Virus record (IMG/VR): IMGVR_UViG_3300026121_000008 | Coordinates: 1 to 64,000 of that record | DNA from: a virus | Lineage: Duplodnaviria; Caudoviricetes | Reading direction: 5' to 3' (one strand) | DNA length: 64,000 bases | Shown: positions 1 to 64,000 of the stretch, piece after piece | Layout: every line of letters starts with the position of its first letter | Position numbering within the stretch: position 1 is the stretch's first letter | Translations under genes and position numbers: made by a program | The notes under the pieces: generated by a model | What the model was told of the DNA's origin: nothing | Database searches by the model: none | The model's input: the letters and a program-made list of their open reading frames with translations, nothing else

Positions 1-11
1 CCCTCCCGAAG

Positions 12-3000
12 GTGGCCTATGACCCCGGTCAGGCACGAGATGCTCATGGGCGATGGACTGAGGCTGGACCACTGGTGGCCTACCACGGGACCGTGGAAAA
101 GCGGCTGGAGAGCATCCTTCGTGAAGGACTCACGAGAGCCCATGCGGGTGAGGCATGGAAAGCGTTCTCCCGGACAGATCGTGTGTATGTGACGACGAGT
201 GAACAGGATGGAAAAAATTGGGCCGAAAATTCAAAGCATCGGCATGAGGACATTGATGACTTGAGGCGAGAGGAACAACTCGCGACCGCTTCTCCCCTTG
301 ACATGCTTGCGGAGCGTCCGGAGCCTCGGGTGACGTCAGAAGTGGCGGTCCTGCTCACCGTGGAGATCCCAGCCTCCGAAGTAGGCAAGCTCGAAGAGGA
401 TCGCTATTTTCCGGGGGAAACAAAACGCACCTTTGATGGTGATATCAAACCGGAGTGGATTACCCGTGCTCAAGTACTCAAGGAAGGAGATCGAGTTGGG
501 GGTAATTGGGAGGATGTCCCTCTCCGGAAGAAAATCGCTAGAGACGGGACGACCATCTATATCGCGTTGTTGCTGAGTGACGACGAAGTCACCAAGTGGG
601 ACGAGCACCAACACCCCCGCGACAAAGAGGGTCAATTCACTGAAGCCGTGGCGGCAAAGGTCGCTGAGGCGGCAAAGGTGATCGCGGACGCCAAGACTGA
701 TGGCCGTCCGGTGTTGTTTCATTCAGGAGATGCCAGTATTGATGCCCATCTCGCCCAAGGTATCGAACCCCGCTTCGGGGGGTGGCTCGAAGAAGTGTTG
801 AGTGGCGCGACGGATGATGACGAGCTTGCGGATCAAATCCGTGAGCAAGACCCGGTCACGTTCTTTTCGACCGAGCCTGATTGGGTCGCCATGAAAGTGG
901 CGCGGGCGATGGGAAAGTTTGTGGGGGATGTCACGCTGGAGGACATCCGGACGCATGGGCAATTGAGCATCATTAGTGTCGCGGCCCGTGATCCGTCTGA
1001 ACGATTTACGGAAGCAGAGCAGGACGCCTTCACCGAGGAAGAGTGGAAACATCAAGAGCGTCTGACGGAGAAGGGTGCAGACCCGGATGATTTTCTCACC
1101 GTGGGCGGGAAGCACCACGAAGAGATCATTCCGCTGGGTGGCACGTCCCGAGGATTTGAGGAGATTCCGTTTGGCGTCGAGCCCAAGGACATCTTCTCGA
1201 AGAGCACTATTGTTCCAGATGTGACGTTGACCGGGGATGCACTGGTGGCGTTTCTGCAAATCCACTACCCCCATCTTCTAGCCCATGTGAAGAAGTGGGA
1301 TGAACAGAAACACCCCCGCGACAAAGAAGGGCAATTTGTAGAGGCGGCTGATACCGTTTTGACCAGTTCATATGATGGTTATCAGCACATGATCGAGATG
1401 AAGACACCGGACGGTCACCTTATCGGTCATGCGAAGCTCCGCATGACTTCTCGTGACTTGGCCGAGTACGACATTCTGCACATCGATCCAAAGTTCCGAG
1501 GCCATGGGTATGGAGAGCACCTTTATCGGGCCATCGCAGACAAAGCGAGAAGACTTGGCGCGAAAAGAATTCTGGGGGATGTAACGTCCGCAGGCGTATT
1601 ACGACTCGGCATTAAGGTGTTAGGGACACCGGAATTCATTGCCGATGCCATTGAGGAGTATACCCTTGAGCAGGCTCTGAAGAAATTGGAGCCACAGGCC
1701 CCCGAAAATGCCGAAGGTGTCATTGATACGGCCAACTATCTTGCTGTGCGCTGGCCGCTTCGGAAGCAAAAGTACGCTATCAAGTGGGACGAAGCTCGAC
1801 ATCCTAGAGACAAACAAGGCCAGTTCGCACACGGGGGTATCACCGAAGTAACCGGGGTGGATTGGGAATCCTTTTACTGGGGTAAAGATTTCAGAGAGCC
1901 TGACGATTACTACTACCACGTCACGTTAGCTCCACACGCTCAACGTATTGTGGAGAACCAAGAACTTACACCGGGTCGAGCGCAGTTTATGGGTCGAGCA
2001 GAACCAGCCGCCCATTCAAAAGGAAACGTCTTTCTGACGGATAGGAATGGAGTGTACTTTTGGGCCAGTCGTGTGCAGGACCATGCGATGGATCAGTACG
2101 ATGATCCCCCGAAGGTGGCTGTGGTTCGTATTCCAAAGCGTTTGGTCCCTGATGTCTCCCCTGACCCGGCAGGCACACGAGATGCGAACGCCCCCGCGTA
2201 TATTGTCAAGGGACCGTTGTCTTTGAAGTGGGATGAGCAAAAGCATCCCCGAGACAAGCAAGGCCAGTTCACCGAGTCCGGAGGGGATGTCGCGGCAGAA
2301 GAAGAAATCTGGCCCATCGAGGGGGGAGGACCAGAACGAAAGAAGTGGAACAAGCTCCTCGTGGTGGCGAAAGACGCCGATGCCGTAATAGAGGGTCTGG
2401 TCAATGCCCAAACGCAGTTGTATCTGCGTCTGAAAGAGAAGTATCAGGTTCACACCCCGGAGGGGTTAGCGGCGTATCTCAAAGATCCGGAATGGGTCGA
2501 GGCGGATGCCAAACGTGAGGCGGCTCAGAAAGTCGTGGATGCTGCCTATGAGGTACTGAATAAGCAAGCCCCCGCCATGCGGAAAGAAGTCGTGACGAAC
2601 CTCGCCGCAGATGTGGCGAAGCGACTCGGCATCGATCCCTCTGTCATCCATGTCGTAGACAAAGAGCCGCGTGAATTCTCCGTGGGAGACAAACAGTTCA
2701 AGGAAGGTGGGCACTACGATCCGCGAGATCTTCAAATTGAAATCAATGCCCGGAATATCGGCTACAACAATGCACCGGGCGTCAAAGGCGTGGTCGCCCA
2801 TGAAATCTCTCACCTCATCTACCATCAGTTGAAGAAAACGGCAGAACAGGAGTTCACTCGATACACGGATCTTGCTATCACCCCGGACGGACAAGGGTAT
2901 ACCGATTGGTACAAGGAACGGTTTGAAACCGTACCGGGATTGTTGTACCAGAAGCAGTTGAAATCTGAATATCGAGCCGAGTTTGCGAAGATGTTCCCCG

Positions 3001-3404
3001 CTTCCGCTGTCATCGCGGGACTCAGTGATGGAGATTTCTTCAAGGGCCTGTCCAATTTCATGATCAAAGAGAACGGGCACAGTGCCTATGCCAAGTCGTA
3101 TTGGGACGAGCAGGCGGTCAAGAACCGAGGGTATGAGCCTGCGGTGAACGAGACCATTGCTGAAGTGACCCGATTTTTAAGCTATCCCAAGTCGTGGCAA
3201 GAGGACCATCAGCCCGACATGCACTCCCCGTGGGTCATTCTGACCGGGAAGATGCACGCATGGTATCGGAAGAAGCAGGATCAGGCGCAGGCCGAGTTAG
3301 ACGCGAATTTGAAGGCCCTCAAAGAGCACCAGCGACAAGAGGCCATTCAAATGGAATTGGAAGCGGAACAAGAACGCCGCGCCCGTCGAGAGCACCACCC
3401 ATGA
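12..3404 (+). CDS. Polyvalent head-cargo polyprotein 1: ART / ART-like / GNAT / ART / zincin modules, each behind a tag (may extend 5' of the window)
   Basis: Five tags (YDPGQARDAHGRWT, then 4x KWDExxHPRDKxGQF). Modules: YHGT..ILREGL..VYVT..DIKPEWI (Tpt1/KptA-like ART); LFHSG..FFST (ART-like, tentative); IDPKFRGHGYG (GNAT motif A); YYHVT..VFLT..VVRIP (ART); HEISH..SAYA..NETIAE (zincin). The frame is open to the window edge. Confidence 0.8.
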   Translation: MAYDPGQARDAHGRWTEAGPLVAYHGTVEKRLESILREGLTRAHAGEAWKAFSRTDRVYVTTSEQDGKNWAENSKHRHEDIDDLRREEQLATASPLDMLAERPEPRVTSEVAVLLTVEIPASEVGKLEEDRYFPGETKRTFDGDIKPEWITRAQVLKEGDRVGGNWEDVPLRKKIARDGTTIYIALLLSDDEVTKWDEHQHPRDKEGQFTEAVAAKVAEAAKVIADAKTDGRPVLFHSGDASIDAHLAQGIEPRFGGWLEEVLSGATDDDELADQIREQDPVTFFSTEPDWVAMKVARAMGKFVGDVTLEDIRTHGQLSIISVAARDPSERFTEAEQDAFTEEEWKHQERLTEKGADPDDFLTVGGKHHEEIIPLGGTSRGFEEIPFGVEPKDIFSKSTIVPDVTLTGDALVAFLQIHYPHLLAHVKKWDEQKHPRDKEGQFVEAADTVLTSSYDGYQHMIEMKTPDGHLIGHAKLRMTSRDLAEYDILHIDPKFRGHGYGEHLYRAIADKARRLGAKRILGDVTSAGVLRLGIKVLGTPEFIADAIEEYTLEQALKKLEPQAPENAEGVIDTANYLAVRWPLRKQKYAIKWDEARHPRDKQGQFAHGGITEVTGVDWESFYWGKDFREPDDYYYHVTLAPHAQRIVENQELTPGRAQFMGRAEPAAHSKGNVFLTDRNGVYFWASRVQDHAMDQYDDPPKVAVVRIPKRLVPDVSPDPAGTRDANAPAYIVKGPLSLKWDEQKHPRDKQGQFTESGGDVAAEEEIWPIEGGGPERKKWNKLLVVAKDADAVIEGLVNAQTQLYLRLKEKYQVHTPEGLAAYLKDPEWVEADAKREAAQKVVDAAYEVLNKQAPAMRKEVVTNLAADVAKRLGIDPSVIHVVDKEPREFSVGDKQFKEGGHYDPRDLQIEINARNIGYNNAPGVKGVVAHEISHLIYHQLKKTAEQEFTRYTDLAITPDGQGYTDWYKERFETVPGLLYQKQLKSEYRAEFAKMFPASAVIAGLSDGDFFKGLSNFMIKENGHSAYAKSYWDEQAVKNRGYEPAVNETIAEVTRFLSYPKSWQEDHQPDMHSPWVILTGKMHAWYRKKQDQAQAELDANLKALKEHQRQEAIQMELEAEQERRARREHHP

Positions 3405-4750
3405 TCCCCACCCCTATCACCATCGAGGGCAAGACCGGCACCGTCGTCTATCTCGATGCCCTCTGGCACCCGGTCCCTCCTGAACGTGCCACCATGGCCC
3501 GTGTCCTTTTCGATGATGGGAGTTCGGCCTTCTTTTTTACGGAGCCCGACACTGTTGAGAAGTTCGACCCCGCCCAACCCCGTGATAAAGACGGGAAGTG
3601 GACACAAGGGTTGCATCTCCAAGGGCCGAAGAGCAAAAAACCAGAACGACTTTCGACGGCTGAGTTTGAGGCGCGGTATCCGGAAGAAAAACGGTTGTAT
3701 CTGGGGGTGACGTCTTCTGCTGCTGCAGAACGCGCCCGTGAAGGGGGCGGGAAAATTGGGGGCACGGGCATGCACATGCAGCAATCGGTGGTCCATGCCC
3801 AAGGTAATGCCCAGCGTGAAGCACGCGATCAAGGGAACGTGCTGCGGTTTGCCATCAAACCGGAAGCGCGGGTGGTGCGATTGCCCCATCGATTGTGGGA
3901 TGCCAGTCCAGAACGGATTGACAAGTGGGTCACAGAGCAGCATGCCGATATTGTGAACGTCGATGACGTGGAATTCATCGTGAAGAATCCAGCGATGGTA
4001 GCGGTCGATTCGCATGACTATACGCTTAGTGAAGCGGTCGTGCTGGATTACGAGCGGAGCGGCTACATACTCGATGAGTATGAAGCAGAGAAAGCGGCCC
4101 TCGCGGCATTACGACAGGCCACGATCCCGTCTTCGGTGCCGTCCCAGACAGACCTTCCTCCCTACCAACAGGCCCGAGCCCTGCTACAGGACGCTGTCGG
4201 GAAAGAGATTCCGGTGGGAGTGGATGATCATCCTGTCGCAATTCGCGCCGCACAGGAGATCGCAGAGGTACTGAAGGAGATGCAGGCCAAGGGCTATACG
4301 ATGCCTCGTGAGATCGAAGTCCGGGCGCAACAGACCCAGATGCCTGCGGGCGAAGCCACGCACGACATTTTGCAGATCAAAGTGCCGGATAACCTTCCCG
4401 ATGATGTCACCCTCGATCAGGCGACTCTGGCGGTCTACGGGGAGGTGGATTATGCCGGGGTTCCCAATTATGTCCCTCGTACGTTCAAGGAGATCGTGGT
4501 TCACGAGATGGGGCATATCAACCGCCGTCCCGCAAAGGTGAGAGAAACACCAGCGGCAGCGAAGGAATTTGCACGGGAACTAAAAGCGATTCACGAGATG
4601 CCCACTGCCGCGAAAGACGTGAGCCGCTATGCGGCACAGAATGCCGAAGAATTTGTGGCGGAGGTCTTCACCAAACTCTATCGCGGGGATACGGTCTCCC
4701 CCAAAGTCATGCGGGTGTATCGTGGGTTGCGGGGAGGAGTCCTCCGATGA
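3401..4750 (+). CDS. Head-cargo protein 2: short N-domain, tag, ART-like module, zincin metallopeptidase
   Basis: ATGA overlap with the upstream stop favours a start at 3401 over 3194. Tag EKFDPAQPRDKDGKWT; RLYLG..GTGMH..EFIVKNP (ART-like, tentative); HEMGH..SRYAAQNAEEFVAE (zincin). Confidence 0.75.
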   Translation: MIPTPITIEGKTGTVVYLDALWHPVPPERATMARVLFDDGSSAFFFTEPDTVEKFDPAQPRDKDGKWTQGLHLQGPKSKKPERLSTAEFEARYPEEKRLYLGVTSSAAAERAREGGGKIGGTGMHMQQSVVHAQGNAQREARDQGNVLRFAIKPEARVVRLPHRLWDASPERIDKWVTEQHADIVNVDDVEFIVKNPAMVAVDSHDYTLSEAVVLDYERSGYILDEYEAEKAALAALRQATIPSSVPSQTDLPPYQQARALLQDAVGKEIPVGVDDHPVAIRAAQEIAEVLKEMQAKGYTMPREIEVRAQQTQMPAGEATHDILQIKVPDNLPDDVTLDQATLAVYGEVDYAGVPNYVPRTFKEIVVHEMGHINRRPAKVRETPAAAKEFARELKAIHEMPTAAKDVSRYAAQNAEEFVAEVFTKLYRGDTVSPKVMRVYRGLRGGVLR

Positions 4751-7700
4751 GTCTTCCTCCATGGCCTGATTGGACGGCTGAGCAGTGGCGGGCTGTCGTG
4801 CAGCCAATTGCACGAGAAGGTGTCGGAGGTCTCACCCGGAAGTTCGATGCCACCCAACACCCCCGAGGAGAGGATGGCCGCTTCATTGAAGCTACCCAAC
4901 CCAGAATCTTCAGTCGAATGACTGATGTTGGCTCCTACATGAGTTGGGGCGAGAAGAAGTGGGGATGGCGTGCGACGGCTGAGGACATACGTTTTGGCGC
5001 GAAGTTGGGAGAAGTCACGGGGAGGCTCCTGACGGGTGAACCCATCCCCCGTGACCAGATCCCCGCGAAGCTCTATCACGTCACCACCAATGCTCCTGCC
5101 GTTGAATCCTCTGGTGTCCTCCTTGGCCTACTGGAAGATGGCGGGATGGGCGGAGGACAAGCCCAAGGCGTGTCGTTTACGTCCAGCCCGGAGGATGCCG
5201 AGGTTATTCAGCGGGAGTTGAAGCGGGCGGTTCATATTGCCCGAGGGGATGTGCAAGGCATCGAAGACTTTGAACGCTATGCCAGAGAAGATGAGCAACG
5301 GGCAGGGCTCCCGAAGGGATCACTGGATGCGGCGTTGACGGAAGTGCGACGAACGTGGGACGTCCAGAAGGATCGTCACAAGCAATATGAGGCCCCTGAC
5401 GAGCAGGAGCGGGTTCGACGCAGTAATCTGGGCGATCTCCTGAACCTCTACCTGTATGGCCGGGAAACGGCCTCAGAGAGAGTGACGGGATCACGAGTGG
5501 AGATTCTCAAGAATCCCATCCTGTTTGGCCAACAGAAACATCTGGCCAAGATCAACCCCGACCACATCCAGATTCTGGAAGCTGATGCCGAGGACATCCC
5601 CGCTGATGCCCTCGTCACCACCGGCTCCGATAAGTTCCTCCATGAGGTCCGAGTCTACGCGGACGTCCCGAGACGCCGGAAAAAGGCCGCATCTGAGACC
5701 GCCCATCCTACCCAGCCCCTTCCCAAAGTTGCCAAAGACGCCAATGCCTTTGATGAGACAAAGCACCCACGAGCCCCCGGAGGCACGGAAGAAGGCGGGC
5801 AATTCACGGAGACGGGACGGTCTGGTGTCCCGACCTCTGACCCTACGCTGGCGAAGCAGGCTAAAGACGGGATTGTGTACGTTGAACGGCTTCTCCCAGA
5901 GGCGGTAAAAACCGCCCGCTATGAAAATGTGTCGGGGACATGGGGGTACTTGACGAAAGAGACGCAGGAGGCCGTTGAACTCGCTTACAAAGAAAAGATT
6001 TACGAGAGCACGTCTCAGCACTTGTTCACCGCAGATTTTGATAATGATCTCAAGATTGCCTTAGCGAGGAAAGAACGAGACGCGATTCGGCAGGAAGGGT
6101 TGAAGCGGGTGAGAGCCCTCTACCCAGACGTCGATCCGACGACGGTGATGCTGAGTCCTGATGCCCCGAAAGAAGCGTCGGGCTACGTGCCGTTAGGGCA
6201 GAGTGAATTACGTCATACCGATGGGTCGCCGCTCAGTGCCAAAGAGTATCGAACTCTTGATCAAGCGTGGTTTCAATCGTTTAAGGATGCACGGGATGAC
6301 GTCTTTAGCCAATTCATGGCGTCCGAGGAATATGCGGCATTACGGGAGCAGCAGGTCAGAAAAACTGTTCACCAACAATGGCAGAATCTCCCCCCTGAAA
6401 CCAAGTACCAGAAGGCCATTGAGATGCGGCAACGAGGAGAGTTGTCGGGGGAGGGGCTTGAAATCCTTGCGAAGGAACCTGAGCACTGGACCACAGGGGT
6501 GGAGCAGGGTGACCACACGGACGAAGACTACGCCCGGACCCATGCGATAGCCCTGAAACTCACCGAACTCCGGATGGACGAGATCCGGAAAGAGCGGGAT
6601 ATTGGCGAGCCGAAGTCGGTGTATTCGATTCGGCCTGCTGCTGATCCAGACGATGGGTTCATAATCACAGACAGTAGTGATGGCACGACGGTGGCGACGG
6701 CGTTGACGCAGGAGGAAGCCTTCCAGCAAATGACGGAATGGCAGGAGCAGGAAAACACACTCCTCTCCTCCAAAGCGGTGATTGAGTCCGTCTGGGAGTC
6801 ATGGAAACGTAAATCCAGTGAGGGCTTGGGCCTGTCTCTGCAACTCGCCGCTGCCCGAGAATTGGGTGGGCACCATCGGATGTCGCCGGAGGAAGTTCAA
6901 GAGGCAGAAAAGCAGGCGAGGGAGCACTTCGGCCAGTATGGCATGGCTACCCTCCAAGCCTATGTGCGTGCCCAATGGGAAGTGACCCAGATGGTCATGC
7001 AGAAGGCGGGGGAGAAAGAGGTCTCCGTCTATCGTGGGCTGATGCTGAGCGGAGATCAGGTCAAGACGACCACGCATGAAGTCGTGGATGAGTCAGGAGC
7101 CTCACTCCGGCCCACGAATGTGAGAACGATCACGAAAACTCCTGCTGACGCAGATTATGTCGCGGGGGAGTACGTGAGTTTTGAGTATCGAGGACATGAG
7201 TTAACAGAGCCGAAAGTCCGCACGACGCCGTTTACATGGGAGGAAGTGGACGCCGCGACGAGAGAAAAAGTGGCCGAGGGGTGGGCTACGATGATCGGCA
7301 CAAAAGAAACCACCCCTGATCAAATCAAAGCGGCGTATGCCGTCCTGAATGATTGGAGCAAACTGCAACTCCTGCAGACGTTGATTACCCGAGGCATTAT
7401 TCCTCTCTATCCGTATGAGAGTGAAGAAGCCACGGTCCAGCGGGGGGTGAAACGGTATTTGGAAGAGATAGAGTACCAGAGCACCTTCACCAAACTTCCC
7501 AATCTCTCGTTGAAGCGAGCGGGTGCCCAATCCACCACCGGCACCCCCGCTATCGCTAATGACTGGGGAGGGGTCGGGGATCTTCCCCCCAACCCCGTGC
7601 GCGTGGTCATCCGGGTACAGGCCCCACCCACATCGGTGCTGTCCCTTCCCGTCTATGGGCAAAATGCTCAGAGTGAGCACGAGACCGTGCTCCTCGGTAC

Positions 7701-9744
7701 CCCCGACAAGTGGCTGTGGGATGCGTGGGAAAAAACCGCCCCGGAGTTCAGCAACGTCACCATCACTACCCACAAGGAGACCGCCACCAAGGCGGAGACC
7801 CTCCCCCTCCTCATCGATCTCCAAGCCGAGGATCGTGGGAAGCCCCACTGGATGACCGGGGTGAATTGGGCGACGGTGACGAAGTTCGATGAAGCTAAAC
7901 ACCCCAGAGAATCCGCCGGGTCTGCAGAAGGAGGTCAGTTCACCGAGACCGGCCATGTGGGAGAAGCCACCCCTGATCCGGTCCTCGCCAAGCAAGCGGA
8001 GGCAGGCATCGCCGCCGTAGAGAAGTTGCTGCCCACGGCAATCAGCACAGCCGACTATGAGACCACGGCTCCTGTGTCCACATGGAACGACGTCCAAGAC
8101 GATCTCCAAGACAAGGTGCGGCAGAAGTGGGTAGAAAATGCGTATGACGATGTTGATGTAGACACGTCCGAGGTGGATCAAGAAGTCACACGAGAACTAG
8201 AAAAGGATAACCAAGAAGTCCTCGATGACGCGATGACCGCCTTAGAAGAGGGCTTAGAAGAGAAATTCCCAGACACCGCTTCCCAACTCCCGTTGGAAAC
8301 TCCGCTCGAACTCTTCCGCCGGGTGGATATGGACACAGTGGACTATGGGGAGGGAGAGCACGAAGACGACAAGACTGTGAAGCTGGATCTGGATGCCCTA
8401 CGCTTCACGTCCGGGGAAGAATTGACAGACGACGAGAAACGCATTGTCCAAACGCAGTGGGACAGTGCGTATGGAAAGGCATTTGATAACCACCTGTCTA
8501 AGGTATTTGAGTCGGATTCTTACTACGAGCGGATCGATAAAGTGCGGGATGACGAGATTTTGCAGCAGTGGGATGATCTCTCTGACCAAGATAAATTCCA
8601 GTTTTTGGCGACTCATTACCCCGATGACATGGCCGATTTCACGAGTAGCGTGGAAGGCGGCGAACCCACTACATGGACGACCGGCGTCGAGTCTGGAGAT
8701 CACACCGATGAAGACTACGCCCGGACTCATGCCATCGCCCTTCGACTCACCGAGATGCGGACGGACGAGATCCGGAAGGAACGGGGACTGCTAGAGTCGA
8801 AAGATCGTCCAAAGTTTACCATTCGACCGACTGCGGCTGATGATCCACCCGGAGGGTTTACGATTGTCGGTGAAGACGGGACTATTGTTGCCCACACGAA
8901 TACGGAAGAAGAAGCCAAGTCCGTGGGGTTCCAGTGGGCCACGAATATGTCCAAGCGGCCCCCTTTGGCCACTTCTACTCTCATTATAGAAGTATGGGAC
9001 CAGTGGAAGACGTCCTCCAGTCGTGGCCTCTCCCTCTCGATGCAATTGGCTGCAGCAAAAGAACTGGGTGGGCATCATCGTCTGTCTCCGGAAGAAGTGC
9101 AGGAGGCTGAGAAAATTGCGAGGCCCTACGGCGGCATCGAAACGCTCCAAGCCTACGTGAGAGCCCAGTGGGAAGTGACCCAGACCATCATGAAGAAAGC
9201 CGGAGAGAGTAAAATCAAGGTTTACCGAGGGCTGATGCTACCGGGGGATGACATCGAGATGACGAAACACGAGGAAGTGGAAGTCCCCTCTCCTTATCAG
9301 GGGGCTCAAGCTCGTTCGTATTCCAAACTTCCTGAATTGTCGCTGAAGCGGGCCGGAGCCCAATCCACCACGGGGACGCCCTCCGTGGCGAATGACTGGA
9401 ATGGGGTGGGGAATCTGCCCCCCAAACCAGTACGAGTAGTGATCCGCATCGAAGCTCCTTCGACGTCCGTCTTATCGTTGCCGGTCTACGGGCAAAATGA
9501 ACAAGCGGAGCATGAGACGGTGCTGCTGGGTACGAACGATAAGTGGTTGTGGGACGTGTGGCTCCGGAAGGCTCCTGAGTTTTCCAGTGAGCCCATCGCC
9601 ACTTCCGCCAAGAAGGCCGAGCCGCCTCCCAAGAAGACGCCGCTCGTCATCGATCTCCAAGAGGCCGACCGAGACAAGCCCCACTGGATGAGTCAGGTCG
9701 AGTGGGAGAAGCAGAAGGCGCAGGACAAGGACACCAAGAAATGA
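4747..9744 (+). CDS. Head-cargo polyprotein 3: one H-type ART plus two paralogous R-S-E ADP-ribosyltransferase modules
   Basis: Tags at 4840, 5749 and 7882. Module 1: LYHVTT..VSFT..HEVRV. Modules 2 and 3 each: VYRG..QSTT..QxEHE (R-S-ExE signature). Confidence 0.8.
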   Translation: MSLPPWPDWTAEQWRAVVQPIAREGVGGLTRKFDATQHPRGEDGRFIEATQPRIFSRMTDVGSYMSWGEKKWGWRATAEDIRFGAKLGEVTGRLLTGEPIPRDQIPAKLYHVTTNAPAVESSGVLLGLLEDGGMGGGQAQGVSFTSSPEDAEVIQRELKRAVHIARGDVQGIEDFERYAREDEQRAGLPKGSLDAALTEVRRTWDVQKDRHKQYEAPDEQERVRRSNLGDLLNLYLYGRETASERVTGSRVEILKNPILFGQQKHLAKINPDHIQILEADAEDIPADALVTTGSDKFLHEVRVYADVPRRRKKAASETAHPTQPLPKVAKDANAFDETKHPRAPGGTEEGGQFTETGRSGVPTSDPTLAKQAKDGIVYVERLLPEAVKTARYENVSGTWGYLTKETQEAVELAYKEKIYESTSQHLFTADFDNDLKIALARKERDAIRQEGLKRVRALYPDVDPTTVMLSPDAPKEASGYVPLGQSELRHTDGSPLSAKEYRTLDQAWFQSFKDARDDVFSQFMASEEYAALREQQVRKTVHQQWQNLPPETKYQKAIEMRQRGELSGEGLEILAKEPEHWTTGVEQGDHTDEDYARTHAIALKLTELRMDEIRKERDIGEPKSVYSIRPAADPDDGFIITDSSDGTTVATALTQEEAFQQMTEWQEQENTLLSSKAVIESVWESWKRKSSEGLGLSLQLAAARELGGHHRMSPEEVQEAEKQAREHFGQYGMATLQAYVRAQWEVTQMVMQKAGEKEVSVYRGLMLSGDQVKTTTHEVVDESGASLRPTNVRTITKTPADADYVAGEYVSFEYRGHELTEPKVRTTPFTWEEVDAATREKVAEGWATMIGTKETTPDQIKAAYAVLNDWSKLQLLQTLITRGIIPLYPYESEEATVQRGVKRYLEEIEYQSTFTKLPNLSLKRAGAQSTTGTPAIANDWGGVGDLPPNPVRVVIRVQAPPTSVLSLPVYGQNAQSEHETVLLGTPDKWLWDAWEKTAPEFSNVTITTHKETATKAETLPLLIDLQAEDRGKPHWMTGVNWATVTKFDEAKHPRESAGSAEGGQFTETGHVGEATPDPVLAKQAEAGIAAVEKLLPTAISTADYETTAPVSTWNDVQDDLQDKVRQKWVENAYDDVDVDTSEVDQEVTRELEKDNQEVLDDAMTALEEGLEEKFPDTASQLPLETPLELFRRVDMDTVDYGEGEHEDDKTVKLDLDALRFTSGEELTDDEKRIVQTQWDSAYGKAFDNHLSKVFESDSYYERIDKVRDDEILQQWDDLSDQDKFQFLATHYPDDMADFTSSVEGGEPTTWTTGVESGDHTDEDYARTHAIALRLTEMRTDEIRKERGLLESKDRPKFTIRPTAADDPPGGFTIVGEDGTIVAHTNTEEEAKSVGFQWATNMSKRPPLATSTLIIEVWDQWKTSSSRGLSLSMQLAAAKELGGHHRLSPEEVQEAEKIARPYGGIETLQAYVRAQWEVTQTIMKKAGESKIKVYRGLMLPGDDIEMTKHEEVEVPSPYQGAQARSYSKLPELSLKRAGAQSTTGTPSVANDWNGVGNLPPKPVRVVIRIEAPSTSVLSLPVYGQNEQAEHETVLLGTNDKWLWDVWLRKAPEFSSEPIATSAKKAEPPPKKTPLVIDLQEADRDKPHWMSQVEWEKQKAQDKDTKK

Positions 9745-11396
9745 CCCGAGACATGCGGTCCCTCGTGGCGGAGATCCGGGTGTTGCTCAGGAAGCGGCAC
9801 GTCCCGCCCCACCACGCCATCCTCAAGTATGACCGCAACCAGCCCCGTGGAGCCGCAGGCACCCCGCAGGGCGGGCGTTGGGTCAAGGGGGTCAGTCAGG
9901 GGACGGAGGGGGAAACGAAACGTCTCCAATCGTCTTACCTTCAGCGTAATCAGGCGTCTTACGCGGACATCATGGACGCCCCGATGGGCGAGGGCTTTCA
10001 CAACCGCCCCCGAGGCGTGAACATCCCCGAGCCACCCCCAGATGACCCGGCAGAGAAGATCCGGAACGTCCTCTCCACTGGATCGATCTCCGATAGCGAA
10101 CCCATGGGGGATCAGGGGGCCAATGTCTCCAAGCTGGTCACCCTCGAAGATGGCACCCAAGCGGTCTTCAAGCCTGAAGTCGGGGAGACGTGGCGGACCA
10201 CGTTCTCCAACCGTGATATTCCCAAGTACATCACCAATCGAGAGTTCTCCCTCGCAGAGCGCGAAGCCACCGCCTATGAGGTCTCCGAAGCCTTGGGGGT
10301 GCATCTCGTCCCGGTCACCGTCCTGCGGGAGACCGTCGAAGGCGTCGAGGGGCTGGATGACGACGATGAAAGCGGGTTCGACTCGGATGAGTTGAAAGAC
10401 CAGTATAACGAGTACCGGGACAAACGCCAAGAAGAAGTCATCGATGAAGTCGGAGAAGAGATGTACAACCTCTTCGATGACCATTTGAATGATCTCGACA
10501 AGCGAGTCGATGAGGTGCAAGAGATTTGGGACAAGGTGGCAGAGGAGTACCCCAATCGGGGAGCCGCCCGTGAACATCCTGTGCTGCCGATGGGGTCTGT
10601 GTCCCCGTTTGAACGGAAGGTGCCAGACCCGGTTGATCCGTTGGAACTGTTGAAAGAAGCGGACGTCGATCCGGTCTCCTCGTTGTTACCACAGGAAAGA
10701 AAAGACGTCGAAGCCGCGATTCGGAAGCGATTTGAAGAAGGAGCCGAAGAACTGGGTGCGTTTGATCGGGATGAGGCGCGGGATCACGAGACATATGGGT
10801 ATGACAAGTGGCTCGAAGCGCACCAAGATACCGAAGTCAAGCTCTATGACAAGAAGATCAAGTCCTTCGACTCGTGGGCACAAAGTCAGGGCTACGACAT
10901 CCGAGGTCATGGTCGCGGCCCCAAGAACCCAGATGCCCCGCATCCCAAAGGCGGATCGTTCCAGCACTTCCAAGAGGGTGCTGACAGCTACGGGGACGTG
11001 GATGAGGAGACTGGCCCTCAACTCGCCGTGCTGGACTATGTGCTGGGGACCATGGATCGGCACCACAGCAACCTGATGTTCAAGAACGGACGCCCTATTG
11101 CCATCGACAACGGCTACAGTTTCCCCGGATCGCCGGGGGAGGATGACTTCAAGTTCCGGTCGAATGAAGTGGGGACATGGTTGCGGAGGAGCAGTGACAC
11201 CAACGTACCGGAGGCTCTTCGTGCCACCCTCCACAAGACCATCATGGAGGCGGATTGGCAGGGACTGGTGGACCGCCACCCCAGCATGAGCGATAAGGAA
11301 CGGAAAGCGTTACTGGGCCGGGTGGACAACATGAAACGGGCCTTGCGAACTCGTGAAGGACTGGGCCAGTTGTGGCGGAGTCTCGACCGGATATGA
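9741..11396 (+). CDS. Head-cargo HipA/PI3-PI4-kinase-like protein with an acidic insertion
   Basis: ATGA overlap start. Tag LKYDRNQPRGAAGTPQGGRW; AVFKP, EREATAY, GSFQHF, DYVLGTMDRHHSN, AIDNG kinase motifs. Confidence 0.8.
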   Translation: MTRDMRSLVAEIRVLLRKRHVPPHHAILKYDRNQPRGAAGTPQGGRWVKGVSQGTEGETKRLQSSYLQRNQASYADIMDAPMGEGFHNRPRGVNIPEPPPDDPAEKIRNVLSTGSISDSEPMGDQGANVSKLVTLEDGTQAVFKPEVGETWRTTFSNRDIPKYITNREFSLAEREATAYEVSEALGVHLVPVTVLRETVEGVEGLDDDDESGFDSDELKDQYNEYRDKRQEEVIDEVGEEMYNLFDDHLNDLDKRVDEVQEIWDKVAEEYPNRGAAREHPVLPMGSVSPFERKVPDPVDPLELLKEADVDPVSSLLPQERKDVEAAIRKRFEEGAEELGAFDRDEARDHETYGYDKWLEAHQDTEVKLYDKKIKSFDSWAQSQGYDIRGHGRGPKNPDAPHPKGGSFQHFQEGADSYGDVDEETGPQLAVLDYVLGTMDRHHSNLMFKNGRPIAIDNGYSFPGSPGEDDFKFRSNEVGTWLRRSSDTNVPEALRATLHKTIMEADWQGLVDRHPSMSDKERKALLGRVDNMKRALRTREGLGQLWRSLDRI

Positions 11397-11397
11397 G

Positions 11398-11426
11398 TTG
11401 ACAAATCACACAGTGTGTACCATACT
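11398..11426 (+). promoter_or_regulatory. Sigma70-like promoter (TTGACA-17-CATACT)
   Basis: Consensus -35, 17-bp spacer containing the palindrome CACACAGTGTG, and an ATG 5 nt after the -10 (possibly a leaderless mRNA). Confidence 0.7.
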
Positions 11427-11431
11427 GTAGG

Positions 11432-11656
11432 ATGAGGTGTCAGGTGTATGTAGAATTCTGGACGAATACCAAGGGGAAGATGCGGGTGATCGCGGTCATT
11501 CGGGCAGACGGGCAGATCGAGGAGAAAGAACCCCTCCCGCCCCGGATCAGAGAGGACATTGAAGATCAGCGACGACGGGTGCCGGGAAAGAGATTTCTGG
11601 AGTCCCTCCCGGCGGAGTTCTCTGGTTCCTACTACTGGGCCATCCTGAAGGACTAA
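11432..11656 (+). CDS. Small hypothetical protein, candidate kinase immunity/antitoxin
   Basis: 74-aa ORF filling the gap after the kinase gene; has its own promoter and no cargo tag. Confidence 0.6.
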   Translation: MRCQVYVEFWTNTKGKMRVIAVIRADGQIEEKEPLPPRIREDIEDQRRRVPGKRFLESLPAEFSGSYYWAILKD

Positions 11657-11658
11657 CC

Positions 11659-12579
11659 GTGCTGACGATCCTCCCTAAGCCGGTGCAACCAGTTGCACCC
11701 TACCTGTCCGTCCTGAAGTTCAACCCGGACCAGCCCCGCCAACCCGCCGGGTCGGAGCATGGGGGAGAGTTTGCGAAAGAAACGAGCAATCCGACCCATG
11801 CACGACGGGACGAGGTGGAGCAGCTAGGAAAGGACATCTTCGAGGAGGCGCATCGTATCGCTCCCGGTCATGACCGCTCCACGACAGGGGGGTACTCGAT
11901 GTACCATCGGGCGGACGTGAAAGCCCACATCCAAGACGATTTGACGGCCCGCTTGAAGGGACATCCCGCTTTCGCGGATATGGATGAGGAGACGCTCTTG
12001 ACGTGGGTGCAGGGGAAGATCGACTTGTGGGCGGAGACCTCTGGAGACAGTGACCTCGATGCGGCGGTCATGCAGTTGGCGGTCCAACAGGAATTTGGGT
12101 TGACCGGTGCCGCCACAGACCATCTCCAAAAGAACTTGGGATTTCCCCTGACCCTGTCTGGAAAAGAGGCGGACCAGCTTCGCGCCTTCGTGCGGGCGGA
12201 GTACGAGGCCACACAGGCGTGGTTCAAGAAGCGAGGCATCACCCATGTGACGGCTCTCCGAGGCATGGATGATGATCCACGGGATAAGCGATTGGGGTTT
12301 GGGTATGAGACCATCACGATGCAACCCGCGTCGTCATGGGCGGTTGATGTCCAAACGGCGTTCGCGTTCACCACGAATAAATCGAACCCCAAGATTCTCA
12401 CGACCCGTGTCCCGGTAGAACAGGTCTTGAGTACGTGTCTGACCGGGCGGGGCTGTTTGGCAGAAAAAGAAATCCTGTTACTGGGGAAACCGCAACGCGC
12501 CCATATTTTTGGGGTGAGCGGGGACGATTTCTCTCCCGACAGTTCGGATACCAAACGAATCCTGCATTCACTCGAATGA
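11659..12579 (+). CDS. Head-cargo R-S-E ADP-ribosyltransferase
   Basis: Tag LKFNPDQPRQPAGSEHGGEF; TALRG..ASSW..AEKE. QLRAFVRAEYEATQ matches TLQAYVRAQWEVTQ of polyprotein 3. Confidence 0.75.
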   Translation: MLTILPKPVQPVAPYLSVLKFNPDQPRQPAGSEHGGEFAKETSNPTHARRDEVEQLGKDIFEEAHRIAPGHDRSTTGGYSMYHRADVKAHIQDDLTARLKGHPAFADMDEETLLTWVQGKIDLWAETSGDSDLDAAVMQLAVQQEFGLTGAATDHLQKNLGFPLTLSGKEADQLRAFVRAEYEATQAWFKKRGITHVTALRGMDDDPRDKRLGFGYETITMQPASSWAVDVQTAFAFTTNKSNPKILTTRVPVEQVLSTCLTGRGCLAEKEILLLGKPQRAHIFGVSGDDFSPDSSDTKRILHSLE

Positions 12580-15500
12580 ACATTGACGCCACGCTCACCA
12601 ACGCCGACTGGCCCAAGCGCACCCCCGATAAGTTCTCGGATCTGGGCGTCATCGTCCAGAAGTTCCAAGAGACCCAGCACCCCCGTGATACGCGAGGCCG
12701 CTTCACCGAGTCGGCCTCCATCACGGTGACAGGACGCCAGATCGAGGTGGTCAAGCCCGAACGGGCCATTCGTGCCGGGGATAAGCTCGTCCCCCTGAAT
12801 GTCCTCGCCTTCGATCAGGAGTTCCAGAAAGAGCCGGGATTCTATCTGGGAGTGGGGGGACAGGGCGGCATCGGCACCCGCTATACCCGCTTCGGAGAGT
12901 TTCTCTCCCAGCATGACAGCATCGAAGCCGCCGAGGTGTCGGTCCACTCGGATGGCCGGATTGGCTTCACCAACGGACGGCACCGGTATGCGTGGCTCCG
13001 GGATCAGGGGTTGACGTCCATCCCGGTGGCCATGACACCTGAGTCCGTCCGGAATGCCAAGAAATTTGGCTATCTTGCCGCCGTCAAGCTGGCATGGGAT
13101 GAGAGTGATCACCCCCGTGACAAAGAGGGGCAGTTCACGACCTTCTACCATGGCACGCTGCAGGAGCAATTGGACTCCATCAAAGAGCAGGGCTTGCAAA
13201 CTAACCGGTCAGGGCTGGCATGGCCGGGTCTGAGTCAACCGGGGACGATCTATCTGGGACGCACGAAAGAAGCGGCTATGGGGTGGGCGGAGTCCACGAC
13301 GCTCCGGCTGGAGTGGAAGTTTGAGAATCCCACAGCCGTGGTGCTGGAAGTGCGAGTGCCCGATGACGTGTTGGCCAAGTCCCAGCGAACCGCCGAGCCT
13401 GAAGGCAACCTGCGGGTCTTCCAAGATATTCCACCCGAGTGGATTGTGGGGGTGACTGTTGGGCGAAGCCATGATCAAATTCTTGGGGTGACGAGAGCCC
13501 GGATGCGACGGGAAGAAGCCAAGCATATTGTGCCTCCTGTCATTACCAAATCTGAGACGTTCTATGTAGGGCTGGTGATTGAAGGAGGGCGAGTTCAGAA
13601 ATGGGACGAATCCCAGCATCCGCGTGATGAAAAAGGCCAGTTCAGTGACGCCGGTAGGAGTGTCGGGGACTACGTTCACTCCTCAGAGCCGCTGACCACA
13701 GAAGAGGAAGATCGGTTCACGGAGTTCGAGGAGGCATGGGCCGGAGGCGTGGCGGACTTCGGGGATGCGATGGCCGCGACCTACGTCCAGCAACTCCCGA
13801 AATACAACGCCTACCGCACGAAGCTCGTGGCAGAGTTGGAGCAGAATTACGGCCCCAAGATCACCGTCTACCGGGCCGTCAGTCAGGAGGCCCTCGAAGA
13901 GATGGAAGCCGGAACATGGCAAGGCCCCATTGCCACGACCACCAATCCTGAACTGGCCAAGAAGTGGGTGAACTTCGCCCGGAACAAGAACACGACCCTC
14001 CATATCCTCAAGACCACCATCAGCCCCAAGCTAGCGGTGATCCGGGGCAAGGCCGAGGAGAGTGAGATCGTCATCGATGGGGATTGGGTCAGCTTCCATG
14101 AGTGGGAGCACGTCGGCACGGCGAAGAAACGTCAGTGGGAGGAATCCAAACATCCTCGTCAAGGCGGGGGTTCTTCCCATGGCGGCGAGTTCGTGGAGGC
14201 TCTCCACAGCCCCGGTGATGCCCTCTTCTCCCTCCTGAACAACGAGAACGCCACCATTGATCGAGGGGATGTCCGGACCCTCTTGGAGAAGGCGGCAGAG
14301 CTAGAGGACACAGAAGACCCGAACCTCCTGCACTTGCATGTGGATGGCATGGACGTCTTCGACAAGACGGGACTGGGGATCAAGCGGGAACACATGCCCC
14401 AGATCCCGAGAGCCCATCGCGCCCAGTTCATGAAGGAGATGAAAGACATTGGGGTGGAGATTGTCAAGGAGTGGGTAGACCCGCTCACCCTCAAACCTAC
14501 CCAAGATGAGATCTCCGCCCGCAATGCGGGGCAGAAGATGCGGGAGTACGAGAAGAAGAAGGACAAAGCCTTCCCACCCCTCCTCGTCTCGAAGGAAGGC
14601 CGTCTCCTCGATGGCCACCACCACTGGGCCATGATGGCAGGACTGGCGGTGGATGCGCCCGGTGTGAAAGTCCCGATCTACCGGCTCCGGATCAGCACGA
14701 AGCGGGCACTGGCCCTGATGCACGCCTACGACAAGAAATACAAGATAGAGCGGAAGGCACTGGGCCAGAAGTGGGATGAGTCCAGACATTCCCGCGATCA
14801 AGAGGGACAATTCACTGAGTCTGGTGCCCCACCCAAGCCAAGCAAGAGGGGGTATCATGACATTACGCCAGAGAGGCATAAGCGGTATCACGTCTACGAT
14901 GAGAACGATAACCTTGTCGATAAGACGTATGATTCTGATGAAGCCCAACGCTGGGCCGATCAGCGTAATGGCTATGTGGAGGATATAGGAGAGGAAAAAC
15001 CGAAGAAAAAAACTGCAAAGAAAGCCGATCCAGCCACTGGTCGTTACGTCACCCCCTTCGTGTCCTTCGAGAAGCAGGGAGATGAATCTCTCCGCATGAT
15101 CGCTAGCCTGAACTCCAGCCGCTTGGCCACATGGGGGTTCACGGCAGAAGCCGAAGTACTCGGCATGGCCCGGTACCGCTTGACGGCAGTCCTCGATGGA
15201 CGCACCAGCAATTTCTGTCGGATGGTGGATGGCAAAGTCTTCGAGGTCCAAGATGCCCGCCGGAAGGTGATCGAAGTCTTGAATGTCCAGAATCCGGAAG
15301 ACTTGAGAACAGTACAGCCGTGGCCCAAGCAGGACCGGGCGTCTATGGCGGAGTTTAGGCAGATGGACCCAGAGGAGTTGACGCAACTGGGCCTGCATAT
15401 CCCCCCTTACCATCCCCACTGTCGGACGCTGCTCCGGCATGTGCCGTCGAGTGTGGGAGAGCCCACCGAGCCTGTTCCGACGATTCCAGTAGAGGCCGAG

Positions 15501-16235
15501 GTGTTCCAGCCCGTGACGGCGGACGACCTGAGAGAACTCGGCGTCGAGGCGACTCCAGAGGATGTTGCCCTGTGGAACGCCCACATCGGGATGACCCCGG
15601 CGGAACTCCTCTCGAAGCTCTCCGGGATGCCACCCCAAGAGGTGATGACCAAGGGCAAAGGGGTCGGAGCCAATCCCATCAGGTTCGATGAGGCGGGCAA
15701 CATCGGGTTCAACGTCCGGGGAGCCACACCACAAGGGCTGGAGTTCAAGCTCAATGCTCTCCTCGATCCGTTCACCAGCACCTACTATCTGACTCAAGCG
15801 GACCTGATTGCAGGCAACCCCAAGGCGGAACTGGCCTTCCTGAAGAACCTGTTTGGCTCCCTGATTGAGATGGGGCTGAAGTCGTCTGCGACGTCCGTGG
15901 CCGTAGGTGTGGCCGGGAGCACGATCCCCTACGCCAAGATGGGGTTCCTCCCGGACGAGTTGGAGTGGGACAGCCTCCGCACGTATGCCTTGAATGAGAT
16001 CGACACGGGTGCCCTCAAACCCATCCTCGACTCGCTGGCTCCTGCGGACCAGCAGTTGGTGATTCACCTCCTCCAAGACCGATCTGTGGGCGCAATGTCG
16101 GCACTGGTGGAGTTGCCGTTCACGTATGAAGGGAAGACCATTGGGGAGTGGTTGTTCGGAGAGGCGACTGGAACGTGGGCCTTGGACTTGACGGATGATT
16201 TGATGGTGGCACAGGCCAAGGAGTATCTGACATGA
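12576..16235 (+). CDS. MuF (SPP1 gp7-like) head-morphogenesis polyprotein: ParB-N / ART / ART / ParB-N / small domain / MuF / GNAT-like C-terminus
   Basis: ATGA overlap start at 12576; five tags. TNGRHR and LDGHHH (ParB-N); FYHGT..DIPPEWI and VYRA..ATTT..EESE (ARTs); AVLDGRTSNFCR..PPYHPHCR (MuF); YAKMGF (GNAT-like, tentative). Confidence 0.85.
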   Translation: MNIDATLTNADWPKRTPDKFSDLGVIVQKFQETQHPRDTRGRFTESASITVTGRQIEVVKPERAIRAGDKLVPLNVLAFDQEFQKEPGFYLGVGGQGGIGTRYTRFGEFLSQHDSIEAAEVSVHSDGRIGFTNGRHRYAWLRDQGLTSIPVAMTPESVRNAKKFGYLAAVKLAWDESDHPRDKEGQFTTFYHGTLQEQLDSIKEQGLQTNRSGLAWPGLSQPGTIYLGRTKEAAMGWAESTTLRLEWKFENPTAVVLEVRVPDDVLAKSQRTAEPEGNLRVFQDIPPEWIVGVTVGRSHDQILGVTRARMRREEAKHIVPPVITKSETFYVGLVIEGGRVQKWDESQHPRDEKGQFSDAGRSVGDYVHSSEPLTTEEEDRFTEFEEAWAGGVADFGDAMAATYVQQLPKYNAYRTKLVAELEQNYGPKITVYRAVSQEALEEMEAGTWQGPIATTTNPELAKKWVNFARNKNTTLHILKTTISPKLAVIRGKAEESEIVIDGDWVSFHEWEHVGTAKKRQWEESKHPRQGGGSSHGGEFVEALHSPGDALFSLLNNENATIDRGDVRTLLEKAAELEDTEDPNLLHLHVDGMDVFDKTGLGIKREHMPQIPRAHRAQFMKEMKDIGVEIVKEWVDPLTLKPTQDEISARNAGQKMREYEKKKDKAFPPLLVSKEGRLLDGHHHWAMMAGLAVDAPGVKVPIYRLRISTKRALALMHAYDKKYKIERKALGQKWDESRHSRDQEGQFTESGAPPKPSKRGYHDITPERHKRYHVYDENDNLVDKTYDSDEAQRWADQRNGYVEDIGEEKPKKKTAKKADPATGRYVTPFVSFEKQGDESLRMIASLNSSRLATWGFTAEAEVLGMARYRLTAVLDGRTSNFCRMVDGKVFEVQDARRKVIEVLNVQNPEDLRTVQPWPKQDRASMAEFRQMDPEELTQLGLHIPPYHPHCRTLLRHVPSSVGEPTEPVPTIPVEAEVFQPVTADDLRELGVEATPEDVALWNAHIGMTPAELLSKLSGMPPQEVMTKGKGVGANPIRFDEAGNIGFNVRGATPQGLEFKLNALLDPFTSTYYLTQADLIAGNPKAELAFLKNLFGSLIEMGLKSSATSVAVGVAGSTIPYAKMGFLPDELEWDSLRTYALNEIDTGALKPILDSLAPADQQLVIHLLQDRSVGAMSALVELPFTYEGKTIGEWLFGEATGTWALDLTDDLMVAQAKEYLT

Positions 16236-16411
16236 AGATCGTGACCAAACCGATCCGTCTGATTGATCGGCCCAACCTCCCCCTGAATGCGTTTGAAACG
16301 CTCGTGGCCGCACATAAACCGCAGGCCAAGACACGGGCCTATCAGCAACTGGTCACCTCGCAGGGCGTCCATCCTGACCGGGCTATGGCGTTACTGGGCC
16401 TGAGAAAATAG
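16232..16411 (+). CDS. 59-aa hypothetical protein (not in ORF track)
   Basis: ATGA overlap with the MuF gene stop; MKIVTKPIRL...LLGLRK. Confidence 0.55.
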   Translation: MKIVTKPIRLIDRPNLPLNAFETLVAAHKPQAKTRAYQQLVTSQGVHPDRAMALLGLRK

Positions 16412-16440
16412 TTGTTGCGTTTCGGACACTCCTGTAAAAT
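16412..16440 (+). promoter_or_regulatory. Possible sigma70-like promoter (TTGTTG-17-TAAAAT)
   Basis: AT-richer intergenic stretch upstream of 16479. Confidence 0.35.
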
Positions 16441-16478
16441 AGGCCGCACGTCTGCACTCGGTTGCACTGGAGAGTCTG

Positions 16479-16976
16479 ATGCCCCTGCATATGTCCTCGG
16501 TGGTGTCTCGTCGCAAGCTCGACCATCCGCATGAGAAAACGCCGGTCAAGATCATGCCTCCTGACTTCGTCCGTGTCCTGAAGTACAACCCGAACCATGG
16601 CCCGGATGGACGATTTTCGTCAGGACGTGGGGGCGGGGGTGGGGGCACAAGCTCTTATAGTGGGGCGAAGTTTTCTGTGCCTGCGGGGTGGCCGCAACCG
16701 GGACGAGGGAGGAGTGTCGAAGCTCGCGCTTTCGGAGCCGTGCCGATGCCCGTTCATGAGAACCCCTACGCGAAGTCAGGACCGGGAGCCGTGCGGATGC
16801 CCACGTACGAAGGTGTCGCCAAGCCCGGAGCTAAAGGGCCGGTGCCGATGCCCGATCATTCGACGGGGGTCTACAAACCTGCCGTGAATCCCGCGAAACT
16901 CAGCCTGCGACAGGATTACCGAGAGTATAGAGAGCCCCGGAGCTTTGCGACTCGTGGCACCTCCTTCGCGGGGTAA
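16479..16976 (+). CDS. Tagged low-complexity head-cargo protein
   Basis: Tag VLKYNPNHGPDGRF, a Gly run, then three G[AP]V[PR]MP repeats. Confidence 0.6.
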   Translation: MPLHMSSVVSRRKLDHPHEKTPVKIMPPDFVRVLKYNPNHGPDGRFSSGRGGGGGGTSSYSGAKFSVPAGWPQPGRGRSVEARAFGAVPMPVHENPYAKSGPGAVRMPTYEGVAKPGAKGPVPMPDHSTGVYKPAVNPAKLSLRQDYREYREPRSFATRGTSFAG

Positions 16977-16982
16977 CTGCTG

Positions 16983-17273
16983 ATGCCGCTGACTTCTGGT
17001 CTGACCACCCGCCGATTGATTGCGAAAGGCGAAGGCCACATCCATTCGGACAAGTGGCATCGGTGCATCGAGCACGTCAAAGCCAAGGGCAGTGGCGTTG
17101 ATCCCTATGCGGTCTGTACCTTCAGTATCGGCTATAACGAATCGGTGAACCCTGAACACCAGACGCCCGGTCCTCACTCGTCCCGAGATACCCGGCGGTT
17201 CAAGCGGCGCAAGGAACGCCAAGAGGCAGAGAAGCACGATCTCTCCTACGCCGACATTTTGAAGTTTACGTAA
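16983..17273 (+). CDS. Small hypothetical protein with a two-Cys motif
   Basis: KWHRCIEHVK..PYAVC; shares the MPLTxGxTTR leader with the next gene. Confidence 0.6.
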   Translation: MPLTSGLTTRRLIAKGEGHIHSDKWHRCIEHVKAKGSGVDPYAVCTFSIGYNESVNPEHQTPGPHSSRDTRRFKRRKERQEAEKHDLSYADILKFT

Positions 17274-17276
17274 CCC

Positions 17277-18275
17277 ATGCCGCTCACCGAGGGGTTCACC
17301 ACCCGTCAAAAAATGTGCATGGGGCCTCCCAAACAGGGGCATCTGGAGAAAAAGAAGAAGAAACTGAAGACACCGTCGTATGCAGTGGCGTTGAAGTTCA
17401 ACAAGAATCATGATCCTGAATCGGGTCGATTTTCTTCCGGTGGGGGAGGCACGTCTACCAAGGACACCGATTTGGACGAGTTCACGTCTGAATCCCTGTC
17501 TCCCGCCCAGCGCACCATGCAGGCCGAGTTAGCCAAGCAGGCCAAGAAGCCGGTCTACAAGGTCAAGACGATTGAAGAAGCCGTGGTCCGAGTGCTCAAA
17601 GGGGATAACGTCGAACTGCAGGACACGAAAGCCGTGCATACCGTGCTCCAAAAGTTAGGCGAGATGGCCATCAAAGCGAAGCAGTTGAACAAGAAGGCCC
17701 CGAATTTCGACCCCTGTACGATCACGGTGAAGGGGACCAGCCTCTTTTGCTCACAAAAAATCAAGACGGATGAGTTTCCTCATGGCATCCCCCGGATTGA
17801 GATGCCGCAGTTCAAGTCCAAGAACCCGATACCGGGCAGCGAAGCGGACAAGCTCCCCCGAGACGACAACGATGAAGTCGATGCGACGGGGAAGTTTCTG
17901 GAACATCTGGCCGAGTCTGGCGTCAAGAGCAATCCCAACGCCACGATCCTCGCCCGAAAACTGAAAGCGAGTCAAGCCGAGATGGAAGGGGCCAAAGTCG
18001 CGGGCATGATGCTCTCGAACCGTGACCCGAAGAAAGCCAAGATCACGGTGTCCCGAGACGGCTATGTGGTCGATGGCCACCATACGTGGGCCGCAGCCGT
18101 AGGACGGGATGCCGAAGACGGCAACCTCGACAATGATATGGAAATGGACGTGGTGATGGTCGATCTACCCATGTCCCAGATTTACCATCTCTCCGTCGCG
18201 TGGACCAAGAAATATGGGTTGCCTGCCGCGAGTGTGAAAAAGTTTGATTGGGTTTCCATGCTAACGTTCGCGTAG
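17277..18275 (+). CDS. Tagged ParB-N-like head-cargo protein
   Basis: Tag ALKFNKNHDPESGRF; GIPRIEMPQ..LKASQ..VSRDGYVVDGHHTW, paralogous to the module at 14.2-14.75 kb. Confidence 0.7.
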   Translation: MPLTEGFTTRQKMCMGPPKQGHLEKKKKKLKTPSYAVALKFNKNHDPESGRFSSGGGGTSTKDTDLDEFTSESLSPAQRTMQAELAKQAKKPVYKVKTIEEAVVRVLKGDNVELQDTKAVHTVLQKLGEMAIKAKQLNKKAPNFDPCTITVKGTSLFCSQKIKTDEFPHGIPRIEMPQFKSKNPIPGSEADKLPRDDNDEVDATGKFLEHLAESGVKSNPNATILARKLKASQAEMEGAKVAGMMLSNRDPKKAKITVSRDGYVVDGHHTWAAAVGRDAEDGNLDNDMEMDVVMVDLPMSQIYHLSVAWTKKYGLPAASVKKFDWVSMLTFA

Positions 18276-18295
18276 TATTAACCAAGGAGCACGAC

Positions 18296-18556
18296 ATGAC
18301 CGACGCTACCACGCCGTCACCGAGCAACCCGACCACCCCGAGCACGCCGAGTACTCCGAGTACGCCGGGAGGAACGCCCCATCCCGATCAGGATCTACCG
18401 GGGAGCCGTCCGGGCACCGGGCGTCCGGGCCAGCCGGGAGTCGAACCTCATCCGGATCGTCCGGGACAGGGTCTGCCGGGTCAGCCCAGCCGTCCGGGTG
18501 CGCCCCATCCCGATCAGGATCTACCGGGGAGCAAGCCGGGACAGCCAAAGCGGTAG
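18296..18556 (+). CDS. Pro/Gly-rich small protein
   Basis: AAGGAG RBS before ATG 18296; TPS and PHPDQDLPGS repeats. Confidence 0.6.
   Translation: MTDATTPSPSNPTTPSTPSTPSTPGGTPHPDQDLPGSRPGTGRPGQPGVEPHPDRPGQGLPGQPSRPGAPHPDQDLPGSKPGQPKR
18375..18532 (+). repeat. Perfect 32-bp direct repeat (18375-18406, 18501-18532)
   Basis: CGCCCCATCCCGATCAGGATCTACCGGGGAGC occurs twice, in frame. Confidence 0.9.
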
Positions 18557-18574
18557 AGAAGGTCAGGGGCGGTC

Positions 18575-19162
18575 ATGCAGAAGAAGCTCGTCATCAAGCA
18601 AGAAGGCGAACTCCAGATTGTCCTTGGGGAAGTTTATTCGCCTATGCGTCCAGACGCCCAAGGGGAATACATGACCGCCCCTGAAATTCGGAAGATGGCC
18701 CATGAATTCATCCGGAATGGCAAGATGGGCCAGATTGACCTCATGCACGGGAACAAGATTGTGTCGGGCGCGAGTGTCGTGGAATCCTTCGTCGCGGACG
18801 AAATCGATACCCGCTTCCTCCCCGGCTCGTGGGTGATTGGGGTGCATATCCCCGACCCGGTCCTCTGGTCTGCCATCAAGAAGGGCGAGATCAATGGCTT
18901 CAGCATGGAAGCCTTGGTGACCCGCCATGACATGGACGTCGAGGTAGAGATTCCCCCCATCGTGACTGGGTTGACCAGCAAGCATGAGGAACACCAACAC
19001 AAGTTCTTCGTCGCCTACGATGAAAAAGGCCAGTTCAAAGGGGGCGTGACCGACGTGGTCAACGGGCACTCTCACCAGATCGTGGCCGGGACGCACACCG
19101 AAGATGCCAAAGGCCACCGGCACCGGTTTTCTTCAGTTGATAACGTGCAGATTCTGGGGTAG
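18575..19162 (+). CDS. XkdF-like prohead serine protease with His-rich tail
   Basis: GEVYSP..DAQGE..IRKMAHEF..IDLMH..VESF..GSW..IKKGEINGFSME; located just upstream of scaffold and capsid genes. Confidence 0.8.
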   Translation: MQKKLVIKQEGELQIVLGEVYSPMRPDAQGEYMTAPEIRKMAHEFIRNGKMGQIDLMHGNKIVSGASVVESFVADEIDTRFLPGSWVIGVHIPDPVLWSAIKKGEINGFSMEALVTRHDMDVEVEIPPIVTGLTSKHEEHQHKFFVAYDEKGQFKGGVTDVVNGHSHQIVAGTHTEDAKGHRHRFSSVDNVQILG

Positions 19163-19167
19163 AGTGC

Positions 19168-20289
19168 ATGGCGAAAATTCGAGCCAAGTTGAAGCAATTG
19201 CGGGATGCCGATGTCCGGTACATATCGCTCGTGGATCGAGCGGCCACGCGCATCCCTTTTCGAGTCTTGAAACGTGACAAGGAGAACAAGATGGGCATTG
19301 ATCTGACGAAGGTGTTCAAGTCGGACGACAGCACCGTGAAGCCCTCCGTCTCGGCCTTGGTGGTGTTTGCCCATCCTGACGAGACGGTGACGACGTCCAT
19401 CCGAGACGCCATCCAGCAGGCAGGCTTCGCCGTGGACCGGGTCCAGAAGTCGGACGAAGGCGAAACCGTGGTGTACGCCCAAGGCACGCAAAAGGGTGAG
19501 ACCACGGTGGTACGTCTGAGTGACCAGATGCTGGTGTCGGTCGTCGGGCTGAAGACCCCGGACGGCTGGGCGGGAGAGATGGTCGAGCATCTCGGCTTCT
19601 ATCCTGACCTGAAGACGGCCACCTCCACCCTGCAGGACCAGATGCAATTGGTTGCCAAGTCGGAGACGCCGCAAGAGGACGCCACCGCCGTGCTGACCAG
19701 CTATGCTTCGTATCTGGACCAACTCCTCATCCTGCCTTCGGCGTGCTTCAAGGCCGACGAGGCGGTGAGCGCGATCATCAAGAAGTGCTCGTGCGAGGAG
19801 CAGGACGACAAGGACGACGACAAAGAAGAAGCCGAAAAGGGCGAGAAGAAGGCCAAGAATCCAGCGGCTGAAGCCATCAAGGAAGAGACCGAGGCCGACA
19901 AGAAGAAGCGGGCCAAGAACCACCCCCCCGCCGAGATGGCTCCTCCGGACGAGGACGACGACCAGAAGCCGCCCCCAGATGAAGCACAGAAGGCCGATTT
20001 CGAGGGCATGATGACTGCCCTGAAGGGCATGGAAGCACGGACGACCGCCCAACTGACGGCTCTGAGTCAGAAGCTGGAGACCGTGGCCAGCGAACAGGCG
20101 ACTCACAAGAAAACGCTTGACGGCGTCGTGGAGAAGGCCGACACTTTCGAGAACACCTTGAAGGCCACCGTGACGGCAGTGCCCACCGCAGAAGATCGCC
20201 CGTCTGGCGTGGTCCGGATGCGCGTCCAGAAGGACGACGATCCGCGCACCGGGAATTTCGACACCGCATTCTTGCGGAGACGCAAGTAA
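19168..20289 (+). CDS. Putative capsid scaffolding protein
   Basis: ISLVDRAA..F N-terminal motif, acidic/coiled-coil body; lies between protease and capsid genes. Confidence 0.65.
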   Translation: MAKIRAKLKQLRDADVRYISLVDRAATRIPFRVLKRDKENKMGIDLTKVFKSDDSTVKPSVSALVVFAHPDETVTTSIRDAIQQAGFAVDRVQKSDEGETVVYAQGTQKGETTVVRLSDQMLVSVVGLKTPDGWAGEMVEHLGFYPDLKTATSTLQDQMQLVAKSETPQEDATAVLTSYASYLDQLLILPSACFKADEAVSAIIKKCSCEEQDDKDDDKEEAEKGEKKAKNPAAEAIKEETEADKKKRAKNHPPAEMAPPDEDDDQKPPPDEAQKADFEGMMTALKGMEARTTAQLTALSQKLETVASEQATHKKTLDGVVEKADTFENTLKATVTAVPTAEDRPSGVVRMRVQKDDDPRTGNFDTAFLRRRK

Positions 20290-20319
20290 GGCCATCACCA
20301 TCGTTTTTGAGGAGACGAC

Positions 20320-21264
20320 ATGACGAATCAGGAAGTAATCATCTCAAAGGCCGACCTTGCGCTGTCGGATCTGGAAACCGCAGGCAAGCTCAACCCCGAA
20401 CAGACGGATCGGTTCATCCGCACGCTGATCGATCAGCCGACCCTGCTGGCGTCCGTTCGCACCGTCGCCATGGGCGCACCGCAGATGAAGATCAACAAGA
20501 TCGGCTTCGGGTCGCGCATCCTGCACCCCGCCGTCAGTGCCACCCCGCTGCCCGAGAACCTCCGCGCCAAGCCCGACCTCGGACAGGTGCAGTTGGAGAC
20601 GCACGAAGTCATCGCGGAAGTGAACCTGCCCTACGATGTCATCGAAGACAACATCGAGAAGGGCAACGTCAACGTGCCGCTCCAGACCGGAGCCGGGGGC
20701 TTGCATCAGACCATCGTGGACCTGATCGCGGAACGCGCCGCCCTCGACCTCGAAGAACTGGCGATTCAGGGTGATACGACCAACGTCGCGGACCCCTACC
20801 TCGCCCTGAACGACGGCTACCTGAAGCAGGCGACGGCCAACGTGGTCAACGTCGGTGGTGCCTTCGACAAGGCCGCAGTCAAGCAGGCCCTGAAGACCAT
20901 GCCCACCCGCTACCTGCGGAATCGTGCGGCCATGTCGCACTTCGTCTCCATCGACAACGAGACGGAGATCCGCGACCAGTACGGCGCACGGCAGACGGCT
21001 CTTGGTGACGCGCAAGTGCAGGGGCTCCTTCCGGTGTACGTCTACGGAAGCCGGGTAACCCCGGTCGCCCTCATGCCGGGAACGCAGGGTCTGTTCACCG
21101 ACCCGATGAACCTGATCTTCGGCATCCAGCGCAACATCATGATCGAGTACACGAAGGACATTCGCGCTCGTGTGTTCATCATCGTGCTGACCTGCCGCGT
21201 GGACTTCGCCATAGAAGAAGCGAACGCAGTCGTAAAATACACCGGGATTACCGGTAGCCGGTAG
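20320..21264 (+). CDS. Major capsid protein (HK97 fold, XkdG-like)
   Basis: GKLNPEQTDRFI..EDNIE..DLEELAIQGD..DGYLK..TDPMNLIFG; strong codon bias; GAGGAG RBS. Confidence 0.85.
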   Translation: MTNQEVIISKADLALSDLETAGKLNPEQTDRFIRTLIDQPTLLASVRTVAMGAPQMKINKIGFGSRILHPAVSATPLPENLRAKPDLGQVQLETHEVIAEVNLPYDVIEDNIEKGNVNVPLQTGAGGLHQTIVDLIAERAALDLEELAIQGDTTNVADPYLALNDGYLKQATANVVNVGGAFDKAAVKQALKTMPTRYLRNRAAMSHFVSIDNETEIRDQYGARQTALGDAQVQGLLPVYVYGSRVTPVALMPGTQGLFTDPMNLIFGIQRNIMIEYTKDIRARVFIIVLTCRVDFAIEEANAVVKYTGITGSR

Positions 21265-21308
21265 CCATTCTGGCTCTGGACTTGCATTTTTGACGCTGGA
21301 GGCATACC

Positions 21309-21818
21309 GTGGCTGACAACAAGAAGGATTTCGAGAAAGACTTCGAGAAGAAGACCGAGAATGTCGGCGGCAAGCCGATGACCCCGGAAGAGGCGCAGGA
21401 AAACGCCCGTCAGGTCGAGCAGGAGAAGAAGGAAGTCGAAGAGCGGCAGCAGAAGGAACGGAACGTGCCGCCCGACTCCGTGATGAACCAGCCTGCAGGC
21501 CCGTCGCACCCCGAGACCGTCCGCTCCGCCAAGATGACGGAGAAGGAGAGCGGCGAGTCCAAGGCCAAGCGTGTGGACACCGCCGACGTCGATCCCGCTG
21601 GCGAGAAAGCCCCGGCAGGCTGGGGCAAGAAGCCCACGGTCTACGTGATGACCGACGTGAACGGCGAGAAGCTGTACGTCACCGTCAAGCAGTGGGCCAA
21701 GTACGGCCAGAAGCTGCGCGAGAAGGGGTGGACCACCCCGGAATTCGCAGAAGGTGATCCCGGCGGCAGCGAAGAGATTCCACAGGACATCGAGTGGGGC
21801 AAAGACAAGGCTGAGTAG
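21309..21818 (+). CDS. Hypothetical charged protein
   Basis: GGAGG RBS; codon bias like the capsid gene. Confidence 0.6.
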   Translation: MADNKKDFEKDFEKKTENVGGKPMTPEEAQENARQVEQEKKEVEERQQKERNVPPDSVMNQPAGPSHPETVRSAKMTEKESGESKAKRVDTADVDPAGEKAPAGWGKKPTVYVMTDVNGEKLYVTVKQWAKYGQKLREKGWTTPEFAEGDPGGSEEIPQDIEWGKDKAE

Positions 21819-21830
21819 GGGCGATGTGGA

Positions 21831-21869
21831 GGGGGGAAGAGAGTATGTAGGTACTCTCTTTCTCTTTTT
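21831..21869 (+). terminator. Rho-independent terminator
   Basis: GAAGAGAGTA(T)-GTAG-(G)TACTCTCTTT stem-loop followed by a T-tract. Confidence 0.65.
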
Positions 21870-21898
21870 GACCCCTGTTTCAAAAGGAGATTCGTCAC

Positions 21899-22045
21899 AT
21901 GGCTGGAGACAAGGGCGGGAAGCCCGAACCAACGCGCCCGACCGACAAACCGACTAAACTCCCCGAAGAATTCAAGAAGCCCACGGACAAGGGCGACAAG
22001 GGAACGAGTGGGGTGCCCGGACAACGCACGGTGCCGACTAAGTAG
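21899..22045 (+). CDS. 48-aa K/P/G-rich hypothetical protein (not in ORF track)
   Basis: AAAGGAGA RBS; MAGDKGGKPEPTRPTDK... Confidence 0.5.
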   Translation: MAGDKGGKPEPTRPTDKPTKLPEEFKKPTDKGDKGTSGVPGQRTVPTK

Positions 22046-22072
22046 TTCCCTCGTTTCAAAGGAGTGAAGAAA

Positions 22073-22480
22073 ATGGCATTGAAGACCAATGAGAAGACGC
22101 CAGAGGAGTCGGCCAAAATAGCGGCTCCCGCGACTACCGTACTGGAGTTGGCGTTGTACAAGATTTATACGTGGCAGGGTCACACCTACGAGCAGGGCAA
22201 GCCGTATCGCTTCAAGAATGAAGACGCGATGGTGCTTCTGTCCGAACAGGATATCGGACGTCAGGTCTGGAAGTTGTATCGTCCTGCCCCGAAGGCTCAT
22301 GCTCCCAAGACGGAGATTCAGGACGCTACCTCCGTCCATGCGTCCCGTCCCCCGGAGGATACATGGGGCATCTCGACGGTGAACAAGGAACAGAAGCGGG
22401 TAGACATCGGGGATGACAGCGAGATTCAGGATGTGCTGGGAGCCATCGACGCCGACACGGACGGAAATATCACGGTCTAA
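22073..22480 (+). CDS. Hypothetical virion-cluster protein
   Basis: RBS and position in the structural operon. Confidence 0.55.
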   Translation: MALKTNEKTPEESAKIAAPATTVLELALYKIYTWQGHTYEQGKPYRFKNEDAMVLLSEQDIGRQVWKLYRPAPKAHAPKTEIQDATSVHASRPPEDTWGISTVNKEQKRVDIGDDSEIQDVLGAIDADTDGNITV

Positions 22481-22482
22481 CG

Positions 22483-23274
22483 ATGCCCAGTTTCTCGATG
22501 CCTTTGTTCGTGAACCCGCAGGATGTGATTCTGCGGATGCAGTTGAGTCCGGACCTCACGGGCATTGAAGAGGTTGTGACCTCTGGGATCATCGGAGCCC
22601 AGTTGCACGTCGAGCGACTGATTGACAGCAAGCTGTGCCGCCGGTCTCAGAATGCCTTGTACTTTGTGGATGCCGAGTCCTTCTCCGGGATTGCCCCGAG
22701 CGGATTGTATCGGCTGGAGATCCCGTCCGGATTGGTCCGACAGGACGTGCCTCAAGTGGTGACGGTCGCAGATGGCGCAGTCAACGGACCATTCGCCACG
22801 TATGAAGCGATTGACACGGGCCTGATGAAGTTCGACTATCCCCGAGGCTACCTGTACGTGGATGCTGACACGTATGGCAACCATCACGTCAAGGTGCAGT
22901 GTGACACGGGCTTCGAGGACGGCACCCGGCCCTTGTCGGTCGCGGGCCTCCCGGTCTGGTCTGCCTCTACCTCGTATGCGGCAGGGCAGACGGTGGCGTA
23001 CACCGGGGTGGCGTATCAGTGTAAGCTGGCCTCTCCAGCAGGTACCCTCCCCACCAACCCCTCCTACTGGACGATGGCCTATGCGCCACAGGAGCCCATC
23101 CCTAACGACATCTACGAGGCCATCATGGCGTTGGTCCCGATGGTGTTCAACTCCCAGCAGACGACCAACCGGGCCAACGAGGCGAAGGACCAGTATCTTG
23201 CGTTGGCCAGCCATGCGGAACTACTCCTCCAACCCTACGTCCGGACGAAGGGGTTCACGTTCAGAGCCCTATGA
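22483..23274 (+). CDS. Head-tail adaptor-like protein with inserted CBM5/12-like module
   Basis: Neck position; VKVQCDTGF..IPNDIYEAI..LLQPY adaptor-like pattern; WSASTSYAAGQTVAYTGVAYQC..YW insert. Confidence 0.6.
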   Translation: MPSFSMPLFVNPQDVILRMQLSPDLTGIEEVVTSGIIGAQLHVERLIDSKLCRRSQNALYFVDAESFSGIAPSGLYRLEIPSGLVRQDVPQVVTVADGAVNGPFATYEAIDTGLMKFDYPRGYLYVDADTYGNHHVKVQCDTGFEDGTRPLSVAGLPVWSASTSYAAGQTVAYTGVAYQCKLASPAGTLPTNPSYWTMAYAPQEPIPNDIYEAIMALVPMVFNSQQTTNRANEAKDQYLALASHAELLLQPYVRTKGFTFRAL

Positions 23275-23735
23275 GACTCCTCTCCGTTACGGTGAGCGGA
23301 CAACCGGCACTGGAGAAGTCCATCAAGGGCTTGGCGGATGCCCTCGACACCACCAAGATCCTCGATGAAGGCGCGGCAGTCATCTACAACCGGATGCGGG
23401 CTCGCTTCCTGATCGAGCAGGCTCCGGACGGGACGAAGTGGCCCCCGAGTCAAGCCGCTCTCCGTAGGGCACGTAGTGGCCGGGGCGGGGGTACTTTGTT
23501 CGACACGGGCCGTCTCTTCCGGAGCATTCAGTTGTATGCGGAAGGCCCCACGACGCGGGCTATCGGCACGAATGTCACGTCCCCGCAGGGCTTTCCTTAC
23601 GCGGAGAAGCACCAATTCGGCATCGGATTTCCCCAACGGCAATTCCTTGGGTTTGCGGCGGAAGACTTGGATATGATGTCCCGTGTCATCATCAACCGGA
23701 TCATCCGGGGGTTGCAGCAGGGGATGACTCCATGA
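23271..23735 (+). CDS. Phage virion morphogenesis protein (Mu gpG/tail S-like)
   Basis: RF..EQAPDGTKW..LFDTGRL..IGTNV..YA..HQFG..PQRQFLG. Confidence 0.8.
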   Translation: MRLLSVTVSGQPALEKSIKGLADALDTTKILDEGAAVIYNRMRARFLIEQAPDGTKWPPSQAALRRARSGRGGGTLFDTGRLFRSIQLYAEGPTTRAIGTNVTSPQGFPYAEKHQFGIGFPQRQFLGFAAEDLDMMSRVIINRIIRGLQQGMTP

Positions 23736-24229
23736 GCCGTCTGACGGATGTCCTCGAAGAGGCCAAGACCAAACTCTTGCAATTGAATGCCGCGCCAGCC
23801 GACCTGACGGGCAAGGTGGTCGTCGCCTACGATGAGAACGATCTCCTCGATGTCCTGAAGGGCGTGAAGTCGCTTCCCGCTGTCGGCATCGTCTACGAGG
23901 GCATGCGGTCGATGACGGAGCAAGGCCCCACCGCACGGGTGGGTCTGTCCGCAGAGATCGTGCTGGGCTTCGTGCTCGTGGAGCGGGGCGACGAGATCCA
24001 CAACACGCTGCAGAAGCGGGTGCGGGCGATTGAATACTTGGATGCGATGCGGCTCCAGTTCATGGGGCAGCGTAGTCAGGTTACCAAGCACTTTTGGAAA
24101 TTCATGGTCGAAAGTCCAGCCGCCCTTAGAACTGGAAGTGTCTGCTGGGTGCAGCGTTGGTCCTTGCCCGTTCAATTGCCGCATAATCCCGTTAACACAA
24201 CGACCAGTAACAGCCCCTATTGTCAATGA
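23732..24229 (+). CDS. Putative tail terminator
   Basis: Position in the neck cluster; PAVGIVYEG pattern. Confidence 0.5.
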   Translation: MSRLTDVLEEAKTKLLQLNAAPADLTGKVVVAYDENDLLDVLKGVKSLPAVGIVYEGMRSMTEQGPTARVGLSAEIVLGFVLVERGDEIHNTLQKRVRAIEYLDAMRLQFMGQRSQVTKHFWKFMVESPAALRTGSVCWVQRWSLPVQLPHNPVNTTTSNSPYCQ

Positions 24230-24663
24230 CTCTCCTCGCCAGATTTGAAAAGAAATTTACAAAAACCGATGGGTGCTGGTTGTGGCAAGGGGATAAGTGG
24301 TCAAGGCCAGAACACGGCTATGGACGAATCTATGTCGAGGGTAAGCGGGTAAAAGCCCATCGTGTTTCATGGGAGTTGTACGTTGGGGCTATTCCTCCCG
24401 GTCAGTACGTTTTGCATAAGTGCGATGTTCGACTTTGTGTGAACCCAGAACACCTATTTCTTGGCACCAAGACGGATAATGCGAAGGATAGGGATCAGAA
24501 GGGTCGAACTGCTCCAGAATTTCAACGTAAGTTGACCGATAAACAGGTGGCCGAGATTAGGAATGATCCTCGATTTTGTCGAGTAATAGCTACTGAGTTT
24601 GGAGTGAGCTTGTCTTTGGTTGCCTTTATAAAGACAGGGCAACGGCGTTCTTCGGCGGTATAA
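24226..24663 (+). CDS. HNH homing endonuclease
   Basis: CWLWQG..GYG..AHRVSWEL..VLHKCDVRLCVNPEHLFLGT..DN; visibly AT-richer than flanks. Confidence 0.9.
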   Translation: MTLLARFEKKFTKTDGCWLWQGDKWSRPEHGYGRIYVEGKRVKAHRVSWELYVGAIPPGQYVLHKCDVRLCVNPEHLFLGTKTDNAKDRDQKGRTAPEFQRKLTDKQVAEIRNDPRFCRVIATEFGVSLSLVAFIKTGQRRSSAV

Positions 24664-24666
24664 CCG

Positions 24667-25347
24667 GTGGAGCCTCTCGTTTCCTGCATTCTGCCTACGA
24701 AGAACCGGGCCGAGTTCATCCCGCAGGCGATTCGGAGTTACCAGTCGCAGACGTATCCCCACCGGGAACTGGTCATCGTAGATAATGGAGATGACCAGAC
24801 GGCCATGTTGCTCCCCCCGGATCGGAGTATCCGGTATGCTAAAGTGACAGGCACCCTGACGACCGGCGACATGCGAAACCTCTGTGCGAAGTATGCGCGA
24901 GGGGAATTCATCTGTCACTTCGACTCGGATGATTGGTCCGCGCCAGAGCGGGTGGCCGATCAGGTCACCCGGCTCAGTCAATTCGGGGTGGTAACCGGCT
25001 ACCACTCGGCGTTTTTCTATGACGTGCGGGACGGGAAGTGTTACCAGTGGCATATGCCGCATTCAGCGGTGCGCTATGTCCTCGGTACCTCCCTGTGCTA
25101 CCGGAAGTCATGGTGGTCCAGTCATCCGTTCCACTCGCTCCGGGTAGGCGAAGACCTCAAGTTCTTCCAGCAGGCGCAACGGGATGCCTGTCGGTTTGTT
25201 TCGACCGCCCCGGCGAACCAGATGATCGTGGCGCGGGTCCATGAAGACCAGACCTGTCGCAAGACGCTGAATCGTAATAGCTACACCCCTATGCCGCAGA
25301 CGGCCCTCCCCAAGGCATTCCCCCGTGAAATTCAATCTTATAAGTAA
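24667..25347 (+). CDS. Glycosyltransferase family 2
   Basis: LVSCILPT..Y..QTY..ELVIVDNG..RN..HFDSDD. Confidence 0.9.
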   Translation: MEPLVSCILPTKNRAEFIPQAIRSYQSQTYPHRELVIVDNGDDQTAMLLPPDRSIRYAKVTGTLTTGDMRNLCAKYARGEFICHFDSDDWSAPERVADQVTRLSQFGVVTGYHSAFFYDVRDGKCYQWHMPHSAVRYVLGTSLCYRKSWWSSHPFHSLRVGEDLKFFQQAQRDACRFVSTAPANQMIVARVHEDQTCRKTLNRNSYTPMPQTALPKAFPREIQSYK

Positions 25348-26194
25348 CCTGACGAACGGGGTGGGCCTGCAGGTGGAGTTCGATCTGTTGCGCCGAGAGT
25401 TGGATGCGCTGGGCCATCAGGTGCAGGGGGTGCAGTTTAACGCTAAGCCGTTGCGGGTCCAGAAGGCCGACGTGAACCTGTTCCTTGAAGTGGTGGTGCC
25501 CCAGATCTTCCCTGCCGCTCCCAAGAATTGGGTGGCTCCGCATCCGGAGTGGTGGTTTGCGGACTGGGACCGACATCCGTTCGACCTTGTCCTTGCCAAG
25601 ACCCGTGATACGGAGCGGATCTTCCGAGCGAGAGTGGGGGATCGGTGTCAGTATGTCGGGTGGACGTCTCGTGATCTGTACAACGCCACCATCCCCCGAC
25701 AGCGGAGGTTTCTGCACGTCTCTGGCAAGTCCCAGATGAAGAACACCGCCACGGTGATTGCGGGCTGTCAGCATGCCGGAGTACCGTTGACGGTGATTGG
25801 AGAGCACACGGGGCAACTCCGACGCCGGGTGTCCGATGCCGACTTGAAAGTGCTCATGAATTCCCACTTTTGTCAGGTGATGCCCTCCGCGTATGAGGGG
25901 TACGGCCATGTGCTGCATGAGGCCCAAGGCTGTGGTCAGATCATCATCACGACTGATGCCCCGCCCATGAATGAGTTGAAGCCAGCGGTCCTGATTCCGA
26001 GTATCCATCAAGTGGCCCACCATGCGGGGATGCTGCACAAGGTGTCCGTCTCGGATGTGGCGCATGCCGTGAGGAAAGTCTTGGACTGGACGACTGAGGA
26101 GGTCCAGACCTATCACGACAAAGCCCGGATGCAGTACCTGCGGGATCAGCAGGCGTTCCGGCACACCCTCGTGGAGTTGGTAGGGCATGGATAG
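25325..26194 (+). CDS. GT-B (GT4-like) glycosyltransferase
   Basis: PSAYEGYGHVLHEA..IITTDAPPMNE nucleotide-sugar-binding motif. Confidence 0.8.
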   Translation: MKFNLISNLTNGVGLQVEFDLLRRELDALGHQVQGVQFNAKPLRVQKADVNLFLEVVVPQIFPAAPKNWVAPHPEWWFADWDRHPFDLVLAKTRDTERIFRARVGDRCQYVGWTSRDLYNATIPRQRRFLHVSGKSQMKNTATVIAGCQHAGVPLTVIGEHTGQLRRRVSDADLKVLMNSHFCQVMPSAYEGYGHVLHEAQGCGQIIITTDAPPMNELKPAVLIPSIHQVAHHAGMLHKVSVSDVAHAVRKVLDWTTEEVQTYHDKARMQYLRDQQAFRHTLVELVGHG

Positions 26195-26735
26195 GATCGT
26201 GTTCGATCATCATGGGAAGACGCACTCCCTGCACAATGCGCTGCAGTCGATTGCCATGCAGCGGCAGATTTATGCGTATCTGGAAGTCGGCGTGTGCTGG
26301 GGCTATTCACTGGAGACCATACTTCGGCAACAATTTCCTTCAAGACTGACGCTTTGCGATACGTGGGGCGGGGAGTACGGCGGGGAGTCCTTTGGGGGAC
26401 CGACGCACATCGAAGAACTGCTGGCCCGGATGGAGTACCCCTACCCGGTGACGTTTCTGAATGGCAACAGCCACGAGTTGCTGAAGACCGTCACGGACAC
26501 GTTTGATCTGATTCTGGTGGATGGGGATCATAGTCCAGAAGGAGCCCGCGAGGACTTGGAGGATTGTTGGTCGCTCCTGACACTGGAGGGGTTGCTGGTG
26601 TTCGATGACCTGAGCCATCCGAAGCATCCGGAACTGTATGACGTCTTCCGATCCTTCGCAGAGGATCAGTATGCCCGGATTGTGTATGAAGACTTGTCCC
26701 CGATGGGAGTCGGAGTCCTATGCAGAACATCCTAA
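26187..26735 (+). CDS. Class I SAM-dependent methyltransferase (Methyltransf_24-like)
   Basis: YLEVGVCWGYS..FDLILVDGDHS..LVFDD. Confidence 0.85.
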   Translation: MDRIVFDHHGKTHSLHNALQSIAMQRQIYAYLEVGVCWGYSLETILRQQFPSRLTLCDTWGGEYGGESFGGPTHIEELLARMEYPYPVTFLNGNSHELLKTVTDTFDLILVDGDHSPEGAREDLEDCWSLLTLEGLLVFDDLSHPKHPELYDVFRSFAEDQYARIVYEDLSPMGVGVLCRTS

Positions 26736-27487
26736 TTCTCCCTACTTTCGATAGACCCGAGATGCTCTGGCTCTGTCTGGACCATCTGGCGAAGAGCCCG
26801 GAGATTCACGAGGTCCAAATCAGGGTGTATGCGGACGCGCATGTGGGACAGGTCACGCCTAAAGCCGAGATTATCGAGGTAGCCAAGAAATTTCCGCAGT
26901 TGGATCTGCAAGTCTTCTCCCGGTCTCCCCATCAATTTCACGGCAACAGCTTCAACGTGCTGATGGCGTATAAGGAAGCCTACGAGTCGGACGCCCGCTA
27001 CGTGTTCATGGTCGAAGACGACGTGATGATCCACCCGGAGTTCTTTGCGTGGCACCGTCAGCAGCACGTTCAGCCGCTGTTTTGCAGCATTGCAGGGCCG
27101 AATCCGACGAAAGGCCCCTACACCTCGCTGGGGGTCTGTTTTGAACGGGACCGGCTCAAGATGGTGCTGCCACACTGTCGGGCAGAGTACTTTGGGAACA
27201 TGCGAGGCTATTGCAAATTCCATTTTCCCCCCACGAAGTATGACTGCGAGCAGGATGGGCTGTTCTGTCGTCTGCTGAGGATCAGTCAACGCCCGGTGGT
27301 GTGGGCGACTCCGCCTTTGGCGGACCATGTCGGTTGGTATGGCTACCACCGGAAGAAGAGTCCTCGTCCGACAGGGACGTTGGAGGAACGGTATCGTCAC
27401 ATCAAGCTTGTGCTTCGGAGTCAGACCACCTTAGATGCCATGTCCAAGGATTTTAAGGACGTGACGGCGTTGAGATTTTGCACTTGA
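26720..27487 (+). CDS. GT-A-fold glycosyltransferase
   Basis: ILPTFDRPEML..FMVEDDV..EQDG..HVGWYG. Confidence 0.7.
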   Translation: MQNILILPTFDRPEMLWLCLDHLAKSPEIHEVQIRVYADAHVGQVTPKAEIIEVAKKFPQLDLQVFSRSPHQFHGNSFNVLMAYKEAYESDARYVFMVEDDVMIHPEFFAWHRQQHVQPLFCSIAGPNPTKGPYTSLGVCFERDRLKMVLPHCRAEYFGNMRGYCKFHFPPTKYDCEQDGLFCRLLRISQRPVVWATPPLADHVGWYGYHRKKSPRPTGTLEERYRHIKLVLRSQTTLDAMSKDFKDVTALRFCT

Positions 27488-27600
27488 GTGCCGGTTGACA
27501 ATGTTGAGAATTGCTCTGAAGAATTGTTGACTTTGATCAACTGGTCTGCCAGAGTACTCGCGCAGCCGCACAGGTTGTCACGTTCAGAAGGAGAACGCTG

Positions 27601-28749
27601 ATGAGTATGGTAAATGTTTCTAACCTTGGGTTCGGCGGCACTGGCATTCCGGACGCCATGCCCAAGGCGATTGCCGAACTCCAAGGTCTTCGCTTGACAG
27701 TGGTAACCGGCGCAGCGGCAGGCACCGTGATGCCCGTTCCGGGAATGGACCCGGAGGACCATATCGGCGCAGCCGTGGATTTGACCACTCCTGCTGATAT
27801 TGCCGTGAACACGCTGACCATTCAAGGCCGGAATGCTCAGGCCACGATTACCGCCTTGAGCACCGCCGTGCAGGGGGACACCGTTGCCGTCAATGGCAAG
27901 GTGTACACCGTCAAAGACATCGTCGTGAGCACGAGCTACAATGCCCCTCCGGGGGTGATCCCCATCGATATCACCCCCAGCGGCACGGACCCAGAGGTGT
28001 TCGCGGAACGTCTGGCGAAAGCCATCATGTCCGGGGACAGCACGGTGACGGCGTCAGTCGGTCCCGACACGTCGTCCCCGCCGAAGATGGCCAAGGTCAC
28101 CGTGAAGGTGCGTCAACCCGGTACCGCAGGGAACAGCTACACCCTGTCAGAGACCGGCAATGCGGTCACCGTCTCCGGAGCGACGTTCACTGGCGGCACC
28201 GCGACAGGCAGTTCCGGATTCGTCAGCAGTGCCAGTCTGGCAGGCAAGAAGGTGCTGCTCCTCTGGTACGACAAGCGTCCCGGAGCCGCCACCAATCCGT
28301 TGCTCTTCCAAGCCATGGAAGCCACGGATCGGGACGAGAACTACGAACTGTCCATCACCGAGTTAGAGCCGAACTCCGCAGAAATCGGAGAAGAGAGCTT
28401 CACGTTGCATGTGCGGGGCACCGGGTTTGGTCCGGACGCCAAGATTGTGTTCAACGGACACGAAGAGCCCACCACGTTCGTCTCCCCAACCGAACTGACC
28501 ACGGGCGTCAACATGGACGTCTGGAAAGGTCCGTCAGAGCCCCTGCCCGTGAAAGTCGTGACCAAAGTCGGGGACGCCAGCAACGAAGAGATGTTCCAGT
28601 TCTATGCGGAGGGCGGCACGCCTGCTGGCCGCAAGAAGGACGAGAATGGCCGCGACCGTCAGGGTCGAGATCAAGGCCGGGGCAATTTGAACATCAAACC
28701 CGGACCCAGTGGACCCGGTGGTCCCGGCAAACCCAAGGTTGGCCGCTAA
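27601..28749 (+). CDS. Virion structural/decoration protein with C-terminal IPT/TIG-like domain
   Basis: T/G/A-rich beta composition; ITELEPNS..LHVRGTGF..IVFNG..TTFVSPTEL. Confidence 0.6.
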   Translation: MSMVNVSNLGFGGTGIPDAMPKAIAELQGLRLTVVTGAAAGTVMPVPGMDPEDHIGAAVDLTTPADIAVNTLTIQGRNAQATITALSTAVQGDTVAVNGKVYTVKDIVVSTSYNAPPGVIPIDITPSGTDPEVFAERLAKAIMSGDSTVTASVGPDTSSPPKMAKVTVKVRQPGTAGNSYTLSETGNAVTVSGATFTGGTATGSSGFVSSASLAGKKVLLLWYDKRPGAATNPLLFQAMEATDRDENYELSITELEPNSAEIGEESFTLHVRGTGFGPDAKIVFNGHEEPTTFVSPTELTTGVNMDVWKGPSEPLPVKVVTKVGDASNEEMFQFYAEGGTPAGRKKDENGRDRQGRDQGRGNLNIKPGPSGPGGPGKPKVGR

Positions 28750-28774
28750 CCGTTTCAGGACTTAGGAGACTCAG

Positions 28775-29602
28775 ATGCCAACTTTTGATGCGGCCAATTG
28801 GTACTTCAGCGGCCAAGGGGTCATTATGGTGGGGCGACGTGACCCCATCACTGGCAACCCCATCGGCTTGCGCCCGGTCGGCAACTGCCCGGACATGAAG
28901 CTCGGGGTCACGACCACGGTCGTGGACCACAAGGGCTCTCAGGACGGCCAGCGTGCGACGGACGCTCGTCTGCAGACCGAGATCAAGGTGTCCTGCTCCA
29001 TCACGGTGGAAAACTGGAACGCCAAGAACCTCGCAGAAGCCACCCGTGGCTCGGACACGCTCATCCCGATGGGCACGGTCACCAACGAAGACGTCCCGGC
29101 CTTCCCCGGTCTGGTCAGTTCCCTCCGGTACATCAAGGTCAACGGGGTGGTGGTCAAGCAGGGGGGAAGCACGCTCACCCAGTACACCGATGGCACCGTG
29201 CCGTGGGACTACAAGCTGAACCCGGAGGCGGGCTCCATCATGATGAACGACGGGATTTTGATGGACTATGCGGCGTATGCGGAAACGTCTCCGGCGTCAG
29301 AGGGGGACACACTCACGGTCAGCTACTCGTATGACGAGCAGTACGTGGTGGACTCCCTGACCCGTCCCATCACCGACAACTGGCTCCGCTTCGAGGGTCT
29401 CAACACCATCGAGGAGAACAGCCCGGTTATCGTGGACGTGTTCCGGTTCAGCAACGACCCGCTCAAGGAACTGGCCCTGTTGTCCGACACCTTCGGGCAG
29501 TTCGTGATCGAGGGCTCGGTCCTGAAGGACGATACCCGGTTGTATGGCTCCAACTACTTCAGCATCAAGAAGCTGAAGGCAGCAGCAGACAACGCTTTCT
29601 AA
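28775..29602 (+). CDS. Major tail (tube) protein
   Basis: YFSGQG..VGNCP..LRFEGLN..LALLSD; precedes chaperone and tape measure genes. Confidence 0.75.
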   Translation: MPTFDAANWYFSGQGVIMVGRRDPITGNPIGLRPVGNCPDMKLGVTTTVVDHKGSQDGQRATDARLQTEIKVSCSITVENWNAKNLAEATRGSDTLIPMGTVTNEDVPAFPGLVSSLRYIKVNGVVVKQGGSTLTQYTDGTVPWDYKLNPEAGSIMMNDGILMDYAAYAETSPASEGDTLTVSYSYDEQYVVDSLTRPITDNWLRFEGLNTIEENSPVIVDVFRFSNDPLKELALLSDTFGQFVIEGSVLKDDTRLYGSNYFSIKKLKAAADNAF

Positions 29603-29620
29603 GAGACACACGAGTTCGAC

Positions 29621-29654
29621 CGGGGTGGGTGGCGTGGTGCCATCTGCCCCGTTT
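29621..29654 (+). terminator. Terminator-like hairpin after the tail tube gene
   Basis: CGGGGTGGGTGGCG pairs with TGCCATCTGCCCCG (14 bp with G-U), followed by TTT. Confidence 0.55.
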
Positions 29655-29683
29655 AACAATGTAGGCCCCACAAGGAGTGCTGG

Positions 29684-30145
29684 ATGGCCAAGACCGTCGT
29701 AAAGATCGCAGATCTCGCCCAACTCGGACGCACCGTCGATATCTCCGACGACGAATCCATCAGAGTACGTGCGCTCAACCTTCGAGAGATGGTGGGGTTG
29801 TTCATCGAGTCACAAGATGTGTTTCTGCCGTTGTATGCGGCAGGAATTGACGGGAAGATTGATGCAGAGCATCTTGGTCCCTTCCTGCTTACGGCCCCAG
29901 AGGTCGTGGCCAAGATCATCGCTATGGCTTCCGATGAGCCAGAGTCGATGTTGATCATCCAACAGCGCATGCCTGCGACCGTGCAACTGATTGCCCTATC
30001 GGAGATTTGGAAAGCGTCAGTCCCGGATCAAAAAAAAGCGAGCCAGTTGTTATCCGAGGTGACCACACTGCTGCAAAAGCTCTCCGAAAAAGGCGAAGCC
30101 GTACCGCTGCCGACGTCTTCTCCGACGAGCTTACAACCGCAGTAG
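29684..30145 (+). CDS. Tail assembly chaperone (G)
   Basis: Between tail tube and tape measure; overlaps an ORF in the -1 frame. Confidence 0.75.
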   Translation: MAKTVVKIADLAQLGRTVDISDDESIRVRALNLREMVGLFIESQDVFLPLYAAGIDGKIDAEHLGPFLLTAPEVVAKIIAMASDEPESMLIIQQRMPATVQLIALSEIWKASVPDQKKASQLLSEVTTLLQKLSEKGEAVPLPTSSPTSLQPQ

Positions 30146-30342
30146 ACCTGTTGGTGGCCAACGGACATGGTCCCGAGGATGTGTGGGGCTATACGATTCG
30201 AGCCATACAGGTGTATGTGGACTTGATTGCTGTGCGTCTCCGCCGACAGTTGCATGATTGGACGGTCGCCATTCGCCATACGCAGGGCACCGATACCAAG
30301 GTGTTCCGGGAGTTTATGAACAGCTTGCAGGGAGAGGACTAG
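30030..30342 (+). CDS. Tail assembly chaperone frameshift extension (GT)
   Basis: A8 run at 30030-30037 (A AAA AAA in frame); the -1 frame is open to 30342 with DLLVANGH..VWGYT. Confidence 0.6.
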
Positions 30343-33300
30343 ATGCCTCCGACGTCAGCCGCGATGGAACTGAAAGTCCTCATCAACATCCTGTCGAGCG
30401 GGACCGCTCTGCAGTCGTTGGTGGCGCAGACCAATCAACTGTCTCAGGCTCTGACCAAGTTGCAGGCTCAGGCAGGGAGTGCCGGAGGGAACATCATTCC
30501 TCCCGGTTTGGGGATTCCCCCAGCAGCAAAGGCAGCAGAAGAATCTCTCATAAATCTTGAAGGGGCGTTCAACAAAGTTGTACGTGCCATTCGTTTGGTG
30601 ACTGGGGGGTTCCTCGCCTACCAGAGTGTTCGGTTCATCAAAGATATCGCAGATACGGCGGCAAGAGCTGAAGTGCTCCAGACGACCTTGCATGTCGTGG
30701 CCCTAAATGCCGGGGTGACGTCGGACGAGATTGACAAGCTCGATAAATCTGTTCAGCGAATGGGGATCACAGCGTCTTCCAGCCGTCAGTCGCTGGTGCA
30801 GATGCTCCAAGCTCGGTTGGACGTGAAGTGGGCTCCTCAACTGGCCCGTGCGGCTCAAGACCTAGCCGTCGTTTCTGGCATGAACTCGTCCGCCACGTTT
30901 CAACGGTTGATTCTGAACATCCAGCAGATTGATGCGTTGGGCTTGCGGTGGATGGGCGTCATGGTCTCCCGTGAACAGGCGGAAAAGCGATACGCGGAGG
31001 CCCAGCATACGACCGTCAGGGCTCTGTCCAGACGTCAACAAGTCGAAGCGTTCATGATCGAGACGTTGGAGCAACTCAAGACCCTTGAGGGGGCCTACGT
31101 TGCGGCCATGGGGGATGTGGGCAAGCAGCTTCTGTCTCTCGAACGTCTGACGACGACGCTGAAAGAAACATTGGGGGAGGCCCTGCTCCCCGTGTACTCG
31201 GCTCTGGTCGATGAACTAGGGCATTTCTATGAGCAGTTGATTGTCGTTGCACAGGTGACGACGGCCAATAAAGAAGGAGCGAAGACGCTCGGTGAGATTG
31301 TCCGGGGATGGGCGATCTCAATTCGTGAGTTTTCGATTACGGCTGTCAAATGGTTGTCGGACAACATCGAACTCGTGAAAAACCTCGTGAAGTGGGGCAT
31401 TGAACTCAAGCTCACGATCATGGGAATTCGGGCGTTGGTGTGGATCAGTTCGAGTGCCATTGCCTTTATCACCTTCCTGACGAATACGATTCGGGCGATT
31501 GCAGCGTTCCGGGCAGGAATGGTGGGGTTTTCGGCCATCATGGACATCATGAAGGCCAAGACGGTGCAGGCGGGGATTGCCCAGTTGGAATTGGCCACGG
31601 CTCAAAGGGCAGCAGCGGCCACTGCCGCGACCGCCGCGCAAGCCCAAGCGGCGTTGGCCCTTCAACAAGCTCAAGCCGCAGTTAGCGCGGGGACGGCCAC
31701 GATGGCCCAGCGAGGACTGGCCGCGAGTGTGACCGGGACGTCTACGGCAATCGCGTTGGTGCGAACGGCATGGCTCGGTCTCGCTGCGTTGGTGGCGGTG
31801 CCTATCATTGGGTATATCTACGTCAGGTATAAGGAGGCCCAAGAAGAATCGAAAAAACCCATCATGGAACGATTGATGGGCGTGAGTAAGATGGAAGATT
31901 TTAGCGGGCTCGCCCAATGGTCTGGAGAAGCGAAGAGACAGATCAACGCCCAGCGGGAATTTCTTTTTCATGAGTGGTTGTATCAGCACGAAGAACTTGT
32001 GAAGGCGATTGAGAAAGAGCAGGGAAAAACCATCATCCCTGCGTTGGTCAAGTTAGAGGAAAAAGGTCCGCTCCAAAAGATGTTCCTCGCAGAGGAGGCG
32101 ACGTATAAAGCGGATACCACTCAGCAGTCGTTGCTGGATCGTTTGATTCAGAAGAAGGCGGAAATCGATCAGGCGGCAACACTCGAAGAATCGACGCGGG
32201 GTACTGCTGCAAACGAGTCGGCCAAACGTCTCTTGGAAAGAAAAAATGCGGAATTAGAATTCATTCAAGCCCAATTTGTCAGCATCCACGGGACGAATGA
32301 GGCGGCAGCGGCGGAGGTCAAACTCTTCGAGGCGCAAAGCAAAAAGTGGGCCGCACAACGAGAAGTGTCGCGCACGCTGGAAGAACCGACAACAAAAGAA
32401 AACAGCATCAAAGCCACCGACGCCTTGGCCGAGGCGGTGAAAAACGAGAAAAATGCGTGGAGTGATCTGGAAGCGGCCATCCGTAGCAATGTCAAGTTAG
32501 ATCCCTACCAGCGGCAACAGCAAGTCGAGACCGCCGCACGAAACCGCCAACGTCGGGAAGATCAGGAGTTCGGAGATCGGGTGCGGGAGGCGAAGAAGCA
32601 ACTCGGGCTGGACAAGTTCACGTTCCCCTTGGGGGGCACGGATGATACCGAACTTGCGGCGTTTACGCAAGGAGCTAAGAATTTTGAATTGGTGCTGGAA
32701 GAGCGGACGAAGTCCCTTGCGTTGAAGACCCAAGCAGGAGCCGAACAGGCGAGGCAATCCGGGAAGACCCTGAAAGAGGCGTTGAAAGTCGTGTCCGAGT
32801 CCGTCACAGACGCCTCGTCTGCCGAATTTCGGGAGTTGGTCAATAAGTATATCGCGTCCACAGGAGACGTAGCCACCGCGACCACGGCTCTGGGCAGGGC
32901 CGCGCAAAATGCTCGACAAGCCCGATTGGCGTTCGCCGCTCCAGTTATCGCAGAACAGCGAGAAATTACCACGGATGCCACGAATAAGCGTATTGCTCAG
33001 GCCCAACGCACGGTCAACAGTCTTAACACGCAGGGACAGGTTCAGGGCAACGCCCTCGAAAATCTTCAACGACAGAATTTGATCCGGCTGGACGATTACT
33101 ATCGTCAACGGATGGATCGCATTAGGGAACAAGGGGAAGCGGAGATTAACCTTCAAGAAGAACAGATCAACCAAGCGTTGGAGTTACAGACACTGGCGAT
33201 CAAGTCGCGTGACCCGAAGCAGATCCGAGATGCAGAAGCGGCAGTCGCGAGGGAGCGGGAACAGGCCCGTGTGATTACCGGGAAAACGGAAGCCGAACTT

Positions 33301-34569
33301 GATAGGGAACGGCTCGACCGTGATGAGCGGCGTCGGGTGATGAACAAGGAGATCGAAGCGGGACTGATTGCTCAGAGTGCTCAATTTGGAGGGCAGAAGG
33401 AAGCCCTGATCCAATTGAACTACCAGTTGGATGAAGAGTACGACAAATTGTGGATTCTGGGGAATCCGCTGGCGGATCAACTCATCAAGATGAAGCGGCT
33501 CTCTGGTGAAGCAGAGATTGTCCGGAAAGAACGGGAACGCGCCCATCAGATTGAACTGGGGATTCAGACGGCCATCCAAGGCCAATTGGATTTACGACAG
33601 CAGATGCGGTCGGCTGAAGGAGCCAGTGACCGTCTGTTGAATCAACGGGGACGGATAACCGATGTGGAATTGACACGCCGGAACAATGAACGGGTACGAG
33701 AGGAAATGGCCGATAATCGGCAGCGACGACTGTCACAAGAAGAGCAACTGGCGAGTAACATTGTTGATTTCAAACGACAAGAAGGCGAATTGGTAATTCT
33801 GAGAGTCCAGCAAGGCTATGATGCCGTTGAGATCAATCAGCAGTTGCTTGTGCTGGAGCAGCAACATGCAGCGGCAATTCTCCAAAGTAAATTAGAGTTG
33901 GAGGGACTCAATACGGAATACGTAAACTTGGGGACTCAGATTGAACTCCAGAGTACCCGCATCCGAAAATCTATCGAAGATGGGTTCACTGACGCGATTA
34001 CCCGGACGATTGTCGATTTCAGGAAGGCCGGGGAAATCTGGAAACAGATGGCGAATCAGATCGTCAATGAGATTGTCAGCATTTTTGTGCGGTCTTTTGT
34101 GCAACGCGGCATCATCAATATGCTGGCGGCGTTTGGTGGCAGCGGTGGAACCGTGGGAAGCCTCGGTCGGGGATTCGTACCCGGTCGTGCTGAAGGCGGG
34201 GTTATCAGTGGCCCCGGTACCGGCACCAGCGATTCGGTGCCTGCGATGCTCTCCACGGGAGAGCACGTCATGCCTGCCTCCAAAACAGCCCAGTGGCTCC
34301 CCCTGCTGGAAGGTATCCGTCTGGGGAAGATCCTTCCCTCCTACGCCTTGGGCGGGGTGGTGGCGTTGCAATCAATTTCACTGCCTTCGGTCATCCCCCG
34401 TCGCTACGCCAACGGAGGCGTCGTGGTGTCTGATGGCGGGGCCTCTGCGGTGACCCCCGGAGGCGGTGGCCCCAGCAATATGGTGGTGTCCCTTCACCCG
34501 GATGCCATGAATATGACCCTCAGAGAGTGGTTGGAACACGAAGTCGTGCGTCAACAAGGGAGACGGTAA
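30343..34569 (+). CDS. Tape measure protein
   Basis: 1408 aa, Ala/Gln/Glu-rich helical; C-terminal GGVISGPGTGTSDSVPAMLSTGE motif. Confidence 0.9.
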   Translation: MPPTSAAMELKVLINILSSGTALQSLVAQTNQLSQALTKLQAQAGSAGGNIIPPGLGIPPAAKAAEESLINLEGAFNKVVRAIRLVTGGFLAYQSVRFIKDIADTAARAEVLQTTLHVVALNAGVTSDEIDKLDKSVQRMGITASSSRQSLVQMLQARLDVKWAPQLARAAQDLAVVSGMNSSATFQRLILNIQQIDALGLRWMGVMVSREQAEKRYAEAQHTTVRALSRRQQVEAFMIETLEQLKTLEGAYVAAMGDVGKQLLSLERLTTTLKETLGEALLPVYSALVDELGHFYEQLIVVAQVTTANKEGAKTLGEIVRGWAISIREFSITAVKWLSDNIELVKNLVKWGIELKLTIMGIRALVWISSSAIAFITFLTNTIRAIAAFRAGMVGFSAIMDIMKAKTVQAGIAQLELATAQRAAAATAATAAQAQAALALQQAQAAVSAGTATMAQRGLAASVTGTSTAIALVRTAWLGLAALVAVPIIGYIYVRYKEAQEESKKPIMERLMGVSKMEDFSGLAQWSGEAKRQINAQREFLFHEWLYQHEELVKAIEKEQGKTIIPALVKLEEKGPLQKMFLAEEATYKADTTQQSLLDRLIQKKAEIDQAATLEESTRGTAANESAKRLLERKNAELEFIQAQFVSIHGTNEAAAAEVKLFEAQSKKWAAQREVSRTLEEPTTKENSIKATDALAEAVKNEKNAWSDLEAAIRSNVKLDPYQRQQQVETAARNRQRREDQEFGDRVREAKKQLGLDKFTFPLGGTDDTELAAFTQGAKNFELVLEERTKSLALKTQAGAEQARQSGKTLKEALKVVSESVTDASSAEFRELVNKYIASTGDVATATTALGRAAQNARQARLAFAAPVIAEQREITTDATNKRIAQAQRTVNSLNTQGQVQGNALENLQRQNLIRLDDYYRQRMDRIREQGEAEINLQEEQINQALELQTLAIKSRDPKQIRDAEAAVAREREQARVITGKTEAELDRERLDRDERRRVMNKEIEAGLIAQSAQFGGQKEALIQLNYQLDEEYDKLWILGNPLADQLIKMKRLSGEAEIVRKERERAHQIELGIQTAIQGQLDLRQQMRSAEGASDRLLNQRGRITDVELTRRNNERVREEMADNRQRRLSQEEQLASNIVDFKRQEGELVILRVQQGYDAVEINQQLLVLEQQHAAAILQSKLELEGLNTEYVNLGTQIELQSTRIRKSIEDGFTDAITRTIVDFRKAGEIWKQMANQIVNEIVSIFVRSFVQRGIINMLAAFGGSGGTVGSLGRGFVPGRAEGGVISGPGTGTSDSVPAMLSTGEHVMPASKTAQWLPLLEGIRLGKILPSYALGGVVALQSISLPSVIPRRYANGGVVVSDGGASAVTPGGGGPSNMVVSLHPDAMNMTLREWLEHEVVRQQGRR

Positions 34570-34979
34570 TGCCACTGCAGTTTAGCGATACCCTGCGGAA
34601 CAACCGCATCAATCAGGTGGAGACGACCATCGGCAGCAGTCCGACCCTCCGCATCATGTCCGGAGCCATGCCTGCCAACTGTGCGGCGGCTGATGCGGGC
34701 ACGCTGCTGTGCTCGATGGTCCTGCCTGCCGACTGGCTCTCCAATGCCGCCTCTGGTGTCAAGTCCAAACAGGGGACGTGGACGGGCACTGCTGACGTGG
34801 CGGCAGGGGCAGGCACCAATGCAGGCTATTTCCGCCTGAAATCCGGAGCCACCACCCACTGTCAAGGCAACATCACGGTGTTCGGGGGAGGTGGGGCGAT
34901 GACCATCGATGACATCACGATCATTGCTGGCCAGCCGGTGAACGTGACGACCTTCGTCCTGACGGATGGCAACCCCTAG
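34569..34979 (+). CDS. Tail-associated structural protein
   Basis: TAATG overlap; GTNAGYFRL..QGNI pattern. Confidence 0.6.
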   Translation: MPLQFSDTLRNNRINQVETTIGSSPTLRIMSGAMPANCAAADAGTLLCSMVLPADWLSNAASGVKSKQGTWTGTADVAAGAGTNAGYFRLKSGATTHCQGNITVFGGGGAMTIDDITIIAGQPVNVTTFVLTDGNP

Positions 34980-34985
34980 CAGGCC

Positions 34986-35498
34986 ATGGCGAACAATCTG
35001 GACCTGACCCAGACCGCAGACCCCGTCGTACTGGCGGGGACCGTCGCCCAGCATGAGCGCAACGTCGCGTTGGACCAGACCTGTGCGGCGACCTTGTCGG
35101 GCATGTTGGTCAAGGACCGGGCTCTGCATTTTGATCAGACGTGTGCCCCGGTCGGACTGACGTTCACGGCAGGGCTGGGCCGGGTGTTCAAGTTCGATAG
35201 CTCGACGGCAGAAGCCCGACTGACATCGTGGGTCGAAGTGGGTGATCCCCCGCTCCGTCCGCCCCGAAAGCCGGGTCTGTACAATCTGACGGGACGGGTG
35301 CTGGATTCGGGCGGAGCCATCCTGTCGTTCATCGGCCCGCCTTGGAGATCGGTGGAGTGGCGCATTATCAGTGGCACCGGGACGCTGACGCCCTTCACCG
35401 CGTACACCGATGCCCTCGGTCGGAGTTCGTGTCGGTTTGATGCCGGGTGGCATGGGCACAAGGTCGTGGTCGTCGTCGGCGTAGCCTACGTTCCGTGA
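34986..35498 (+). CDS. Tail protein with Ig-like C-terminus
   Basis: VEW..GTGTL..TDALG Big_1-like motif. Confidence 0.5.
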   Translation: MANNLDLTQTADPVVLAGTVAQHERNVALDQTCAATLSGMLVKDRALHFDQTCAPVGLTFTAGLGRVFKFDSSTAEARLTSWVEVGDPPLRPPRKPGLYNLTGRVLDSGGAILSFIGPPWRSVEWRIISGTGTLTPFTAYTDALGRSSCRFDAGWHGHKVVVVVGVAYVP

Positions 35499-35502
35499 GG
35501 CG

Positions 35503-36468
35503 ATGATGGCGGTGTGGAAGCTCGACGGCCCAACGGACGTGCAGAACCTGACCAATGAGTCGGTGTTCCTGAATTTTGGGGAATGGTATCCCTATGTTGG
35601 GCTGCTCGCGTCGGGGGGAGGACTGAGTTCGTTGGGCGTAGTGACCTTGGATGGGGTCTACCAACATCGTGCCACGTTCATCCACAACCTCACCAGCCAC
35701 TGGCCTGACCGGAAGAAGATGGTGAGCGTTGAAAGTCGCGGCGGGAAGTGGTTGGAACTATGGTGGGAGCCCATTGCCTTCATGACGCAGGCGACGAGCC
35801 CTGACGAAGTGGATTTTAGCATTCCGTCCCACACGAACTATGTGCGCCTGACGGATCGTCGGGTGTATACCTCGTTTCAACGGATTCACGGCATTAAAGA
35901 CGGCGTGGACACGATAGAAGGACCGCTTTTACCGGGATTCAGTGGCGCGTCCCCGTTTACGCATCCCGGTCGGAATCTGACGGAGGTGTTCATTTCGTGT
36001 GGGGGGGTCGATCCGCACGGCGTGTTTTACGACACCGAGCGACAGGTATTGTCCTCCAAGTACATCTATATCGACCAGACGCCAGCAGGGTTGATTTGTC
36101 AGGGGTTGATGTACGCGCCTGAATATGGCGTGCTGGTCTCGACCTATGCCAGTATCAATCGTGGCCTTCCTGATGTGAAGTTCCAGATCATCGTCTGGAG
36201 TCTGGAAGTCCGTCCCACGCAGTTGACTAACCCAGAGGTTTTTGAAGGCACTCTCCGCTCCGGTCAGTTTGTCACCTACCGCGTGCGATTGATGGGCGAT
36301 CAAGACGATCCTGCCCCAAATAACGTGGTGGTGTGGTTCCTAGAAGGTGCGGGAGAGTTGATGGACGTCCAGTCGGAGACCGATGAGGACGGGTACGCCA
36401 TCACGCGGGTCCGTTATGGGTTGCAGGAAACGGGCACGACGGTGCTCACAGCGAAGGTTTTATGCTGA
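35503..36468 (+). CDS. Tail protein A, copy 1 (Ig-like C-terminus)
   Basis: Paralog of 37483-38481. Confidence 0.65.
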   Translation: MMAVWKLDGPTDVQNLTNESVFLNFGEWYPYVGLLASGGGLSSLGVVTLDGVYQHRATFIHNLTSHWPDRKKMVSVESRGGKWLELWWEPIAFMTQATSPDEVDFSIPSHTNYVRLTDRRVYTSFQRIHGIKDGVDTIEGPLLPGFSGASPFTHPGRNLTEVFISCGGVDPHGVFYDTERQVLSSKYIYIDQTPAGLICQGLMYAPEYGVLVSTYASINRGLPDVKFQIIVWSLEVRPTQLTNPEVFEGTLRSGQFVTYRVRLMGDQDDPAPNNVVVWFLEGAGELMDVQSETDEDGYAITRVRYGLQETGTTVLTAKVLC

Positions 36469-37481
36469 GAGAAAACTGGCGTTCAACGATTCTCCCCTAC
36501 GAGACGGAAGACCAGTATAGGGCACGGGGTGGGACATGGGGGTTTGGATTTCGGTACTACCCCGAAAAAGTCAAACCCCCCTACGCCGAAGGGGCCATGA
36601 CCCAACTCTTAGGCGTGATCGCGAATGTGAATGCCTCGGAACAGATGCCCGGAGGCACGTCGGCGGTCTATGTGTTTGGGGTACCCACCGCGAGTTATTG
36701 GCCGGGGTGGTCGAATGCGTATTGGATGTGGGATGGGCAGACCGGAATCTTCATTCGACGCACGTCTGCCGTTGGAGGTTTTACCATTGGATTTGAGTGG
36801 CATAACGGGGTGATTGTCTCGCGGAATGGTTCGGTCTGGGGCCTTCATTACTACTCGAATGTGTTGAGTAAATTGCAAATTACGACTACTGGCGTGAAGA
36901 TCCTTGAGCAGGTTTCAGCGGATCGATTCGCTCCGACCATTTCGTTTTTCGGCGTGGTCGCCATTGATGACGCGAAAGACGTGTTTCTGAACGTCCAAGG
37001 GCAGACGTTACATGTGTTTGAGTTGAAATCGGGGAAGTTCAAGTACTCCATTCGTATGCCGGAATCTGTCGTGCAGATTTGCCTAGAAGATGACTCACGG
37101 TGTTACATCCTGATGGGCAACCGGGTGTTGGTGTTGTTTGACTACATGCGAGGCGAAGTGCTGGGGGCCGCTAAAGTACCTCAACTCAAAGGGGGGACGA
37201 ATTACGGCCCAGACCAACTCTGGAACAATGTGAACATCAGGATGGGGTATGACCGGATCTTCCGTCGAATTTTGTTCGCGGAAAACACGCCTGACAATCC
37301 TAATGGGTCGTCCACTATCGTGGTGCGTGGATTCTCAATGGTTAACGAACCCTACCGCCTGACTCGTCCTATTCCGTTGAAAGTCGCCCGAGTGGGACGC
37401 ACCATCCCGGTCCTCGTGCAAGTCGTGGACGACATGAATCAAGGTGTGGGCGGCTATATCGTGTCGGCGGAAGTGAAATGA
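36462..37481 (+). CDS. Tail protein B, copy 1 (short; possible beta-propeller)
   Basis: Paralog of the N-terminal ~350 aa of 38475-41003; stops where copy 2 continues. Confidence 0.65.
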   Translation: MLRENWRSTILPYETEDQYRARGGTWGFGFRYYPEKVKPPYAEGAMTQLLGVIANVNASEQMPGGTSAVYVFGVPTASYWPGWSNAYWMWDGQTGIFIRRTSAVGGFTIGFEWHNGVIVSRNGSVWGLHYYSNVLSKLQITTTGVKILEQVSADRFAPTISFFGVVAIDDAKDVFLNVQGQTLHVFELKSGKFKYSIRMPESVVQICLEDDSRCYILMGNRVLVLFDYMRGEVLGAAKVPQLKGGTNYGPDQLWNNVNIRMGYDRIFRRILFAENTPDNPNGSSTIVVRGFSMVNEPYRLTRPIPLKVARVGRTIPVLVQVVDDMNQGVGGYIVSAEVK

Positions 37482-37482
37482 C

Positions 37483-38481
37483 ATGGCAGTGCGTCTCTTG
37501 GCCAAGTTCGACCTCCGGATTCCAGAGACGACCGCCATGGTGAACATGAACGTCCTGATGTGGCACCCGGCAGAGGGGTTGATTGCTGCCGGGAACGTGC
37601 AGGGAGAACCGGGGTCAGATGGCGTGGGGATCGTGACCCTCGACGGAGTGTTTCGAGATCGGGCCGATGAGTCGGTGTTCCAGTTGAATCAGGTGGGCTG
37701 GTGGCCCGCGAAGAAGCGCATGGTGGAGGTCTGGAACATGGCCAGCATTGGTCAGCCCATCAAGCCGGTGGAGATGGTGTTCGATCCCTACATATTCGGG
37801 CGGCAGAACGCGAATCCACCGGGGGTGCTGGCTGAGGGCCTGTATTTTCGCCGCTACGTGAGGTTCCCTGACCGGGCGGTGTACTACTCCGGGGGGCCGG
37901 GGGGTGATAAGTTCCTGCACGGGGTAGTCGGAGGGATCGATACGCGGGAAGGGACGGAGCTTCCGTTCTACTACGGAGATGTACATCCCGGACGCTCGAA
38001 CACGGAAACCTTTGTGGGGGAGGTGACCCGGTTTGTCGGAGACGATACCCGAGGCGTGTTCTATGACGCCGTGACGCACACGCTTTCTGACCTGTTGCAT
38101 ACCGGGGTGAAGTCCCGAGGGATCTACTACGCGACGGATTTCAGGGTGTTGGTGACGTGGCAATCTCCGGAGGAGACGCCGGGGTTGACCCAACACCAGT
38201 TGTGGGTCTGGAGTCTCGAAGTCAATCCCACCATCATGACGCCCGTGGAGGTGTTCGAGGGGGAGCCGAGGTCAGGGCAGATCGTCACGTATCGCGTGCA
38301 AGTGACCGGTGATCAGGAAGACCCTGCCCCGAATGAACTGGTGAACTGGGAGGTGACGGGCGTCGGGACACTCCTCACGCCGCAAAGCAAGACAGATGTC
38401 GAAGGCTTTGCCGTGGCCAAGGTGCAGTATGGCGTACAGGAGATCGGGACATCGGTGGTGGAGGCCAGCCTCCTGTGCTGA
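37483..38481 (+). CDS. Tail protein A, copy 2
   Basis: Paralog of 35503-36468. Confidence 0.65.
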   Translation: MAVRLLAKFDLRIPETTAMVNMNVLMWHPAEGLIAAGNVQGEPGSDGVGIVTLDGVFRDRADESVFQLNQVGWWPAKKRMVEVWNMASIGQPIKPVEMVFDPYIFGRQNANPPGVLAEGLYFRRYVRFPDRAVYYSGGPGGDKFLHGVVGGIDTREGTELPFYYGDVHPGRSNTETFVGEVTRFVGDDTRGVFYDAVTHTLSDLLHTGVKSRGIYYATDFRVLVTWQSPEETPGLTQHQLWVWSLEVNPTIMTPVEVFEGEPRSGQIVTYRVQVTGDQEDPAPNELVNWEVTGVGTLLTPQSKTDVEGFAVAKVQYGVQEIGTSVVEASLLC

Positions 38482-41003
38482 GAGAGATATGGAGAACCGT
38501 ACCTCTGTCGTACTACAAGGAGGGACAGCGGAAGACCGGGCTGGATATCGTGTATCACCCGGAGATTACATCGCCCTATATCGAGACGTTCAATACTCCG
38601 TTGGGGCTGATGGCGACGACGATTCCGGCTCCGAATGGCTACAGCGTCTACCTCGTTTCGACCATGGACGCCAAGTATCATCCGGGCTTCGACGTGGACT
38701 GCTGGCGGATCGACAGCCAGACCGGCGTGGAGATGGCGAAGTATGCCATCAAGTTCGTGGGCGAGGCATTGTCGATCTACTACATGACGACAGCCCGTTC
38801 CGGTACACAATGGTATGCCCCCGGTGGGGGAGGGACGCTGTATAAGTTCCACTGGGCCACGAAGGTGCAAGCCCTGAAGGAGGCGGACGACAAGCCCATC
38901 ATCGAGGTGGACCATCTGTATGCGGTCGATGGGGAGATGGGGCAGGCGCACTTCGAGAACGCGCCCACGATTGGGGGACCGTTCGCCATGGACGACCAGT
39001 CTGCCGGAGGAGGGACGTATCTCCAGCCGGTGGGGCGAGGGGGCGGAGTCGCCGCACTGGGCGTCTGGACTCTGACGACGGGCAAGTGGCGGTATGACAT
39101 CGTGGTGCCCCATCAGGTGATGGACATCGCGTTGGAAGACCCCAGTCGAGCCTATCTTCTGCTGGCGAACCGCACGGTGGCGTTGCTCGACTACACGCGA
39201 GGCGAGATTTTAGGGGCCGCGAAGATTCCCCCGTTGAAGGAAGGGCAAGTCTACGGAGATGGCGGGTTGCACTTGACTGCAGGAGCCCGGATTGCCTACG
39301 ACCGGATGTACAAGCGGCTGATGCTCATTGAGCCGTGGCCCGACAATCCGAACGGCAGTTGTGCGACGGTGGTCCGGGGCTTCAGTCTGGTCAATGAGCC
39401 GAACCGGTTGACGACGCCGTTTCCGTTGAAGGTACCGAGGATGGGACGCACCGTCCCGGTGCTCGTGCAAGTGGTCGATGACCTGAACCAAGGGGTCGGA
39501 AATTTCATCGTGGAGGCGACTGTGAGTGGGGTGGGATCACTCGTAGGCACACCAATCACCGACTACCGGGGGGATGCGCTGATCTATGTGGCGTGCATCG
39601 GCTCTCCGTTGTTCCAATCGCCTCCGGACACCTCGCCCCCTCCGTCCACCGGCCCCGGAGTCGGAGGCGACTTGGGCATTCCGGTCATCGGGAAGCCCAT
39701 GTGGGTGGGATTTTTTGAATTTCCACCTCACACGGAAATAGGCGACCTCGCCTACCTCCCTCCCGCGAACTGCCTGATGTGGGTGGACGAGATTACTCGT
39801 GTCGGCCCGATCAAGAACATTGTGACGGACGCAATCATCGCCCAGTGGATTCAGGGCACGTCGGTGGGAGAGATCAACACCAAGGTGGCGGCGACTTCCG
39901 GTCCTGCGGTGGCCTATTGGGACCACCGCGATTGGCCTTCGTGGCCCACGCTGAGAACCGGGGATTGGCTGGCTCTCCAAGCCTACTGTCGCGCCGAAGA
40001 AACAGCCGCGCAGTTTGAAGTGGCCATGCAGTCGGTCATTGCAACGGCTCCTTCCGGCAATGACATTTGTCTCGTGTGCCAGTGCTACACGTCGAATACG
40101 AACAACACGAATGACTTGGCGGGATTGGTCCCGGTCTACGCTCGACTCGCCCGAGACTTTCCGGAAGTGACGATGCTGCTGGTGTTCTCCGACCAAGGGC
40201 GAGCGACCGGCATGATGGATCACCCGGACGTGAAGCCCTACTGGGAAGAGTTGTATGAAGGGGTTGAAGGTGATCCGGGGTTGATGGCGTCTACGCTATC
40301 TTTCGACACCGGCTCATCGAGCGGTGGCATCGTGGGGACGGTGACGGTCATCGCCAAGATCCGTGTGCCGTTGGTCCCGACGATTGGCGTGCCTAGCGGA
40401 CAGTCTGCCACCACCCCTCCTGCGGGCTCAGGAGGCGGTACAGGAGGCGGAGGGACGCCACCCCCCACCACACCACCTCCTCCCGGTACGCCTCCCACAA
40501 CGCCTCCTACGGGTGGAGGGACACCTCCGACGACTCCCCCAAGTCCTCCGGGGACACCTCCCCCCGGTGGGGGCAATCCTCCGGTGCCTCCCCCCAACCC
40601 GGCTCCTCCGGGAGGTGGCACTGATCCGGGCACAGGCGCACAGGAAACAGCCCCGAATATGTATTTCAAAGTGCGGGAGGTGTACGATTCCCGTCCGTGG
40701 CGGTTGACGGAGCCCTACAAGTACGAGGCAGATGGAGCCGGGGCGTTCACGGAAGCGGTCACCGTCGCCATCCATGATGTGAACGCGAAGTTCGCACACC
40801 TGAGTCGGAATCCGGGACAAGTGCTCTACAACGGGCACTCCGTGGACTCTATCGCCTACAAAGCGGCGAGTGGCAACATCGAAGTCATTCAGGTGGTGAG
40901 TACGATCATGACCGGGAATGCGACTCCCGGCACCATCATGTGGCAGTGGATCAGTAGTTCTCTTGATACGGGCCAGTCGTTTTATCCCGTCCCTTTGAGG
41001 TAG
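38475..41003 (+). CDS. Tail protein B, copy 2, with extra domains and a Pro/Thr/Gly linker
   Basis: Shared N-terminal region with 36462; PPTTPP linker at about 40400-40630. Confidence 0.65.
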   Translation: MLREIWRTVPLSYYKEGQRKTGLDIVYHPEITSPYIETFNTPLGLMATTIPAPNGYSVYLVSTMDAKYHPGFDVDCWRIDSQTGVEMAKYAIKFVGEALSIYYMTTARSGTQWYAPGGGGTLYKFHWATKVQALKEADDKPIIEVDHLYAVDGEMGQAHFENAPTIGGPFAMDDQSAGGGTYLQPVGRGGGVAALGVWTLTTGKWRYDIVVPHQVMDIALEDPSRAYLLLANRTVALLDYTRGEILGAAKIPPLKEGQVYGDGGLHLTAGARIAYDRMYKRLMLIEPWPDNPNGSCATVVRGFSLVNEPNRLTTPFPLKVPRMGRTVPVLVQVVDDLNQGVGNFIVEATVSGVGSLVGTPITDYRGDALIYVACIGSPLFQSPPDTSPPPSTGPGVGGDLGIPVIGKPMWVGFFEFPPHTEIGDLAYLPPANCLMWVDEITRVGPIKNIVTDAIIAQWIQGTSVGEINTKVAATSGPAVAYWDHRDWPSWPTLRTGDWLALQAYCRAEETAAQFEVAMQSVIATAPSGNDICLVCQCYTSNTNNTNDLAGLVPVYARLARDFPEVTMLLVFSDQGRATGMMDHPDVKPYWEELYEGVEGDPGLMASTLSFDTGSSSGGIVGTVTVIAKIRVPLVPTIGVPSGQSATTPPAGSGGGTGGGGTPPPTTPPPPGTPPTTPPTGGGTPPTTPPSPPGTPPPGGGNPPVPPPNPAPPGGGTDPGTGAQETAPNMYFKVREVYDSRPWRLTEPYKYEADGAGAFTEAVTVAIHDVNAKFAHLSRNPGQVLYNGHSVDSIAYKAASGNIEVIQVVSTIMTGNATPGTIMWQWISSSLDTGQSFYPVPLR

Positions 41004-41005
41004 TC

Positions 41006-42439
41006 ATGCCATTTCTCAATGCCGCAGGACGCATCGCCCACGGAACCGGAGGCATGGGGGCGTTCCTCGATAACGTCGCCATTGATACGGGCGGAGGGGC
41101 GTGCTGGTACAACCCGACGACTATCATCTATCAGCATGGTGGGGGCGACGGGTATTACCTGAACTACTACAACATCAATAGTGGGGTGAAGTCCCGCGCT
41201 CATGATCTCGGCGCGAACCAGATTTTCGGGAGTGGGACCGGAGTCTGGGCGGCATGGTTGGCGGGAACCGGCGTATTCTCGTCTGTCGCGGCGTATGAAC
41301 TCCCCGCAGCGGGCCTGTTGGGGATGGGCGCGGACGGGGCTATGGCGTATCGCCCGGACTATCAAGGGTCCGGGCTTCGCATCCGGGAGTTGAGTGGCAA
41401 CGATTACTGGCTGAGCGATGGCCCTGCGATGCCCAAGGAACTGGCTATCGTGGGCCAGAATCAGGTGTTCTGGACGGAAGGCCCCAGCGTGGTGAAGACG
41501 GCGGGCTTGCCGCCTACGACCGTCTTGACGGGGCCGATCTATCAGCCCCATGCCGTGCTCCTCGATGGCTTGTGGTGGGTGGCCTACTACTCGTCTATCG
41601 GGGCCGTCCTGCACCCCATCAACTCCACGACGGGCTATCGCCCAGTGACTCCTGATCCTGCGGGGGATGCGTGGTTCGATATCACGGTCCTGAGCAGTGC
41701 GCCTCACACCATCCGGTTCGCGTGGTCCAGTACGGCAGGAGAGATTGCCGGAGACGTCCATTTTGTAGACATCAACGTCACGACGGCTCCCCGAACGAAT
41801 CTGGGCACGGGAGCGATTGTCCCGGAACACCCGATGCACCCCGGCATCGAGATTCCACCCATCAGTATTCAGGGCTACCGGACATTGACGAGTCAGGGGA
41901 CGTTTGAAGTCTACGGGGCGTCCGAAGAATTGATTACTCTGCCCCTCGAAGTGTGGCCGTCCTTCCCGGTGGAAGGGGGTTATGGACGGATCGTCCATCC
42001 GGTCCTTGGTGCGTTCGACTACGAGGTCAAGCCTGACGAGTGGGTGAACATCGATGCCGATGCCATCATTGCGCCCGTGTGGGCCTCGACACGCACGCTC
42101 ACTGGCGCGGCCAACGTGCTGTGGAACGGGAATCTCCGGGATGTGGTGGTGGAAGAGCGATGGAAAGCACTGGGCGGATTGGCGATGCCCATCACCCAGC
42201 TTCGGATGCTCATGGCTATCTGGACGATGCCGGTCGATCCGGACGTGGGGTATGTCATTTGGTACCCGAACTACATCACGCAAGAAGCCTTCAAAGTGCT
42301 CCCGGTGGGCTTGTCGTCCGGAGGGCAGGGCATCACCTTCGATGACGTGGTGAACTACAAGGACGAGAACGGAGAGCCCATCGGCTGGATGACAAATCCC
42401 GTGACGTTCACGCTCAAGCTGGTGGAGAGGCTGGTCTAA
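41006..42439 (+). CDS. Tail/baseplate protein
   Basis: Position and tight operon packing. Confidence 0.5.
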   Translation: MPFLNAAGRIAHGTGGMGAFLDNVAIDTGGGACWYNPTTIIYQHGGGDGYYLNYYNINSGVKSRAHDLGANQIFGSGTGVWAAWLAGTGVFSSVAAYELPAAGLLGMGADGAMAYRPDYQGSGLRIRELSGNDYWLSDGPAMPKELAIVGQNQVFWTEGPSVVKTAGLPPTTVLTGPIYQPHAVLLDGLWWVAYYSSIGAVLHPINSTTGYRPVTPDPAGDAWFDITVLSSAPHTIRFAWSSTAGEIAGDVHFVDINVTTAPRTNLGTGAIVPEHPMHPGIEIPPISIQGYRTLTSQGTFEVYGASEELITLPLEVWPSFPVEGGYGRIVHPVLGAFDYEVKPDEWVNIDADAIIAPVWASTRTLTGAANVLWNGNLRDVVVEERWKALGGLAMPITQLRMLMAIWTMPVDPDVGYVIWYPNYITQEAFKVLPVGLSSGGQGITFDDVVNYKDENGEPIGWMTNPVTFTLKLVERLV

Positions 42440-45231
42440 TGGACTTCCGCTGGCGACCGATCACACGGGACAGTAAACGGGAGTTGAAGGTCATTCTGCA
42501 CCCGACTGCCGCGATCTGGGAAGTGCGGCGGGGGATGGAAGCGGGGTCCGATGACTCGGTAGACCTGACGGAGTTTGTCAAGGAGGTGACCCAGACCGCC
42601 TATGACCTGAAGCTCTCGCTGGTGTTCAATCGGGAACTGTTTGGCCCGACGCAACCCAAGCCGAACCAGACCATCGAAGTCCAGTTGAAGCAGGATGATC
42701 AGTGGAAGATCCTGTGGCTGGGTCACGTCGATAGCATCTCGAACTTCGCCATGTCCCGAGGCGAACGGCAGATGGACGTGCTGGCCAAGACTCGTGACCA
42801 GCAGGATATCTGGCGGGCCACGCCTCGTGTGACTCCGTTGTTCCCGGCCCTGACTGATCTGGTCTACATGGCCCAGTTGGTGGCCCGCTCTGCGGAGATG
42901 AAGAGCGACGAGATCGTGCTCCCGCATTCGGCCATTGCGACGGCCCACAGCAATACCCAGTTGGTGGATATGACCAACTGGGAGATGGTCAGTAACATCT
43001 TCGTGGCTCTGGGCTGGACCCCCTACATCGATGCGCTGGGGCGTCTGAGAGCCGCAGATCGGAGACTGCAAGGCCGGGAACCCGATACCAAACTGGATGA
43101 TGACCGCATCATCAAGGTGGGCGGCACCCGCATGAGGCCCCCGGTAAACCGGGTCCGGGTGAAGTGGCTCAGTCCGGAACTGCAAGTCTTCGAGCAGCAG
43201 CGGCGGGTCATCAAGTCCTTCAACGTGACTTTTGGGTTCTGGTTGCCCTACTGGCATCAAACGGTGAAGTTTTCGGATGACGGGTCACTCCGTGCGTTGA
43301 AGACGGAATGCAAGCCCAACCCGGATGGGGGCGGCGTCTTCCGGTGGGTGCAATTCGGCTATGAGAAATGGGTGCATCAATCGCCCACGCAGGGCAAGTT
43401 TTCGATTTTCAACTTCGGCTTTTTTGCAATGGCAGGGCTGCTGTTTGATTGGAATCGAGCGACGGCTGAACAAGACGAAATTCCAATACTGACCGTAAAT
43501 CAAGCTTTTATTCCTCATCTGGACGTTGTTGTTGCAGGGGCATTTGCAAGCGAAGGATATACCTTACCGGGAGATACAGACACTACGACCACCCAGCCCA
43601 GTATGACAAGATCTACGCCGTTAAATGGTCGAAAACACCAAGCCCTCGTGCAGGCGGGTATTACGGCCATGCTCGTCAACGCAGGTACTGGCACCTATGA
43701 TGTCTGGGGCACGCCCTACGACTGGATTCATGCCCGGAATACGTCCGAAGCCTTTGATATTTCCGTCCCAACGTGGGTGAACAACGTCTCTGACCTCGAA
43801 TGCGATTTCATCGGGAACGAAGAGCATGCCGGAGCTATTGCCGTCCGAGAACTGATTTATCTGGCCCGCTCTGCCAACAAGTGGTCCGTAACTATCGTGG
43901 ACGATCCCCGCATTGAGATAGGGGACATTCTGGCGTTCACCGATGGCAGTCAGTTGTATGTGGAGGATTATTCCCGGACGCTGTCCCGAGGCAGTGAAGC
44001 CGTGCTGGACGTGAAGGGATTTTTGGTCCCCACCCACTCGGCTCCACGGGCAGAAACGCCTATCGGAGGCGGAGGGGGAGGCAAGCCGGGGACCGGTCCC
44101 GGTGCGGGAGGCCCCACTCTGCCGCCCATTACGACCGCCGAGATGATCGGAGACTTCGCCCTGACGGATGTCACAGGCGAGAACGTCATCCCACCGGGTG
44201 ACTCGATTCGTCAAGGATACCTCTATTGCGCCCAGCCTCCCGAAGAGCGGAAAAAGTGGGTGGCGGATTGGGTGAAGCTGGGCATCAAGCACATGTGGAT
44301 TGCCCCTACGGTGAACTACGGGGGCGGGCTGCAACGCAACAATAATGCTTTCCTCCGGGACCGGGATGGGAATCTGTACGATGCCCGTGGCCGGTCTGGA
44401 CGGTGGGCGGTGAGACACGGGATTGCTCCCCGATCCAAGCCTTACGAAACGGCAATTGATTGCCGCCAAGACCCGCCGAGGTTCATCGAGTGTGTCAACG
44501 AACTGAAAGCCGCAGGCATCACCCCTTACGTCCAGATTGCCGCATCAGACGCTTATGGGACCAAAGACAATATCGATCTGGACAAGATTGCGCGTGATCT
44601 CGACAGTTGGAAAGGCTGGGGCTGGGTGGACGCTGTTGATGGCTACGGCACGGACCTGTGGCCGGAGTCGGATGCCGACACCTACCCGTGGCAAATGGTG
44701 GATATCTGCAGAATGGCGAAGGAAACCCTGCCCAACAGCATTCTGATGGCCCATGTGGGCCGGTCAGGAGATGGGTTGTATCAAGGCTACGGGGAAAACC
44801 CCGGCTCTCCTGATTACTGGGGCCGCGAGCGGTTTTGGACGGAGATGCACGCCGCAGGCTGTACCGCCTTGGGGTGGGAAGCGAAGACCGAGATCTTTGA
44901 AGACCCCGACTGGCAGCACATTCTTGTCCGCGAATATCTCGGAGCCTACACCCGGTTGACGGAACCGTTGAGTGACGAAGAGGCGACGGAACGGGCGGCA
45001 TCAGTGGGCGTGACGCTCACGCAGGAGGATTTGAATAACCTATACCATGGAGGCCCTGCCGGAGGAGCCAGTACGGCCCTCCCCTATTGGGAAGGTCCAG
45101 AATACGGATTGCAATGGGCCAGTTGGCAGAAGGCCGATGCCGCCCGTCTCCTGATCGGGTGTGGCGCACCGGGGTCCATGTCCGGAGCCGTGTCCATCCC
45201 ATCAGAAGCTCTGAAGAGGAGGCTCGTGTAA
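42439..45231 (+). CDS. Tail tip/hub-like protein with extra C-terminal domain
   Basis: PYIDALGRL, DPRIEIGDIL hub-like motifs; Gly/Pro linker then a Trp/Asp-rich domain. Confidence 0.55.
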   Translation: MDFRWRPITRDSKRELKVILHPTAAIWEVRRGMEAGSDDSVDLTEFVKEVTQTAYDLKLSLVFNRELFGPTQPKPNQTIEVQLKQDDQWKILWLGHVDSISNFAMSRGERQMDVLAKTRDQQDIWRATPRVTPLFPALTDLVYMAQLVARSAEMKSDEIVLPHSAIATAHSNTQLVDMTNWEMVSNIFVALGWTPYIDALGRLRAADRRLQGREPDTKLDDDRIIKVGGTRMRPPVNRVRVKWLSPELQVFEQQRRVIKSFNVTFGFWLPYWHQTVKFSDDGSLRALKTECKPNPDGGGVFRWVQFGYEKWVHQSPTQGKFSIFNFGFFAMAGLLFDWNRATAEQDEIPILTVNQAFIPHLDVVVAGAFASEGYTLPGDTDTTTTQPSMTRSTPLNGRKHQALVQAGITAMLVNAGTGTYDVWGTPYDWIHARNTSEAFDISVPTWVNNVSDLECDFIGNEEHAGAIAVRELIYLARSANKWSVTIVDDPRIEIGDILAFTDGSQLYVEDYSRTLSRGSEAVLDVKGFLVPTHSAPRAETPIGGGGGGKPGTGPGAGGPTLPPITTAEMIGDFALTDVTGENVIPPGDSIRQGYLYCAQPPEERKKWVADWVKLGIKHMWIAPTVNYGGGLQRNNNAFLRDRDGNLYDARGRSGRWAVRHGIAPRSKPYETAIDCRQDPPRFIECVNELKAAGITPYVQIAASDAYGTKDNIDLDKIARDLDSWKGWGWVDAVDGYGTDLWPESDADTYPWQMVDICRMAKETLPNSILMAHVGRSGDGLYQGYGENPGSPDYWGRERFWTEMHAAGCTALGWEAKTEIFEDPDWQHILVREYLGAYTRLTEPLSDEEATERAASVGVTLTQEDLNNLYHGGPAGGASTALPYWEGPEYGLQWASWQKADAARLLIGCGAPGSMSGAVSIPSEALKRRLV

Positions 45232-45816
45232 ATGGGCATGGTCATTACTGACATGGCGTCGGCCCAAGTCAAACTTGGGGTCACGACACTCTATGGCACC
45301 ACGACCAGCAATCCGACACTGCTCCTATCTGACGGGCTGAATGTGCAGTGGGTCTGCGATGTCAATATCGGGGAGTTCGATGCGTCAGGCGAGGTGAATC
45401 AGTACATCAAGAAGAACGGGCAACCGGGGTCGTTGACCGGCCTTCCCGGCCAGCCTCCGGAAGACTGGCAGTTGGACGACTCGTTGCCGGGGCATGTAGA
45501 CACCAGCATGCACAACGTGCCCATTGCCCGCAACAACGAAGAACTCCGGTATGCCCAGATTGGAGCCCCGGTCGTCCTCACGCGCAATCTCCGGGGCCAG
45601 TGGGAGATCACAGGATTCTCCCAAGAACAGCCGGGAACGCATATCATGTACCCGGTGGATTTGGGCGATGGGTCCATCCGAACGATCATCGACCTGACGA
45701 CGACCATCCGGATGTTGACGCTGGCGGAACTCGGAGAGATTCAGCCCTTTGGGGCCATCCCGTTCGGGGCGGGGGCCTTGTTCAAGGGCCAGACGTTCAT
45801 TCGAGTGACGGTGTAG
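45232..45816 (+). CDS. Tail-region hypothetical protein
   Basis: Operon context. Confidence 0.5.
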   Translation: MGMVITDMASAQVKLGVTTLYGTTTSNPTLLLSDGLNVQWVCDVNIGEFDASGEVNQYIKKNGQPGSLTGLPGQPPEDWQLDDSLPGHVDTSMHNVPIARNNEELRYAQIGAPVVLTRNLRGQWEITGFSQEQPGTHIMYPVDLGDGSIRTIIDLTTTIRMLTLAELGEIQPFGAIPFGAGALFKGQTFIRVTV

Positions 45817-45826
45817 GAGCTTTTCC

Positions 45827-46903
45827 ATGGAACTGGTCACGTTCAATAGCGGCGACACCGACTACATCGCCAAGCTGAATTCCAACATCGCCACCCTGAC
45901 GGACACCATCAACGGGATGGCGGTCCAGATCGGCGCGGTGTCTGGTGGGGACGCCCTGACCGTGGGCATGTTCCTCGACACCCTGTTCAACCGGGCGGAC
46001 GCCATCATTGGTCCAGAGAGTTATAAGGCGACGAAGTCCGCTTCGACCGTGACTATCGCGCCCGGTGGCATGTATCTGCAGTCTGAAACAGCGGTGGTGG
46101 CCTCGTTCAATGCGGTGCCCCTCAGCTTCATCGGGAAGCCGTCAGGCACCCAGTACATCGTGGTGGGTGTGGCCGGGATGCCAGTCTTGTCTCCGACGTT
46201 TGGCCCCGGAGCCATCTATCAAGTCTTCTGGACCGGGTCCGCCTTCTCCGGCAACGTCGAGTATCTCGTCCCGGTCTTCTTCGACACCGCCGAAGCGTCT
46301 GCGTCCCGCAAGAGTCTCGCTCTGAACACGGTCTACCCCACGCTGGATGCCCGTCTCGAAGCCGGAGAGGCTCTCTCCGTCCAAGCGCAATCAGATGCAG
46401 AATCTGCATTGGCGGTGGCCTATGAAAACCAAGCGGCCTTGGGGAGCGTCAGTTTTCGCAAGATCGGGATTACGGTGGATGGTACCGTGGGCGTCAAGGG
46501 CGCGATCCAGATCGACTTCGAGGGCACCATCGTAGGCTGGAGCATCATTGCCGATGCCGTAGGCAGTCTCACGGTAGAGGTGAGCCGGAGAGCGTCCTCA
46601 GAGCCTCCTGCTGTCCCTCAGATGCCAGACCCGGTGACCCACAAGATTTCAGCGTCCACCCCCATCACCCTGAGCACGGCTCAATCTGCCGCTCGTGACG
46701 AGGCGGGTGTCTCGACATGGGCCAGAGACCTCGAACCATGGGACGTGATCCAGTTCAAGGTGGCCTCCGTGACGACCATCACCCGTGCCACGCTCTACCT
46801 CCGGGTGTTGGAGCAGTTCCCGTCTCCTCCGGAAATCAACCCGCTGGAGATGTTGAGTCCACTGGACGAGATCGACATTGAGTTCCGCGAAGGAGATGAG
46901 TAA
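45827..46903 (+). CDS. Tail fibre-associated protein
   Basis: AGGAG RBS; coiled segment followed by a beta-rich C-terminal domain. Confidence 0.5.
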   Translation: MELVTFNSGDTDYIAKLNSNIATLTDTINGMAVQIGAVSGGDALTVGMFLDTLFNRADAIIGPESYKATKSASTVTIAPGGMYLQSETAVVASFNAVPLSFIGKPSGTQYIVVGVAGMPVLSPTFGPGAIYQVFWTGSAFSGNVEYLVPVFFDTAEASASRKSLALNTVYPTLDARLEAGEALSVQAQSDAESALAVAYENQAALGSVSFRKIGITVDGTVGVKGAIQIDFEGTIVGWSIIADAVGSLTVEVSRRASSEPPAVPQMPDPVTHKISASTPITLSTAQSAARDEAGVSTWARDLEPWDVIQFKVASVTTITRATLYLRVLEQFPSPPEINPLEMLSPLDEIDIEFREGDE

Positions 46904-47991
46904 TGGCTCTACTGTTCATGGATTCGTTTGATCACTACGCCACGGCGGATATCACGGAAAAGTGGAGTACATCAGGGACGGGGGCTGGTGGCAGCATCTC
47001 TATTGGGAGTGGGAACGGTCGGCGGGGAACGAATGGATTTCGTTTCCTCACGGGGTTTAGTGGGGGTGGGGTGGGATTTTTGCAAAAAGCTCTCGTCCCT
47101 ACGGATGCCACGACGTGCATCATGGGGTTTGCCGTGGTCATCCCAGCCGGAGCCATTGGGACGGTAGGTGGGGTGATCGCCGTGATCAAGGATTCGACCA
47201 CCCCTCAAGTGACCCTCAAAGTTAATTCAGATTTCACCTTGACCGTTCTTCGAGGAAATCAGATTGGAACGTGGTTGGGCCAGTCCAGTGGGAGTCCCAT
47301 GTCGGCGGGGGTGATGGCGTACGTTGAATGGAAGGTGGTGATCCACCCCAGTGCAGGCACGGTGGAGGTGCGGGTGAATGGCAATGTGGTACCCGGATTG
47401 AATCTGACGGGACAGAATACTCGGGCCTCGGGATTTTCTACATGGACGAGCGTGGTTCTGGGCACGAATGACAACGTGGGAAGTTCGTGGTCCGGGGGCA
47501 ATCTAAATGTCGATTTTGACGATGTATATGTGTGCGATGGTAGTGGGTCTGCGCCGTGGAATACATTCCTTGGAGATTGTCGGGTCGATGCGCTTCGACC
47601 GACTGCCGAAGGGACGTCGTCGCAGTGGACTCCGCTCTCAGGAACAGACAACGCTGCCATGGTCAACCAAACGGCTCCCGATGATGATACGACGTACGTG
47701 TCCACGGTGACGTCGGGCCACACCGACACCTATGTGACTCCGGATGCTCCGGTCGCAGGAGCCGCCATCATGGGCGTGCAATTGAACGTGTCCATCAAGA
47801 AAGAAGACGCAGGCTCGTGTGCAGTGTCGGGTGTGGTTCGACACAGCGGCACGAATTACCCGGTAGTCCTTCCGAATCCGGGGACGACGTATGCGTATCA
47901 AACGGTCATGATGCCTACCAATCCCGGCACAGGCGTAGCGTGGACTGAAGCCGGGTTCAACGCCGCTGAATTTGGCTTCACTCGGTTGTAG
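46903..47991 (+). CDS. Tail fibre/lectin-like protein
   Basis: G/T/S/V-rich; YVEWKV..GTVEVRVNG..FDDVYV jelly-roll-like pattern. Confidence 0.5.
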   Translation: MALLFMDSFDHYATADITEKWSTSGTGAGGSISIGSGNGRRGTNGFRFLTGFSGGGVGFLQKALVPTDATTCIMGFAVVIPAGAIGTVGGVIAVIKDSTTPQVTLKVNSDFTLTVLRGNQIGTWLGQSSGSPMSAGVMAYVEWKVVIHPSAGTVEVRVNGNVVPGLNLTGQNTRASGFSTWTSVVLGTNDNVGSSWSGGNLNVDFDDVYVCDGSGSAPWNTFLGDCRVDALRPTAEGTSSQWTPLSGTDNAAMVNQTAPDDDTTYVSTVTSGHTDTYVTPDAPVAGAAIMGVQLNVSIKKEDAGSCAVSGVVRHSGTNYPVVLPNPGTTYAYQTVMMPTNPGTGVAWTEAGFNAAEFGFTRL

Positions 47992-47994
47992 CGC

Positions 47995-49518
47995 ATGGCC
48001 ATCGCCTTTGTTGCCGGTGACACCGCCACCGGAGCCACGACTGCCGCACTGAACTCTACAACGGCAAACTTCGCCATTGTGCAGGCGGGGTCATGGCCCA
48101 GTGCAGCGACCACGGTCACCGAAGGGGGTGGCTACTCGAATACGTGGACGGCCCTGACCGCCCTGAACAGTTCCAATCACTGTGAACGCATCTTCTATGC
48201 CTTCCTGACCAGTAAGGGCACAGGCCATACGTTCACTCACAACGGCGGGTCTCCGTGTGTGGCCGTCGCGCTGTTCAGTGGCGTACCCTCCGATGCGGGC
48301 ATTGTAGACATCAAGCAGGCTCTGACGCTGGCTCCCGGCACCGTCACGCCGAATGCCAATGGCCAGTTGATCGTGTCCGGGTGCATCTGCCAGAGCAGTG
48401 TGCAGACTGCCGTCAGTGGTGGATTGACTATCGTAGACACCCCCGTAGGGGCGGGGGGTAACGTCGGCGGTAGTTTAGGGTATCTGATTCAGACCACGTC
48501 CGCCCCGGTAACCCCCGCATGGACCGGGGGATCAGGCGCGGTGGCGACGACTTCTCTTGTCGTAGGGTCAGTGGCTCCACCTCCTCCGGATAGTCTCGTT
48601 GCGTTCATTGCTGCAGGCCCCGGTGCAACCGGGGGCACAACGACGGCCATCGACACGACTGGAGCTTCCCTCCTCGTGATCAGTACCTCTTTCTGGACCG
48701 GGGGAGGGGCCACGTCAACGACCGTCAGTGATTCCAAGAGCAATACGTGGATTCCAGTGTGGACGCAACCGGGGCAACCCGGCGGCGACATGGTGCAGCA
48801 GTTTTTCTACTGCTTTACCCCCACGGTCGGCACAGGCCATACGTTCACGGTGACCAGTCTCAGTGCGAGTGGCTATCCGTCTATTTTCGTGTTTGCCTTT
48901 TCGGGCATGACCGGTGGGGCGTATCAGACGCGCAGTGGGGCGGGTAATTTCGGGCAGGCGTCTCCTTTAGCGACAGGCAGTGTCACACCGAGTGTGAATG
49001 GAGCCCTTCTCCTGAGCGGGTTTGCGCCGAATATTGGGACGATTACTGGGCTGGCCCTCACGCCTACGGGATTTACGCTCAAGAATCTCGCGGGGGTGGG
49101 AGGGGTCAACTTCCCCGGCACGACGGCGTACACCGTCCAAGCGACGGCAGCGGCCATCAACCCAACATGGGCATGGACGCATGGAGCCGTCAGTACTGCC
49201 GCTTCAACGGTGGTGTTTCTCCCTGCGCTTCCACCGTCCCCCGCACGAGTCTCCCAAGCGGTCGTAGAGACCCTCAGCTATCCCACGGCGGGAGCCCGTG
49301 TCTCCCAGATGGTGGTGGAGGCATTACTGTTTCCTGCCACTCCCGGACGGGTTTCCCAGTTCGTCGTGGAGACGTTAATTCTGCCCGACTCCCCAAGTCG
49401 CGTGTCCCAGATGGTCGTGGAAACGCTACAATTTGCCCCAGAACCTCCCCCTACAGCAGGCGCAACCGCCAATGCCCTCTGGATGGGCGACAGCGGGGGA
49501 ATCATCTGGATCGACTGA
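47995..49518 (+). CDS. Tail fibre/adhesin-like protein with internal duplication and four C-terminal repeats
   Basis: SNTW..GTGHTFT..G[TS]VTP..NG twice; RVSQxVVE four times. Confidence 0.55.
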   Translation: MAIAFVAGDTATGATTAALNSTTANFAIVQAGSWPSAATTVTEGGGYSNTWTALTALNSSNHCERIFYAFLTSKGTGHTFTHNGGSPCVAVALFSGVPSDAGIVDIKQALTLAPGTVTPNANGQLIVSGCICQSSVQTAVSGGLTIVDTPVGAGGNVGGSLGYLIQTTSAPVTPAWTGGSGAVATTSLVVGSVAPPPPDSLVAFIAAGPGATGGTTTAIDTTGASLLVISTSFWTGGGATSTTVSDSKSNTWIPVWTQPGQPGGDMVQQFFYCFTPTVGTGHTFTVTSLSASGYPSIFVFAFSGMTGGAYQTRSGAGNFGQASPLATGSVTPSVNGALLLSGFAPNIGTITGLALTPTGFTLKNLAGVGGVNFPGTTAYTVQATAAAINPTWAWTHGAVSTAASTVVFLPALPPSPARVSQAVVETLSYPTAGARVSQMVVEALLFPATPGRVSQFVVETLILPDSPSRVSQMVVETLQFAPEPPPTAGATANALWMGDSGGIIWID

Positions 49519-49546
49519 TTGCACTTGGTTGCAAAGGAGTTGCCTC

Positions 49547-49933
49547 ATGGCGTTGGTGCAACCCGTGGACGTCTATACCCCTCCGGCCCATTGCGTGGCC
49601 CTGACCCGGTACTTCTTCACGGTCACGGAGCGTCCGGACGCTGTCCTGTCCGTCCAACTCCACCGGGCGGAACGCATCGTGGACCGGGTGGTGGCCCGTC
49701 CGCTCCTCCCCACCCAGCGGGAAGCTCTCATCTGTCTGGTGTCGGATCTGGAGTCGGTCCCGGCCTTCGAGAAGTCCTTCCTTGTGACCGCGCTCAACAA
49801 GGGGATGTTCCAGATCGCGGCGGCAGAGTTCCCGATGTTCTGCTATCAGGACGGCAAGGTGCAGACCCGACTCTGGGAGAAGAGACGGGCCGAAGCGTTC
49901 CTGTTCAGTCGAGGAAAGTTGCTGTTTGACTAG
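49547..49933 (+). CDS. GH24 lysozyme-like protein lacking the catalytic N-lobe
   Basis: AAGGAG RBS; QREALICLV..FEKS..LNKG..AAAEF..GKV..L..RRAEAFLF matches the phage lysozyme C-lobe; no EG..TIGYG. Confidence 0.6.
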   Translation: MALVQPVDVYTPPAHCVALTRYFFTVTERPDAVLSVQLHRAERIVDRVVARPLLPTQREALICLVSDLESVPAFEKSFLVTALNKGMFQIAAAEFPMFCYQDGKVQTRLWEKRRAEAFLFSRGKLLFD

Positions 49934-49936
49934 GAC

Positions 49937-49965
49937 TTGACAAATAGTTTTTCCTCTGTCATACT
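49937..49965 (+). promoter_or_regulatory. Sigma70-like promoter (TTGACA-17-CATACT)
   Basis: At the boundary between structural and replication modules. Confidence 0.7.
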
Positions 49966-49992
49966 GCGCGGGTCCAATGGAGTGCCCGAACC

Positions 49993-51210
49993 GTGTTTGA
50001 TTTTGCGACGGCCTTTAAGGCCCATCTGCCGTTTATCGCGGTCAGGACGGACGACCCGGTGCATGTGAAAATCATGCTCCAGCATCTGTCTGGGAAGACC
50101 CTGCAGCCTCTGCCCATGGCCAAGCAGGCCACGGTGGGTGATAGTTATTTGTGGTGGACGGAAGACCTGTCCCAAGTCACCACAGAGATGTATCGGAAGC
50201 TCTGTGCGGCAGCAGCTAGCTGTGCGGTCATCAACCCGGACAAGCCCTCCCCGCTGGTGTACGACACGGGCATCCTCTCGACCCCGTCCGTGTTCTACCG
50301 GCAATATCTGAAGGAGTTCGTAGCCCCGGAGCAGATCGAGCCCGTGGTCATGCAGTTGAAGGGTCTGTCCCTCAAAGCGGCTCAAGAGGTGGTCCAACTG
50401 ACCATGGCCCGAACCGGGTCCATCGCGCCCCACGAGGTCCGCAAGACCCGGCAGATGATGGGCGGGGAGACCCCCGGCTTGACGACGCTGGAGACGGAGT
50501 ACGACTTCTACGAGTGGCCGGAGAGCCTGAAGAACTGGCTCGACCTGAACGACAGCTACTTTCTGGATCTGAACACGCCGATGCAATTAGTGCCACGGGG
50601 CCTGCTGTTAGCCGGTGACCCCGGTGTCGGCAAGTCCATGGCGGCACGGGTGTTGGCCAAGCACTGGGATGTGCCCCTGTTCCGTCTCGACGTCTCCACG
50701 TCCCTCAACCGCTATCTGGGCGAGTCGGAATCCCGTATCGCCCGCAACCTGAACGTCATCGAGCAGAATGCCCCGTGCGTGTGGCTCCTTGATGAAGCTG
50801 AGAAGCTGTTCGCCACGAACGGGGATGAGGGAACGACGCAACGCATCCTGTCCCAGATGCTCTGGTGGCTGCAGGCTCACACCTCACGGGTGCTGACCAT
50901 CATGACCACCAACAACCTGTCGATCCTTCCCAAGGAACTGTATCGGGCGGAGCGACTGGATAAGGTGCTCCATCTGGAGAAGCTCTCCCTCTCTGCCGCC
51001 AAACTGTTTGCGGCCAAGGTGTATCAATCTGTCACAGGTGACCTCATGCCGAAGAAGCGGCAGCGGCTGCTCCAAGAGGAGTTGGACCGAGGGGACAAGG
51101 GCACCTACTCCCATGCCGAAGTGCGCGTGTTGGTGTATGAGAGTATCAAAGAGAACGGATGGATGGTGAAGGAAACCGGGCCACTTGACATGGCTTTGCC
51201 CAAGGTGTAG
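49993..51210 (+). CDS. AAA+ ATPase (Ycf46/Cdc48-like)
   Basis: GDPGVGKS Walker A, LLDEAEK Walker B, TTNN..R.ERLD. Confidence 0.85.
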   Translation: MFDFATAFKAHLPFIAVRTDDPVHVKIMLQHLSGKTLQPLPMAKQATVGDSYLWWTEDLSQVTTEMYRKLCAAAASCAVINPDKPSPLVYDTGILSTPSVFYRQYLKEFVAPEQIEPVVMQLKGLSLKAAQEVVQLTMARTGSIAPHEVRKTRQMMGGETPGLTTLETEYDFYEWPESLKNWLDLNDSYFLDLNTPMQLVPRGLLLAGDPGVGKSMAARVLAKHWDVPLFRLDVSTSLNRYLGESESRIARNLNVIEQNAPCVWLLDEAEKLFATNGDEGTTQRILSQMLWWLQAHTSRVLTIMTTNNLSILPKELYRAERLDKVLHLEKLSLSAAKLFAAKVYQSVTGDLMPKKRQRLLQEELDRGDKGTYSHAEVRVLVYESIKENGWMVKETGPLDMALPKV

Positions 51211-51213
51211 ACT
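51185..51213 (+). promoter_or_regulatory. Sigma70-like promoter (TTGACA-17-TAGACT)
   Basis: Consensus spacing, upstream of 51252. Confidence 0.6.
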
Positions 51214-51251
51214 GCTCGAATCGGATCACATTTGATCCCCAATGGAGTGTT

Positions 51252-51839
51252 ATGGAACCGTTACGGTACTTCGGCTCAAGCAATCAGTACGTGGATTTTG
51301 CCATCCGTGGTGAAGGGGAATTCCTCGGCGTCGGCGTGGATTACGCCAAACATCCGTCCGGGGTGGGGTGTTTTGTCGTGCGCTTCGTGGCGCACGGTGC
51401 CGCCAACCCCTTGGAATTCAAGCACTTGTCTTATCGGGAACCGGCCCAGTTCGTCATTCCGAGTGGCACTATGCCCGAGTTGTTCGAGGGCTTCCGCCTC
51501 GACAAGGTGGCGTTCGGCGTCTTCGAGCCTGCCGTGCAGAAGCGGGAACTCGACTTCTTCGCCACCAAGTATGGCGTCTGGAGCCTGCTGACGAACTGGA
51601 TCGCGGATCAGGCCATGCTCGAAGGCTTCACCGTCGTGGTAGATCTCGAAAAGGAGATCAAGTCCCTCTTGATCGCCCGTCCCTCGAACGTGGACGAGGT
51701 GACCTGTGTCCTGCGGTTCCCGGATTTGACGTCGCCCGAATACCGGGCCAGCCTCAAGCCCGTGGTCAAGCCAGAGCCGGAAGAGGATGAGGACGACAAC
51801 GGCGACGAACCCCCGCCTACGAAGGGCTGGACGAACTAA
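51252..51839 (+). CDS. Hypothetical protein
   Basis: GGAG RBS; acidic C-terminus. Confidence 0.6.
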   Translation: MEPLRYFGSSNQYVDFAIRGEGEFLGVGVDYAKHPSGVGCFVVRFVAHGAANPLEFKHLSYREPAQFVIPSGTMPELFEGFRLDKVAFGVFEPAVQKRELDFFATKYGVWSLLTNWIADQAMLEGFTVVVDLEKEIKSLLIARPSNVDEVTCVLRFPDLTSPEYRASLKPVVKPEPEEDEDDNGDEPPPTKGWTN

Positions 51840-51869
51840 CCGGACCATCAAGGTCCACAAGGAGTGTGC

Positions 51870-52220
51870 ATGAAGAAACTAGAGACGCGGGACGACCTGA
51901 GAGCGTTCGTGGACGGGCTGTTGAAGGCGGTGGAACACCATGCCGCCAACATCAAGGCACAGGTGCATGACCTGATTGTCAACATCACCCGCTATGCCGA
52001 AGACTGGGAGGCCCGGACGTGGAAGAACCGTCTGATGGCCAACGTCTGGGTGACGATGAACGGGCAGCGGTATGCCTTCGTGGGCGTCCGGGTAGCCAAG
52101 AACAACTACAAGGTCGTCGTCCATCGGAAGAACGCCAATGGCCCGGTGATCACGGAGGTTACGGACCAGACGTCCTCCGAAGCCATCGAAGTCCTGTTCA
52201 AGGTACTGAAAGCCGACTAA
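51870..52220 (+). CDS. Hypothetical protein resembling integron cassette protein VCH_CASS14
   Basis: GL..AVEHHA..NVWVTMNGQRYAF..GPVI pattern, recognised from memory. Confidence 0.45.
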   Translation: MKKLETRDDLRAFVDGLLKAVEHHAANIKAQVHDLIVNITRYAEDWEARTWKNRLMANVWVTMNGQRYAFVGVRVAKNNYKVVVHRKNANGPVITEVTDQTSSEAIEVLFKVLKAD

Positions 52221-52225
52221 GAGCC

Positions 52226-53323
52226 ATGGCATCACAGAAGATCGCCTTTTCTCCGAGTCTGATTCCCCTCGTCGGGGATGCGACTGCCGCCCTTGTCCTG
52301 TGTCAGATCATGTACTGGCACCAAGGGCGGCTGCGAGTTCCCCGCCACGGGAGGCTCTGGTTGGCCAAGTCTCGATTGGAGATGTGCGCGGAAACAGGGA
52401 TTACGCTTGAACAATACAAGCGCATTATGCCATTATTGGTCCAGCGTGGACTTATCCTCATGGAGCGGGGGTTGTTCAACAACAAAGTGACCCCCCACAT
52501 CCGGCTCACGGAGCTAGGATTTGCCACCATGAAAGAGCACTTGTTGGGAGATGACATCAAGCATCTGGCGGAGGTCTACTACAAACAATCGTTTGTAAAT
52601 GGCTCCAATCCATTATTTGCTCTTAACTCCAATCTTATAACAGAGATTACTACAGAGAACACGACAGAGAGTGATAAATCAAAGGTCAAGAAATACGCCG
52701 AAAAAACCGGCGTAGATCCGGAAGAGAAAGATCAAGATCAAGAGATCCGGCAAGAGCAAGAGCACAAGGGAAAGACGATCAAGAACAGTGAAGATCCGAA
52801 GAAGAACAATATAGCCCCGAATTTGCACTTTCTGAGTGCAAACGGTCAGCAGGAGCACGCGATGAAGGCCCACGAGATTCTGCAGGCGAAGGAACCCTCC
52901 CCACACGGTAGTCTCGTCGCCTATTGGAAATCCCGATGCCACACCGTCTCGGGAGAGTATCAGCATCACCTAACTGGGCAAGAGGGAGGACAATTGAAAC
53001 ACCTGTCCAAATTCTTGGGGGAGCAGACTCGCCCCGTCATCGACTACGCCGTGACGAACTGGTGGAAGTTCGCCAGTCTGGCGGCGCTCAAAGCGGGCCT
53101 GAAGACGTGGCCCACGGCTCCGCACATCGGGTATCTCTTGAAGCACTACCATGTGGCGGTGAATTTGCTTATCCCCTTGGCGACAGCCTCTCCGATAGGA
53201 GCGGAGGAGGCGGCTCCAGTGCAACCAATTGCACTCGCTGGAGTGACGAGTAAGAAGAGAGGCCATCTGCGTTCGCCAGAGGAGTTGGCGGCGTTACTGG
53301 AGAAGGATCTCAAATCTCCGTGA
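52226..53323 (+). CDS. Putative replication initiator (winged-HTH N-terminus)
   Basis: AALVLCQIMYW..WLAKS..EMCAETGIT; TEITTENTTE linker; upstream of loader and helicase genes. Confidence 0.6.
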   Translation: MASQKIAFSPSLIPLVGDATAALVLCQIMYWHQGRLRVPRHGRLWLAKSRLEMCAETGITLEQYKRIMPLLVQRGLILMERGLFNNKVTPHIRLTELGFATMKEHLLGDDIKHLAEVYYKQSFVNGSNPLFALNSNLITEITTENTTESDKSKVKKYAEKTGVDPEEKDQDQEIRQEQEHKGKTIKNSEDPKKNNIAPNLHFLSANGQQEHAMKAHEILQAKEPSPHGSLVAYWKSRCHTVSGEYQHHLTGQEGGQLKHLSKFLGEQTRPVIDYAVTNWWKFASLAALKAGLKTWPTAPHIGYLLKHYHVAVNLLIPLATASPIGAEEAAPVQPIALAGVTSKKRGHLRSPEELAALLEKDLKSP

Positions 53324-53877
53324 GGAGCAGGACCGTGATCACAACTGGAAGCGTACTCGACGCGGTGGAACATTCTCGAATCATCCAAGATTTCGAGAAC
53401 GTGTGTACGACGGCAGGGATTCAGGGACACTTTCTTCGTGAACCCTTGGCGCAGTATTGCGGGGACGTCGAGGTAGACTGGGTGCGGAAATTCCGGAAGT
53501 ATCGGGCCGAAGGTCTGCCCGGACTGGTCTTGGCCGGAGTGAAGCGTCCAGAAGTCCGGTGTCAGGCGATTGCGGCGGCATTCGTGCGGAACTATATCGA
53601 CGCCCGCGTGACGCCGTTGAATACGATCATCGATAGCACTATGGACGGGGGGCATCCGGCGTCTCCGACTGTGCTGCTGATTCCGAACCTCTACATGACG
53701 GTTCTGTCGGGGAAGTTCCCCGCATGGCGGGTGCAGGTCATGTATGACCTCCTGCTGGAGCGATCCATCAAGGAGAAGCCCACGGTGGTGTATGTCGAAA
53801 CGCTGGAAGGCGTGGCCGGGTTGTATGGCACGCCGTTCCGGGAATTTTTGGACGGTTTCAAACTCGTGACGGAGTAA
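53320..53877 (+). CDS. Degenerate DnaC/IstB-like helicase loader
   Basis: VLLIPNL..YDLLLER..KPTVV; between initiator and DnaB; no Walker A. Confidence 0.45.
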   Translation: MRSRTVITTGSVLDAVEHSRIIQDFENVCTTAGIQGHFLREPLAQYCGDVEVDWVRKFRKYRAEGLPGLVLAGVKRPEVRCQAIAAAFVRNYIDARVTPLNTIIDSTMDGGHPASPTVLLIPNLYMTVLSGKFPAWRVQVMYDLLLERSIKEKPTVVYVETLEGVAGLYGTPFREFLDGFKLVTE

Positions 53878-53879
53878 AC

Positions 53880-55166
53880 GTGGCGTATGGACTTGGCACC
53901 AAGGTGATTCGGCGGCTCTGTGAGGAACAGAGTTCGCTCCAGTGGTTCAAAGCAAAACTCCGGCCCGTGCTGTTCAAACCCTACGAACAAGATCTGTTCG
54001 AGTGGGTGTCGGACCATGTGCGGGTGCATCACACCCTGCCGCAACTGGTGACGATTGAAACCCAGTTCCCGGACGTGGCGGCAGTGGCGACCCCGGAACC
54101 GTCGAGCTACTACCTGCTGCAACTGGAGCAGCAGTACTGCTACGAGCGGCTGAACAAGGCGAACCTCGATTCGCAAGCCATTCTGAAAGAGGACCAGACG
54201 GCGAACGAGGCCGCACTGGAGGTGCAACGGACGGCCTTGCGGGAGATTGTGGCGCAGAAGTTCCGGGCGCGGATTCTGGACGTGGGGAAGGAAGCGGGAG
54301 ACTTGGTGCTCCATGCGTACCATCACACGCCGGAGTATGTCGCGGAGTTTGGGTGGCCCTATCTGGACCAGCAGTCCGGGGGCGTCATGCCGGGGGATGT
54401 CATCTCCTTCGTGGGACGGCCTGCCGCAGGCAAGACATGGTTGACCCTCTGGACGGCCCTCCACAACTGGGCCGGATTGAAGCTGAACGTCCTCTTCGCG
54501 TCCATGGAGATGGCGACACTCCCCGTCGCCCAGCGCATCACCTCGCTGTATACGCACCAGAACATTGCCCAGTTGAAGATGTCGGGGTATAGCCAGCAGA
54601 CCATGGCGAAGTTCACGCATGGGTTGAAATTTTTTAAGCTGGAAGAAGCCAGCATGTATCTCGTGGACGCCAACCTTGCGACGAGCGCGGAAGACCTGTT
54701 CGACTTAGCCGAGATGCTGAAATGCAAGGTGATTTTTATTGACGGGGCCTATCTGCTCCGGCACCAGAACCTCCGGCTGGACCGGTATACCCGTGCGGCG
54801 GAGAACGTCGAACTGATCAAGCGGTATTGTTCCAACCAAGAGGCCATGGCGTTTTGCTCGTGGCAGTTCAACCGCGAAGCCTCCAAGAAGCAGAAGAAGG
54901 GCAAGGGCGACCAAGGGGGCCTCGAAGACATCGGCTACTCGGATGCCATCGGCCAGATTTCCAGCATTGCCCTCTCGCTGTATCAGGAAGACGGCATCGA
55001 GACCTTGAAGGAGCGGAAGGTGAAAGTCCTGAAAGGCCGGAACGGGGAAGTGGGGCAGTTCTCGATTGCGTGGGATTTTACGGCGATGACGTTCAAGCAA
55101 CTGAATCCCGCGCCGGAAGAAGCGGTGAAGGTGTTCGAGGAACCGCAGGATGAGTTGTCGGTGTAG
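53880..55166 (+). CDS. dnaB: Replicative DNA helicase (DnaB/SF4)
   Basis: GRPAAGKT, SMEM, IFIDGAYL, QFNRE, IGYSDAIGQ, KGRNG. Confidence 0.88.
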   Translation: MAYGLGTKVIRRLCEEQSSLQWFKAKLRPVLFKPYEQDLFEWVSDHVRVHHTLPQLVTIETQFPDVAAVATPEPSSYYLLQLEQQYCYERLNKANLDSQAILKEDQTANEAALEVQRTALREIVAQKFRARILDVGKEAGDLVLHAYHHTPEYVAEFGWPYLDQQSGGVMPGDVISFVGRPAAGKTWLTLWTALHNWAGLKLNVLFASMEMATLPVAQRITSLYTHQNIAQLKMSGYSQQTMAKFTHGLKFFKLEEASMYLVDANLATSAEDLFDLAEMLKCKVIFIDGAYLLRHQNLRLDRYTRAAENVELIKRYCSNQEAMAFCSWQFNREASKKQKKGKGDQGGLEDIGYSDAIGQISSIALSLYQEDGIETLKERKVKVLKGRNGEVGQFSIAWDFTAMTFKQLNPAPEEAVKVFEEPQDELSV

Positions 55167-55175
55167 GGGGACGTC

Positions 55176-55511
55176 GTGTTACGGTTTCTGAAAAGTAGAC
55201 TCACGCGCCACCCGTCATGGGTGTTGATCAAACGGCATCTGGAGATTCAGGCGTTACCGCCCCGGTGTGGGCGCACCCGGCTGGAGATTGATCGATCCCG
55301 GATTCCCCCAGACGAGCAACAGCAATTACTGGACATTGAGATGCCGTGCGTGGCGTGTGGGCAGATGATTCATCCGGTGAAAAAGCGGGTGGGGTGGCGG
55401 ACGTTGTATGTGCATGTGACGTGTGACGCGGATGTGAACAAGGGGTGTTCTCGGTCCAAAGCCGCACGCCGGGAAATTGATGCGATTGTTGTCGCGTTGT
55501 GGCAGGGGTAA
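55176..55511 (+). CDS. Hypothetical Cys-containing protein
   Basis: CVAC..C..C possible Zn site. Confidence 0.45.
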   Translation: MLRFLKSRLTRHPSWVLIKRHLEIQALPPRCGRTRLEIDRSRIPPDEQQQLLDIEMPCVACGQMIHPVKKRVGWRTLYVHVTCDADVNKGCSRSKAARREIDAIVVALWQG

Positions 55512-55534
55512 ACGGCATCCGCCACGGAGGGCCA

Positions 55535-55750
55535 ATGAAATCCATGGGTGATCACACCGGGAAGTTGTCAGAACGGATCGAGGAAGAAATTCGTGTATTG
55601 TTGGAGTGGAGCAACATTCACGGACGCACGAAGCGGGCCGTGATGGACCGGGTGCGGGAACTGCATGTCCGGGCCGTCGTAGAGAAGAAGTCCTCCCTGA
55701 AGTTGTTGAGACGTGGGGAACTGAAGGAGTCACGAGTCACATGGCATTGA
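55535..55750 (+). CDS. Hypothetical protein
   Basis: GGAGG RBS. Confidence 0.45.
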   Translation: MKSMGDHTGKLSERIEEEIRVLLEWSNIHGRTKRAVMDRVRELHVRAVVEKKSSLKLLRRGELKESRVTWH

Positions 55751-56229
55751 AGATGCACACGAAAGTGATCACGGTCCCGGCTGAGCCGGTGGCGGTGATC
55801 GAGCCGCAGAAAGTCTTTGTGGAACTCCCCGACCAGACGGTCGTGGAGACGTTGACGGCGGAATACATCGACCTCTATCGGAAGTATGACTACTTCGAGG
55901 TCAAGGCCCTGCTGAAGCGGATGGACGAGATCAAAAAGCAGTTGCAGGCGGTGGCCAACGAGACGGTGGACGACCTGACCCCGGCGGTCTTCACCTCCCC
56001 AGAAGGGGACGTGGAGTTCTCACCGCGAGGCAAAAGTGTGGAGGTGCCAGACCCGCTGGGTCTCATCTACCAGTTGCTGGAGAAGTTTGGACCGGAGGTC
56101 ACGGCCAGTGTCATCACCATCGCCATCACGCCCCTGCGGAAGGTGCTGAGCGAGTACGAATTGAAACCGCACTTGCAGGAGAAGCTGGGCTCCCGTACGC
56201 TACGAGCCGTGCGTCCGTTGCACGGGTAG
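55741..56229 (+). CDS. Hypothetical protein
   Basis: AAGGAG RBS before ATG 55741. Confidence 0.6.
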   Translation: MALKMHTKVITVPAEPVAVIEPQKVFVELPDQTVVETLTAEYIDLYRKYDYFEVKALLKRMDEIKKQLQAVANETVDDLTPAVFTSPEGDVEFSPRGKSVEVPDPLGLIYQLLEKFGPEVTASVITIAITPLRKVLSEYELKPHLQEKLGSRTLRAVRPLHG

Positions 56230-56331
56230 GGCGCAGGCCGGTCACCGGATGACCCTCTGCGTGTGCGGGGGGCACCGGGATGTGGGGGGCGGGTCTGCGT
56301 CCTACTGTGCGACGGACCAGAGGAGGTCATC

Positions 56332-56508
56332 GTGATTAGCCTGTTGATCGTGCTCGTGATTGTGGGCGTGCTGCTCTACCTCGTGGAAACGTACGTGCCC
56401 ATGGCTCCGCCTATCAAAGTCATCATCCGGGTCATCACGATCCTGTTGGTGGTCCTGTGGCTCCTGAAGGCGCTGACGGGCGAAGGCCCCGGTATCAATC
56501 TGCGGTAG
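56332..56508 (+). CDS. Small two-TM membrane protein
   Basis: AGGAGG RBS, GTG start; two hydrophobic helices around YVPMAPPIK. Confidence 0.7.
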   Translation: MISLLIVLVIVGVLLYLVETYVPMAPPIKVIIRVITILLVVLWLLKALTGEGPGINLR

Positions 56509-56510
56509 CC

Positions 56511-56738
56511 ATGGACGAGCAGATGTGCGGGTGGACCATCTACCGCCACCCCCTCGATTTCCCCGACCATTACGTGGTGCGGCAGTGGTGGGTGCTGGAG
56601 GGCGGGGTCTTGGTTGCGAAACTCGTGGGCATCGTATGCCACAGCTTGGAGGAGGCGCGGGAGCAGATCCCACCCTCCGCCATTTGCATTCCGAGAGAAG
56701 ATGCGGACGACGCGGTGATAGTCGAAACCTATTTGTGA
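56511..56738 (+). CDS. Hypothetical protein
   Basis: WTIYRHPLDFP..SLEEAREQIP..IVETY; operon packing. Confidence 0.65.
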   Translation: MDEQMCGWTIYRHPLDFPDHYVVRQWWVLEGGVLVAKLVGIVCHSLEEAREQIPPSAICIPREDADDAVIVETYL

Positions 56739-56746
56739 GGTGTGAG

Positions 56747-56947
56747 ATGGCGATTCCGAGACATGAGCAGTTGCTGAACTTCGTGCCGTCCTACCGGGCC
56801 GGGTATGTGTCATCCGGAGGCCGGGACGAAGACCTGAAGGATGATGAAGAGGTCGTCAAGAAAATGGATGCCGTGAACGTCCAGACGGAAGCCCAAGCCG
56901 AGAAGGCGGGCCGGGACGAAGGGTTCAAGGTGCGACAGCAGAGATGA
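56747..56947 (+). CDS. Hypothetical protein
   Basis: GAGG RBS; ATGA overlap with the primase gene. Confidence 0.5.
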   Translation: MAIPRHEQLLNFVPSYRAGYVSSGGRDEDLKDDEEVVKKMDAVNVQTEAQAEKAGRDEGFKVRQQR

Positions 56948-57903
56948 GGGCCGATCAAGCCGTGGCCTTTTTGCAGGCCCTTCGAGCGAAGCAGATTCGC
57001 GTGAAAGAGAGCGGGTGGGTGGAGAGTAGTTGCCCACTCGCTCCATGGAATCATTCCAACCACCATGACCATCGGCCCAGCTTTGGGCTCAAAATTGCCC
57101 CCGGCAGTCGAAGCCACTTCCTGTGCTTCGCCTGTCGGCAGGGCAGTGCCGAAGCACTCCTCCATACCCTTGAACTGTACGCCAAGGGCACCGGCATTTA
57201 CGACTTCGGGACGTGCCACCAGATCCTGATGGACGAGGAGTATGTGGTGCCGCTCCCCCCGTTCGGGGAGACGCTGGCTCCGGAGCATGTCTTCAGCGAG
57301 TGGCCCGCATATTGGGTCGAAAACTTCACCCCCGCCACCTTTTCGCTGGAGGCGATGCTGTATCTGCAGGGCCGGGGTGTCTCGATGGAGACTGCCGAAG
57401 ACTTTAACCTCCGGTATGACCAGAAGCGGTCGATGATCATCAGTCCCTACTGGGACGTGTATGGGCGACTGGCCGGGGGCCGGGGCCGATCTGTCCTGTC
57501 ATCAAGTTCATTGAAGCATTACGATTACACGTTCCAAGGGGTGAACAACGCCCGGTTCGTCTGGTATAACGAGCCCGTCCTGAACCTTACGGGACCGGTG
57601 GTCGTCGTTGAAGGACAGTTCGATCTGTTCCGGACCATCCAAGCGTACCCGAAGGTTGTGGCCAACCTCACCGCGAAGCCTACCGCTGAGAAAATGAAGA
57701 AGCTCGGGGACAGCGGGACGGTCCTCCAGATTCCCGACCGGGATGAAGCGGGCTACCAGAGCGTGGGGTACTACTCTCGGCACTGTCAGCAGCTAGGGCT
57801 GACGCACAAAGTCATCTGGCTCGATGAGGGCGTGAAAGACGCGGCAGAGTGTGCCTCTGAGTATCTGAAAGAAAAAATTTATCAGGCACTCAATTGCACT
57901 TGA
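56944..57903 (+). CDS. DNA primase (Zn finger + TOPRIM)
   Basis: CP..H..CFAC; VVVEGQFD; DRDEAG. Confidence 0.85.
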   Translation: MRADQAVAFLQALRAKQIRVKESGWVESSCPLAPWNHSNHHDHRPSFGLKIAPGSRSHFLCFACRQGSAEALLHTLELYAKGTGIYDFGTCHQILMDEEYVVPLPPFGETLAPEHVFSEWPAYWVENFTPATFSLEAMLYLQGRGVSMETAEDFNLRYDQKRSMIISPYWDVYGRLAGGRGRSVLSSSSLKHYDYTFQGVNNARFVWYNEPVLNLTGPVVVVEGQFDLFRTIQAYPKVVANLTAKPTAEKMKKLGDSGTVLQIPDRDEAGYQSVGYYSRHCQQLGLTHKVIWLDEGVKDAAECASEYLKEKIYQALNCT

Positions 57904-57928
57904 CAAAGTAAAGGGTGCATGGTATCCT
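57900..57928 (+). promoter_or_regulatory. Sigma70-like promoter (TTGACA-17-TATCCT, TGn extended -10)
   Basis: Consensus spacing. Confidence 0.65.
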
Positions 57929-57968
57929 TGGCGACGGTCGAATTTCCGACCACAAGGAGTCCACCCCA

Positions 57969-58757
57969 TTGGCGTTCAAATTCCTCAAGACAGGCGCAGA
58001 GAGTGCCAAAATGGCACAACGAGCCGCCGCTGAAGCGGAACAACGGTTCTCGGACAAGGGCAAGATGTTCCGGTTCTGGCTCAAGGAGAAAGAAGAAGCC
58101 CGGATCACGTTCGTGGATGGCGACCTCGCTAAGGAAGGGGATCTGGCCGGGTATCTCGACCCGCCCCGTTACTACGAGCACAGCATCAAGCTGAATGGCT
58201 CGTGGAACAATCATTTCATCTGCCCGGAGCGCACGGACCCCGCGACCGGAGTGAAGTGCGTCATCTGTGAACTGAAACCGGACAACCGTCCATCCCTCGT
58301 GGCCCTGTTCACGGTCATCGACCATCGACAGGTCCAGTCTACCAAGGACAAGTCGAAGACGTGGAAGGACACGAAGAAGCTGTTCGTCGCCAAGTCCCAG
58401 ACGTTCGAGTTCCTCACCAAGCTGGCCATCAAGCGCAAGGGGTTGGCGGGTTGCACGTTCGACGCTTCTCGCGTGGGCGACAAGTCCGCTGCCGTGGGGA
58501 GCATGTTCGAGTTCGTGGAGAAGCACGACGTCGCGGAACTGCAGAAGCTCTACACCATCGAGAAGATCGATCCGAAGACCAACACCAAGGTCAAGGTGAC
58601 GAACTTCACGCCTGCGGACTACGAGGCAGAGATGCCCTACAAGACGCCGGAGGAACTGCGGAAGTTGCTGGCGGCTGATTCGGATGATCCCGTTCCTTTT
58701 AACAAGCCCGGAGGGAAGACGGGGACCGGGGCCGTAGACTACTCAGGCAAGTTGTAA
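57969..58757 (+). CDS. Putative ssDNA-binding protein
   Basis: AAGGAG RBS then TTG start; RFWLK..H..C..C..C Zn motif; replication context. Confidence 0.5.
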   Translation: MAFKFLKTGAESAKMAQRAAAEAEQRFSDKGKMFRFWLKEKEEARITFVDGDLAKEGDLAGYLDPPRYYEHSIKLNGSWNNHFICPERTDPATGVKCVICELKPDNRPSLVALFTVIDHRQVQSTKDKSKTWKDTKKLFVAKSQTFEFLTKLAIKRKGLAGCTFDASRVGDKSAAVGSMFEFVEKHDVAELQKLYTIEKIDPKTNTKVKVTNFTPADYEAEMPYKTPEELRKLLAADSDDPVPFNKPGGKTGTGAVDYSGKL

Positions 58758-58838
58758 CGAGGTTCAGGGGATGGGTCAGGGTCGTTTGCGGGTCTCATTC
58801 CGACAGACGGGGCTCCCTGCCCGTCCCCTGAGCAAGTC

Positions 58839-60185
58839 ATGGAGGAATGTGTGGGGTATGTAACGAACAACGTGCCGATCCGGACAGGGGCGATGAGTGC
58901 GTACCCCTATGCGAAGTGGCTGGAATCGCTCTACACGTTCCCGGACGCCTTCGAGGGTCTGATCGTGTGCGGGGCCGTCCGGAAGGGCAACATCCTCTGG
59001 GTGCCCCGTGAGAGCGTCCCGTATGCGCCTCCCCCGGAGGATTACCGGGTCAGCTATCCGCCGACGCCCATTCCGGTGACCTTCAAGCCCCGGAATCCGG
59101 AGCAGGCGACCCTGTGCCAGAAGTCCTTGAAACTTTTACGCGAGGGACAGAGTCATATCTTTGAAGCTCCTACGGGGTGGGGCAAGACCGTGGTCGGCGG
59201 AGCCATTGCGGCAGGCTTCGGTCAGCCGACGCTGATCGTGGTCACCAAAGAAGACCTGATGCACCAGTGGCGCGATTCGCTGACACAGGTGCTCGGGGTC
59301 TCCCCCTCGCTCATCGGCCAGATTCAGGCCGATGTGTGCGACTGGGAAGGCAAGCAGTTCGTCCTCGGTATGGTCCAGAGCCTGATCCTCGAAGACCGCT
59401 ACCCGCCGGAGATGTACCGGCACTTCGGTCTCCAGATTCTGGACGAAGTGCATTTGATGGCCGCAGATTGTTTCGTCCGGGTGTGCCAGAAGGTCTCCGC
59501 GAAGTACCGGCTGGGGTTCAGTGCGACCCCTACGCGCCGGGACGGCAAGACCCAGTTGCTCCACTGGCACATCGGCCCCACCATGGTCAAGGGCACGGTG
59601 CTCGACGCCAAGGCCAAGGTGCTCATCCGGCAGACGGGCTGGAAGATCCCCTGCCGTACCGGACGGTATGGGCAGGCAGAGCCGATTCCGCATTCGCCCG
59701 GTCGGATGATGCAAGTCTCCAAGGCCATGGCGTCCTCGGAAGGGCGCAATCTGGAGATTGTCAACTTCGTGGTGCAGTGCTACCAGAATGGACGGACGAC
59801 GCTGGTGCTCTCCGACCTGAGAGAGAGCCATCTGGACCGGCTGTTTCAGATGTTGACAAACGAGGGCGTACCGGGTAATGATATTGGGTATTACGTGGGC
59901 GGAATGTCCAAAATTGAATTGTCGTTCACCAAGCAACGACGAGTGGTCCTTGGGACTTATAAGATGTGCTCAACAGGCACCGACGTACCCGCATGGGATT
60001 CCTTGGTGATGGCGACACCCCGCGCTGATGTGAAGCAGGCGGTGGGCCGAGTGTTGAGAGCGGTTGACGGAAAGAAACAGCCAGTGATTTTGGATCTGGT
60101 TGACTCCAATGCCATCTTCCAAGGGTTCCACCTTGCTCGGCTCAAGCAGTATTACTCGCTTGGCGCGGAGATTGTACGTGTGTAA
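58839..60185 (+). CDS. SF2 helicase (UvsW/XPB-like)
   Basis: APTGWGKT, DEVH, SAT, TGTDVP, QAVGRVLR. Confidence 0.9.
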   Translation: MEECVGYVTNNVPIRTGAMSAYPYAKWLESLYTFPDAFEGLIVCGAVRKGNILWVPRESVPYAPPPEDYRVSYPPTPIPVTFKPRNPEQATLCQKSLKLLREGQSHIFEAPTGWGKTVVGGAIAAGFGQPTLIVVTKEDLMHQWRDSLTQVLGVSPSLIGQIQADVCDWEGKQFVLGMVQSLILEDRYPPEMYRHFGLQILDEVHLMAADCFVRVCQKVSAKYRLGFSATPTRRDGKTQLLHWHIGPTMVKGTVLDAKAKVLIRQTGWKIPCRTGRYGQAEPIPHSPGRMMQVSKAMASSEGRNLEIVNFVVQCYQNGRTTLVLSDLRESHLDRLFQMLTNEGVPGNDIGYYVGGMSKIELSFTKQRRVVLGTYKMCSTGTDVPAWDSLVMATPRADVKQAVGRVLRAVDGKKQPVILDLVDSNAIFQGFHLARLKQYYSLGAEIVRV

Positions 60186-60190
60186 GGAGA

Positions 60191-60664
60191 ATGGTTATGG
60201 CATTGATCTGGAAGGCACAGGAGGCACTCCCAACGATTCCTGAGCCCGTGAAACATCCCGGCTTCTCGTGGGATGACTGGTATGCAAAGAACCGGACCCG
60301 GCTCTCGGAAAAGCGGGCGAAGCGGTATCGTGAAGATGCAGGTTACCGGGCCGCTGCACTGGAGCGCAGCCGTCAACAGCGGGAAGCCAAGAAGACCCCG
60401 GTCACGGATGGGTACACGGTGTCCTTCAACGACGCCGCGCAGACGCTCGGCATCACGGTCTGGGTCTTGAGAGAGTGGCGACGGAAGAATTACTTTCCGG
60501 AGCCCCATCGGCGGGACGGACGTCTCTGGTTCAGTCCCGCGCAAGTGAAACTGATCGGGAAGGTGCGGCAGTTCTTCGATCAGCGCGGCCATCGGGTCAC
60601 GCAGGCCAATCGGTCGGATCTCGAAGACGTCGTGAATCTGGTGTACTCGAATTGGATCGACTAG
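60191..60664 (+). CDS. HTH (MerR-like) DNA-binding protein
   Basis: FNDAAQTLGITVWVLREW..FPEP..GRLWF. Confidence 0.65.
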   Translation: MVMALIWKAQEALPTIPEPVKHPGFSWDDWYAKNRTRLSEKRAKRYREDAGYRAAALERSRQQREAKKTPVTDGYTVSFNDAAQTLGITVWVLREWRRKNYFPEPHRRDGRLWFSPAQVKLIGKVRQFFDQRGHRVTQANRSDLEDVVNLVYSNWID

Positions 60665-60671
60665 CCAAGGA

Positions 60672-61043
60672 GTGGGTGTGGGATTGATCGTGAAGGGCGG
60701 GAAGACACCGGGCGTGAAAAAACCCGGCGTGAACTACGGGCACCATCTGACGACCCAGCCGGTCACCGGCAAAGTGTCGTCGGCCAAGTCGGTGGCAGGC
60801 ACGGTGGTCGCAGAGACGCTGGACGAAACGACCACGGTGCATCCGGGGGTGTTCACGGACGGCATGTCCATCACGGTCACGGGGGGACGGACACTGAATC
60901 TGGGCAACTACGAGTCAGCCAAGGTGTCCGTCTCTCTGACTGTCCCGTGTGACACCAATTGCATCAACGAGGCGTATGACTGGGCCACGTCGTGGGTGTC
61001 CAACCGCATCGAAATCGCGGTGGCTCAAGCGAAAAAGGCTTGA
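60672..61043 (+). CDS. Hypothetical protein
   Basis: TLNLGNYESAKV motif; AAGGAG RBS. Confidence 0.6.
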   Translation: MGVGLIVKGGKTPGVKKPGVNYGHHLTTQPVTGKVSSAKSVAGTVVAETLDETTTVHPGVFTDGMSITVTGGRTLNLGNYESAKVSVSLTVPCDTNCINEAYDWATSWVSNRIEIAVAQAKKA

Positions 61044-61068
61044 CTCTTTGCCCCAGACCCGGTATACT
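61040..61068 (+). promoter_or_regulatory. Sigma70-like promoter (TTGACT-17-TATACT)
   Basis: Upstream of recA. Confidence 0.65.
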
Positions 61069-61092
61069 CTCCGTTTCCGCAAGGAGTGCTGA

Positions 61093-62352
61093 GTGGCCTT
61101 AAACCTCAAGCCCGTGCCGAACCTGCCCAACCTCACGGTGGTGAACCCGAAGTCTCTCAAGCGACCGTTAGCCAAGGCCACACAGGGCAAGGGACGCCCC
61201 TTCTCCGGGAACACGGAGGAAGTTCTCGCCGGGATCACCAAGGACAAGGGCGACAAGGTCGTGGTCCGGGGCAACGAGATCAAGCCCGTCCGACGTCTCC
61301 CGACCGGCATCTTCGAGTTCGACTTCTACACGGGCGGAGGGTTCCCCTGTGGCCGCTACAGCACGGTGTATGGTCCTGAAAGCTCGAATAAGACCAACCT
61401 GTGCCTGAAGGCTGTGGCCAGTGCCCAGCGGCAGAAGCCCCCCTGTAACAAAGCCGTGTGGGTCAACATCGAGCAGACCTTCGATCCGGCATGGGCCGAG
61501 AAGATGGGGGTGGACACCAAGGAACTGTTGGTAGTGCAGGCGGGCTACGGGGAAGAGGCCATCGACCTCGTGGATGCACTGGTCCGGGCGGAGGACGTCG
61601 CCATCCTCGTGGTGGATTCGCTGGCGGGCCTGATTGCCTCGAAGGAGATTTCCCAGTCGGTGGAGCAGTATGACATCGGCACGTCCGCCCTCCTCATCAA
61701 GCGCATGGTCAATAAGCTCTCCGTGGCCTTTGGCGACGAGATGAAGCGGGACCATGACCCGTGCGTCATCCTCATCAACCAGACCCGCTACAAGCCGGGG
61801 GTCATGTTCGGTGACCCCGAGACGATGCCGGGAGGCGAAGCCCATAAGTTCTTGTCGTCCCTTCGAGTCCGCCTGAGTTCCAAGAACATCATCGACAAGG
61901 CCCGGAACCTGCTGGTGTTCAAGGACACCCATGTGATCGTGAAGAAGGCCAAGGTGCCCGTCCGGGCGGTCAGCTTCGACTTCAAGCTGTGCATGTATAC
62001 CCACGACACCATGCAAGTCGGGGAGACGGACAGCTTCCACATGGTGAAGTCGCATCTGCAGGCATTGAATTTGCTAGGGAAGACCCCGAAGGGGACGTAT
62101 TCGATTACCTCGAAGAACAAGAAGACGAAACTGGAATTCGCCACGTTGACGCTCTTGCAGAACAAATACGAGCAGGACGCTGTCTTCCGGGCGCAACTCC
62201 AGAAGCTCGTGATCGAGGCGTATGGGGACCGTCTGATTCTGGTGGACGAGCCTACTGCTGTGCAGGCCAAGGACATTCAACCCGGTACCGCTGTGGAGGT
62301 GGATGATGGAACCGAAGACCCCGCCGACGACGATCCCGACCCCGCCCAGTAA
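61093..62352 (+). CDS. recA: RecA-like recombinase
   Basis: PTG..D..GGGFP.GR..GPESS.KT, VVDSLA, INQ.R.K.GVMFGDPE..GG.A.KF. Confidence 0.9.
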   Translation: MALNLKPVPNLPNLTVVNPKSLKRPLAKATQGKGRPFSGNTEEVLAGITKDKGDKVVVRGNEIKPVRRLPTGIFEFDFYTGGGFPCGRYSTVYGPESSNKTNLCLKAVASAQRQKPPCNKAVWVNIEQTFDPAWAEKMGVDTKELLVVQAGYGEEAIDLVDALVRAEDVAILVVDSLAGLIASKEISQSVEQYDIGTSALLIKRMVNKLSVAFGDEMKRDHDPCVILINQTRYKPGVMFGDPETMPGGEAHKFLSSLRVRLSSKNIIDKARNLLVFKDTHVIVKKAKVPVRAVSFDFKLCMYTHDTMQVGETDSFHMVKSHLQALNLLGKTPKGTYSITSKNKKTKLEFATLTLLQNKYEQDAVFRAQLQKLVIEAYGDRLILVDEPTAVQAKDIQPGTAVEVDDGTEDPADDDPDPAQ

Positions 62353-62450
62353 GACGGAGTCCGAGTCCAAGGCGTCCGAGAAGCCTCTACCGGGCAAGAG
62401 CAAGGCTCCAGACTCGGTGAGAGAACCCCCAGCCGGGAAGACGAGGGAGA

Positions 62451-62846
62451 ATGCGGCGAAAGAGAAAAAACGGCGAGAGTCCCAGCGGTAACCCGTATCT
62501 CACCCGGTTAGCCGCTGAAGGGCTGAACGCCCACGGGAAGAAATCTGAGCAGGTCGTGGCCACGAAGCTCGGAGCGAGATTGCACTTGAATTCCGGAGCG
62601 ATGGTCCAGAACAAATCGGACGCCAGCATGAAGAAGTACCGGTTGGAGGTGAAGTCCACGGTGACCTCGGTCCTCCCCCTCGATCTGGCGTGGCTGGTGA
62701 AGATTGCTCAGGAAGCCCTCGACCATGGGCAGACCCCCGCTGTGGTGGTATCGTTCGTGGACTCGCATGGGGAGTCCCGATTGAGACACTACGCAGATTG
62801 GGTGGTCGTGCCCATGGCGGTTTTCAAGGAATTGACCGAGACCTAA
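62451..62846 (+). CDS. PD-(D/E)xK nuclease, Holliday-junction resolvase-like (start uncertain)
   Basis: E..VA..SGA..KSD..LEVKST. Confidence 0.7.
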   Translation: MRRKRKNGESPSGNPYLTRLAAEGLNAHGKKSEQVVATKLGARLHLNSGAMVQNKSDASMKKYRLEVKSTVTSVLPLDLAWLVKIAQEALDHGQTPAVVVSFVDSHGESRLRHYADWVVVPMAVFKELTET

Positions 62847-63730
62847 TGTCGTGGCTCCGTAATGCTCTGCATCAATCGACGCGCCCGAAGCAGTCCATCA
62901 TCGGCGTGCTGAAGCTGAATCTGGGCGGTCCACAACAGGGCCGGTCCATGAAGGTGCTGCACGCTTCAGATGTCACCAAGTCGGATTTCTGCCCCCGGAA
63001 GTGGGCACTGTTCGATGTGCTGGAGAAGGACGCTCAGACGGAATTCATCTCAACCGCCCTCGACGTGACGTTCCGGATGGGGAACATGACCGAGACCCTC
63101 CTCGTGGAGGAGTGGGGCGGGGAGGCGGTGGTGGGGAACTGGCTGTGCCGCTACTGCGGAGAGCAGCGCACCATGGTGCCGCATCCCGCAGGCAAGTGTT
63201 CGGATGGCCGCTGGCACTGGTGGAAGTACCTGCAACTGGTCGTGGAGGCCCCGGAGTATGGCATCCAAGGTGGTATCGATGCGCTGTTCAACATTGGAGC
63301 CCCGCAACTGGTCGTCACCGAGATCAAGACGATGAACCCGGATGACTTCGACAAGATCCTGACCCCGCTCCCGGAGCATCGGCTCCGCACGAACCTGTAT
63401 ATGTGGATCTTGGACAAATCTTTGCATCCGTTCCGGGACAAGATCAACACGCAGGAAGCCAGAGTGCTCTATGTGAGCCGAGGGTATGGGAAGATGAACG
63501 CGACGTGGAACGAGATCCTCCCGTTCAAAGAGTTCACGGTCAAACGGAATGACCCGGACCTTGATGAGTTCCTGAAGCGGGCCACGTCGTTGCAAGTGTT
63601 CCGGGGAGCGCAGCAGACCATGCCGTCAGGCATCTGTGCCACAGCGGTGGACAAGATTGCCAAGCAGTGTAGCGTGTGCCCGCAGTGCTTTTCTGGAGAC
63701 TACCCAGCGGGGAAACAGGTCAGCGCATGA
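62846..63730 (+). CDS. Cas4-like PD-(D/E)xK exonuclease
   Basis: TAATG overlap; CPR..GGID..EIKT..LY..C..C..C. Confidence 0.7.
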   Translation: MSWLRNALHQSTRPKQSIIGVLKLNLGGPQQGRSMKVLHASDVTKSDFCPRKWALFDVLEKDAQTEFISTALDVTFRMGNMTETLLVEEWGGEAVVGNWLCRYCGEQRTMVPHPAGKCSDGRWHWWKYLQLVVEAPEYGIQGGIDALFNIGAPQLVVTEIKTMNPDDFDKILTPLPEHRLRTNLYMWILDKSLHPFRDKINTQEARVLYVSRGYGKMNATWNEILPFKEFTVKRNDPDLDEFLKRATSLQVFRGAQQTMPSGICATAVDKIAKQCSVCPQCFSGDYPAGKQVSA

Positions 63731-64000
63731 TCACCGTGGGGATTGACCCCGCCTCGTGTACCGGGATGGCCCTCGTGGGAGAAGAGGAAGATCGGGGCAA
63801 GACCATCGAAGTCCCCAAGGAACGTGGGTTTTTGAGGTTGCAACTGATTGCCGAAGATGTGTCCCGGACGCTCCAAGTCTGGGAACCTGCGTTCGTGGCC
63901 GTCGAGGGCTATGCCTACGTCCGGAACGTCAGCAGCTTCGTGACGCTCGTGGAGATCGGGACCGTGATTCGCATGACCCTGAGAGACCTCCACCTCCCAT
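63727..64000 (+). CDS. ruvC: RuvC-like resolvase, truncated by the window end
   Basis: MITVGIDPASCTGMA..VAVEGY..E.G. Confidence 0.65.
   Translation, partial: MITVGIDPASCTGMALVGEEEDRGKTIEVPKERGFLRLQLIAEDVSRTLQVWEPAFVAVEGYAYVRNVSSFVTLVEIGTVIRMTLRDLHLP

What the first reader, a model, noticed from the sequence alone, without database searches (positions are those of the whole stretch)
12..18275. Tag-and-cleave capsid cargo system: 18 copies of one peptide tag, nearly each heading a different effector module
Seen: a motif K-[WFY]-[DNQE]-x3-[HQ]PR-x3-G-x-[FW] starts near 18, 594, 1293, 1782, 2226, 3560, 4840, 5749, 7882, 9825, 11716, 12660, 13095, 13599, 14136, 14769, 16581 and 17394, across eight genes. 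It comes in three forms: short (KWDEQKHPRDKEGQF), long with a 5-aa insert (KFDEAKHPRESAGSAEGGQF) and minimal (KYNPNHGPDGRF). It sits at the N-side of modules (ART, GNAT, zincin, kinase, ParB-N), and I did not find it beyond 18.3 kb. Known: MuF/gp7 proteins and phage polyvalent proteins carry such domains, and T4 internal proteins use a capsid-targeting peptide removed by the prohead protease. Inference: the tag is a portable capsid-loading or ejection signal, so each released module keeps its own address label and about 17 enzymes are delivered with the DNA.
Basis: partly seen in the sequence, partly recalled or inferred. Interest (0 to 1): 0.95.

Follow-up and report, generated by a model that had tools for sequence, protein, structure and literature searches.

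The report
Conserved junction tag on phage cargo modules
A 12-20-residue peptide really does stand in front of 18 protein modules encoded between the portal and head-protease genes of this 112-kb phage. The same undescribed peptide marks module boundaries in over a thousand other phage and prophage protein families, so it is probably a loading and/or cutting signal for proteins carried in the capsid, but no function has been measured.

Summary
Observation confirmed. All 18 copies are present, in frame, in eight + strand genes. A profile of them scores 28-52 bits on each copy, against 7.8 bits for the best other hit in six frames. The window is the first 64 kb of a circular 111.9-kb phage contig. 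Gene A starts just after the portal gene, and two more tagged genes lie at 95 kb, outside the head block.

The tag is widespread. 1,685 protein clusters pass E<=1e-3 (up to 22 copies per protein), in viral contigs and in prophages of at least seven phyla. It heads domain-sized modules (median spacing 242 aa) and is almost never C-terminal. It co-occurs with ART-PolyVal, MuF, portal, GNAT, NUDIX and toxin domains.

Synonymous codons between copies are random, so selection acts on the peptide. In three close relatives, homology blocks start and stop at tags, so tag plus module is the unit of exchange.

Interpretation partly supported. Head-gene context and N-side position hold. Packaging, cleavage, "keeps its label" and "17 enzymes" are untested.

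Best reading (about 0.45): a docking or loading tag of phage polyvalent/MuF-portal cargo proteins, probably with processing nearby. I found no paper or family model describing it. This scan had already noted the same HPRD-type tag on other DNA.

The parts
3..3404 (+). Gene A (its 5' 139 codons lie at genome 111525-111942, across the circular join, directly after the portal gene). Layout: N-domain, then 5 tags heading ART-like, unknown, GNAT, unknown and zincin-like (HExxH) modules.
15..56 (+). tag 1 (Q-A-R variant, W-ending)
   Evidence: 28.8 bits
594..638 (+). tag 2, short HPR form
1293..1337 (+). tag 3, short HPR form, heads the GNAT module
1782..1826 (+). tag 4, short HPR form
   Evidence: also the only part of gene A hit by phrog_30637
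2226..2270 (+). tag 5, short HPR form, heads the zincin-like module
3401..4750 (+). Gene B (ATGA overlap with A): 53-aa leader, tag, 382-aa module with an HExxH motif near the C-terminus
3560..3601 (+). tag 6, QPR form
4747..9744 (+). Gene C (ATGA overlap with B): leader, tag, 278-aa module, then two tag + 600-680-aa units that are 42% identical paralogues
4840..4884 (+). tag 7, short HPR form
5746..5805 (+). tag 8, long form (8-residue loop)
7882..7941 (+). tag 9, long form
9741..11396 (+). Gene D (ATGA overlap with C): 28-aa leader, tag, PI3/PI4-kinase-like module
9825..9881 (+). tag 10, long QPR form
11659..12579 (+). Gene E: 19-aa leader, tag, 268-aa module of unknown family
11716..11772 (+). 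tag 11, long QPR form
12576..16235 (+). Gene F (ATGA overlap with E): leader, then five tags heading PFIN-like, ART-like, unknown, ParB-like and MuF modules
12660..12704 (+). tag 12, short HPR form
13092..13136 (+). tag 13, short HPR form; the ART-like first strand follows after 2 residues
13599..13643 (+). tag 14, short HPR form
14133..14192 (+). tag 15, long form, heads the ParB-like module
14769..14813 (+). tag 16 (H-S-R variant), heads the MuF module
16479..16976 (+). Gene G: 34-aa leader, minimal tag, Gly/Pro-rich 120-aa tail
16581..16616 (+). tag 17, minimal form
   Evidence: (28.6 bits)
16983..17273 (+). Gene H, untagged; shares the M-P-L...T-T-R N-terminus with G and I
17277..18275 (+). 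Gene I: 39-aa leader, minimal tag, ParB-N-like module (phrog_2859)
17394..17432 (+). tag 18, minimal form
   Evidence: (34.5 bits)
18575..19162 (+). Prohead protease, XkdF type (Peptidase_S78_2); candidate processing enzyme; no tag
19168..20289 (+). 373-aa head protein (scaffold or decoration candidate, phrog_27672), conserved 56-61% in relatives; no tag
20320..21264 (+). Major capsid protein (phrog_1623), 88-92% identical in three relatives; downstream limit of the cargo block

Best explanation
What is shown. The peptide is a conserved short linear motif: hydrophobic-K-[W/F/Y]-[D/N]-(E-x-x-H or P-x-Q)-P-R, then a 3- or 8-residue loop, then G-[R/Q/K]-[F/W], usually followed by a Gly-rich linker. 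It heads each cargo unit of phage 'polyvalent' proteins and of portal/MuF-linked toxins. In this phage about 20 kb between the portal gene and the XkdF-type head protease encodes eight such proteins, four of them multi-module chains. Two further tagged genes sit after the tail-fibre gene. The motif is real, widespread and under peptide-level selection. It lies on the N-side of modules, in head-gene context. Tag plus module is the evolutionary cassette.

What is inferred. The tag is a docking handle. A conserved component of the assembling head (portal/MuF vertex, scaffold, or the packaged DNA) recognises it, so that any protein carrying it, in cis or in trans, is taken into the procapsid. The multi-module chains are then cut near the tags by the head protease and/or their own zincin modules, so that separate enzymes leave with the DNA. 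Whether the tag stays on the module it heads is unknown.
For: Reality and specificity: 20 genomic copies at 27-52 bits against 7.8 bits for background.

Selection on the peptide: identical-codon fraction at conserved residues is 0.47 against 0.44 expected, and the longest shared DNA run is 19 nt.

Spread: 1,685 representative proteins at E<=1e-3, 342 at E<=1e-10, up to 22 copies per protein. There are 195 copies in 45 source stretches (the window, loci of two encoding contigs and 42 viral-contig loci), always co-directional. Prophage copies occur in Alphaproteobacteria, Actinomycetota, Bacillota, Chloroflexota, Planctomycetota, Cyanobacteria and Myxococcota.

Position: median spacing is 242 aa. 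The tag is near the N-terminus in 85 of 150 proteins and near the C-terminus in 5 of 150.

Head context: portal, then cargo, then protease and capsid genes here. In this phage and three relatives with 73-92% identical portal and capsid proteins, 44 of 49 tags lie between those genes, while tag counts vary (18, 13, 5, 8).

Fusions: tags occur inside portal C-terminal extensions and in proteins with MuF, ART-PolyVal, 2H, NUDIX, zeta-toxin and portal Pfam domains.

More than a separator: free-standing tagged proteins exist. The 216-aa ART-like protein has a 24-aa leader. Mycobacterium phage Predator gp14 and its Nocardia phage P3.1 homologue start with the tag at residues 3-5, where there is nothing to cut off. 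At the 95-kb locus, relatives keep leader plus tag but swap the module behind it, as in polymorphic toxins with a conserved trafficking head.

Cassette behaviour: 63 of 141 internal homology-block ends fall within 12 aa of a tag, against 20.8 expected. Modules are inserted, deleted and re-ordered exactly at tags.

Information content and structure: the motif carries 30-50 bits, far more than known head-protease sites need. AlphaFold on a 133-row tag alignment gives pLDDT about 87 over the core, with a turn and a bridged loop.

Processing candidates: the XkdF protease lies next door. HExxH motifs are 8-fold enriched in tagged proteins (102 against 12.5 expected).
Against: - There are no virion proteomics, cleavage data or binding data for any tagged protein, and I found none in the literature.
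- Modules already fused to portal or MuF would not need their own loading label, yet they carry one.
- The tag is conserved across phages whose portals belong to different Pfam families. A portal docking site would have to be unusually conserved, so DNA, a host factor or an intrinsic function fit as well.
- Cargo-position proteins without a tag exist (Sixama gp75), and the closest cultured MuF relative, DLP3, has no tag.
- The Lys before the aromatic residue is present in only 21-63% of copies, so a Lys-specific cut there cannot be general.
- In the context of its module the tag is modelled with low confidence (pLDDT 32-57).
- An earlier scan note on the related N-P-Y-H-D variant records that its bold reading fell on later checking.
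Confidence: 0.45

Rival explanations
1. Processing site only. The tag is the recognition element for a protease (the XkdF-type head protease, the zincin modules of the cargo proteins themselves, or both). Its sole role is to let polyproteins be cut into separate enzymes. Loading is achieved by other means, such as fusion to MuF or portal, or the N-domain of gene A.
For: - The tag sits at every module junction, including between portal or MuF and fused cargo, where a loading label would be redundant.
- A Gly-rich flexible linker follows it.
- A head protease gene is adjacent.
- HExxH modules are 8-fold enriched, matching the zincin-processing idea of Iyer et al. 2017.
Against: - Free-standing proteins carry the tag after a 0-50-aa leader. 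In Predator gp14 and the P3.1 homologue it starts at residue 3-5, so nothing needs separating.
- A 15-20-residue, 30-50-bit motif is much richer than known head-protease sites (established knowledge: T4 gp21 L/I-x-E, phiKZ S/A/G-x-E).
- The same motif occurs with very different phage lineages and portal families, and many loci show no zincin.
- DLP3 has the same protease type and no tag.
Confidence: 0.2
2. Post-injection or ejection signal. The tag acts after assembly. It could be a handle that lets each unit be threaded out through the portal and tail. Alternatively it could be a motif recognised in the newly infected cell by a conserved host component (protease, chaperone, DNA or RNA polymerase, nucleoid) that releases, activates or localises the modules.
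For: - The motif is nearly the same in phages and prophages of at least seven bacterial phyla with unrelated portal families. This argues for a partner more conserved than phage head proteins.
- Iyer et al. 2017 consider processing after injection for polyvalent proteins.
- Tagged prophage proteins end in interbacterial-toxin domains (Tox-REase-5, deaminase) that must act in a target cell.
Against: - No candidate partner was identified.
- The strict head-gene context is equally explained by loading.
- No tag hit was found in conjugative plasmids, although that search had low sensitivity.
- Purely inferential.
Confidence: 0.15
3. Structural or evolutionary joint. The tag is a small self-folding spacer that insulates neighbouring domains during folding. 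Its conserved coding sequence serves as the seam at which modules are swapped. It has no trafficking role.
For: - Homology blocks among relatives begin and end at tags, and modules are re-ordered there.
- The first and last aromatic residues co-vary (W with F, Y/F with W).
- AlphaFold predicts a compact turn.
Against: - Copies share no long identical DNA (19 nt at most) and synonymous sites are random. Recombination homology is therefore not what is conserved.
- An insulator would not be needed at the extreme N-terminus of single-module proteins.
- Ordinary multidomain proteins do not need a 30-50-bit conserved spacer.
- Breakpoints at tags also follow from any model in which tag plus module is the selectable unit.
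Confidence: 0.1

Closest known systems
Phage-type polyvalent proteins (Iyer, Burroughs, Anand, de Souza, Aravind 2017, PMC5512222)
   Same: Chains of 2-15 unrelated effector domains (ART, GNAT, zincin peptidase, kinase, ParB-like, 2H, NUDIX) are encoded beside virion late genes and often fused to MuF or portal. They are predicted to be packaged and injected, with zincins proposed as processing enzymes. Tagged database proteins carry that paper's own Pfam families (ART-PolyVal PF18760, Kinase-PolyVal PF18762).
   Different: A text search of that paper for motif, linker, glycine, spacer and boundary terms found no description of a recurring inter-domain peptide. No Pfam or NCBIfam model covers the tag. 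The new element is the tag and its rule of position.
MuF- and portal-fused polymorphic toxins of prophages (Zhang et al. 2012, PMC3482391; Jamet et al. 2017, PMC5576092)
   Same: Both have a conserved head-associated N-terminal part and a variable C-terminal toxin. Tagged prophage proteins found here end in Tox-REase-5 or deaminase domains, or follow a portal domain. At the 95-kb locus, leader plus tag is kept while the module is swapped.
   Different: In gene F of the window MuF is the last module, not the first. Most tagged proteins here have only a short leader and no MuF. Neither paper mentions the motif in the passages searched.
Capsid-targeting sequence of phage T4 internal proteins and Alt, removed by the gp21 prohead protease (my own knowledge; reviewed in PMC9026906 and PMC9958956, listed but not read)
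   Same: It shares the idea of a short portable peptide that takes otherwise unrelated proteins, including an ART, into the prohead and is linked to protease processing.
   Different: The T4 peptide is a single extreme N-terminal peptide of about 10-20 residues ending in an L/I-x-E site. The tag here is repeated internally, lies 0-55 residues from N-termini, and has no sequence similarity. The protease is XkdF-type (Peptidase_S78_2), not T4 gp21-type. Neither targeting nor removal has been shown here.
Earlier notes of this scan on other DNA (e1-1099761/2, e1-3660317, e1-5895919; related variant e1-3065813)
   Same: They describe the same H-P-R-D / G-R-F type peptide heading cargo modules after portal genes or fused to portal.
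   Different: Those are unreviewed AI notes on other genomes. This window is the densest case I have seen (18 + 2 copies). It also adds relatives that allow a breakpoint test.

Membership tests
Phage-type polyvalent proteins (Iyer et al. 2017) | Two or more unrelated effector or enzymatic domains in one polypeptide | tested here: met
   Gene A has ART-like modules, GNAT (Pfam 39 bits, cut-off 20.7) and a zincin-like HExxH module. Gene F has PFIN-like, ART-like, ParB-like and MuF modules.
Phage-type polyvalent proteins (Iyer et al. 2017) | Encoded among virion late genes | tested here: met
   The portal gene (phrog_12) lies immediately upstream. XkdF protease, capsid, tail and tape-measure genes lie downstream.
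Phage-type polyvalent proteins (Iyer et al. 2017) | Zincin-like metallopeptidase hub domain | tested here: inconclusive
   HExxH motifs are present in genes A and B. SprT-like (18 bits, cut-off 25.6) and ATLF (14 bits) matches are below Pfam cut-offs. HExxH is 8-fold enriched in tagged proteins at large.
Phage-type polyvalent proteins (Iyer et al. 2017) | Fusion to, or neighbourhood of, the MuF head protein | tested here: met
   The last module of gene F matches Phage_Mu_F at 25.5 bits (below the 29.6 cut-off). It is supported by TIGR01641, several head PHROGs (E down to 1.6e-9) and tblastn at 1e-46 to the MuF/ParB gene of phage DLP3.
T4-type capsid-targeting sequence | Single peptide at the extreme N-terminus | tested here: not met
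   In the window, 10 of 18 copies are internal. The other 8 lie 19-53 residues from the start of their genes.
T4-type capsid-targeting sequence | Removed by a gp21-type prohead protease at L/I-x-E | tested here: not met
   The protease is Peptidase_S78_2 (XkdF), E 1.2e-22. The tag has no conserved L/I-x-E. Actual cleavage cannot be tested with these tools.
T4-type capsid-targeting sequence | Necessary and sufficient for packaging of a passenger protein | not testable with these tools
   This needs tag-reporter fusions and virion analysis.
MuF polymorphic toxins (Jamet et al. 2017) | N-terminal MuF domain followed by a variable C-terminal toxin | tested here: not met
   In gene F, MuF follows the five tagged units instead of preceding them. 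Other tagged database proteins do combine MuF with toxin or effector domains.
MuF polymorphic toxins (Jamet et al. 2017) | Cognate immunity gene next to the toxin | not tested
   No immunity candidate was examined.
Any curated family model covering the tag itself | Match of the tag region to a Pfam, NCBIfam or PHROG model | tested here: not met
   No Pfam or NCBIfam match overlaps a tag. Only two uncharacterised or mis-named PHROG profiles include it as part of longer proteins: phrog_30637, and phrog_595 'head maturation protease'.

The most novel reading that the evidence does not exclude
The tag is a near-universal, portable address label. Tailed phages of many bacterial phyla use it to load any protein, in cis or in trans, into the procapsid and deliver it with the DNA. 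Its partner is a conserved feature of the portal vertex or the packaged DNA. If so, a 15-residue peptide would suffice to turn arbitrary proteins into injected cargo. The thousands of tagged modules would then be a ready-made catalogue of first-minute host-takeover and anti-defence enzymes.
Probability: 0.3. Interest if true: 0.85.

Novelty: new variant of a known kind. Interest (0 to 1): 0.66.

Why it matters
Polyvalent and MuF/portal-fused phage proteins are thought to be injected with the DNA. How such varied cargo is recognised, loaded and separated is not known outside T4 and a few other models.

A single conserved peptide stands at the head of every unit, in phages and prophages of many phyla, and behaves as the seam of module exchange. 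That turns the question into something testable: one peptide to mutate, fuse to reporters, pull down with, and map by N-terminomics.

It also gives a sequence handle for listing candidate packaged effectors (ARTs, acetyltransferases, kinases, nucleases, toxins) in metagenomes. If the loading role holds, it is a simple tool for putting chosen proteins into phage particles in laboratory strains.

Tried and rejected
- Chance or repeat artefact: rejected. There is a clear score gap, all copies are in frame in long ORFs, and synonymous sites are random.
- Recent duplication or gene conversion as the source of similarity: rejected. Gene C is the exception: its two large units are true paralogues at 42% identity.
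- Tag as part of the fold of the following domain: not supported. The same tag heads unrelated folds. AlphaFold models it with low confidence next to the ART-like module, but with a moderately confident compact turn on its own.
- Trailing rather than heading modules: rejected by the N/C asymmetry. Physically, though, the tag abuts the previous module and is followed by a linker.
- tblastn with 25-29-aa tags is very insensitive, with few hits in phages and only marginal ones in plasmids. Absence from plasmids or cultured phages is therefore weak evidence.
- Foldseek of the ART-like model gave nothing significant. A PDB profile search gave only weak hits, but all were ART-superfamily.
- The ESM Atlas gave nothing for the conserved 139-aa N-domain.
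- Literature searches for the motif strings and for capsid-targeting, MuF or cargo terms found no description.
- I did not test which protease family co-occurs with the tag across loci.

Full report
**1. Setting**

The window is the first 64 kb of a single 111,942-bp virus contig. Its two ends overlap by 12 nt, in frame with the terminal ORFs, so the contig is circular or permuted. The gene that appears open at window position 3 starts at genome 111525. It overlaps the end of a portal gene (109652-111532, phrog_12).

Downstream of the finding lie:
- an XkdF-type head protease (18575-19162; Peptidase_S78_2, E 1.2e-22);
- a 373-aa head protein;
- the major capsid protein (20320-21264, phrog_1623);
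- the major tail and tape-measure genes.

The finding therefore fills the whole interval between the portal and head protease genes. Genes A-B-C-D and E-F are joined by ATGA stop/start overlaps.

**2. The observation**

All 18 sites exist, in frame, in eight genes (A, B, C, D, E, F, G, I). Gene H is untagged.

A profile built from the copies scores 28-52 bits on each. The best other match in all six frames of the entire genome is 7.8 bits.

The same search found two further copies at genome 95039 and 95692. They stand 24-26 residues into a 216-aa ART-like gene and a 413-aa gene that follow a tail-fibre gene. 'Nothing beyond 18.3 kb' is therefore true of the window but not of the phage.

The three forms are real. 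The short and long forms differ by a 5-residue insert in the loop between P-R and G. Among 628 database instances that loop is 3 residues in 508 and 8 in 107.

**3. Not a DNA repeat**

Between the nine short-form copies, codons for identical degenerate residues are the same in 47% of comparisons. Codon usage alone predicts 44%. The longest shared nucleotide run between any two tag regions is 19 nt. The peptide is what is conserved.

**4. Anatomy of the tag**

Across the 150 best database proteins the consensus has these parts:
- a short hydrophobic stretch and often K;
- an aromatic residue, then D or N;
- either E-x-x-H or P-x-Q, then P-R;
- a loop (mostly D-x-x);
- G-[R/Q/K]-[F/W], then T/A/S;
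- a run rich in Gly.

Two sub-types are coupled. The H-P-R type has W first and F last. The Q-P-R type has Y/F first and W last.

AlphaFold on a 133-row alignment of tags alone gives pLDDT about 87 over the core, with a helical turn and a bridged loop. Next to its ART-like module, with a shallow alignment, the tag is modelled at pLDDT 32-57. I read it as a short linear motif with some local structure, not as part of the neighbouring folds.

**5. Position rule**

The 150 best proteins hold 695 tags:
- median spacing is 242 aa, with a 5th percentile of 112 aa;
- the first tag is within 60 aa of the N-terminus in 85 proteins;
- 60 aa or fewer follow the last tag in only 5 proteins.

The tag therefore heads domain-sized units.

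In the window every gene has a 19-53-aa untagged leader before its first tag, and the leaders are not alike. Physically the tag abuts the last strand of the preceding module and is followed by the linker. Whether a cut would leave it on the module it heads cannot be said.

**6. Modules**

Above curated cut-offs:
- GNAT;
- a PI3/PI4-kinase-like domain.

Below cut-off or from other libraries:
- zincin-like, with HExxH motifs in A and B;
- MuF (also TIGR01641, head PHROGs and 1e-46 to the phage DLP3 MuF/ParB gene);
- PFIN-like;
- ParB-like (phrog_2859).

The modules that begin with an aromatic-H-G-T strand gave only weak matches, but every one was to the ART superfamily: Tpt1/KptA, exotoxin A, cholix and PARP. 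Foldseek on the low-confidence model found nothing.

Several modules have no match, including the two 600-680-aa paralogous units of gene C (42% identity). The count of 'about 17 enzymes' is not supported.

**7. Spread**

The tag profile finds 1,685 representative proteins (50% clusters) at E<=1e-3 against 1.84 billion. Of these, 342 pass 1e-10 and 18 pass 1e-30, with up to 22 copies in a 7,334-aa protein. Single-copy proteins cannot reach that threshold, so this is a lower bound.

Tagged proteins carry ART-PolyVal, Kinase-PolyVal, Phage_Mu_F, 2H ligase-like, ADPrib_exo_Tox, GNAT, NUDIX, zeta-toxin and three portal Pfam families.

One DNA pattern for the H-P-R form hit 42 IMG/VR stretches. Together with the window and the loci of two encoding contigs, these 45 source stretches hold 195 tags in all, always on one strand per stretch.

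One pattern for the Q-P-R form hit more than 120 places in prokaryote genomes of at least seven phyla. There it is mostly a single tag in a 200-570-aa protein. Of ten sampled proteins:
- three end in Tox-REase-5;
- one ends in a deaminase;
- one follows a portal domain;
- one carries DUF7178;
- four have no Pfam match.

In one metagenomic phage the portal gene itself carries two tags in its C-terminal extension, followed by three tagged cargo genes.

Among cultured phages:
- Gordonia phage Sixama gp73, the first gene after portal, has one tag at residues about 24-38. Its 1,285-aa ART protein has none.
- Mycobacterium phage Predator gp14 and its Nocardia phage P3.1 homologue begin with the tag at residue 3-5. 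Both are annotated as maturation proteases but are K/R/A-rich basic proteins.
- Phage DLP3, the closest cultured relative by MuF, has portal, ParB/MuF, protease and capsid genes with no tag.

**8. Relatives and the cassette test**

Three complete IMG/VR genomes share 73-81% identical portal proteins and 88-92% identical capsid proteins with this phage.

| Genome | Tags between portal and capsid genes |
|---|---|
| This phage | 18 |
| G001 | 13 |
| G002 | 5 |
| G003 | 8 |

Five further tags lie 14-18 kb upstream of the portal, as in this genome. In total 44 of 49 tags lie in the portal-capsid interval.

The 139-aa N-domain of gene A, the zincin-like module, the kinase, ParB and MuF are shared. 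Other modules are private or shared with one relative.

Homology blocks start and stop at tags:
- Relative to G003, gene A has four extra tag+module units, and both flanking tags align to the single tag of the relative.
- In gene F two units are replaced between tags relative to G003.
- The same two units occur in the opposite order in G001.

Of 141 internal block ends, 63 lie within 12 aa of a tag, against 20.8 expected. The ends are not independent, so the p-value is only indicative.

At the 95-kb locus the relatives keep leader plus tag but have a different module behind it. Tag plus module is therefore the unit of exchange.

**9. Mechanism**

For a docking or loading role:
- The head-gene context, the fusions to portal and MuF and the polymorphic-toxin-like architecture all fit a label.
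- Free-standing tagged proteins exist, and some have the tag at the very N-terminus.
- The motif carries high information content.

For processing near the tag:
- The tag occurs at every junction, even behind portal and MuF.
- A flexible linker follows it.
- The protease gene is adjacent.
- HExxH is 8-fold enriched in tagged proteins.

I therefore favour a combined reading at about 0.45: a loading handle with cutting nearby.

The near-identity of the tag across phages with unrelated portal families means the partner might instead be DNA, a host component, or nothing at all (an intrinsic function). Those rivals stay open. Nothing here shows packaging, cleavage or delivery.

**10. Known or new**

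The proteins are members of the known class of phage polyvalent proteins and of MuF/portal-linked toxins. The tag itself is not covered by any Pfam or NCBIfam model.

I found no description of it in Iyer et al. 2017, Zhang et al. 2012 or Jamet et al. 2017, nor in full-text searches for the motif strings or related terms. The library lacks most subscription journals, so this is absence in what was searched.

This scan has already noted the same H-P-R-D-type peptide on other DNA. A bold reading of a related variant later fell. I therefore rate it a new variant of a known kind, interest 0.66.

Noticed in passing
window 1-12 and genome 111931-111942: The contig ends overlap by 12 nt in frame, so the record is circular or permuted. 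Gene A really starts at genome 111525, overlapping the end of the portal gene (109652-111532).
   Followed up: yes
genome 94973-96861 (L001:5974-7862), outside the window: Two more tagged genes (a 216-aa ART-like gene and a 413-aa gene of unknown family) sit after the tail-fibre gene and before kinase and DNA polymerase genes. In relatives G001 and G003 the leader plus tag is kept but the module behind it differs.
   Followed up: partly
window 16479, 16983, 17277: Genes G, H and I all begin M-P-L-(T/H)-x-G/S-x-T-T/V-R-like. This second shared N-terminal peptide is present even on untagged gene H.
   Followed up: no
L002:11526-11942 plus window 3-14: The 139-aa N-domain of gene A is the best conserved piece of the cargo block (76-83% identity in three relatives, always first after portal). 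It has no Pfam, PHROG or Atlas match and is a candidate portal-proximal anchor.
   Followed up: partly
window 5809-9741: The two large units of gene C are 42% identical paralogues over about 460 aa. The relative G001 has one related unit.
   Followed up: partly
L049:6995-7756 (Mycobacterium phage Predator gp14) and L050:6992-7702 (Nocardia phage P3.1): These genes are annotated as capsid maturation protease. They are K/R/A-rich basic proteins that start with the tag, so the annotation looks doubtful.
   Followed up: no
database-wide: The first and last aromatic residues of the tag co-vary with sub-type: W...F in the H-P-R type and Y/F...W in the Q-P-R type. This could mean the two residues pack together, or could simply reflect two lineages.
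   Followed up: partly
genome 106370-107356 (L001:17371-18357): A transposase-like gene (phrog_4285, E 5e-45) lies between the DNA polymerase and portal genes of this phage.
   Followed up: no
window 3401, 4747, 9741, 12576: ATGA stop/start overlaps link genes A-B-C-D and E-F, suggesting translational coupling of the cargo genes.
   Followed up: partly

Follow-up and report, generated by a model that had tools for sequence, protein, structure and literature searches.

A candidate lysine cleavage site in the scaffold, capsid protein and tagged cargo polyproteins of a phage with an XkdF-type protease

The window analysed here comprises the first 64,000 nucleotides of IMG/VR record IMGVR_UViG_3300026121_000008, a phage genome of roughly 112 kb related to the Stenotrophomonas Delepquintavirus phages. 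Its head genes, on the plus strand like all features described below, encode a prohead serine protease of 195 residues (18575..19162), a scaffold protein of 373 residues (19168..20289) and a major capsid protein (MCP) of 314 residues (20320..21264) with 70% identity to the MCP of Stenotrophomonas phage Summit/DLP5. The order protease-scaffold-MCP is shared with Summit, psiM2 and the distant phages G001 and G017, and a protease gene directly upstream of the scaffold and XkdG-like capsid genes is as expected for the XkdF family. A sequence-only reading had assigned the gene at 18575 to this family, which is confirmed by a match of residues 4–114 to Peptidase_S78_2/XkdF (PF14550; E 1.2e-22, 80.7 bits against a curated cut-off of 24) and by conservation of the catalytic pair, His 58 in 26 and Ser 110 in all 27 of the aligned homologues, psiM2 and PhiCh1 included. 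No solved structure related to the protease by sequence was found, and a literature search for cleavage data on any XkdF-type protease returned no published data.

Upstream lies a cargo region (3..18275) of nine tagged proteins or polyproteins, at 3–3404, approximately 3401–4750, 4747–9744, 9741–11396, 11659–12579, 12576–16235, 16479–16976, 16983–17273 and 17277–18275. The first runs in from the contig end and adjoins a presumed portal gene. Matched domains are GNAT, PI3/4-kinase-like, MuF and PFIN, and the first and second polyproteins each have a zincin-like HExxH module, with the motifs HEISH and HEMGH respectively. With several unrelated effector domains per polypeptide, located next to MuF and the presumed portal, this cargo corresponds to the polyvalent proteins of Iyer, Burroughs, Anand, de Souza and Aravind (2017), which are described there as multi-enzyme proteins whose genes adjoin those of MuF and the portal and which are presumed to be packaged and injected (PMC5512222).

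A regular-expression scan combined with reading by eye identified 18 tags in the window, of the form h-x-K-[WFY]-[DN]-x(2-4)-[HQ]PR-x(2-9)-G-x-[FW]. Fourteen carry Lys at position -1, immediately before the aromatic residue, as the earlier reading had listed them: VTK|WD (588..602), VKK|WD (1287..1301), AIK|WD (1776..1790), SLK|WD (2220..2234), VEK|FD (3554..3568), TRK|FD (4834..4848), VTK|FD (7876..7890), ILK|YD of the kinase-like protein (9819..9833), VLK|FN (11710..11724), VQK|FQ (12654..12668), VQK|WD (13593..13607), GQK|WD (14763..14777), VLK|YN of ORF 16479-16976 (16575..16589) and ALK|FN of the ParB-like ORF 17277-18275 (17388..17402). The other four were said to have a Lys 2–5 residues upstream; all four do have one, found at -3 to -5, in LPK-VA-Y (9..20, Lys at -3), VAK-DANA-F (5734..5751, -5), AVK-LA-W (13086..13097, -3) and AKK-RQ-W (14124..14138, -3 and -4). 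The K-V-A variant at 9..20 recurs in P0029, P0056, P0057 and P0073, and AVK-LA-W is seen again in relatives as VK[LHK]A-W. Within the window's lineage the junction Lys is invariant. It stands on the N-terminal side of the window's tags, downstream of which no consistent site was found. The sole junction modelled, ALK|FN of ORF 17277, is predicted to be a low-confidence, unstructured leader, the AlphaFold model having pLDDT below 50 over residues 31–41 and no secondary structure at K40.

A similar pattern punctuates the scaffold, where proposed sites follow K51, K94, K109, K164, K195, K275, K323 and K355 (codons starting at 19318, 19447, 19492, 19657, 19750, 19990, 20134 and 20230). These eight strings, together with one at the capsid N-terminus (ISK-AD) and four in cargo linkers, are present as the sequence-only reading had quoted them. 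Chance levels were obtained from per-protein shuffles and are given below as observed versus expected. The scaffold contains 15 versus 7.3 K.[DEN] sites (z 3.3), 9 versus 2.1 of the form [VIAL].K.[DEN] (z 5.0) and 5 versus 0.15 of the form V.K[SAGD][DE] (z 12), whereas K.[DEN] shows no enrichment across the genome's 112 other ORFs (203 versus 201). The enrichment is repeated at corresponding positions in 25 distinct scaffold homologues of 30–70% identity. An unbiased logo centred on 403 Lys residues from scaffolds shows Val/Ala at P3, Gln at P2, Ser/Ala at P1' and Asp/Glu at P2', giving the scaffold consensus [VA]-Q-K-[SA]-[DE]. In four distant XkdF phages (G001, G009, G013 and G017) the scaffolds are enriched in [VIALM].K[small] with z of 2.4–5.5, and their Arg and Glu equivalents show no enrichment. 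K-x-[DE] is unenriched in these four scaffolds; to judge from this comparison the acid at P2' is lineage-specific, probably an addition in the window's lineage that gave [VA]-Q-K|[SA]-[DE].

It is very unlikely that the motif in the scaffold serves as a structural or capsid-binding repeat and resembles the tag junctions only by coincidence. Scaffolds are charged, repetitive, helical proteins, and the positional conservation of the motif would suit a binding repeat; against this stand the restriction of the enrichment to Lys, the defined preferences at P3, P2, P1' and P2', and the return of the motif in otherwise unalignable scaffolds adjoining XkdF proteases. Multi-site scaffold degradation is moreover the norm where there is a prohead protease (PMC10052503).

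The proposed capsid site, ISK10|ADL, has its Lys codon at 20347–20349. The surrounding N-terminus, ..I-x-K|AD[LMI]AL.DL, is kept among relatives, with Arg in place of Lys in those of 47% identity, and the corresponding N-terminus in G001 and G017 reads WLEK|AT. Since h-x-K recurs in the scaffold, at the capsid N-terminus and before most tags, it is probably the site of the head-maturation protease. For the scaffold and capsid a Lys-specific site of the XkdF-type protease is likely, and the preference of the window's protease is probably a hydrophobic or small residue at P3, any residue, Lys at P1 and then a small residue.

The cargo does not follow the looser rule. The sequence-only reading had held that K-x-[D/E/N] marks scaffold, capsid and cargo alike, and had proposed comparing its frequency in head and other proteins. 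The scaffold is indeed non-random, but the rule is no general property of head proteins, as the cargo as a whole is depleted in K.[DEN] (53 versus 70 expected). Inside the window's cargo modules K-x-[DE] is likewise depleted (31 versus 55, z -3.8), with control counts for seventeen other spacings and for Arg or reversed versions all within z ±2.3. Strong here, as would be expected of regions that are not cut, this avoidance is weak in relatives (ratio 0.88) and unspecific to Lys-type polyproteins, with a ratio of 0.92 versus 0.80 in Lys-free ones. The four sites in cargo linkers (nt 7789, 9613, 13548 and 15021), which had been listed as instances of the pattern, have no statistical weight, because linker-type [VIAL].K[SAGD][DE] sites occur in the cargo at chance level (6 versus 4.7). 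Chance or amino-acid composition would thus suffice for the linkers, and K-x-[DEN], a very loose motif, lies at or below expectation in cargo. As the origin of the whole pattern, on the other hand, chance is the least probable of the explanations considered: the junction Lys is invariant in the window's lineage, and the scaffold enrichment, repeated in 25 relatives and four distant lineages, has z of 5–12, by which chance is ruled out as the cause of the scaffold pattern. On these results the signal in the scaffold is real, and so is the Lys found at tag junctions.

The reading we prefer, to which we give an even chance, is that a protease with a Lys consensus site chops the scaffold, trims the capsid protein and cuts the cargo polyproteins beside their tags. 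During prohead maturation the protease would chop the scaffold at about 8–10 Lys sites, shorten the capsid protein by about 10 residues through a cut at ISK|ADL and cut the cargo polyproteins at h-x-K, 0–5 residues upstream of each tag. The cargo cuts would remove short N-terminal leaders, and each released module would start at its tag or shortly ahead of it.

Cutting at the tag junctions is a plausible part of this scheme, judged from sequence, and several features of the tags count against it. P1' is a bulky aromatic residue in tags and Ser or Ala in scaffolds. The [D/E/N] at P2', which had been read as an acid shared with the scaffold sites, is instead the tag's own conserved Asp, present in 72% of tags across all lineages. 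Within each polyprotein whole tags are homogenised, downstream residues as well as junctions, so junction uniformity could stem from concerted evolution. The scaffold and capsid might then be cut after Lys and the polyproteins enter the head intact. In that case the Lys preceding the tags would belong to an extended, lineage-specific tag epitope or would simply be inherited, as recombination homogenises the tags within a phage; the N4 virion RNA polymerase, a giant polyvalent protein, offers a precedent for packaging without cleavage (PMC5512222). We consider uncut cargo unlikely, though the strongest of the alternatives. The V/A-Q-K preference is common to junctions and scaffold sites, tags without Lys function in other lineages, and the junction can stay constant while the tag core switches, as in close orthologues of ORF 17277, where [AVT]LK is kept and the core changes type.

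The distribution of the tag beyond this phage bears on the same question. Matches to the tag occur in 1683 representative proteins, as many as 21 stretches being matched in a single protein, and Lys occupies -1 in 41% of 680 tags from other proteins. XkdF is no prerequisite for the tag, which is present in at least 12 complete genomes without an XkdF match over the curated cut-off (G010 and G015 have weak matches). S77 and S78 proteases were absent from the five tag-bearing, XkdF-less genomes searched. The core [WFY]-D-x-x-HPR-x-x-G-x-F is, on this sequence evidence, a separate and far commoner element, independent of the XkdF protease and perhaps with a role in packaging or targeting, and we propose that the Lys site is a lineage-specific addition adjoining it. 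A Lys site lies 0–9 residues ahead of the tags in each of the six tag carriers linked to XkdF, a small sample uncorrected for phylogeny, compared with a Lys at most three residues upstream in about 3 of 12 complete genomes without any XkdF match. Lys-type junctions in XkdF-less complete genomes (G019, G036 and G053) favour uncut cargo, but in XkdF phages the distance from Lys to tag core varies from -1 to -9: it is -1 for the window and for G013, -2/-3 for G017 and P0140 (VEK-AE-W and MQK-SE-W) and -9 for G001 and G009. Because this distance is variable, a separable site fits better than a fixed tag residue.

The zincin-like HExxH modules, rather than the XkdF protease, could also process the cargo. 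In this alternative the polyproteins would be self-processed by the metallopeptidase modules, before packaging or after injection, and XkdF would act on scaffold and capsid only. Proteolytic processing by zincin-like metallopeptidase or assemblin-like modules was predicted by Iyer et al. (PMC5512222), a model that the HEISH and HEMGH modules would suit. Their resemblance to the SprT-like, M78, Zn_peptidase_2 and ATLF zincin families is weak, every match falling below its Pfam cut-off, and self-processing leaves unexplained both the h-x-K common to junctions and scaffold and the occurrence of XkdF itself as a tagged module in other polyproteins. We regard zincin self-processing as quite improbable.

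More tentatively, and with less confidence than in the preferred reading, phage cargo might be a plug-and-play polyprotein in which each module combines two separable short elements, a universal HPR-type tag and an adjoining cut site matched to the head protease of the phage concerned, with Lys in XkdF phages and perhaps another residue or none elsewhere. XkdF would in that case be a maturation enzyme specific for Lys, releasing up to about 18 single enzymes from their polyproteins within the prohead (other phages have up to 21 tags), a strategy resembling that of RNA virus polyproteins. In some phages the protease is one of the tagged modules itself.

Phage T4 is among the closest known systems. 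Its gp21, a family S77 protease, cuts after Glu (L/I-x-E), and as in the present proposal one head protease has the scaffold core, the capsid N-terminus and packaged cargo as its substrates, all cut at a short common consensus; here, on the other hand, the protease is XkdF-type and the proposed P1 residue is Lys. The T4 internal proteins (IPI-III and Alt) resemble the tagged cargo in having a short targeting peptide beside the cut site. T4 cargo, however, consists of separate proteins, each of which loses its one N-terminal targeting peptide, whereas the window's tags are internal, occur up to five or more times in a polyprotein, and would not be removed from the module on its release. The tag does not qualify as a T4-type capsid-targeting sequence, which is single and N-terminal and is cleaved at its C-terminal end: it is internal and repeated, with the Lys site on its N-terminal side. 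HK97 gp4 (Peptidase_S78) shares the assemblin-like serine protease fold and belongs to a different Pfam family of the same clan as XkdF (PF14550). It acts on the gp5 delta domain with a maturation boundary after Lys 103 (FNK|SLGSD), in agreement with the statement of the sequence-only reading that an HK97-type protease can cut after Lys; HK97 has no known cargo, and its scaffold forms a fusion with the capsid protein. The phiKZ gp175 and SPN3US gp245 proteases have many substrates, including ejection proteins, and cut propeptides at multiple motif copies with Val preferred at P4 and Ser at P1' (PMC10052503). They are likened to the present case by their multiple substrates and repeated motif copies but are Glu-specific and belong to giant myoviruses, and their substrates, rather than multi-enzyme polyproteins, are single proteins that carry long N-terminal propeptides. 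The searched text of Iyer et al. (2017) makes no mention of a repeated HPR tag, linker or conserved motif (PMC5512222), and the present proposal differs from theirs in having the prohead protease act at a defined Lys site. Cargo processing by a prohead protease is already known from T4 and phiKZ, and what would be new here is the variation with Lys and an XkdF-type enzyme.

The phage genome comprises 111,942 bp in one contig, and the window holds its head module. When the contig end was joined to the start, the first cargo frame stayed open and lengthened upstream, as expected if the genome is circularly permuted or closed. The plus strand carries a cargo array of nine proteins or polyproteins (3–18275), the XkdF-type protease (18575–19162; PF14550, Peptidase_S78_2), the scaffold (19168–20289) and the capsid protein (20320–21264). 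The closest named relatives are the Stenotrophomonas phages Summit, DLP5 and DLP3 (Delepquintavirus), with identities of 70% in the capsid protein and ~55% in the protease. Since the portal–protease interval of Summit is a single MuF-ParB gene without the HPR tags (core [WFY]-D-x-x-HPR-x-x-G-x-F) that are repeated in the cargo, the array of the window phage is, judged from gene order, an expansion of ~16 kb. The first polyprotein, read over the contig junction (3–3404 and 111.5–111.9 kb at the genome end), starts with a sequence resembling the N-terminal part of the Summit MuF-ParB protein (DLDMTEVGTENREW versus DIDLTEVGTKNKAA), and the MuF core matching Summit residues 100–233 lies ~15 kb downstream in a different polyprotein (15000–15450); the expansion thus seems to have split an ancestral MuF gene. 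The Summit MuF-ParB protein is tagless, and a 56-aa Summit ORF between protease and scaffold (3846–4016 of the Summit locus, L001) bears the tag-like VQK-ANPYRGAGGKF. In the window, a Pro/Gly-rich ORF of 102 aa with repeats PGQP.. and HPDQDLPGS (18248–18556), directly upstream of the protease and overlapping the end of ORF 17277, may be no real gene. The ORF at 22483–23274, downstream of the capsid gene, matches the carbohydrate-binding module CBM_5_12 with 26.6 bits (cut-off 26.2); its product may decorate the head or sit on the virion surface.

The protease matched PF14550 with 80.7 bits in the profile search (cut-off 24), and among 27 aligned homologues two catalytic-type residues are kept, His58 in 26 and Ser110 in all 27. 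The XkdF-type family is widespread, occurring in Bacillus PBSX and in Vibrio, Pseudomonas, Streptomyces and archaeal phages; no cleavage data or specificity for head proteases of this type were found in the open-access literature searched, and PDB sequence searches with the capsid protein and with the protease gave no match. The start of the protease domain keeps h-x-K-[QKST]-[EAD] (h, hydrophobic), with Lys8 (18596–18598) present in 23 of the 27 homologues; this motif is common to free-standing and polyprotein-embedded forms and may be an autocleavage boundary or merely the first strand. XkdF was seen inside a tagged polyprotein rather than free-standing in the tag-bearing IMG/VR genomes G001 (locus L166, 14675–17023), G013 (L174) and G017 (L178) and in the proteins P0140, P0224 and P0226; it sits between tags in G013 and C-terminally in G001, G017 and P0140.

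The sequence-only reading had proposed a K-x-[D/E/N] site common to tags, scaffold, capsid protein and cargo linkers, and its eight scaffold sites, the capsid site ISK10/AD (a slash marks the proposed cut after Lys, P1) and its four linker sites are all present in the sequence. Observed motif counts were compared with those expected from per-protein shuffles. The scaffold gave 15 against 7.3 for K.[DEN] (z 3.3), 9 against 2.1 for [VIAL].K.[DEN] (z 5.0) and 5 against 0.15 for V.K[SAGD][DE] (z 12), values that reject chance alone as the explanation of the scaffold motif, and there was no enrichment in the scaffold with Arg or Glu in place of Lys. The other 112 ORFs contained K.[DEN] 203 times with 201 expected (z 0.1) and the whole cargo 53 times with 70 expected (z −2.3), so that the loose rule is no general feature of head proteins; the linker sites carry no statistical weight, [VIAL].K[SAGD][DE] being found 6 times in all cargo with 4.7 expected (z 0.6). 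In each of 25 distinct scaffold homologues from IMG/VR relatives (30–70% identity) [VIAL].K.[DEN] was seen, at 7–14 copies in full-length homologues versus ~2 expected, and the sites match in position (VFKSD, VQKSD, V.KSE, CFKLD, VVQKADT, RMRVQKDDD). An unbiased tally of the surroundings of 403 Lys in 11 scaffolds showed Val (2.1-fold) or Ala (1.6-fold) favoured at P3, Gln (2.9-fold) at P2, Ser (1.7-fold) or Ala (1.4-fold) at P1' and Asp/Glu (2.4-fold) at P2', giving the consensus [VA]-Q-K-[SA]-[DE].

The scaffolds of four distant XkdF phages can be aligned with that of the window only at an N-terminal VD.PA..F.L.K motif. In all four, [VIALM].K[small] is over-represented (z 2.4 in G001, 2.8 in G009, 5.5 in G013 and 4.3 in G017) but K.[DE] is not, and on this comparison the family-wide element is h-x-K/small, with the acid at P2' restricted to the window lineage. 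For the motif, h-x-K/x with a lineage-specific P2' acid fits better than the K-x-[D/E/N] wording. At the capsid N-terminus the relatives keep ..I-x-K/AD[LMI]AL.DL, with Lys changed to Arg at 47% identity, and the counterpart in G001 and G017 is WLEK/AT. The HK97-type precedent for cutting after Lys that had been invoked stands, since HK97 gp5 is matured after Lys103 (FNK/SLGSD). We consider it probable that the XkdF-type protease cuts the scaffold and the capsid protein Lys-specifically; alternatively, the scaffold may repeat this motif for binding and not for cutting. Past the last VQK site, the scaffold C-terminus (20218–20286) is strongly conserved in all relatives as K-x-[DE]-DPR-x-G-x-FDTA[FY][LI]RRR. 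By eye VQK-DDDPRTGNFDTAF.. in this region mimics a tag (D..PR..G.F), a candidate that was rejected as the tag profile gives it no score.

All 18 window tags follow the pattern h-x-K-[WFY]-[DN]-x-x-(H)PR-x(2-9)-G-x-[FW] and are as previously quoted, 14 with Lys at position −1, directly before the aromatic residue, and four with Lys at −3 to −5. A profile built from 17 tags matched 1683 representative proteins out of 1.84 billion at E ≤ 0.001; short-peptide tblastn against named phages gave a single weak match, and no description of the HPR tag was found in the open-access literature searched. Across 680 tags from 149 proteins the aromatic residue never varies and is followed by Asp in 72%, and Lys takes position −1 in fewer than half (41%; Ala 17%, Asp 12%, Glu 11%) and position −2 in 20%. 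In the giant metagenomic polyproteins P0002 (5313 aa; 17 matched tag stretches, 16 aligned junctions) and P0003 (7334 aa; 21 matched tag stretches, 17 aligned junctions), most junctions are Lys-free and of the type FS.D-WDE.KHPRGEHG. The 3–5 residues before the tag are alike inside one protein and unlike between proteins, the types seen being h-x-K/, h-K-[ADE]-, V-x-K-[AS]-[DE]-, FS.D-, TAAA-, LSLA-, Y[ADE]- and QEA-. By these comparisons the tag is an element separate from, and much wider than, the Lys site. Tags are homogenised over their full length inside each protein, and uniform junctions are therefore by themselves no proof of a protease site; this homogenisation favours the alternative that the Lys may be part of an extended tag, or a concerted-evolution inheritance, with the tags left uncut.

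A PF14550 profile search over 63 tag-bearing IMG/VR records gave matches above cut-off in G001, G009, G013 and G017 and weak matches in G010, G015, G016, G049 and G056. The profile was missing from twelve complete or near-complete tag-bearing genomes, five of which likewise lack S77 and S78, so that the tag is, as far as profile searches tell, independent of XkdF. All XkdF-linked cases have a Lys site upstream of the tags at differing distances: −1 in the window and G013; −2/−3 in G017 (VAK-E-F, VYK-A-F) and in P0140 (VEK-AE-W, MQK-SE-W), the sole XkdF-module protein among 150 listed; and a constant −9 in G001 ([ST]K/[SA][DEL].[RW][VI].D[AV]E-W) and G009. This variable spacing speaks for a Lys site distinct from the tag core and against an extended tag. 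XkdF-less complete genomes have an upstream Lys in only ~3 of 12 and frequently an acid at −1, an association drawn from a small sample with statistics that ignore phylogeny. In the complete Lys-free genome G005, which has no XkdF, S77 or S78, no ORF with a repeated junction-like motif was found, which fits absence of processing there, yet tells nothing on co-variation.

That the XkdF-type protease also cuts the cargo at the tag junctions is a tentative proposal, to which we give slightly less than an even chance; such cutting would split the giant polyvalent proteins and account for their becoming single injected enzymes. The polyproteins may instead be processed by two zincin-like HExxH modules in the cargo, HEISH at ~2830 (sub-threshold Pfam matches only, to SprT-like, M78 and Zn_peptidase_2) and HEMGH at ~4500 (sub-threshold match only, to the ATLF family). 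This would match the zincin-like metallopeptidase processing proposed for polyvalent proteins generally (PMC5512222), with which cutting by XkdF, if true, contrasts. Inside the window cargo with tags masked, K.[DE] occurs 31 times against 55 expected (z −3.8), and controls with seventeen spacings, Arg or reversed motifs all lie within z ±2.3, an avoidance that is no more than suggestive. It was rejected as a general signature: over 141 polyproteins the K-x-[DE] ratio was 0.92 for Lys(−1), 0.93 for Lys(−2/−3) and 0.80 for Lys-free types, and because a mild depletion in every class is strongest in the Lys-free one, avoidance is not diagnostic. The upstream regions in relatives gave a K.[DE] ratio of 0.88, close to the Arg control (0.86).

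ORF 17277 (17277–18275) encodes a ParB-like tagged cargo protein with the junction ALK/FN. In close orthologues (60–74% identity) leader and [AVT]LK/ are constant, and the tag core is either FNPNHD..GRF or WDES.HPR..GGEF. A distant clade (P0190–P0195, P0205, P0213, P0216, P0218; locus L185) has L-[RHT]-E/ directly before the tag where others have [AVT]-L-K/; its sequenced contig piece is without head genes and no relative was found in IMG/VR. In an AlphaFold2 model built with 60 homologues (mean pLDDT 81), residues 1–70, spanning leader, K40 junction, tag and Gly-rich linker, are predicted at pLDDT 42–65 without regular structure, falling below 50 at residues 31–41, and the folded domain begins at about residue 72. 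The consecutive ORFs 16479, 16983 and 17277 all start with MPL[HT]..[GS]..(T/S)(R/K)R-like leaders, and the leader MPLTEGF.SRKMC.GPPKQGHLEKRKKK is kept in ORF 17277 orthologues.

The scaffold statistics supply a concrete and testable XkdF consensus, h-x-K/small, here [VA]-Q-K/[SA]-[DE]. Trypsin-based virion proteomics is blind to Lys neo-termini, and earlier studies would therefore have overlooked such processing. A Lys site of this kind, if true, would let chosen proteins be loaded into laboratory phage capsids. Known analogues of the proposed cargo processing are T4, with gp21 and its targeting peptides, and phiKZ and SPN3US, where propeptides are cut at multiple motif copies (PMC10052503).

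Follow-up and report, generated by a model that had tools for sequence, protein, structure and literature searches.

The head locus of this phage raises the question of whether the short peptides that trail its ADP-ribosyltransferase (ART) and zincin modules are built-in inhibitors, which would hold the enzymes inactive in the producing cell and be cut off at maturation, as an initial annotation of the DNA had suggested. In this study, we analysed a window of 64,000 nucleotides (the whole stretch of DNA, positions 1 to 64,000 of the IMG/VR record IMGVR_UViG_3300026121_000008, Caudoviricetes), in which all features described below lie on the plus strand. The region is a tailed-phage head module. 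Its polyvalent cargo proteins are translationally coupled and end in MuF, which in this window occupies residues 839-952 of polyprotein 6. An ATGA overlap is present at every gene junction of the cluster, and MuF, the prohead protease, and the major capsid protein are encoded just downstream. As is typical of polyvalent proteins, several unrelated effector domains are combined with zincin-like peptidases and MuF in a head context; those recognized here are GNAT, zincins (with HEISH and HEMGH motifs), a PI3/4-kinase-like domain, a ParB/PFIN-like domain, ARTs, and MuF.

Two types of ART occur in the cluster, and a tblastn search of the INPHARED phage collection returned no matches for either of them. 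The first type is characterized by the R-S-E motif order and is represented by three modules. R-S-E ART 1 of polyprotein 3 (6778..7752), delineated from its motifs, its homologs, and a family alignment (A1), is composed of N-terminal helices, the R motif (VYRG, 7027-7038), an insert of about 130 aa, the STT motif (7528-7542), and the ExE motif (EHE, 7675-7689), and its core ends at APEF (7738-7752). R-S-E ART 2 of the same polyprotein (8974..9603; model residues 1-210) shares the order VYRG, (Q)STT, EHE, with the R motif at 9220-9231, STT at 9361-9375, ExE at 9508-9522, and APEF at 9571-9585. In polyprotein 5 (11659..12579), a single tag precedes the third R-S-E ART, which has ALRG (12253-12264), a degenerate SS (ASSW) replacing S-T-S, and EKE (12463-12477), and its gene ends 30 aa past the ExE strand. 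Residues R85, S131, E179, and E181 are conserved in at least 90% of the sequences in alignment A1. These ARTs sit in polyproteins 3 and 5 as internal modules rather than C-terminal to MuF, and two of them have further sequence after them. Pfam gave nothing for the R-S-E ART modules, and Foldseek found no significant match in the PDB for the ART 2 model. The AF2 model of ART 2 (pLDDT 91.8) nevertheless adopts an ART fold with N-terminal helices, and all of its top 15 matches in VIA-align are R-S-E ARTs, a coherent list with modest Z-scores that includes Vis (Z 5.3, rmsd 5.0, 162 residues aligned), C3bot2, an iota-like toxin, VIP2, Certhrax, and SpvB.

Each of the two polyprotein 3 ARTs is followed by a linker and then by what we call a type-A trailer. 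The ART 1 linker (7753..7800), which contains T-K-A-E, leads to a trailer at 7801..7875 (LPLLIDLQAEDRGKPHWM at 7801-7854, then TGVNWAT; profile E-value 7.6e-10), with a tag starting at 7876. The ART 2 linker (9604..9636, model residues 211-221), which contains K-K-A-E and is predicted to be flexible (pLDDT 59), leads to a trailer at 9637..9741 (TPLVIDLQEADRDKPHWM at 9637-9690; profile E-value 7e-10), after which polyprotein 3 closes with a short charged helix. Both peptides are thus located exactly where the initial annotation had placed them. They share the motif hVIDL-x(n)-PHW[LM], which lies 19-49 aa past the ART core, and mean pairwise identity is 0.50 in the trailer, 0.45 in the core, and 0.17 in the linker. 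The trailer is present in all eight of the close IMG/VR relatives (42-50% identity). In 155,000 aa of homologs, a loose form of the pattern (background rate 0.0019 per 45-aa window) gave 50 matches, of which 47 lie no more than 130 aa after an R-S-E ART core and only three elsewhere. Among 127 ART domains, taken from the best 150 of 349 HMMER hits, 47 carry a trailer in cis, and about 10 more have degenerate copies. A profile built from the cis copies recognized the trailer in 24 of 54 loci at E ≤ 0.01, and trailers of the form DIL..LPHWLDP were assigned by pattern plus position. Judged by these sequence comparisons, the trailers of the R-S-E ARTs are real, family-specific, and far beyond chance. 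The two tag-plus-ART units of polyprotein 3 are clear paralogs, and the likeness of their trailers could in principle be a functionless by-product of tandem duplication. However, between ART 1 and ART 2 the linkers have diverged and the trailers have not, and the motif is still present where ART identity has dropped to about 35-40%, recurring in three genetic formats across dozens of unrelated contigs. These comparative data refute the duplication account, and we regard it as almost certainly wrong.

The third R-S-E ART shows one of those formats. As the initial annotation had noted, this ART is followed by MNIDATLTNADWPK (12576-12617), which starts the next gene; the complete type-B trailer (MNIDATLTNADWPKRTPDKFSDL, 12576..12644) forms the N-terminus of polyprotein 6, whose gene overlaps the preceding one by ATGA. 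The type-A trailer profile did not match this N-terminus. The split is conserved in four relatives (L003, L004, L007, and L008), and four homologs (P0165, P0168, P0169, and P0170) carry the same peptide fused in cis after the ART, which confirms MNIDATLTNADWPK as the third ART's own sister trailer type. More generally, there are 23 loci in which the ART gene ends no more than 60 aa past the core, and in all 23 the overlapping ORF that comes next opens with a trailer (P about 1e-62 against the background rate). Approximately 15 of these 23 ORFs are micro-genes of 59-89 aa, which precede MuF, or the protease and capsid genes. The micro-ORFs belong to no Pfam family, and an ESM Atlas search with one of them returned generic helical look-alikes only. 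No separate micro-ORF is present in this window, where the motif is fused either in cis or to the next gene. The trailers of the three R-S-E ARTs represent one separable partner peptide in two sister versions, each with a short strand (hVIDL or NIDA) followed by an acidic loop and an aromatic (H/D)W. The peptide occurs as a cis tether (ARTs 1 and 2 here), at the very start of the next gene's product (ART 3 here), and as the product of a micro-gene. In annotation, caution is due with ART genes that look trailer-less, since the next ORF usually opens with their partner. The notion that the trailer marks internal ARTs was also considered and was rejected, because DNA-level checks put the trailer on the next ORF in split genes.

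In most relatives, as with the third ART here, the peptide lies outside the enzyme chain, at the N-terminus of the next protein or in a protein of its own. Cutting off at maturation, as the initial annotation had it, cannot therefore be the general mechanism. The same distribution bears on a processing role, in which the trailer and a preceding [KR]-A would mark a polyprotein cut for the prohead protease or the zincins. The trailers had been described as set off by Lys sites, and this holds in the close clade, where K-A-E is aligned and K-[AGSV]-[ED] stands 5-8 aa before the trailer, but distant members have R-A-A instead. Retention of such residues within a variable, low-pLDDT linker would fit a cleavage signal, as would the frequent M-A start of split genes at the position of those residues and, in the HMMER set, the association of the trailer with proteins that extend beyond the ART (odds ratio 22, P 2e-12). 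However, this association is accounted for by the split genes, a micro-ORF version is not part of any longer chain that could be cut, and a purely linear signal would not be expected to dock with high confidence, as predicted below. We consider a processing signal very unlikely.

Another possibility is that the peptide is a packaging adaptor, which would couple the ART to whichever head protein comes next, MuF or tagged cargo, or to DNA, for loading into the capsid and ejection. Rosetta-stone fusions point in this direction, including trailer-MuF (L019), ART-trailer-MuF (P0019, P0023, P0168, and P0169), and trailer-tag-cargo (L018 and polyprotein 6 of this window). In addition, the ART proteins at micro-ORF loci have no tag within the roughly 500 aa visible, and a basic helix, a candidate DNA hook, is located C-terminal to the motif in the micro-proteins and in many cis trailers. 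On the other hand, a tether would be pointless in cis, yet the cis trailers are conserved like the catalytic core; ARTs 1 and 2 already reside in multi-tag proteins; and the downstream fusion partners are heterogeneous. We therefore hold the adaptor to be improbable.

The AF2 model of ART 2 predicts that the peptide binds its enzyme. The trailer is modelled at pLDDT 90-92 as a strand (residues 225-227) and a helix (228-232) that fold back onto the ART. The structure prediction proposed in the initial annotation thus supports packing of the trailer on the domain. Because most structural alignments of the ART 2 model end at residues 198-208, short of the trailer, and trailer-less proteins end 10-15 aa past W.WDAW..AP.F, the canonical ART core can be said to end before the trailer. 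For the best structural match, the Vis toxin (4xzj), the aligned range extends to model residue 231. Two attempts to locate the docking site were rejected: contrasts between trailer-plus and trailer-minus residues gave a vague pointer to the 188-189 hairpin and the N-terminal helices, and clade signal prevailed in the APC-corrected mutual information computed for 85 ART-trailer pairs. The predicted strand and helical turn, together with the reach of the Vis alignment, would also be compatible with a non-inhibitory structural partner, that is, a clasp or edge element that stabilizes or solubilizes this ART clade as an obligate two-piece fold and leaves catalysis unblocked. The YHGT modules described below show that a core, a variable loop, and a conserved strand can indeed form one fold. 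However, the six-strand ART core with its ordered AP.F..VP segment is complete without the trailer, and a separate polypeptide, as found in most relatives, would be odd for a fold element but is typical of toxin partners. A purely structural role is in our opinion rather unlikely.

Our preferred reading is that the peptide is an immunity-like inhibitor that keeps the R-S-E ART harmless in the producing cell, and we put its chances at about even. It is plausible because the layout is that of MuF-toxin/immunity pairs such as Bxa-Bsi. When bound to the ART, the peptide would silence the enzyme in the producing cell, and the ART might then be freed by a cut in the linker within the prohead, or by protein unfolding or separation during ejection. 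For the R-S-E ARTs, the idea of built-in inhibitors thus gains support from the conserved peptide, its predicted binding, and the micro-gene in the position of an immunity gene; it does not extend to the YHGT ARTs or to zincin 2. Some considerations weigh against the inhibitor. An adaptor would look much the same, given the basic helix and the frequent fusion of trailers to the N-termini of MuF and other cargo, and late-expressed cargo in a cell bound for lysis may need no neutralizing.

The YHGT ARTs are of the H-Y-E type. The first (YHGT..PEWI, 78..575) ends in TTIYIALLL (549-575) and the second (13143..13580) in ETFYVGLVI (13554-13580), and both segments are found where the initial annotation had reported them. 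The motif order YHGT, I/VY, PEWI is aligned on an ART fold: the model of H-Y-E ART 2 (pLDDT 71) matches LT-A (Z 6.7), pertussis S1 (Z 6.7), and KptA (Z 5.0), and the YHGT modules have weak Pfam matches to Tpt1/KptA and ART-PolyVal. Their trailing segments are conserved, with the Tyr present in at least 90% of the sequences. However, in the AF2 model of H-Y-E ART 2 the segment is an 11-residue β-strand (residues E156-166, pLDDT 74-77). The segments are thus predicted to be strands of the sheet of this ART subfamily, and an integral strand is what the initial annotation had named as evidence against an inhibitor.

The zincins gave a divided answer. An untagged N-terminal segment of the next gene had been pointed out after each of them (3401-3559 and 4747-4839), and both are in place, although an untagged leader ahead of the first tag is a feature of every gene of the cluster. 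Zincin 1 (2280..3404; HEISH at 2799-2813) closes polyprotein 1 and has a weak SprT-like match; its relatives (alignment A4) were found by an alignment-based search, whereas a single-sequence scan gave no match. The 48-aa leader of polyprotein 2 (MIPTPITIEGKTGTVVYLD..ATMARVLFDDGSSAFFF, 3401..3544) follows zincin 1 in 14 of 14 non-redundant loci, irrespective of what comes next, and we read the segment as a conserved N-terminal mini-domain of the next protein. In contrast, zincin 2 (3560..4750; HEMGH at 4502-4516) has no homolog in 98 loci, and of all the loci retrieved only this phage carries it. In the polyprotein 3 leader that follows it (4747..4839), about 19 residues at the start show no conservation in comparison with relatives, and the last 10 or so match the relatives' pre-tag linker; nothing backs the inhibitor idea there. 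A broader proposal, which we advance tentatively, is that a minimal immunity peptide of about 20 residues moves freely among the three formats, that the enzyme cargo thereby neutralizes itself and is armed only by capsid maturation or by unfolding during ejection, and that the zincin 1 leader is a second example, in this case for a protease.

If the peptide is indeed an inhibitor, its presence would account for the production of polyvalent cargo that bears several toxic enzymes but comes with no separate immunity genes. It would also offer a signature by which such ARTs and their partners could be recognized in sequence data, and a simple pair in which to study the silencing and later arming of virion cargo.

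Parts of this arrangement resemble known systems. Polyvalent proteins have been described as head-packaged multi-enzyme proteins that combine ARTs with zincin-like metallopeptidases, ParB-like, GNAT, kinase, and MuF domains, and the zincin domains were proposed to process them into units (Iyer et al. 2017, PMC5512222). The domain mix of our cluster is the same. However, the processing model of that paper is zincin autoproteolysis, whereas ours is inhibitor release, and a keyword search of the paper found neither the terms ‘HPR’ or ‘linker’, nor an ART-specific trailing peptide, nor a partner peptide shared with small ORFs. T4 Alt, of the Alt/VIP2 family, is a head-packaged R-S-E ART that is injected with the DNA (PMC9503650). 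The R-S-E ARTs of this locus belong to the same family and are likewise head cargo. To our knowledge, no partner peptide or trailing motif has been described for T4 Alt. Pierisin-1 (PDB 5H6N, Oda et al. 2017, as cited in PMC11281641) has a segment C-terminal to its ART domain that is described as auto-inhibitory. The ART 2 trailer likewise lies C-terminal to the ART core, and 5h6n is among the structural matches of the ART 2 model with a range that covers the trailer region, although the match is weak (Z 2.7). The pierisin-1 segment is reportedly removed by proteolysis; the segment here, in contrast, is detachable and often on another polypeptide.

The closest parallel is with the MuF toxins. 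A small ORF follows 89% of MuF toxin genes (Jamet et al. 2017, PMC5576092), and Bxa, a head-module MuF-ART, is neutralized by the small adjacent Bsi, which was modelled in the active site of Bxa and shown to co-purify with this toxin (PMC11699363). Like those modules, our locus combines a head setting with a virion-associated R-S-E ART. The small unannotated partner straight after the toxin domain is a micro-ORF in about 15 relatives, and in the window the motif is fused in cis or to the next gene. Bsi binds Bxa physically, whereas here binding is predicted from the ART 2 model. Furthermore, the ARTs in the window are internal to polyvalent proteins instead of C-terminal to MuF, although some relatives have the order ART-trailer-MuF, and the partner may also be tethered in cis within a polyprotein or form the leader of the next cargo protein. 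Small immunity genes beside phage head toxins, one of them validated, have thus far been treated as separate, fast-evolving globular proteins. Unlike the globular Bsi, to which we compare it by layout and description, the partner here is a motif of about 20-25 residues, and if it is an inhibitor, what inhibits this ART family would be a linear motif that is short, conserved, and found in three formats.

Six large genes (3-3404, whose 5' end is open; 3401-4750; 4747-9744; 9741-11396; 11659-12579; and 12576-16235) and one 74-codon gene occupy positions 3-16235 of the window on the + strand, with the large genes joined by ATGA overlaps. The products string together enzyme modules, with a copy of the repeated tag K[WF]DExxHPRDxxGQF ahead of each one (15 copies and a further one at the window edge), and the Pfam matches in the cluster are to GNAT, a SprT-like zincin (weak), PI3/4-kinase-like, ParB/PFIN-like, and MuF domains. 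A prohead protease and a major capsid protein are encoded downstream. The cluster encodes the phage type of polyvalent protein reported by Iyer et al. (PMC5512222), which is presumably a head-packaged protein injected along with the DNA (PMC9503650). The untagged 74-aa ORF (11432-11656), located between the kinase gene and the gene for polyprotein 5, is a real gene; it is kept at 31-63% identity in the related loci L002, L003, L004, L007, and L008, and no Pfam or PHROG family matched it. In some relatives, the HPR-type tag is swapped for another conserved motif, GG(P/A)GSGNFGHAGRPGE(V/I)GGS, at the same inter-module positions (next-gene N-termini in the loci L085, L092, and L094; homologous proteins P0021, P0027, P0029, P0035, P0041, P0048, and P0165), which suggests that these cargo polyproteins have two interchangeable junction/tag systems.

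ART 1 and ART 2, the R-S-E ADP-ribosyltransferases of polyprotein 3, both contain VYRG, STT, and EHE motifs. In both, the last core strand (W.WDAW) is followed by a conserved AP.F, a variable linker, and the peptide L[LV]IDLQ..DR.KPHWM, the type-A trailer. An insert of ~130 aa (7039-7527) separates the R and STT motifs of ART 1. It is missing from ART 2, and relatives have inserts of differing lengths at the same site. All of the peptides quoted in the initial annotation were recovered at their positions when the coordinates were rechecked. The type-A peptide recurs nearly letter for letter in 8/8 IMG/VR relatives (42-50% identity), with differing linkers. When 1.84 billion representatives were searched with HMMER, 349 matched, and the best 150 of these 349 contain 127 ART domains; 47 of the 127 have a recognizable trailer copy 19-49 aa past the ART core, and about 10 more have degenerate copies. 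The consensus among these homologs is hVIDL-x(1-17)-[HNY]W[LM]. A loose pattern matches 50 times in 155,000 aa of homologs, with only three matches away from the post-ART position. Thus, the similarity of the short peptides that end these paralogous ARTs, which had been pointed out from the window itself, is real, and the motif is specific to this family of ARTs. In a set of 45 trailer-bearing sequences, pairwise identity averages 0.50 in the trailer, 0.45 in the ART core, and 0.17 in the linker. Because the peptide is conserved and ART-family-specific among homologs while the linker varies, it is under selection, and its interpretation as a by-product of internal duplication was rejected.

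Among the HMMER homologs, the trailer was at first linked to ARTs that are continued by more protein (odds ratio 22). The idea that it marks such ARTs was rejected after DNA-level checks, which showed the motif on the next ORF. Two "trailer-less" proteins are each followed by an overlapping gene that opens with the motif, which reads MAKIEIDFGKIDRGPHWL ahead of a tag in one case and MASKITVNLDGPEGSPHWL at the beginning of a MuF protein in the other. An IMG/VR scan based on an alignment of the ART core found 55 loci with 27 scorable non-redundant ART ends, where the trailer is found in cis in 8, at the N-terminus of the next ORF in 18, and not at all in 1. When the ART gene stops soon after the core, the next ORF starts with the motif in 23/23 cases (the 18 IMG/VR loci, the loci of the two "trailer-less" proteins, and three alphaproteobacterial genomes); the number expected by chance is 0.0019 per 45 aa. 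About 15 of the 23 ORFs are micro-genes of 59-89 aa (12 of them from IMG/VR and 3 from the bacterial genomes), which have a MAKKPEP-like start, the motif (often hxVDILxMELxxxLPHWLDP), and then a basic helix. They matched no Pfam family, and MuF or protease and capsid genes lie downstream of them. These gene arrangements show the type-A peptide to be separable from the ART chain. In the alphaproteobacterial chromosomes (L096-L098, from Bradyrhizobium elkanii WSM2783, Bradyrhizobium sp. BRP22, and a Xanthobacteraceae MAG), an ART of the same family is followed by a trailer micro-ORF of 60-73 aa and then by a head protease/capsid gene; these loci are presumably prophages. In the window, the leader of polyprotein 4, MTRDMRSLVAEIRVLLRKRH (9741-9830), starts directly after the ART 2 trailer and its stop codon. 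It is a basic helix, conserved in relatives, that resembles the helix following the motif in the micro-ORFs (..IRxKNRxKWLAEQ..), and it may constitute the partner peptide's second half, separated onto the following gene.

The type-A trailer lies outside the canonical ART fold, since homologs without it stop 10-15 residues past the core, and most structural alignments to the AlphaFold2 model of ART 2 (pLDDT 91.8, pTM 0.88, alignment of 78 sequences) end at model residues 198-208. The structural matches of this model are all R-S-E ARTs, with the pierisin-1 structure 5h6n weakly among them. The trailer is modelled as a short strand (225-227) and a helical turn (228-232) at pLDDT 90-92, preceded by a linker at pLDDT 59, and is predicted to bind the ART domain. 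The rival explanations are that it is a structural clasp with no inhibitory role, a packaging adaptor, or a processing signal. In favor of a packaging adaptor, trailers occur fused to MuF, and a basic helix comes after the motif. However, a tether makes no sense for a trailer in cis, and the ARTs of this phage are already within proteins with several tags. That the cis trailers nonetheless match the catalytic core in conservation speaks for a role exerted on the enzyme. As to a processing signal, the flexible linker contains an aligned triplet 5-8 aa ahead of the trailer, K-[AGSV]-[ED] or, in distant members, R-A-A, and split genes often begin with M-A at this point. That the trailer is cut off at maturation is only hinted at by these sequences, and since ART and peptide are usually separate chains, cleavage cannot be the general release mechanism.

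The best single reading of the R-S-E ART trailer, with roughly an even chance of being correct, is that of an immunity-like inhibitor, on account of its layout, the precedents, and its conservation in cis. Immunity proteins are classically arranged like this, as small, co-evolving binding partners that are encoded directly behind a toxin domain from an overlapping start codon. In 89% of MuF toxin genes, a small ORF comes next (Jamet et al., PMC5576092). Bsi, a small protein adjacent to the prophage MuF-ART Bxa, co-purifies with Bxa, blocks the toxin, and has been modelled in its active site (PMC11699363). Auto-inhibition of an ART by a C-terminal segment is known, for example, for pierisin-1 (5H6N, cited in PMC11281641). 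For the R-S-E ARTs, therefore, the inhibitor role proposed in the initial annotation is plausible, whereas cutting off as a general mechanism is not, the trailer being mostly on another chain; it may instead separate from the ART during unfolding and ejection.

The type-A profile did not detect MNIDATLTNADWPK, the N-terminus of polyprotein 6. The peptide starting this gene at 12576 had nevertheless been taken as the trailer of ART 3, the R-S-E ART of polyprotein 5, and this is borne out by a conserved junction and by cis-fused homologs. The junction is conserved in four relatives, with the peptide MNIDAxLTNADWPKRTPDKF in L003 and L004 and VINLDERPENSDWIKR in L007 and L008. Longer ART 3 homologs carry this type-B peptide in cis ~30 aa past the core, as IVNIDAEVPNADWIQR, VINIDEDIANADWPKR, VIEVDAEIVNADWPKR, and VLKIDADLRNADWTKR. 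From the split junctions and the cis-fused peptides, every ART subfamily is seen to have a trailer type of its own. Common to the two types is a plan of a strand with [IV]D, a spacer, and an aromatic W. In this phage, the trailer of ART 3 is on another polypeptide, the MuF-bearing polyprotein 6.

The YHGT..PEWI modules are H-Y-E-type ARTs. They have weak Pfam matches to Tpt1/KptA and ART-PolyVal, and the ART fold is recognized in a model of only moderate confidence (pLDDT 71), with matches to LT-A (Z 6.7) and pertussis S1 (Z 6.7). Their "trailer" is predicted to be an 11-residue β-strand (E156-166, pLDDT 74-77), whose Tyr is conserved in 90% or more of the relatives, which range down to 31% identity. 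The segment is always in cis, before a tag or a 2H phosphoesterase domain alike; in L008, a more distant and shorter variant has neither the loop nor the strand. An edge strand of this subfamily's sheet is the simplest reading, an outcome that the initial annotation had itself named as refuting its inhibitor proposal. In the relatives L009, L010, and P0158, the second YHGT ART runs straight into a 2H phosphoesterase (PF13563) with no tag between. In the window, a tag (13581-13652) and a different module follow; thus, modules are swapped at this joint.

The untagged N-terminal segments that had been tied to the zincins are not specific to them, as every gene of the cluster has such a leader ahead of its first tag. 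For homologs of zincin 1 (HEISH, at the end of polyprotein 1; 43-57% identity), the next gene begins at the stop codon with the same 48-aa β-rich segment, M[IT]PEPITIxG[KR]xGTVVYLD..WHPVP..ATMA[KR]VxFDDG..AFF, in 14/14 non-redundant loci, regardless of the tag type or module that follows. No cis fusion to zincin 1 was seen in these 14 loci. As the loci are all from related phages, the link may be due to synteny alone. None of the 98 related loci fetched has a counterpart of the zincin 2 module (HEMGH, 3560-4750) of polyprotein 2 or of the first residues of polyprotein 3, and in relatives the 48-aa leader runs straight into a polyprotein 3 type of protein. Therefore, zincin 2 looks like an insertion between the two, and its "trailer" is an unconserved leader, which leaves the proposed inhibitor segment unsupported.

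Overall, the observations of the initial annotation were confirmed in part, and its inhibitor proposal is partly supported, being plausible for the R-S-E ARTs but not supported for the YHGT ARTs or zincin 2. Polyvalent proteins, head-packaged ARTs, and MuF-toxin/immunity pairs are already known. What is new is that the partner of one large ART family is a short conserved motif, that this motif occurs in three interchangeable genetic formats, among them a tail in cis within a cargo polyprotein and a leader on the next head protein, and that sister ART subfamilies have sister trailer types.
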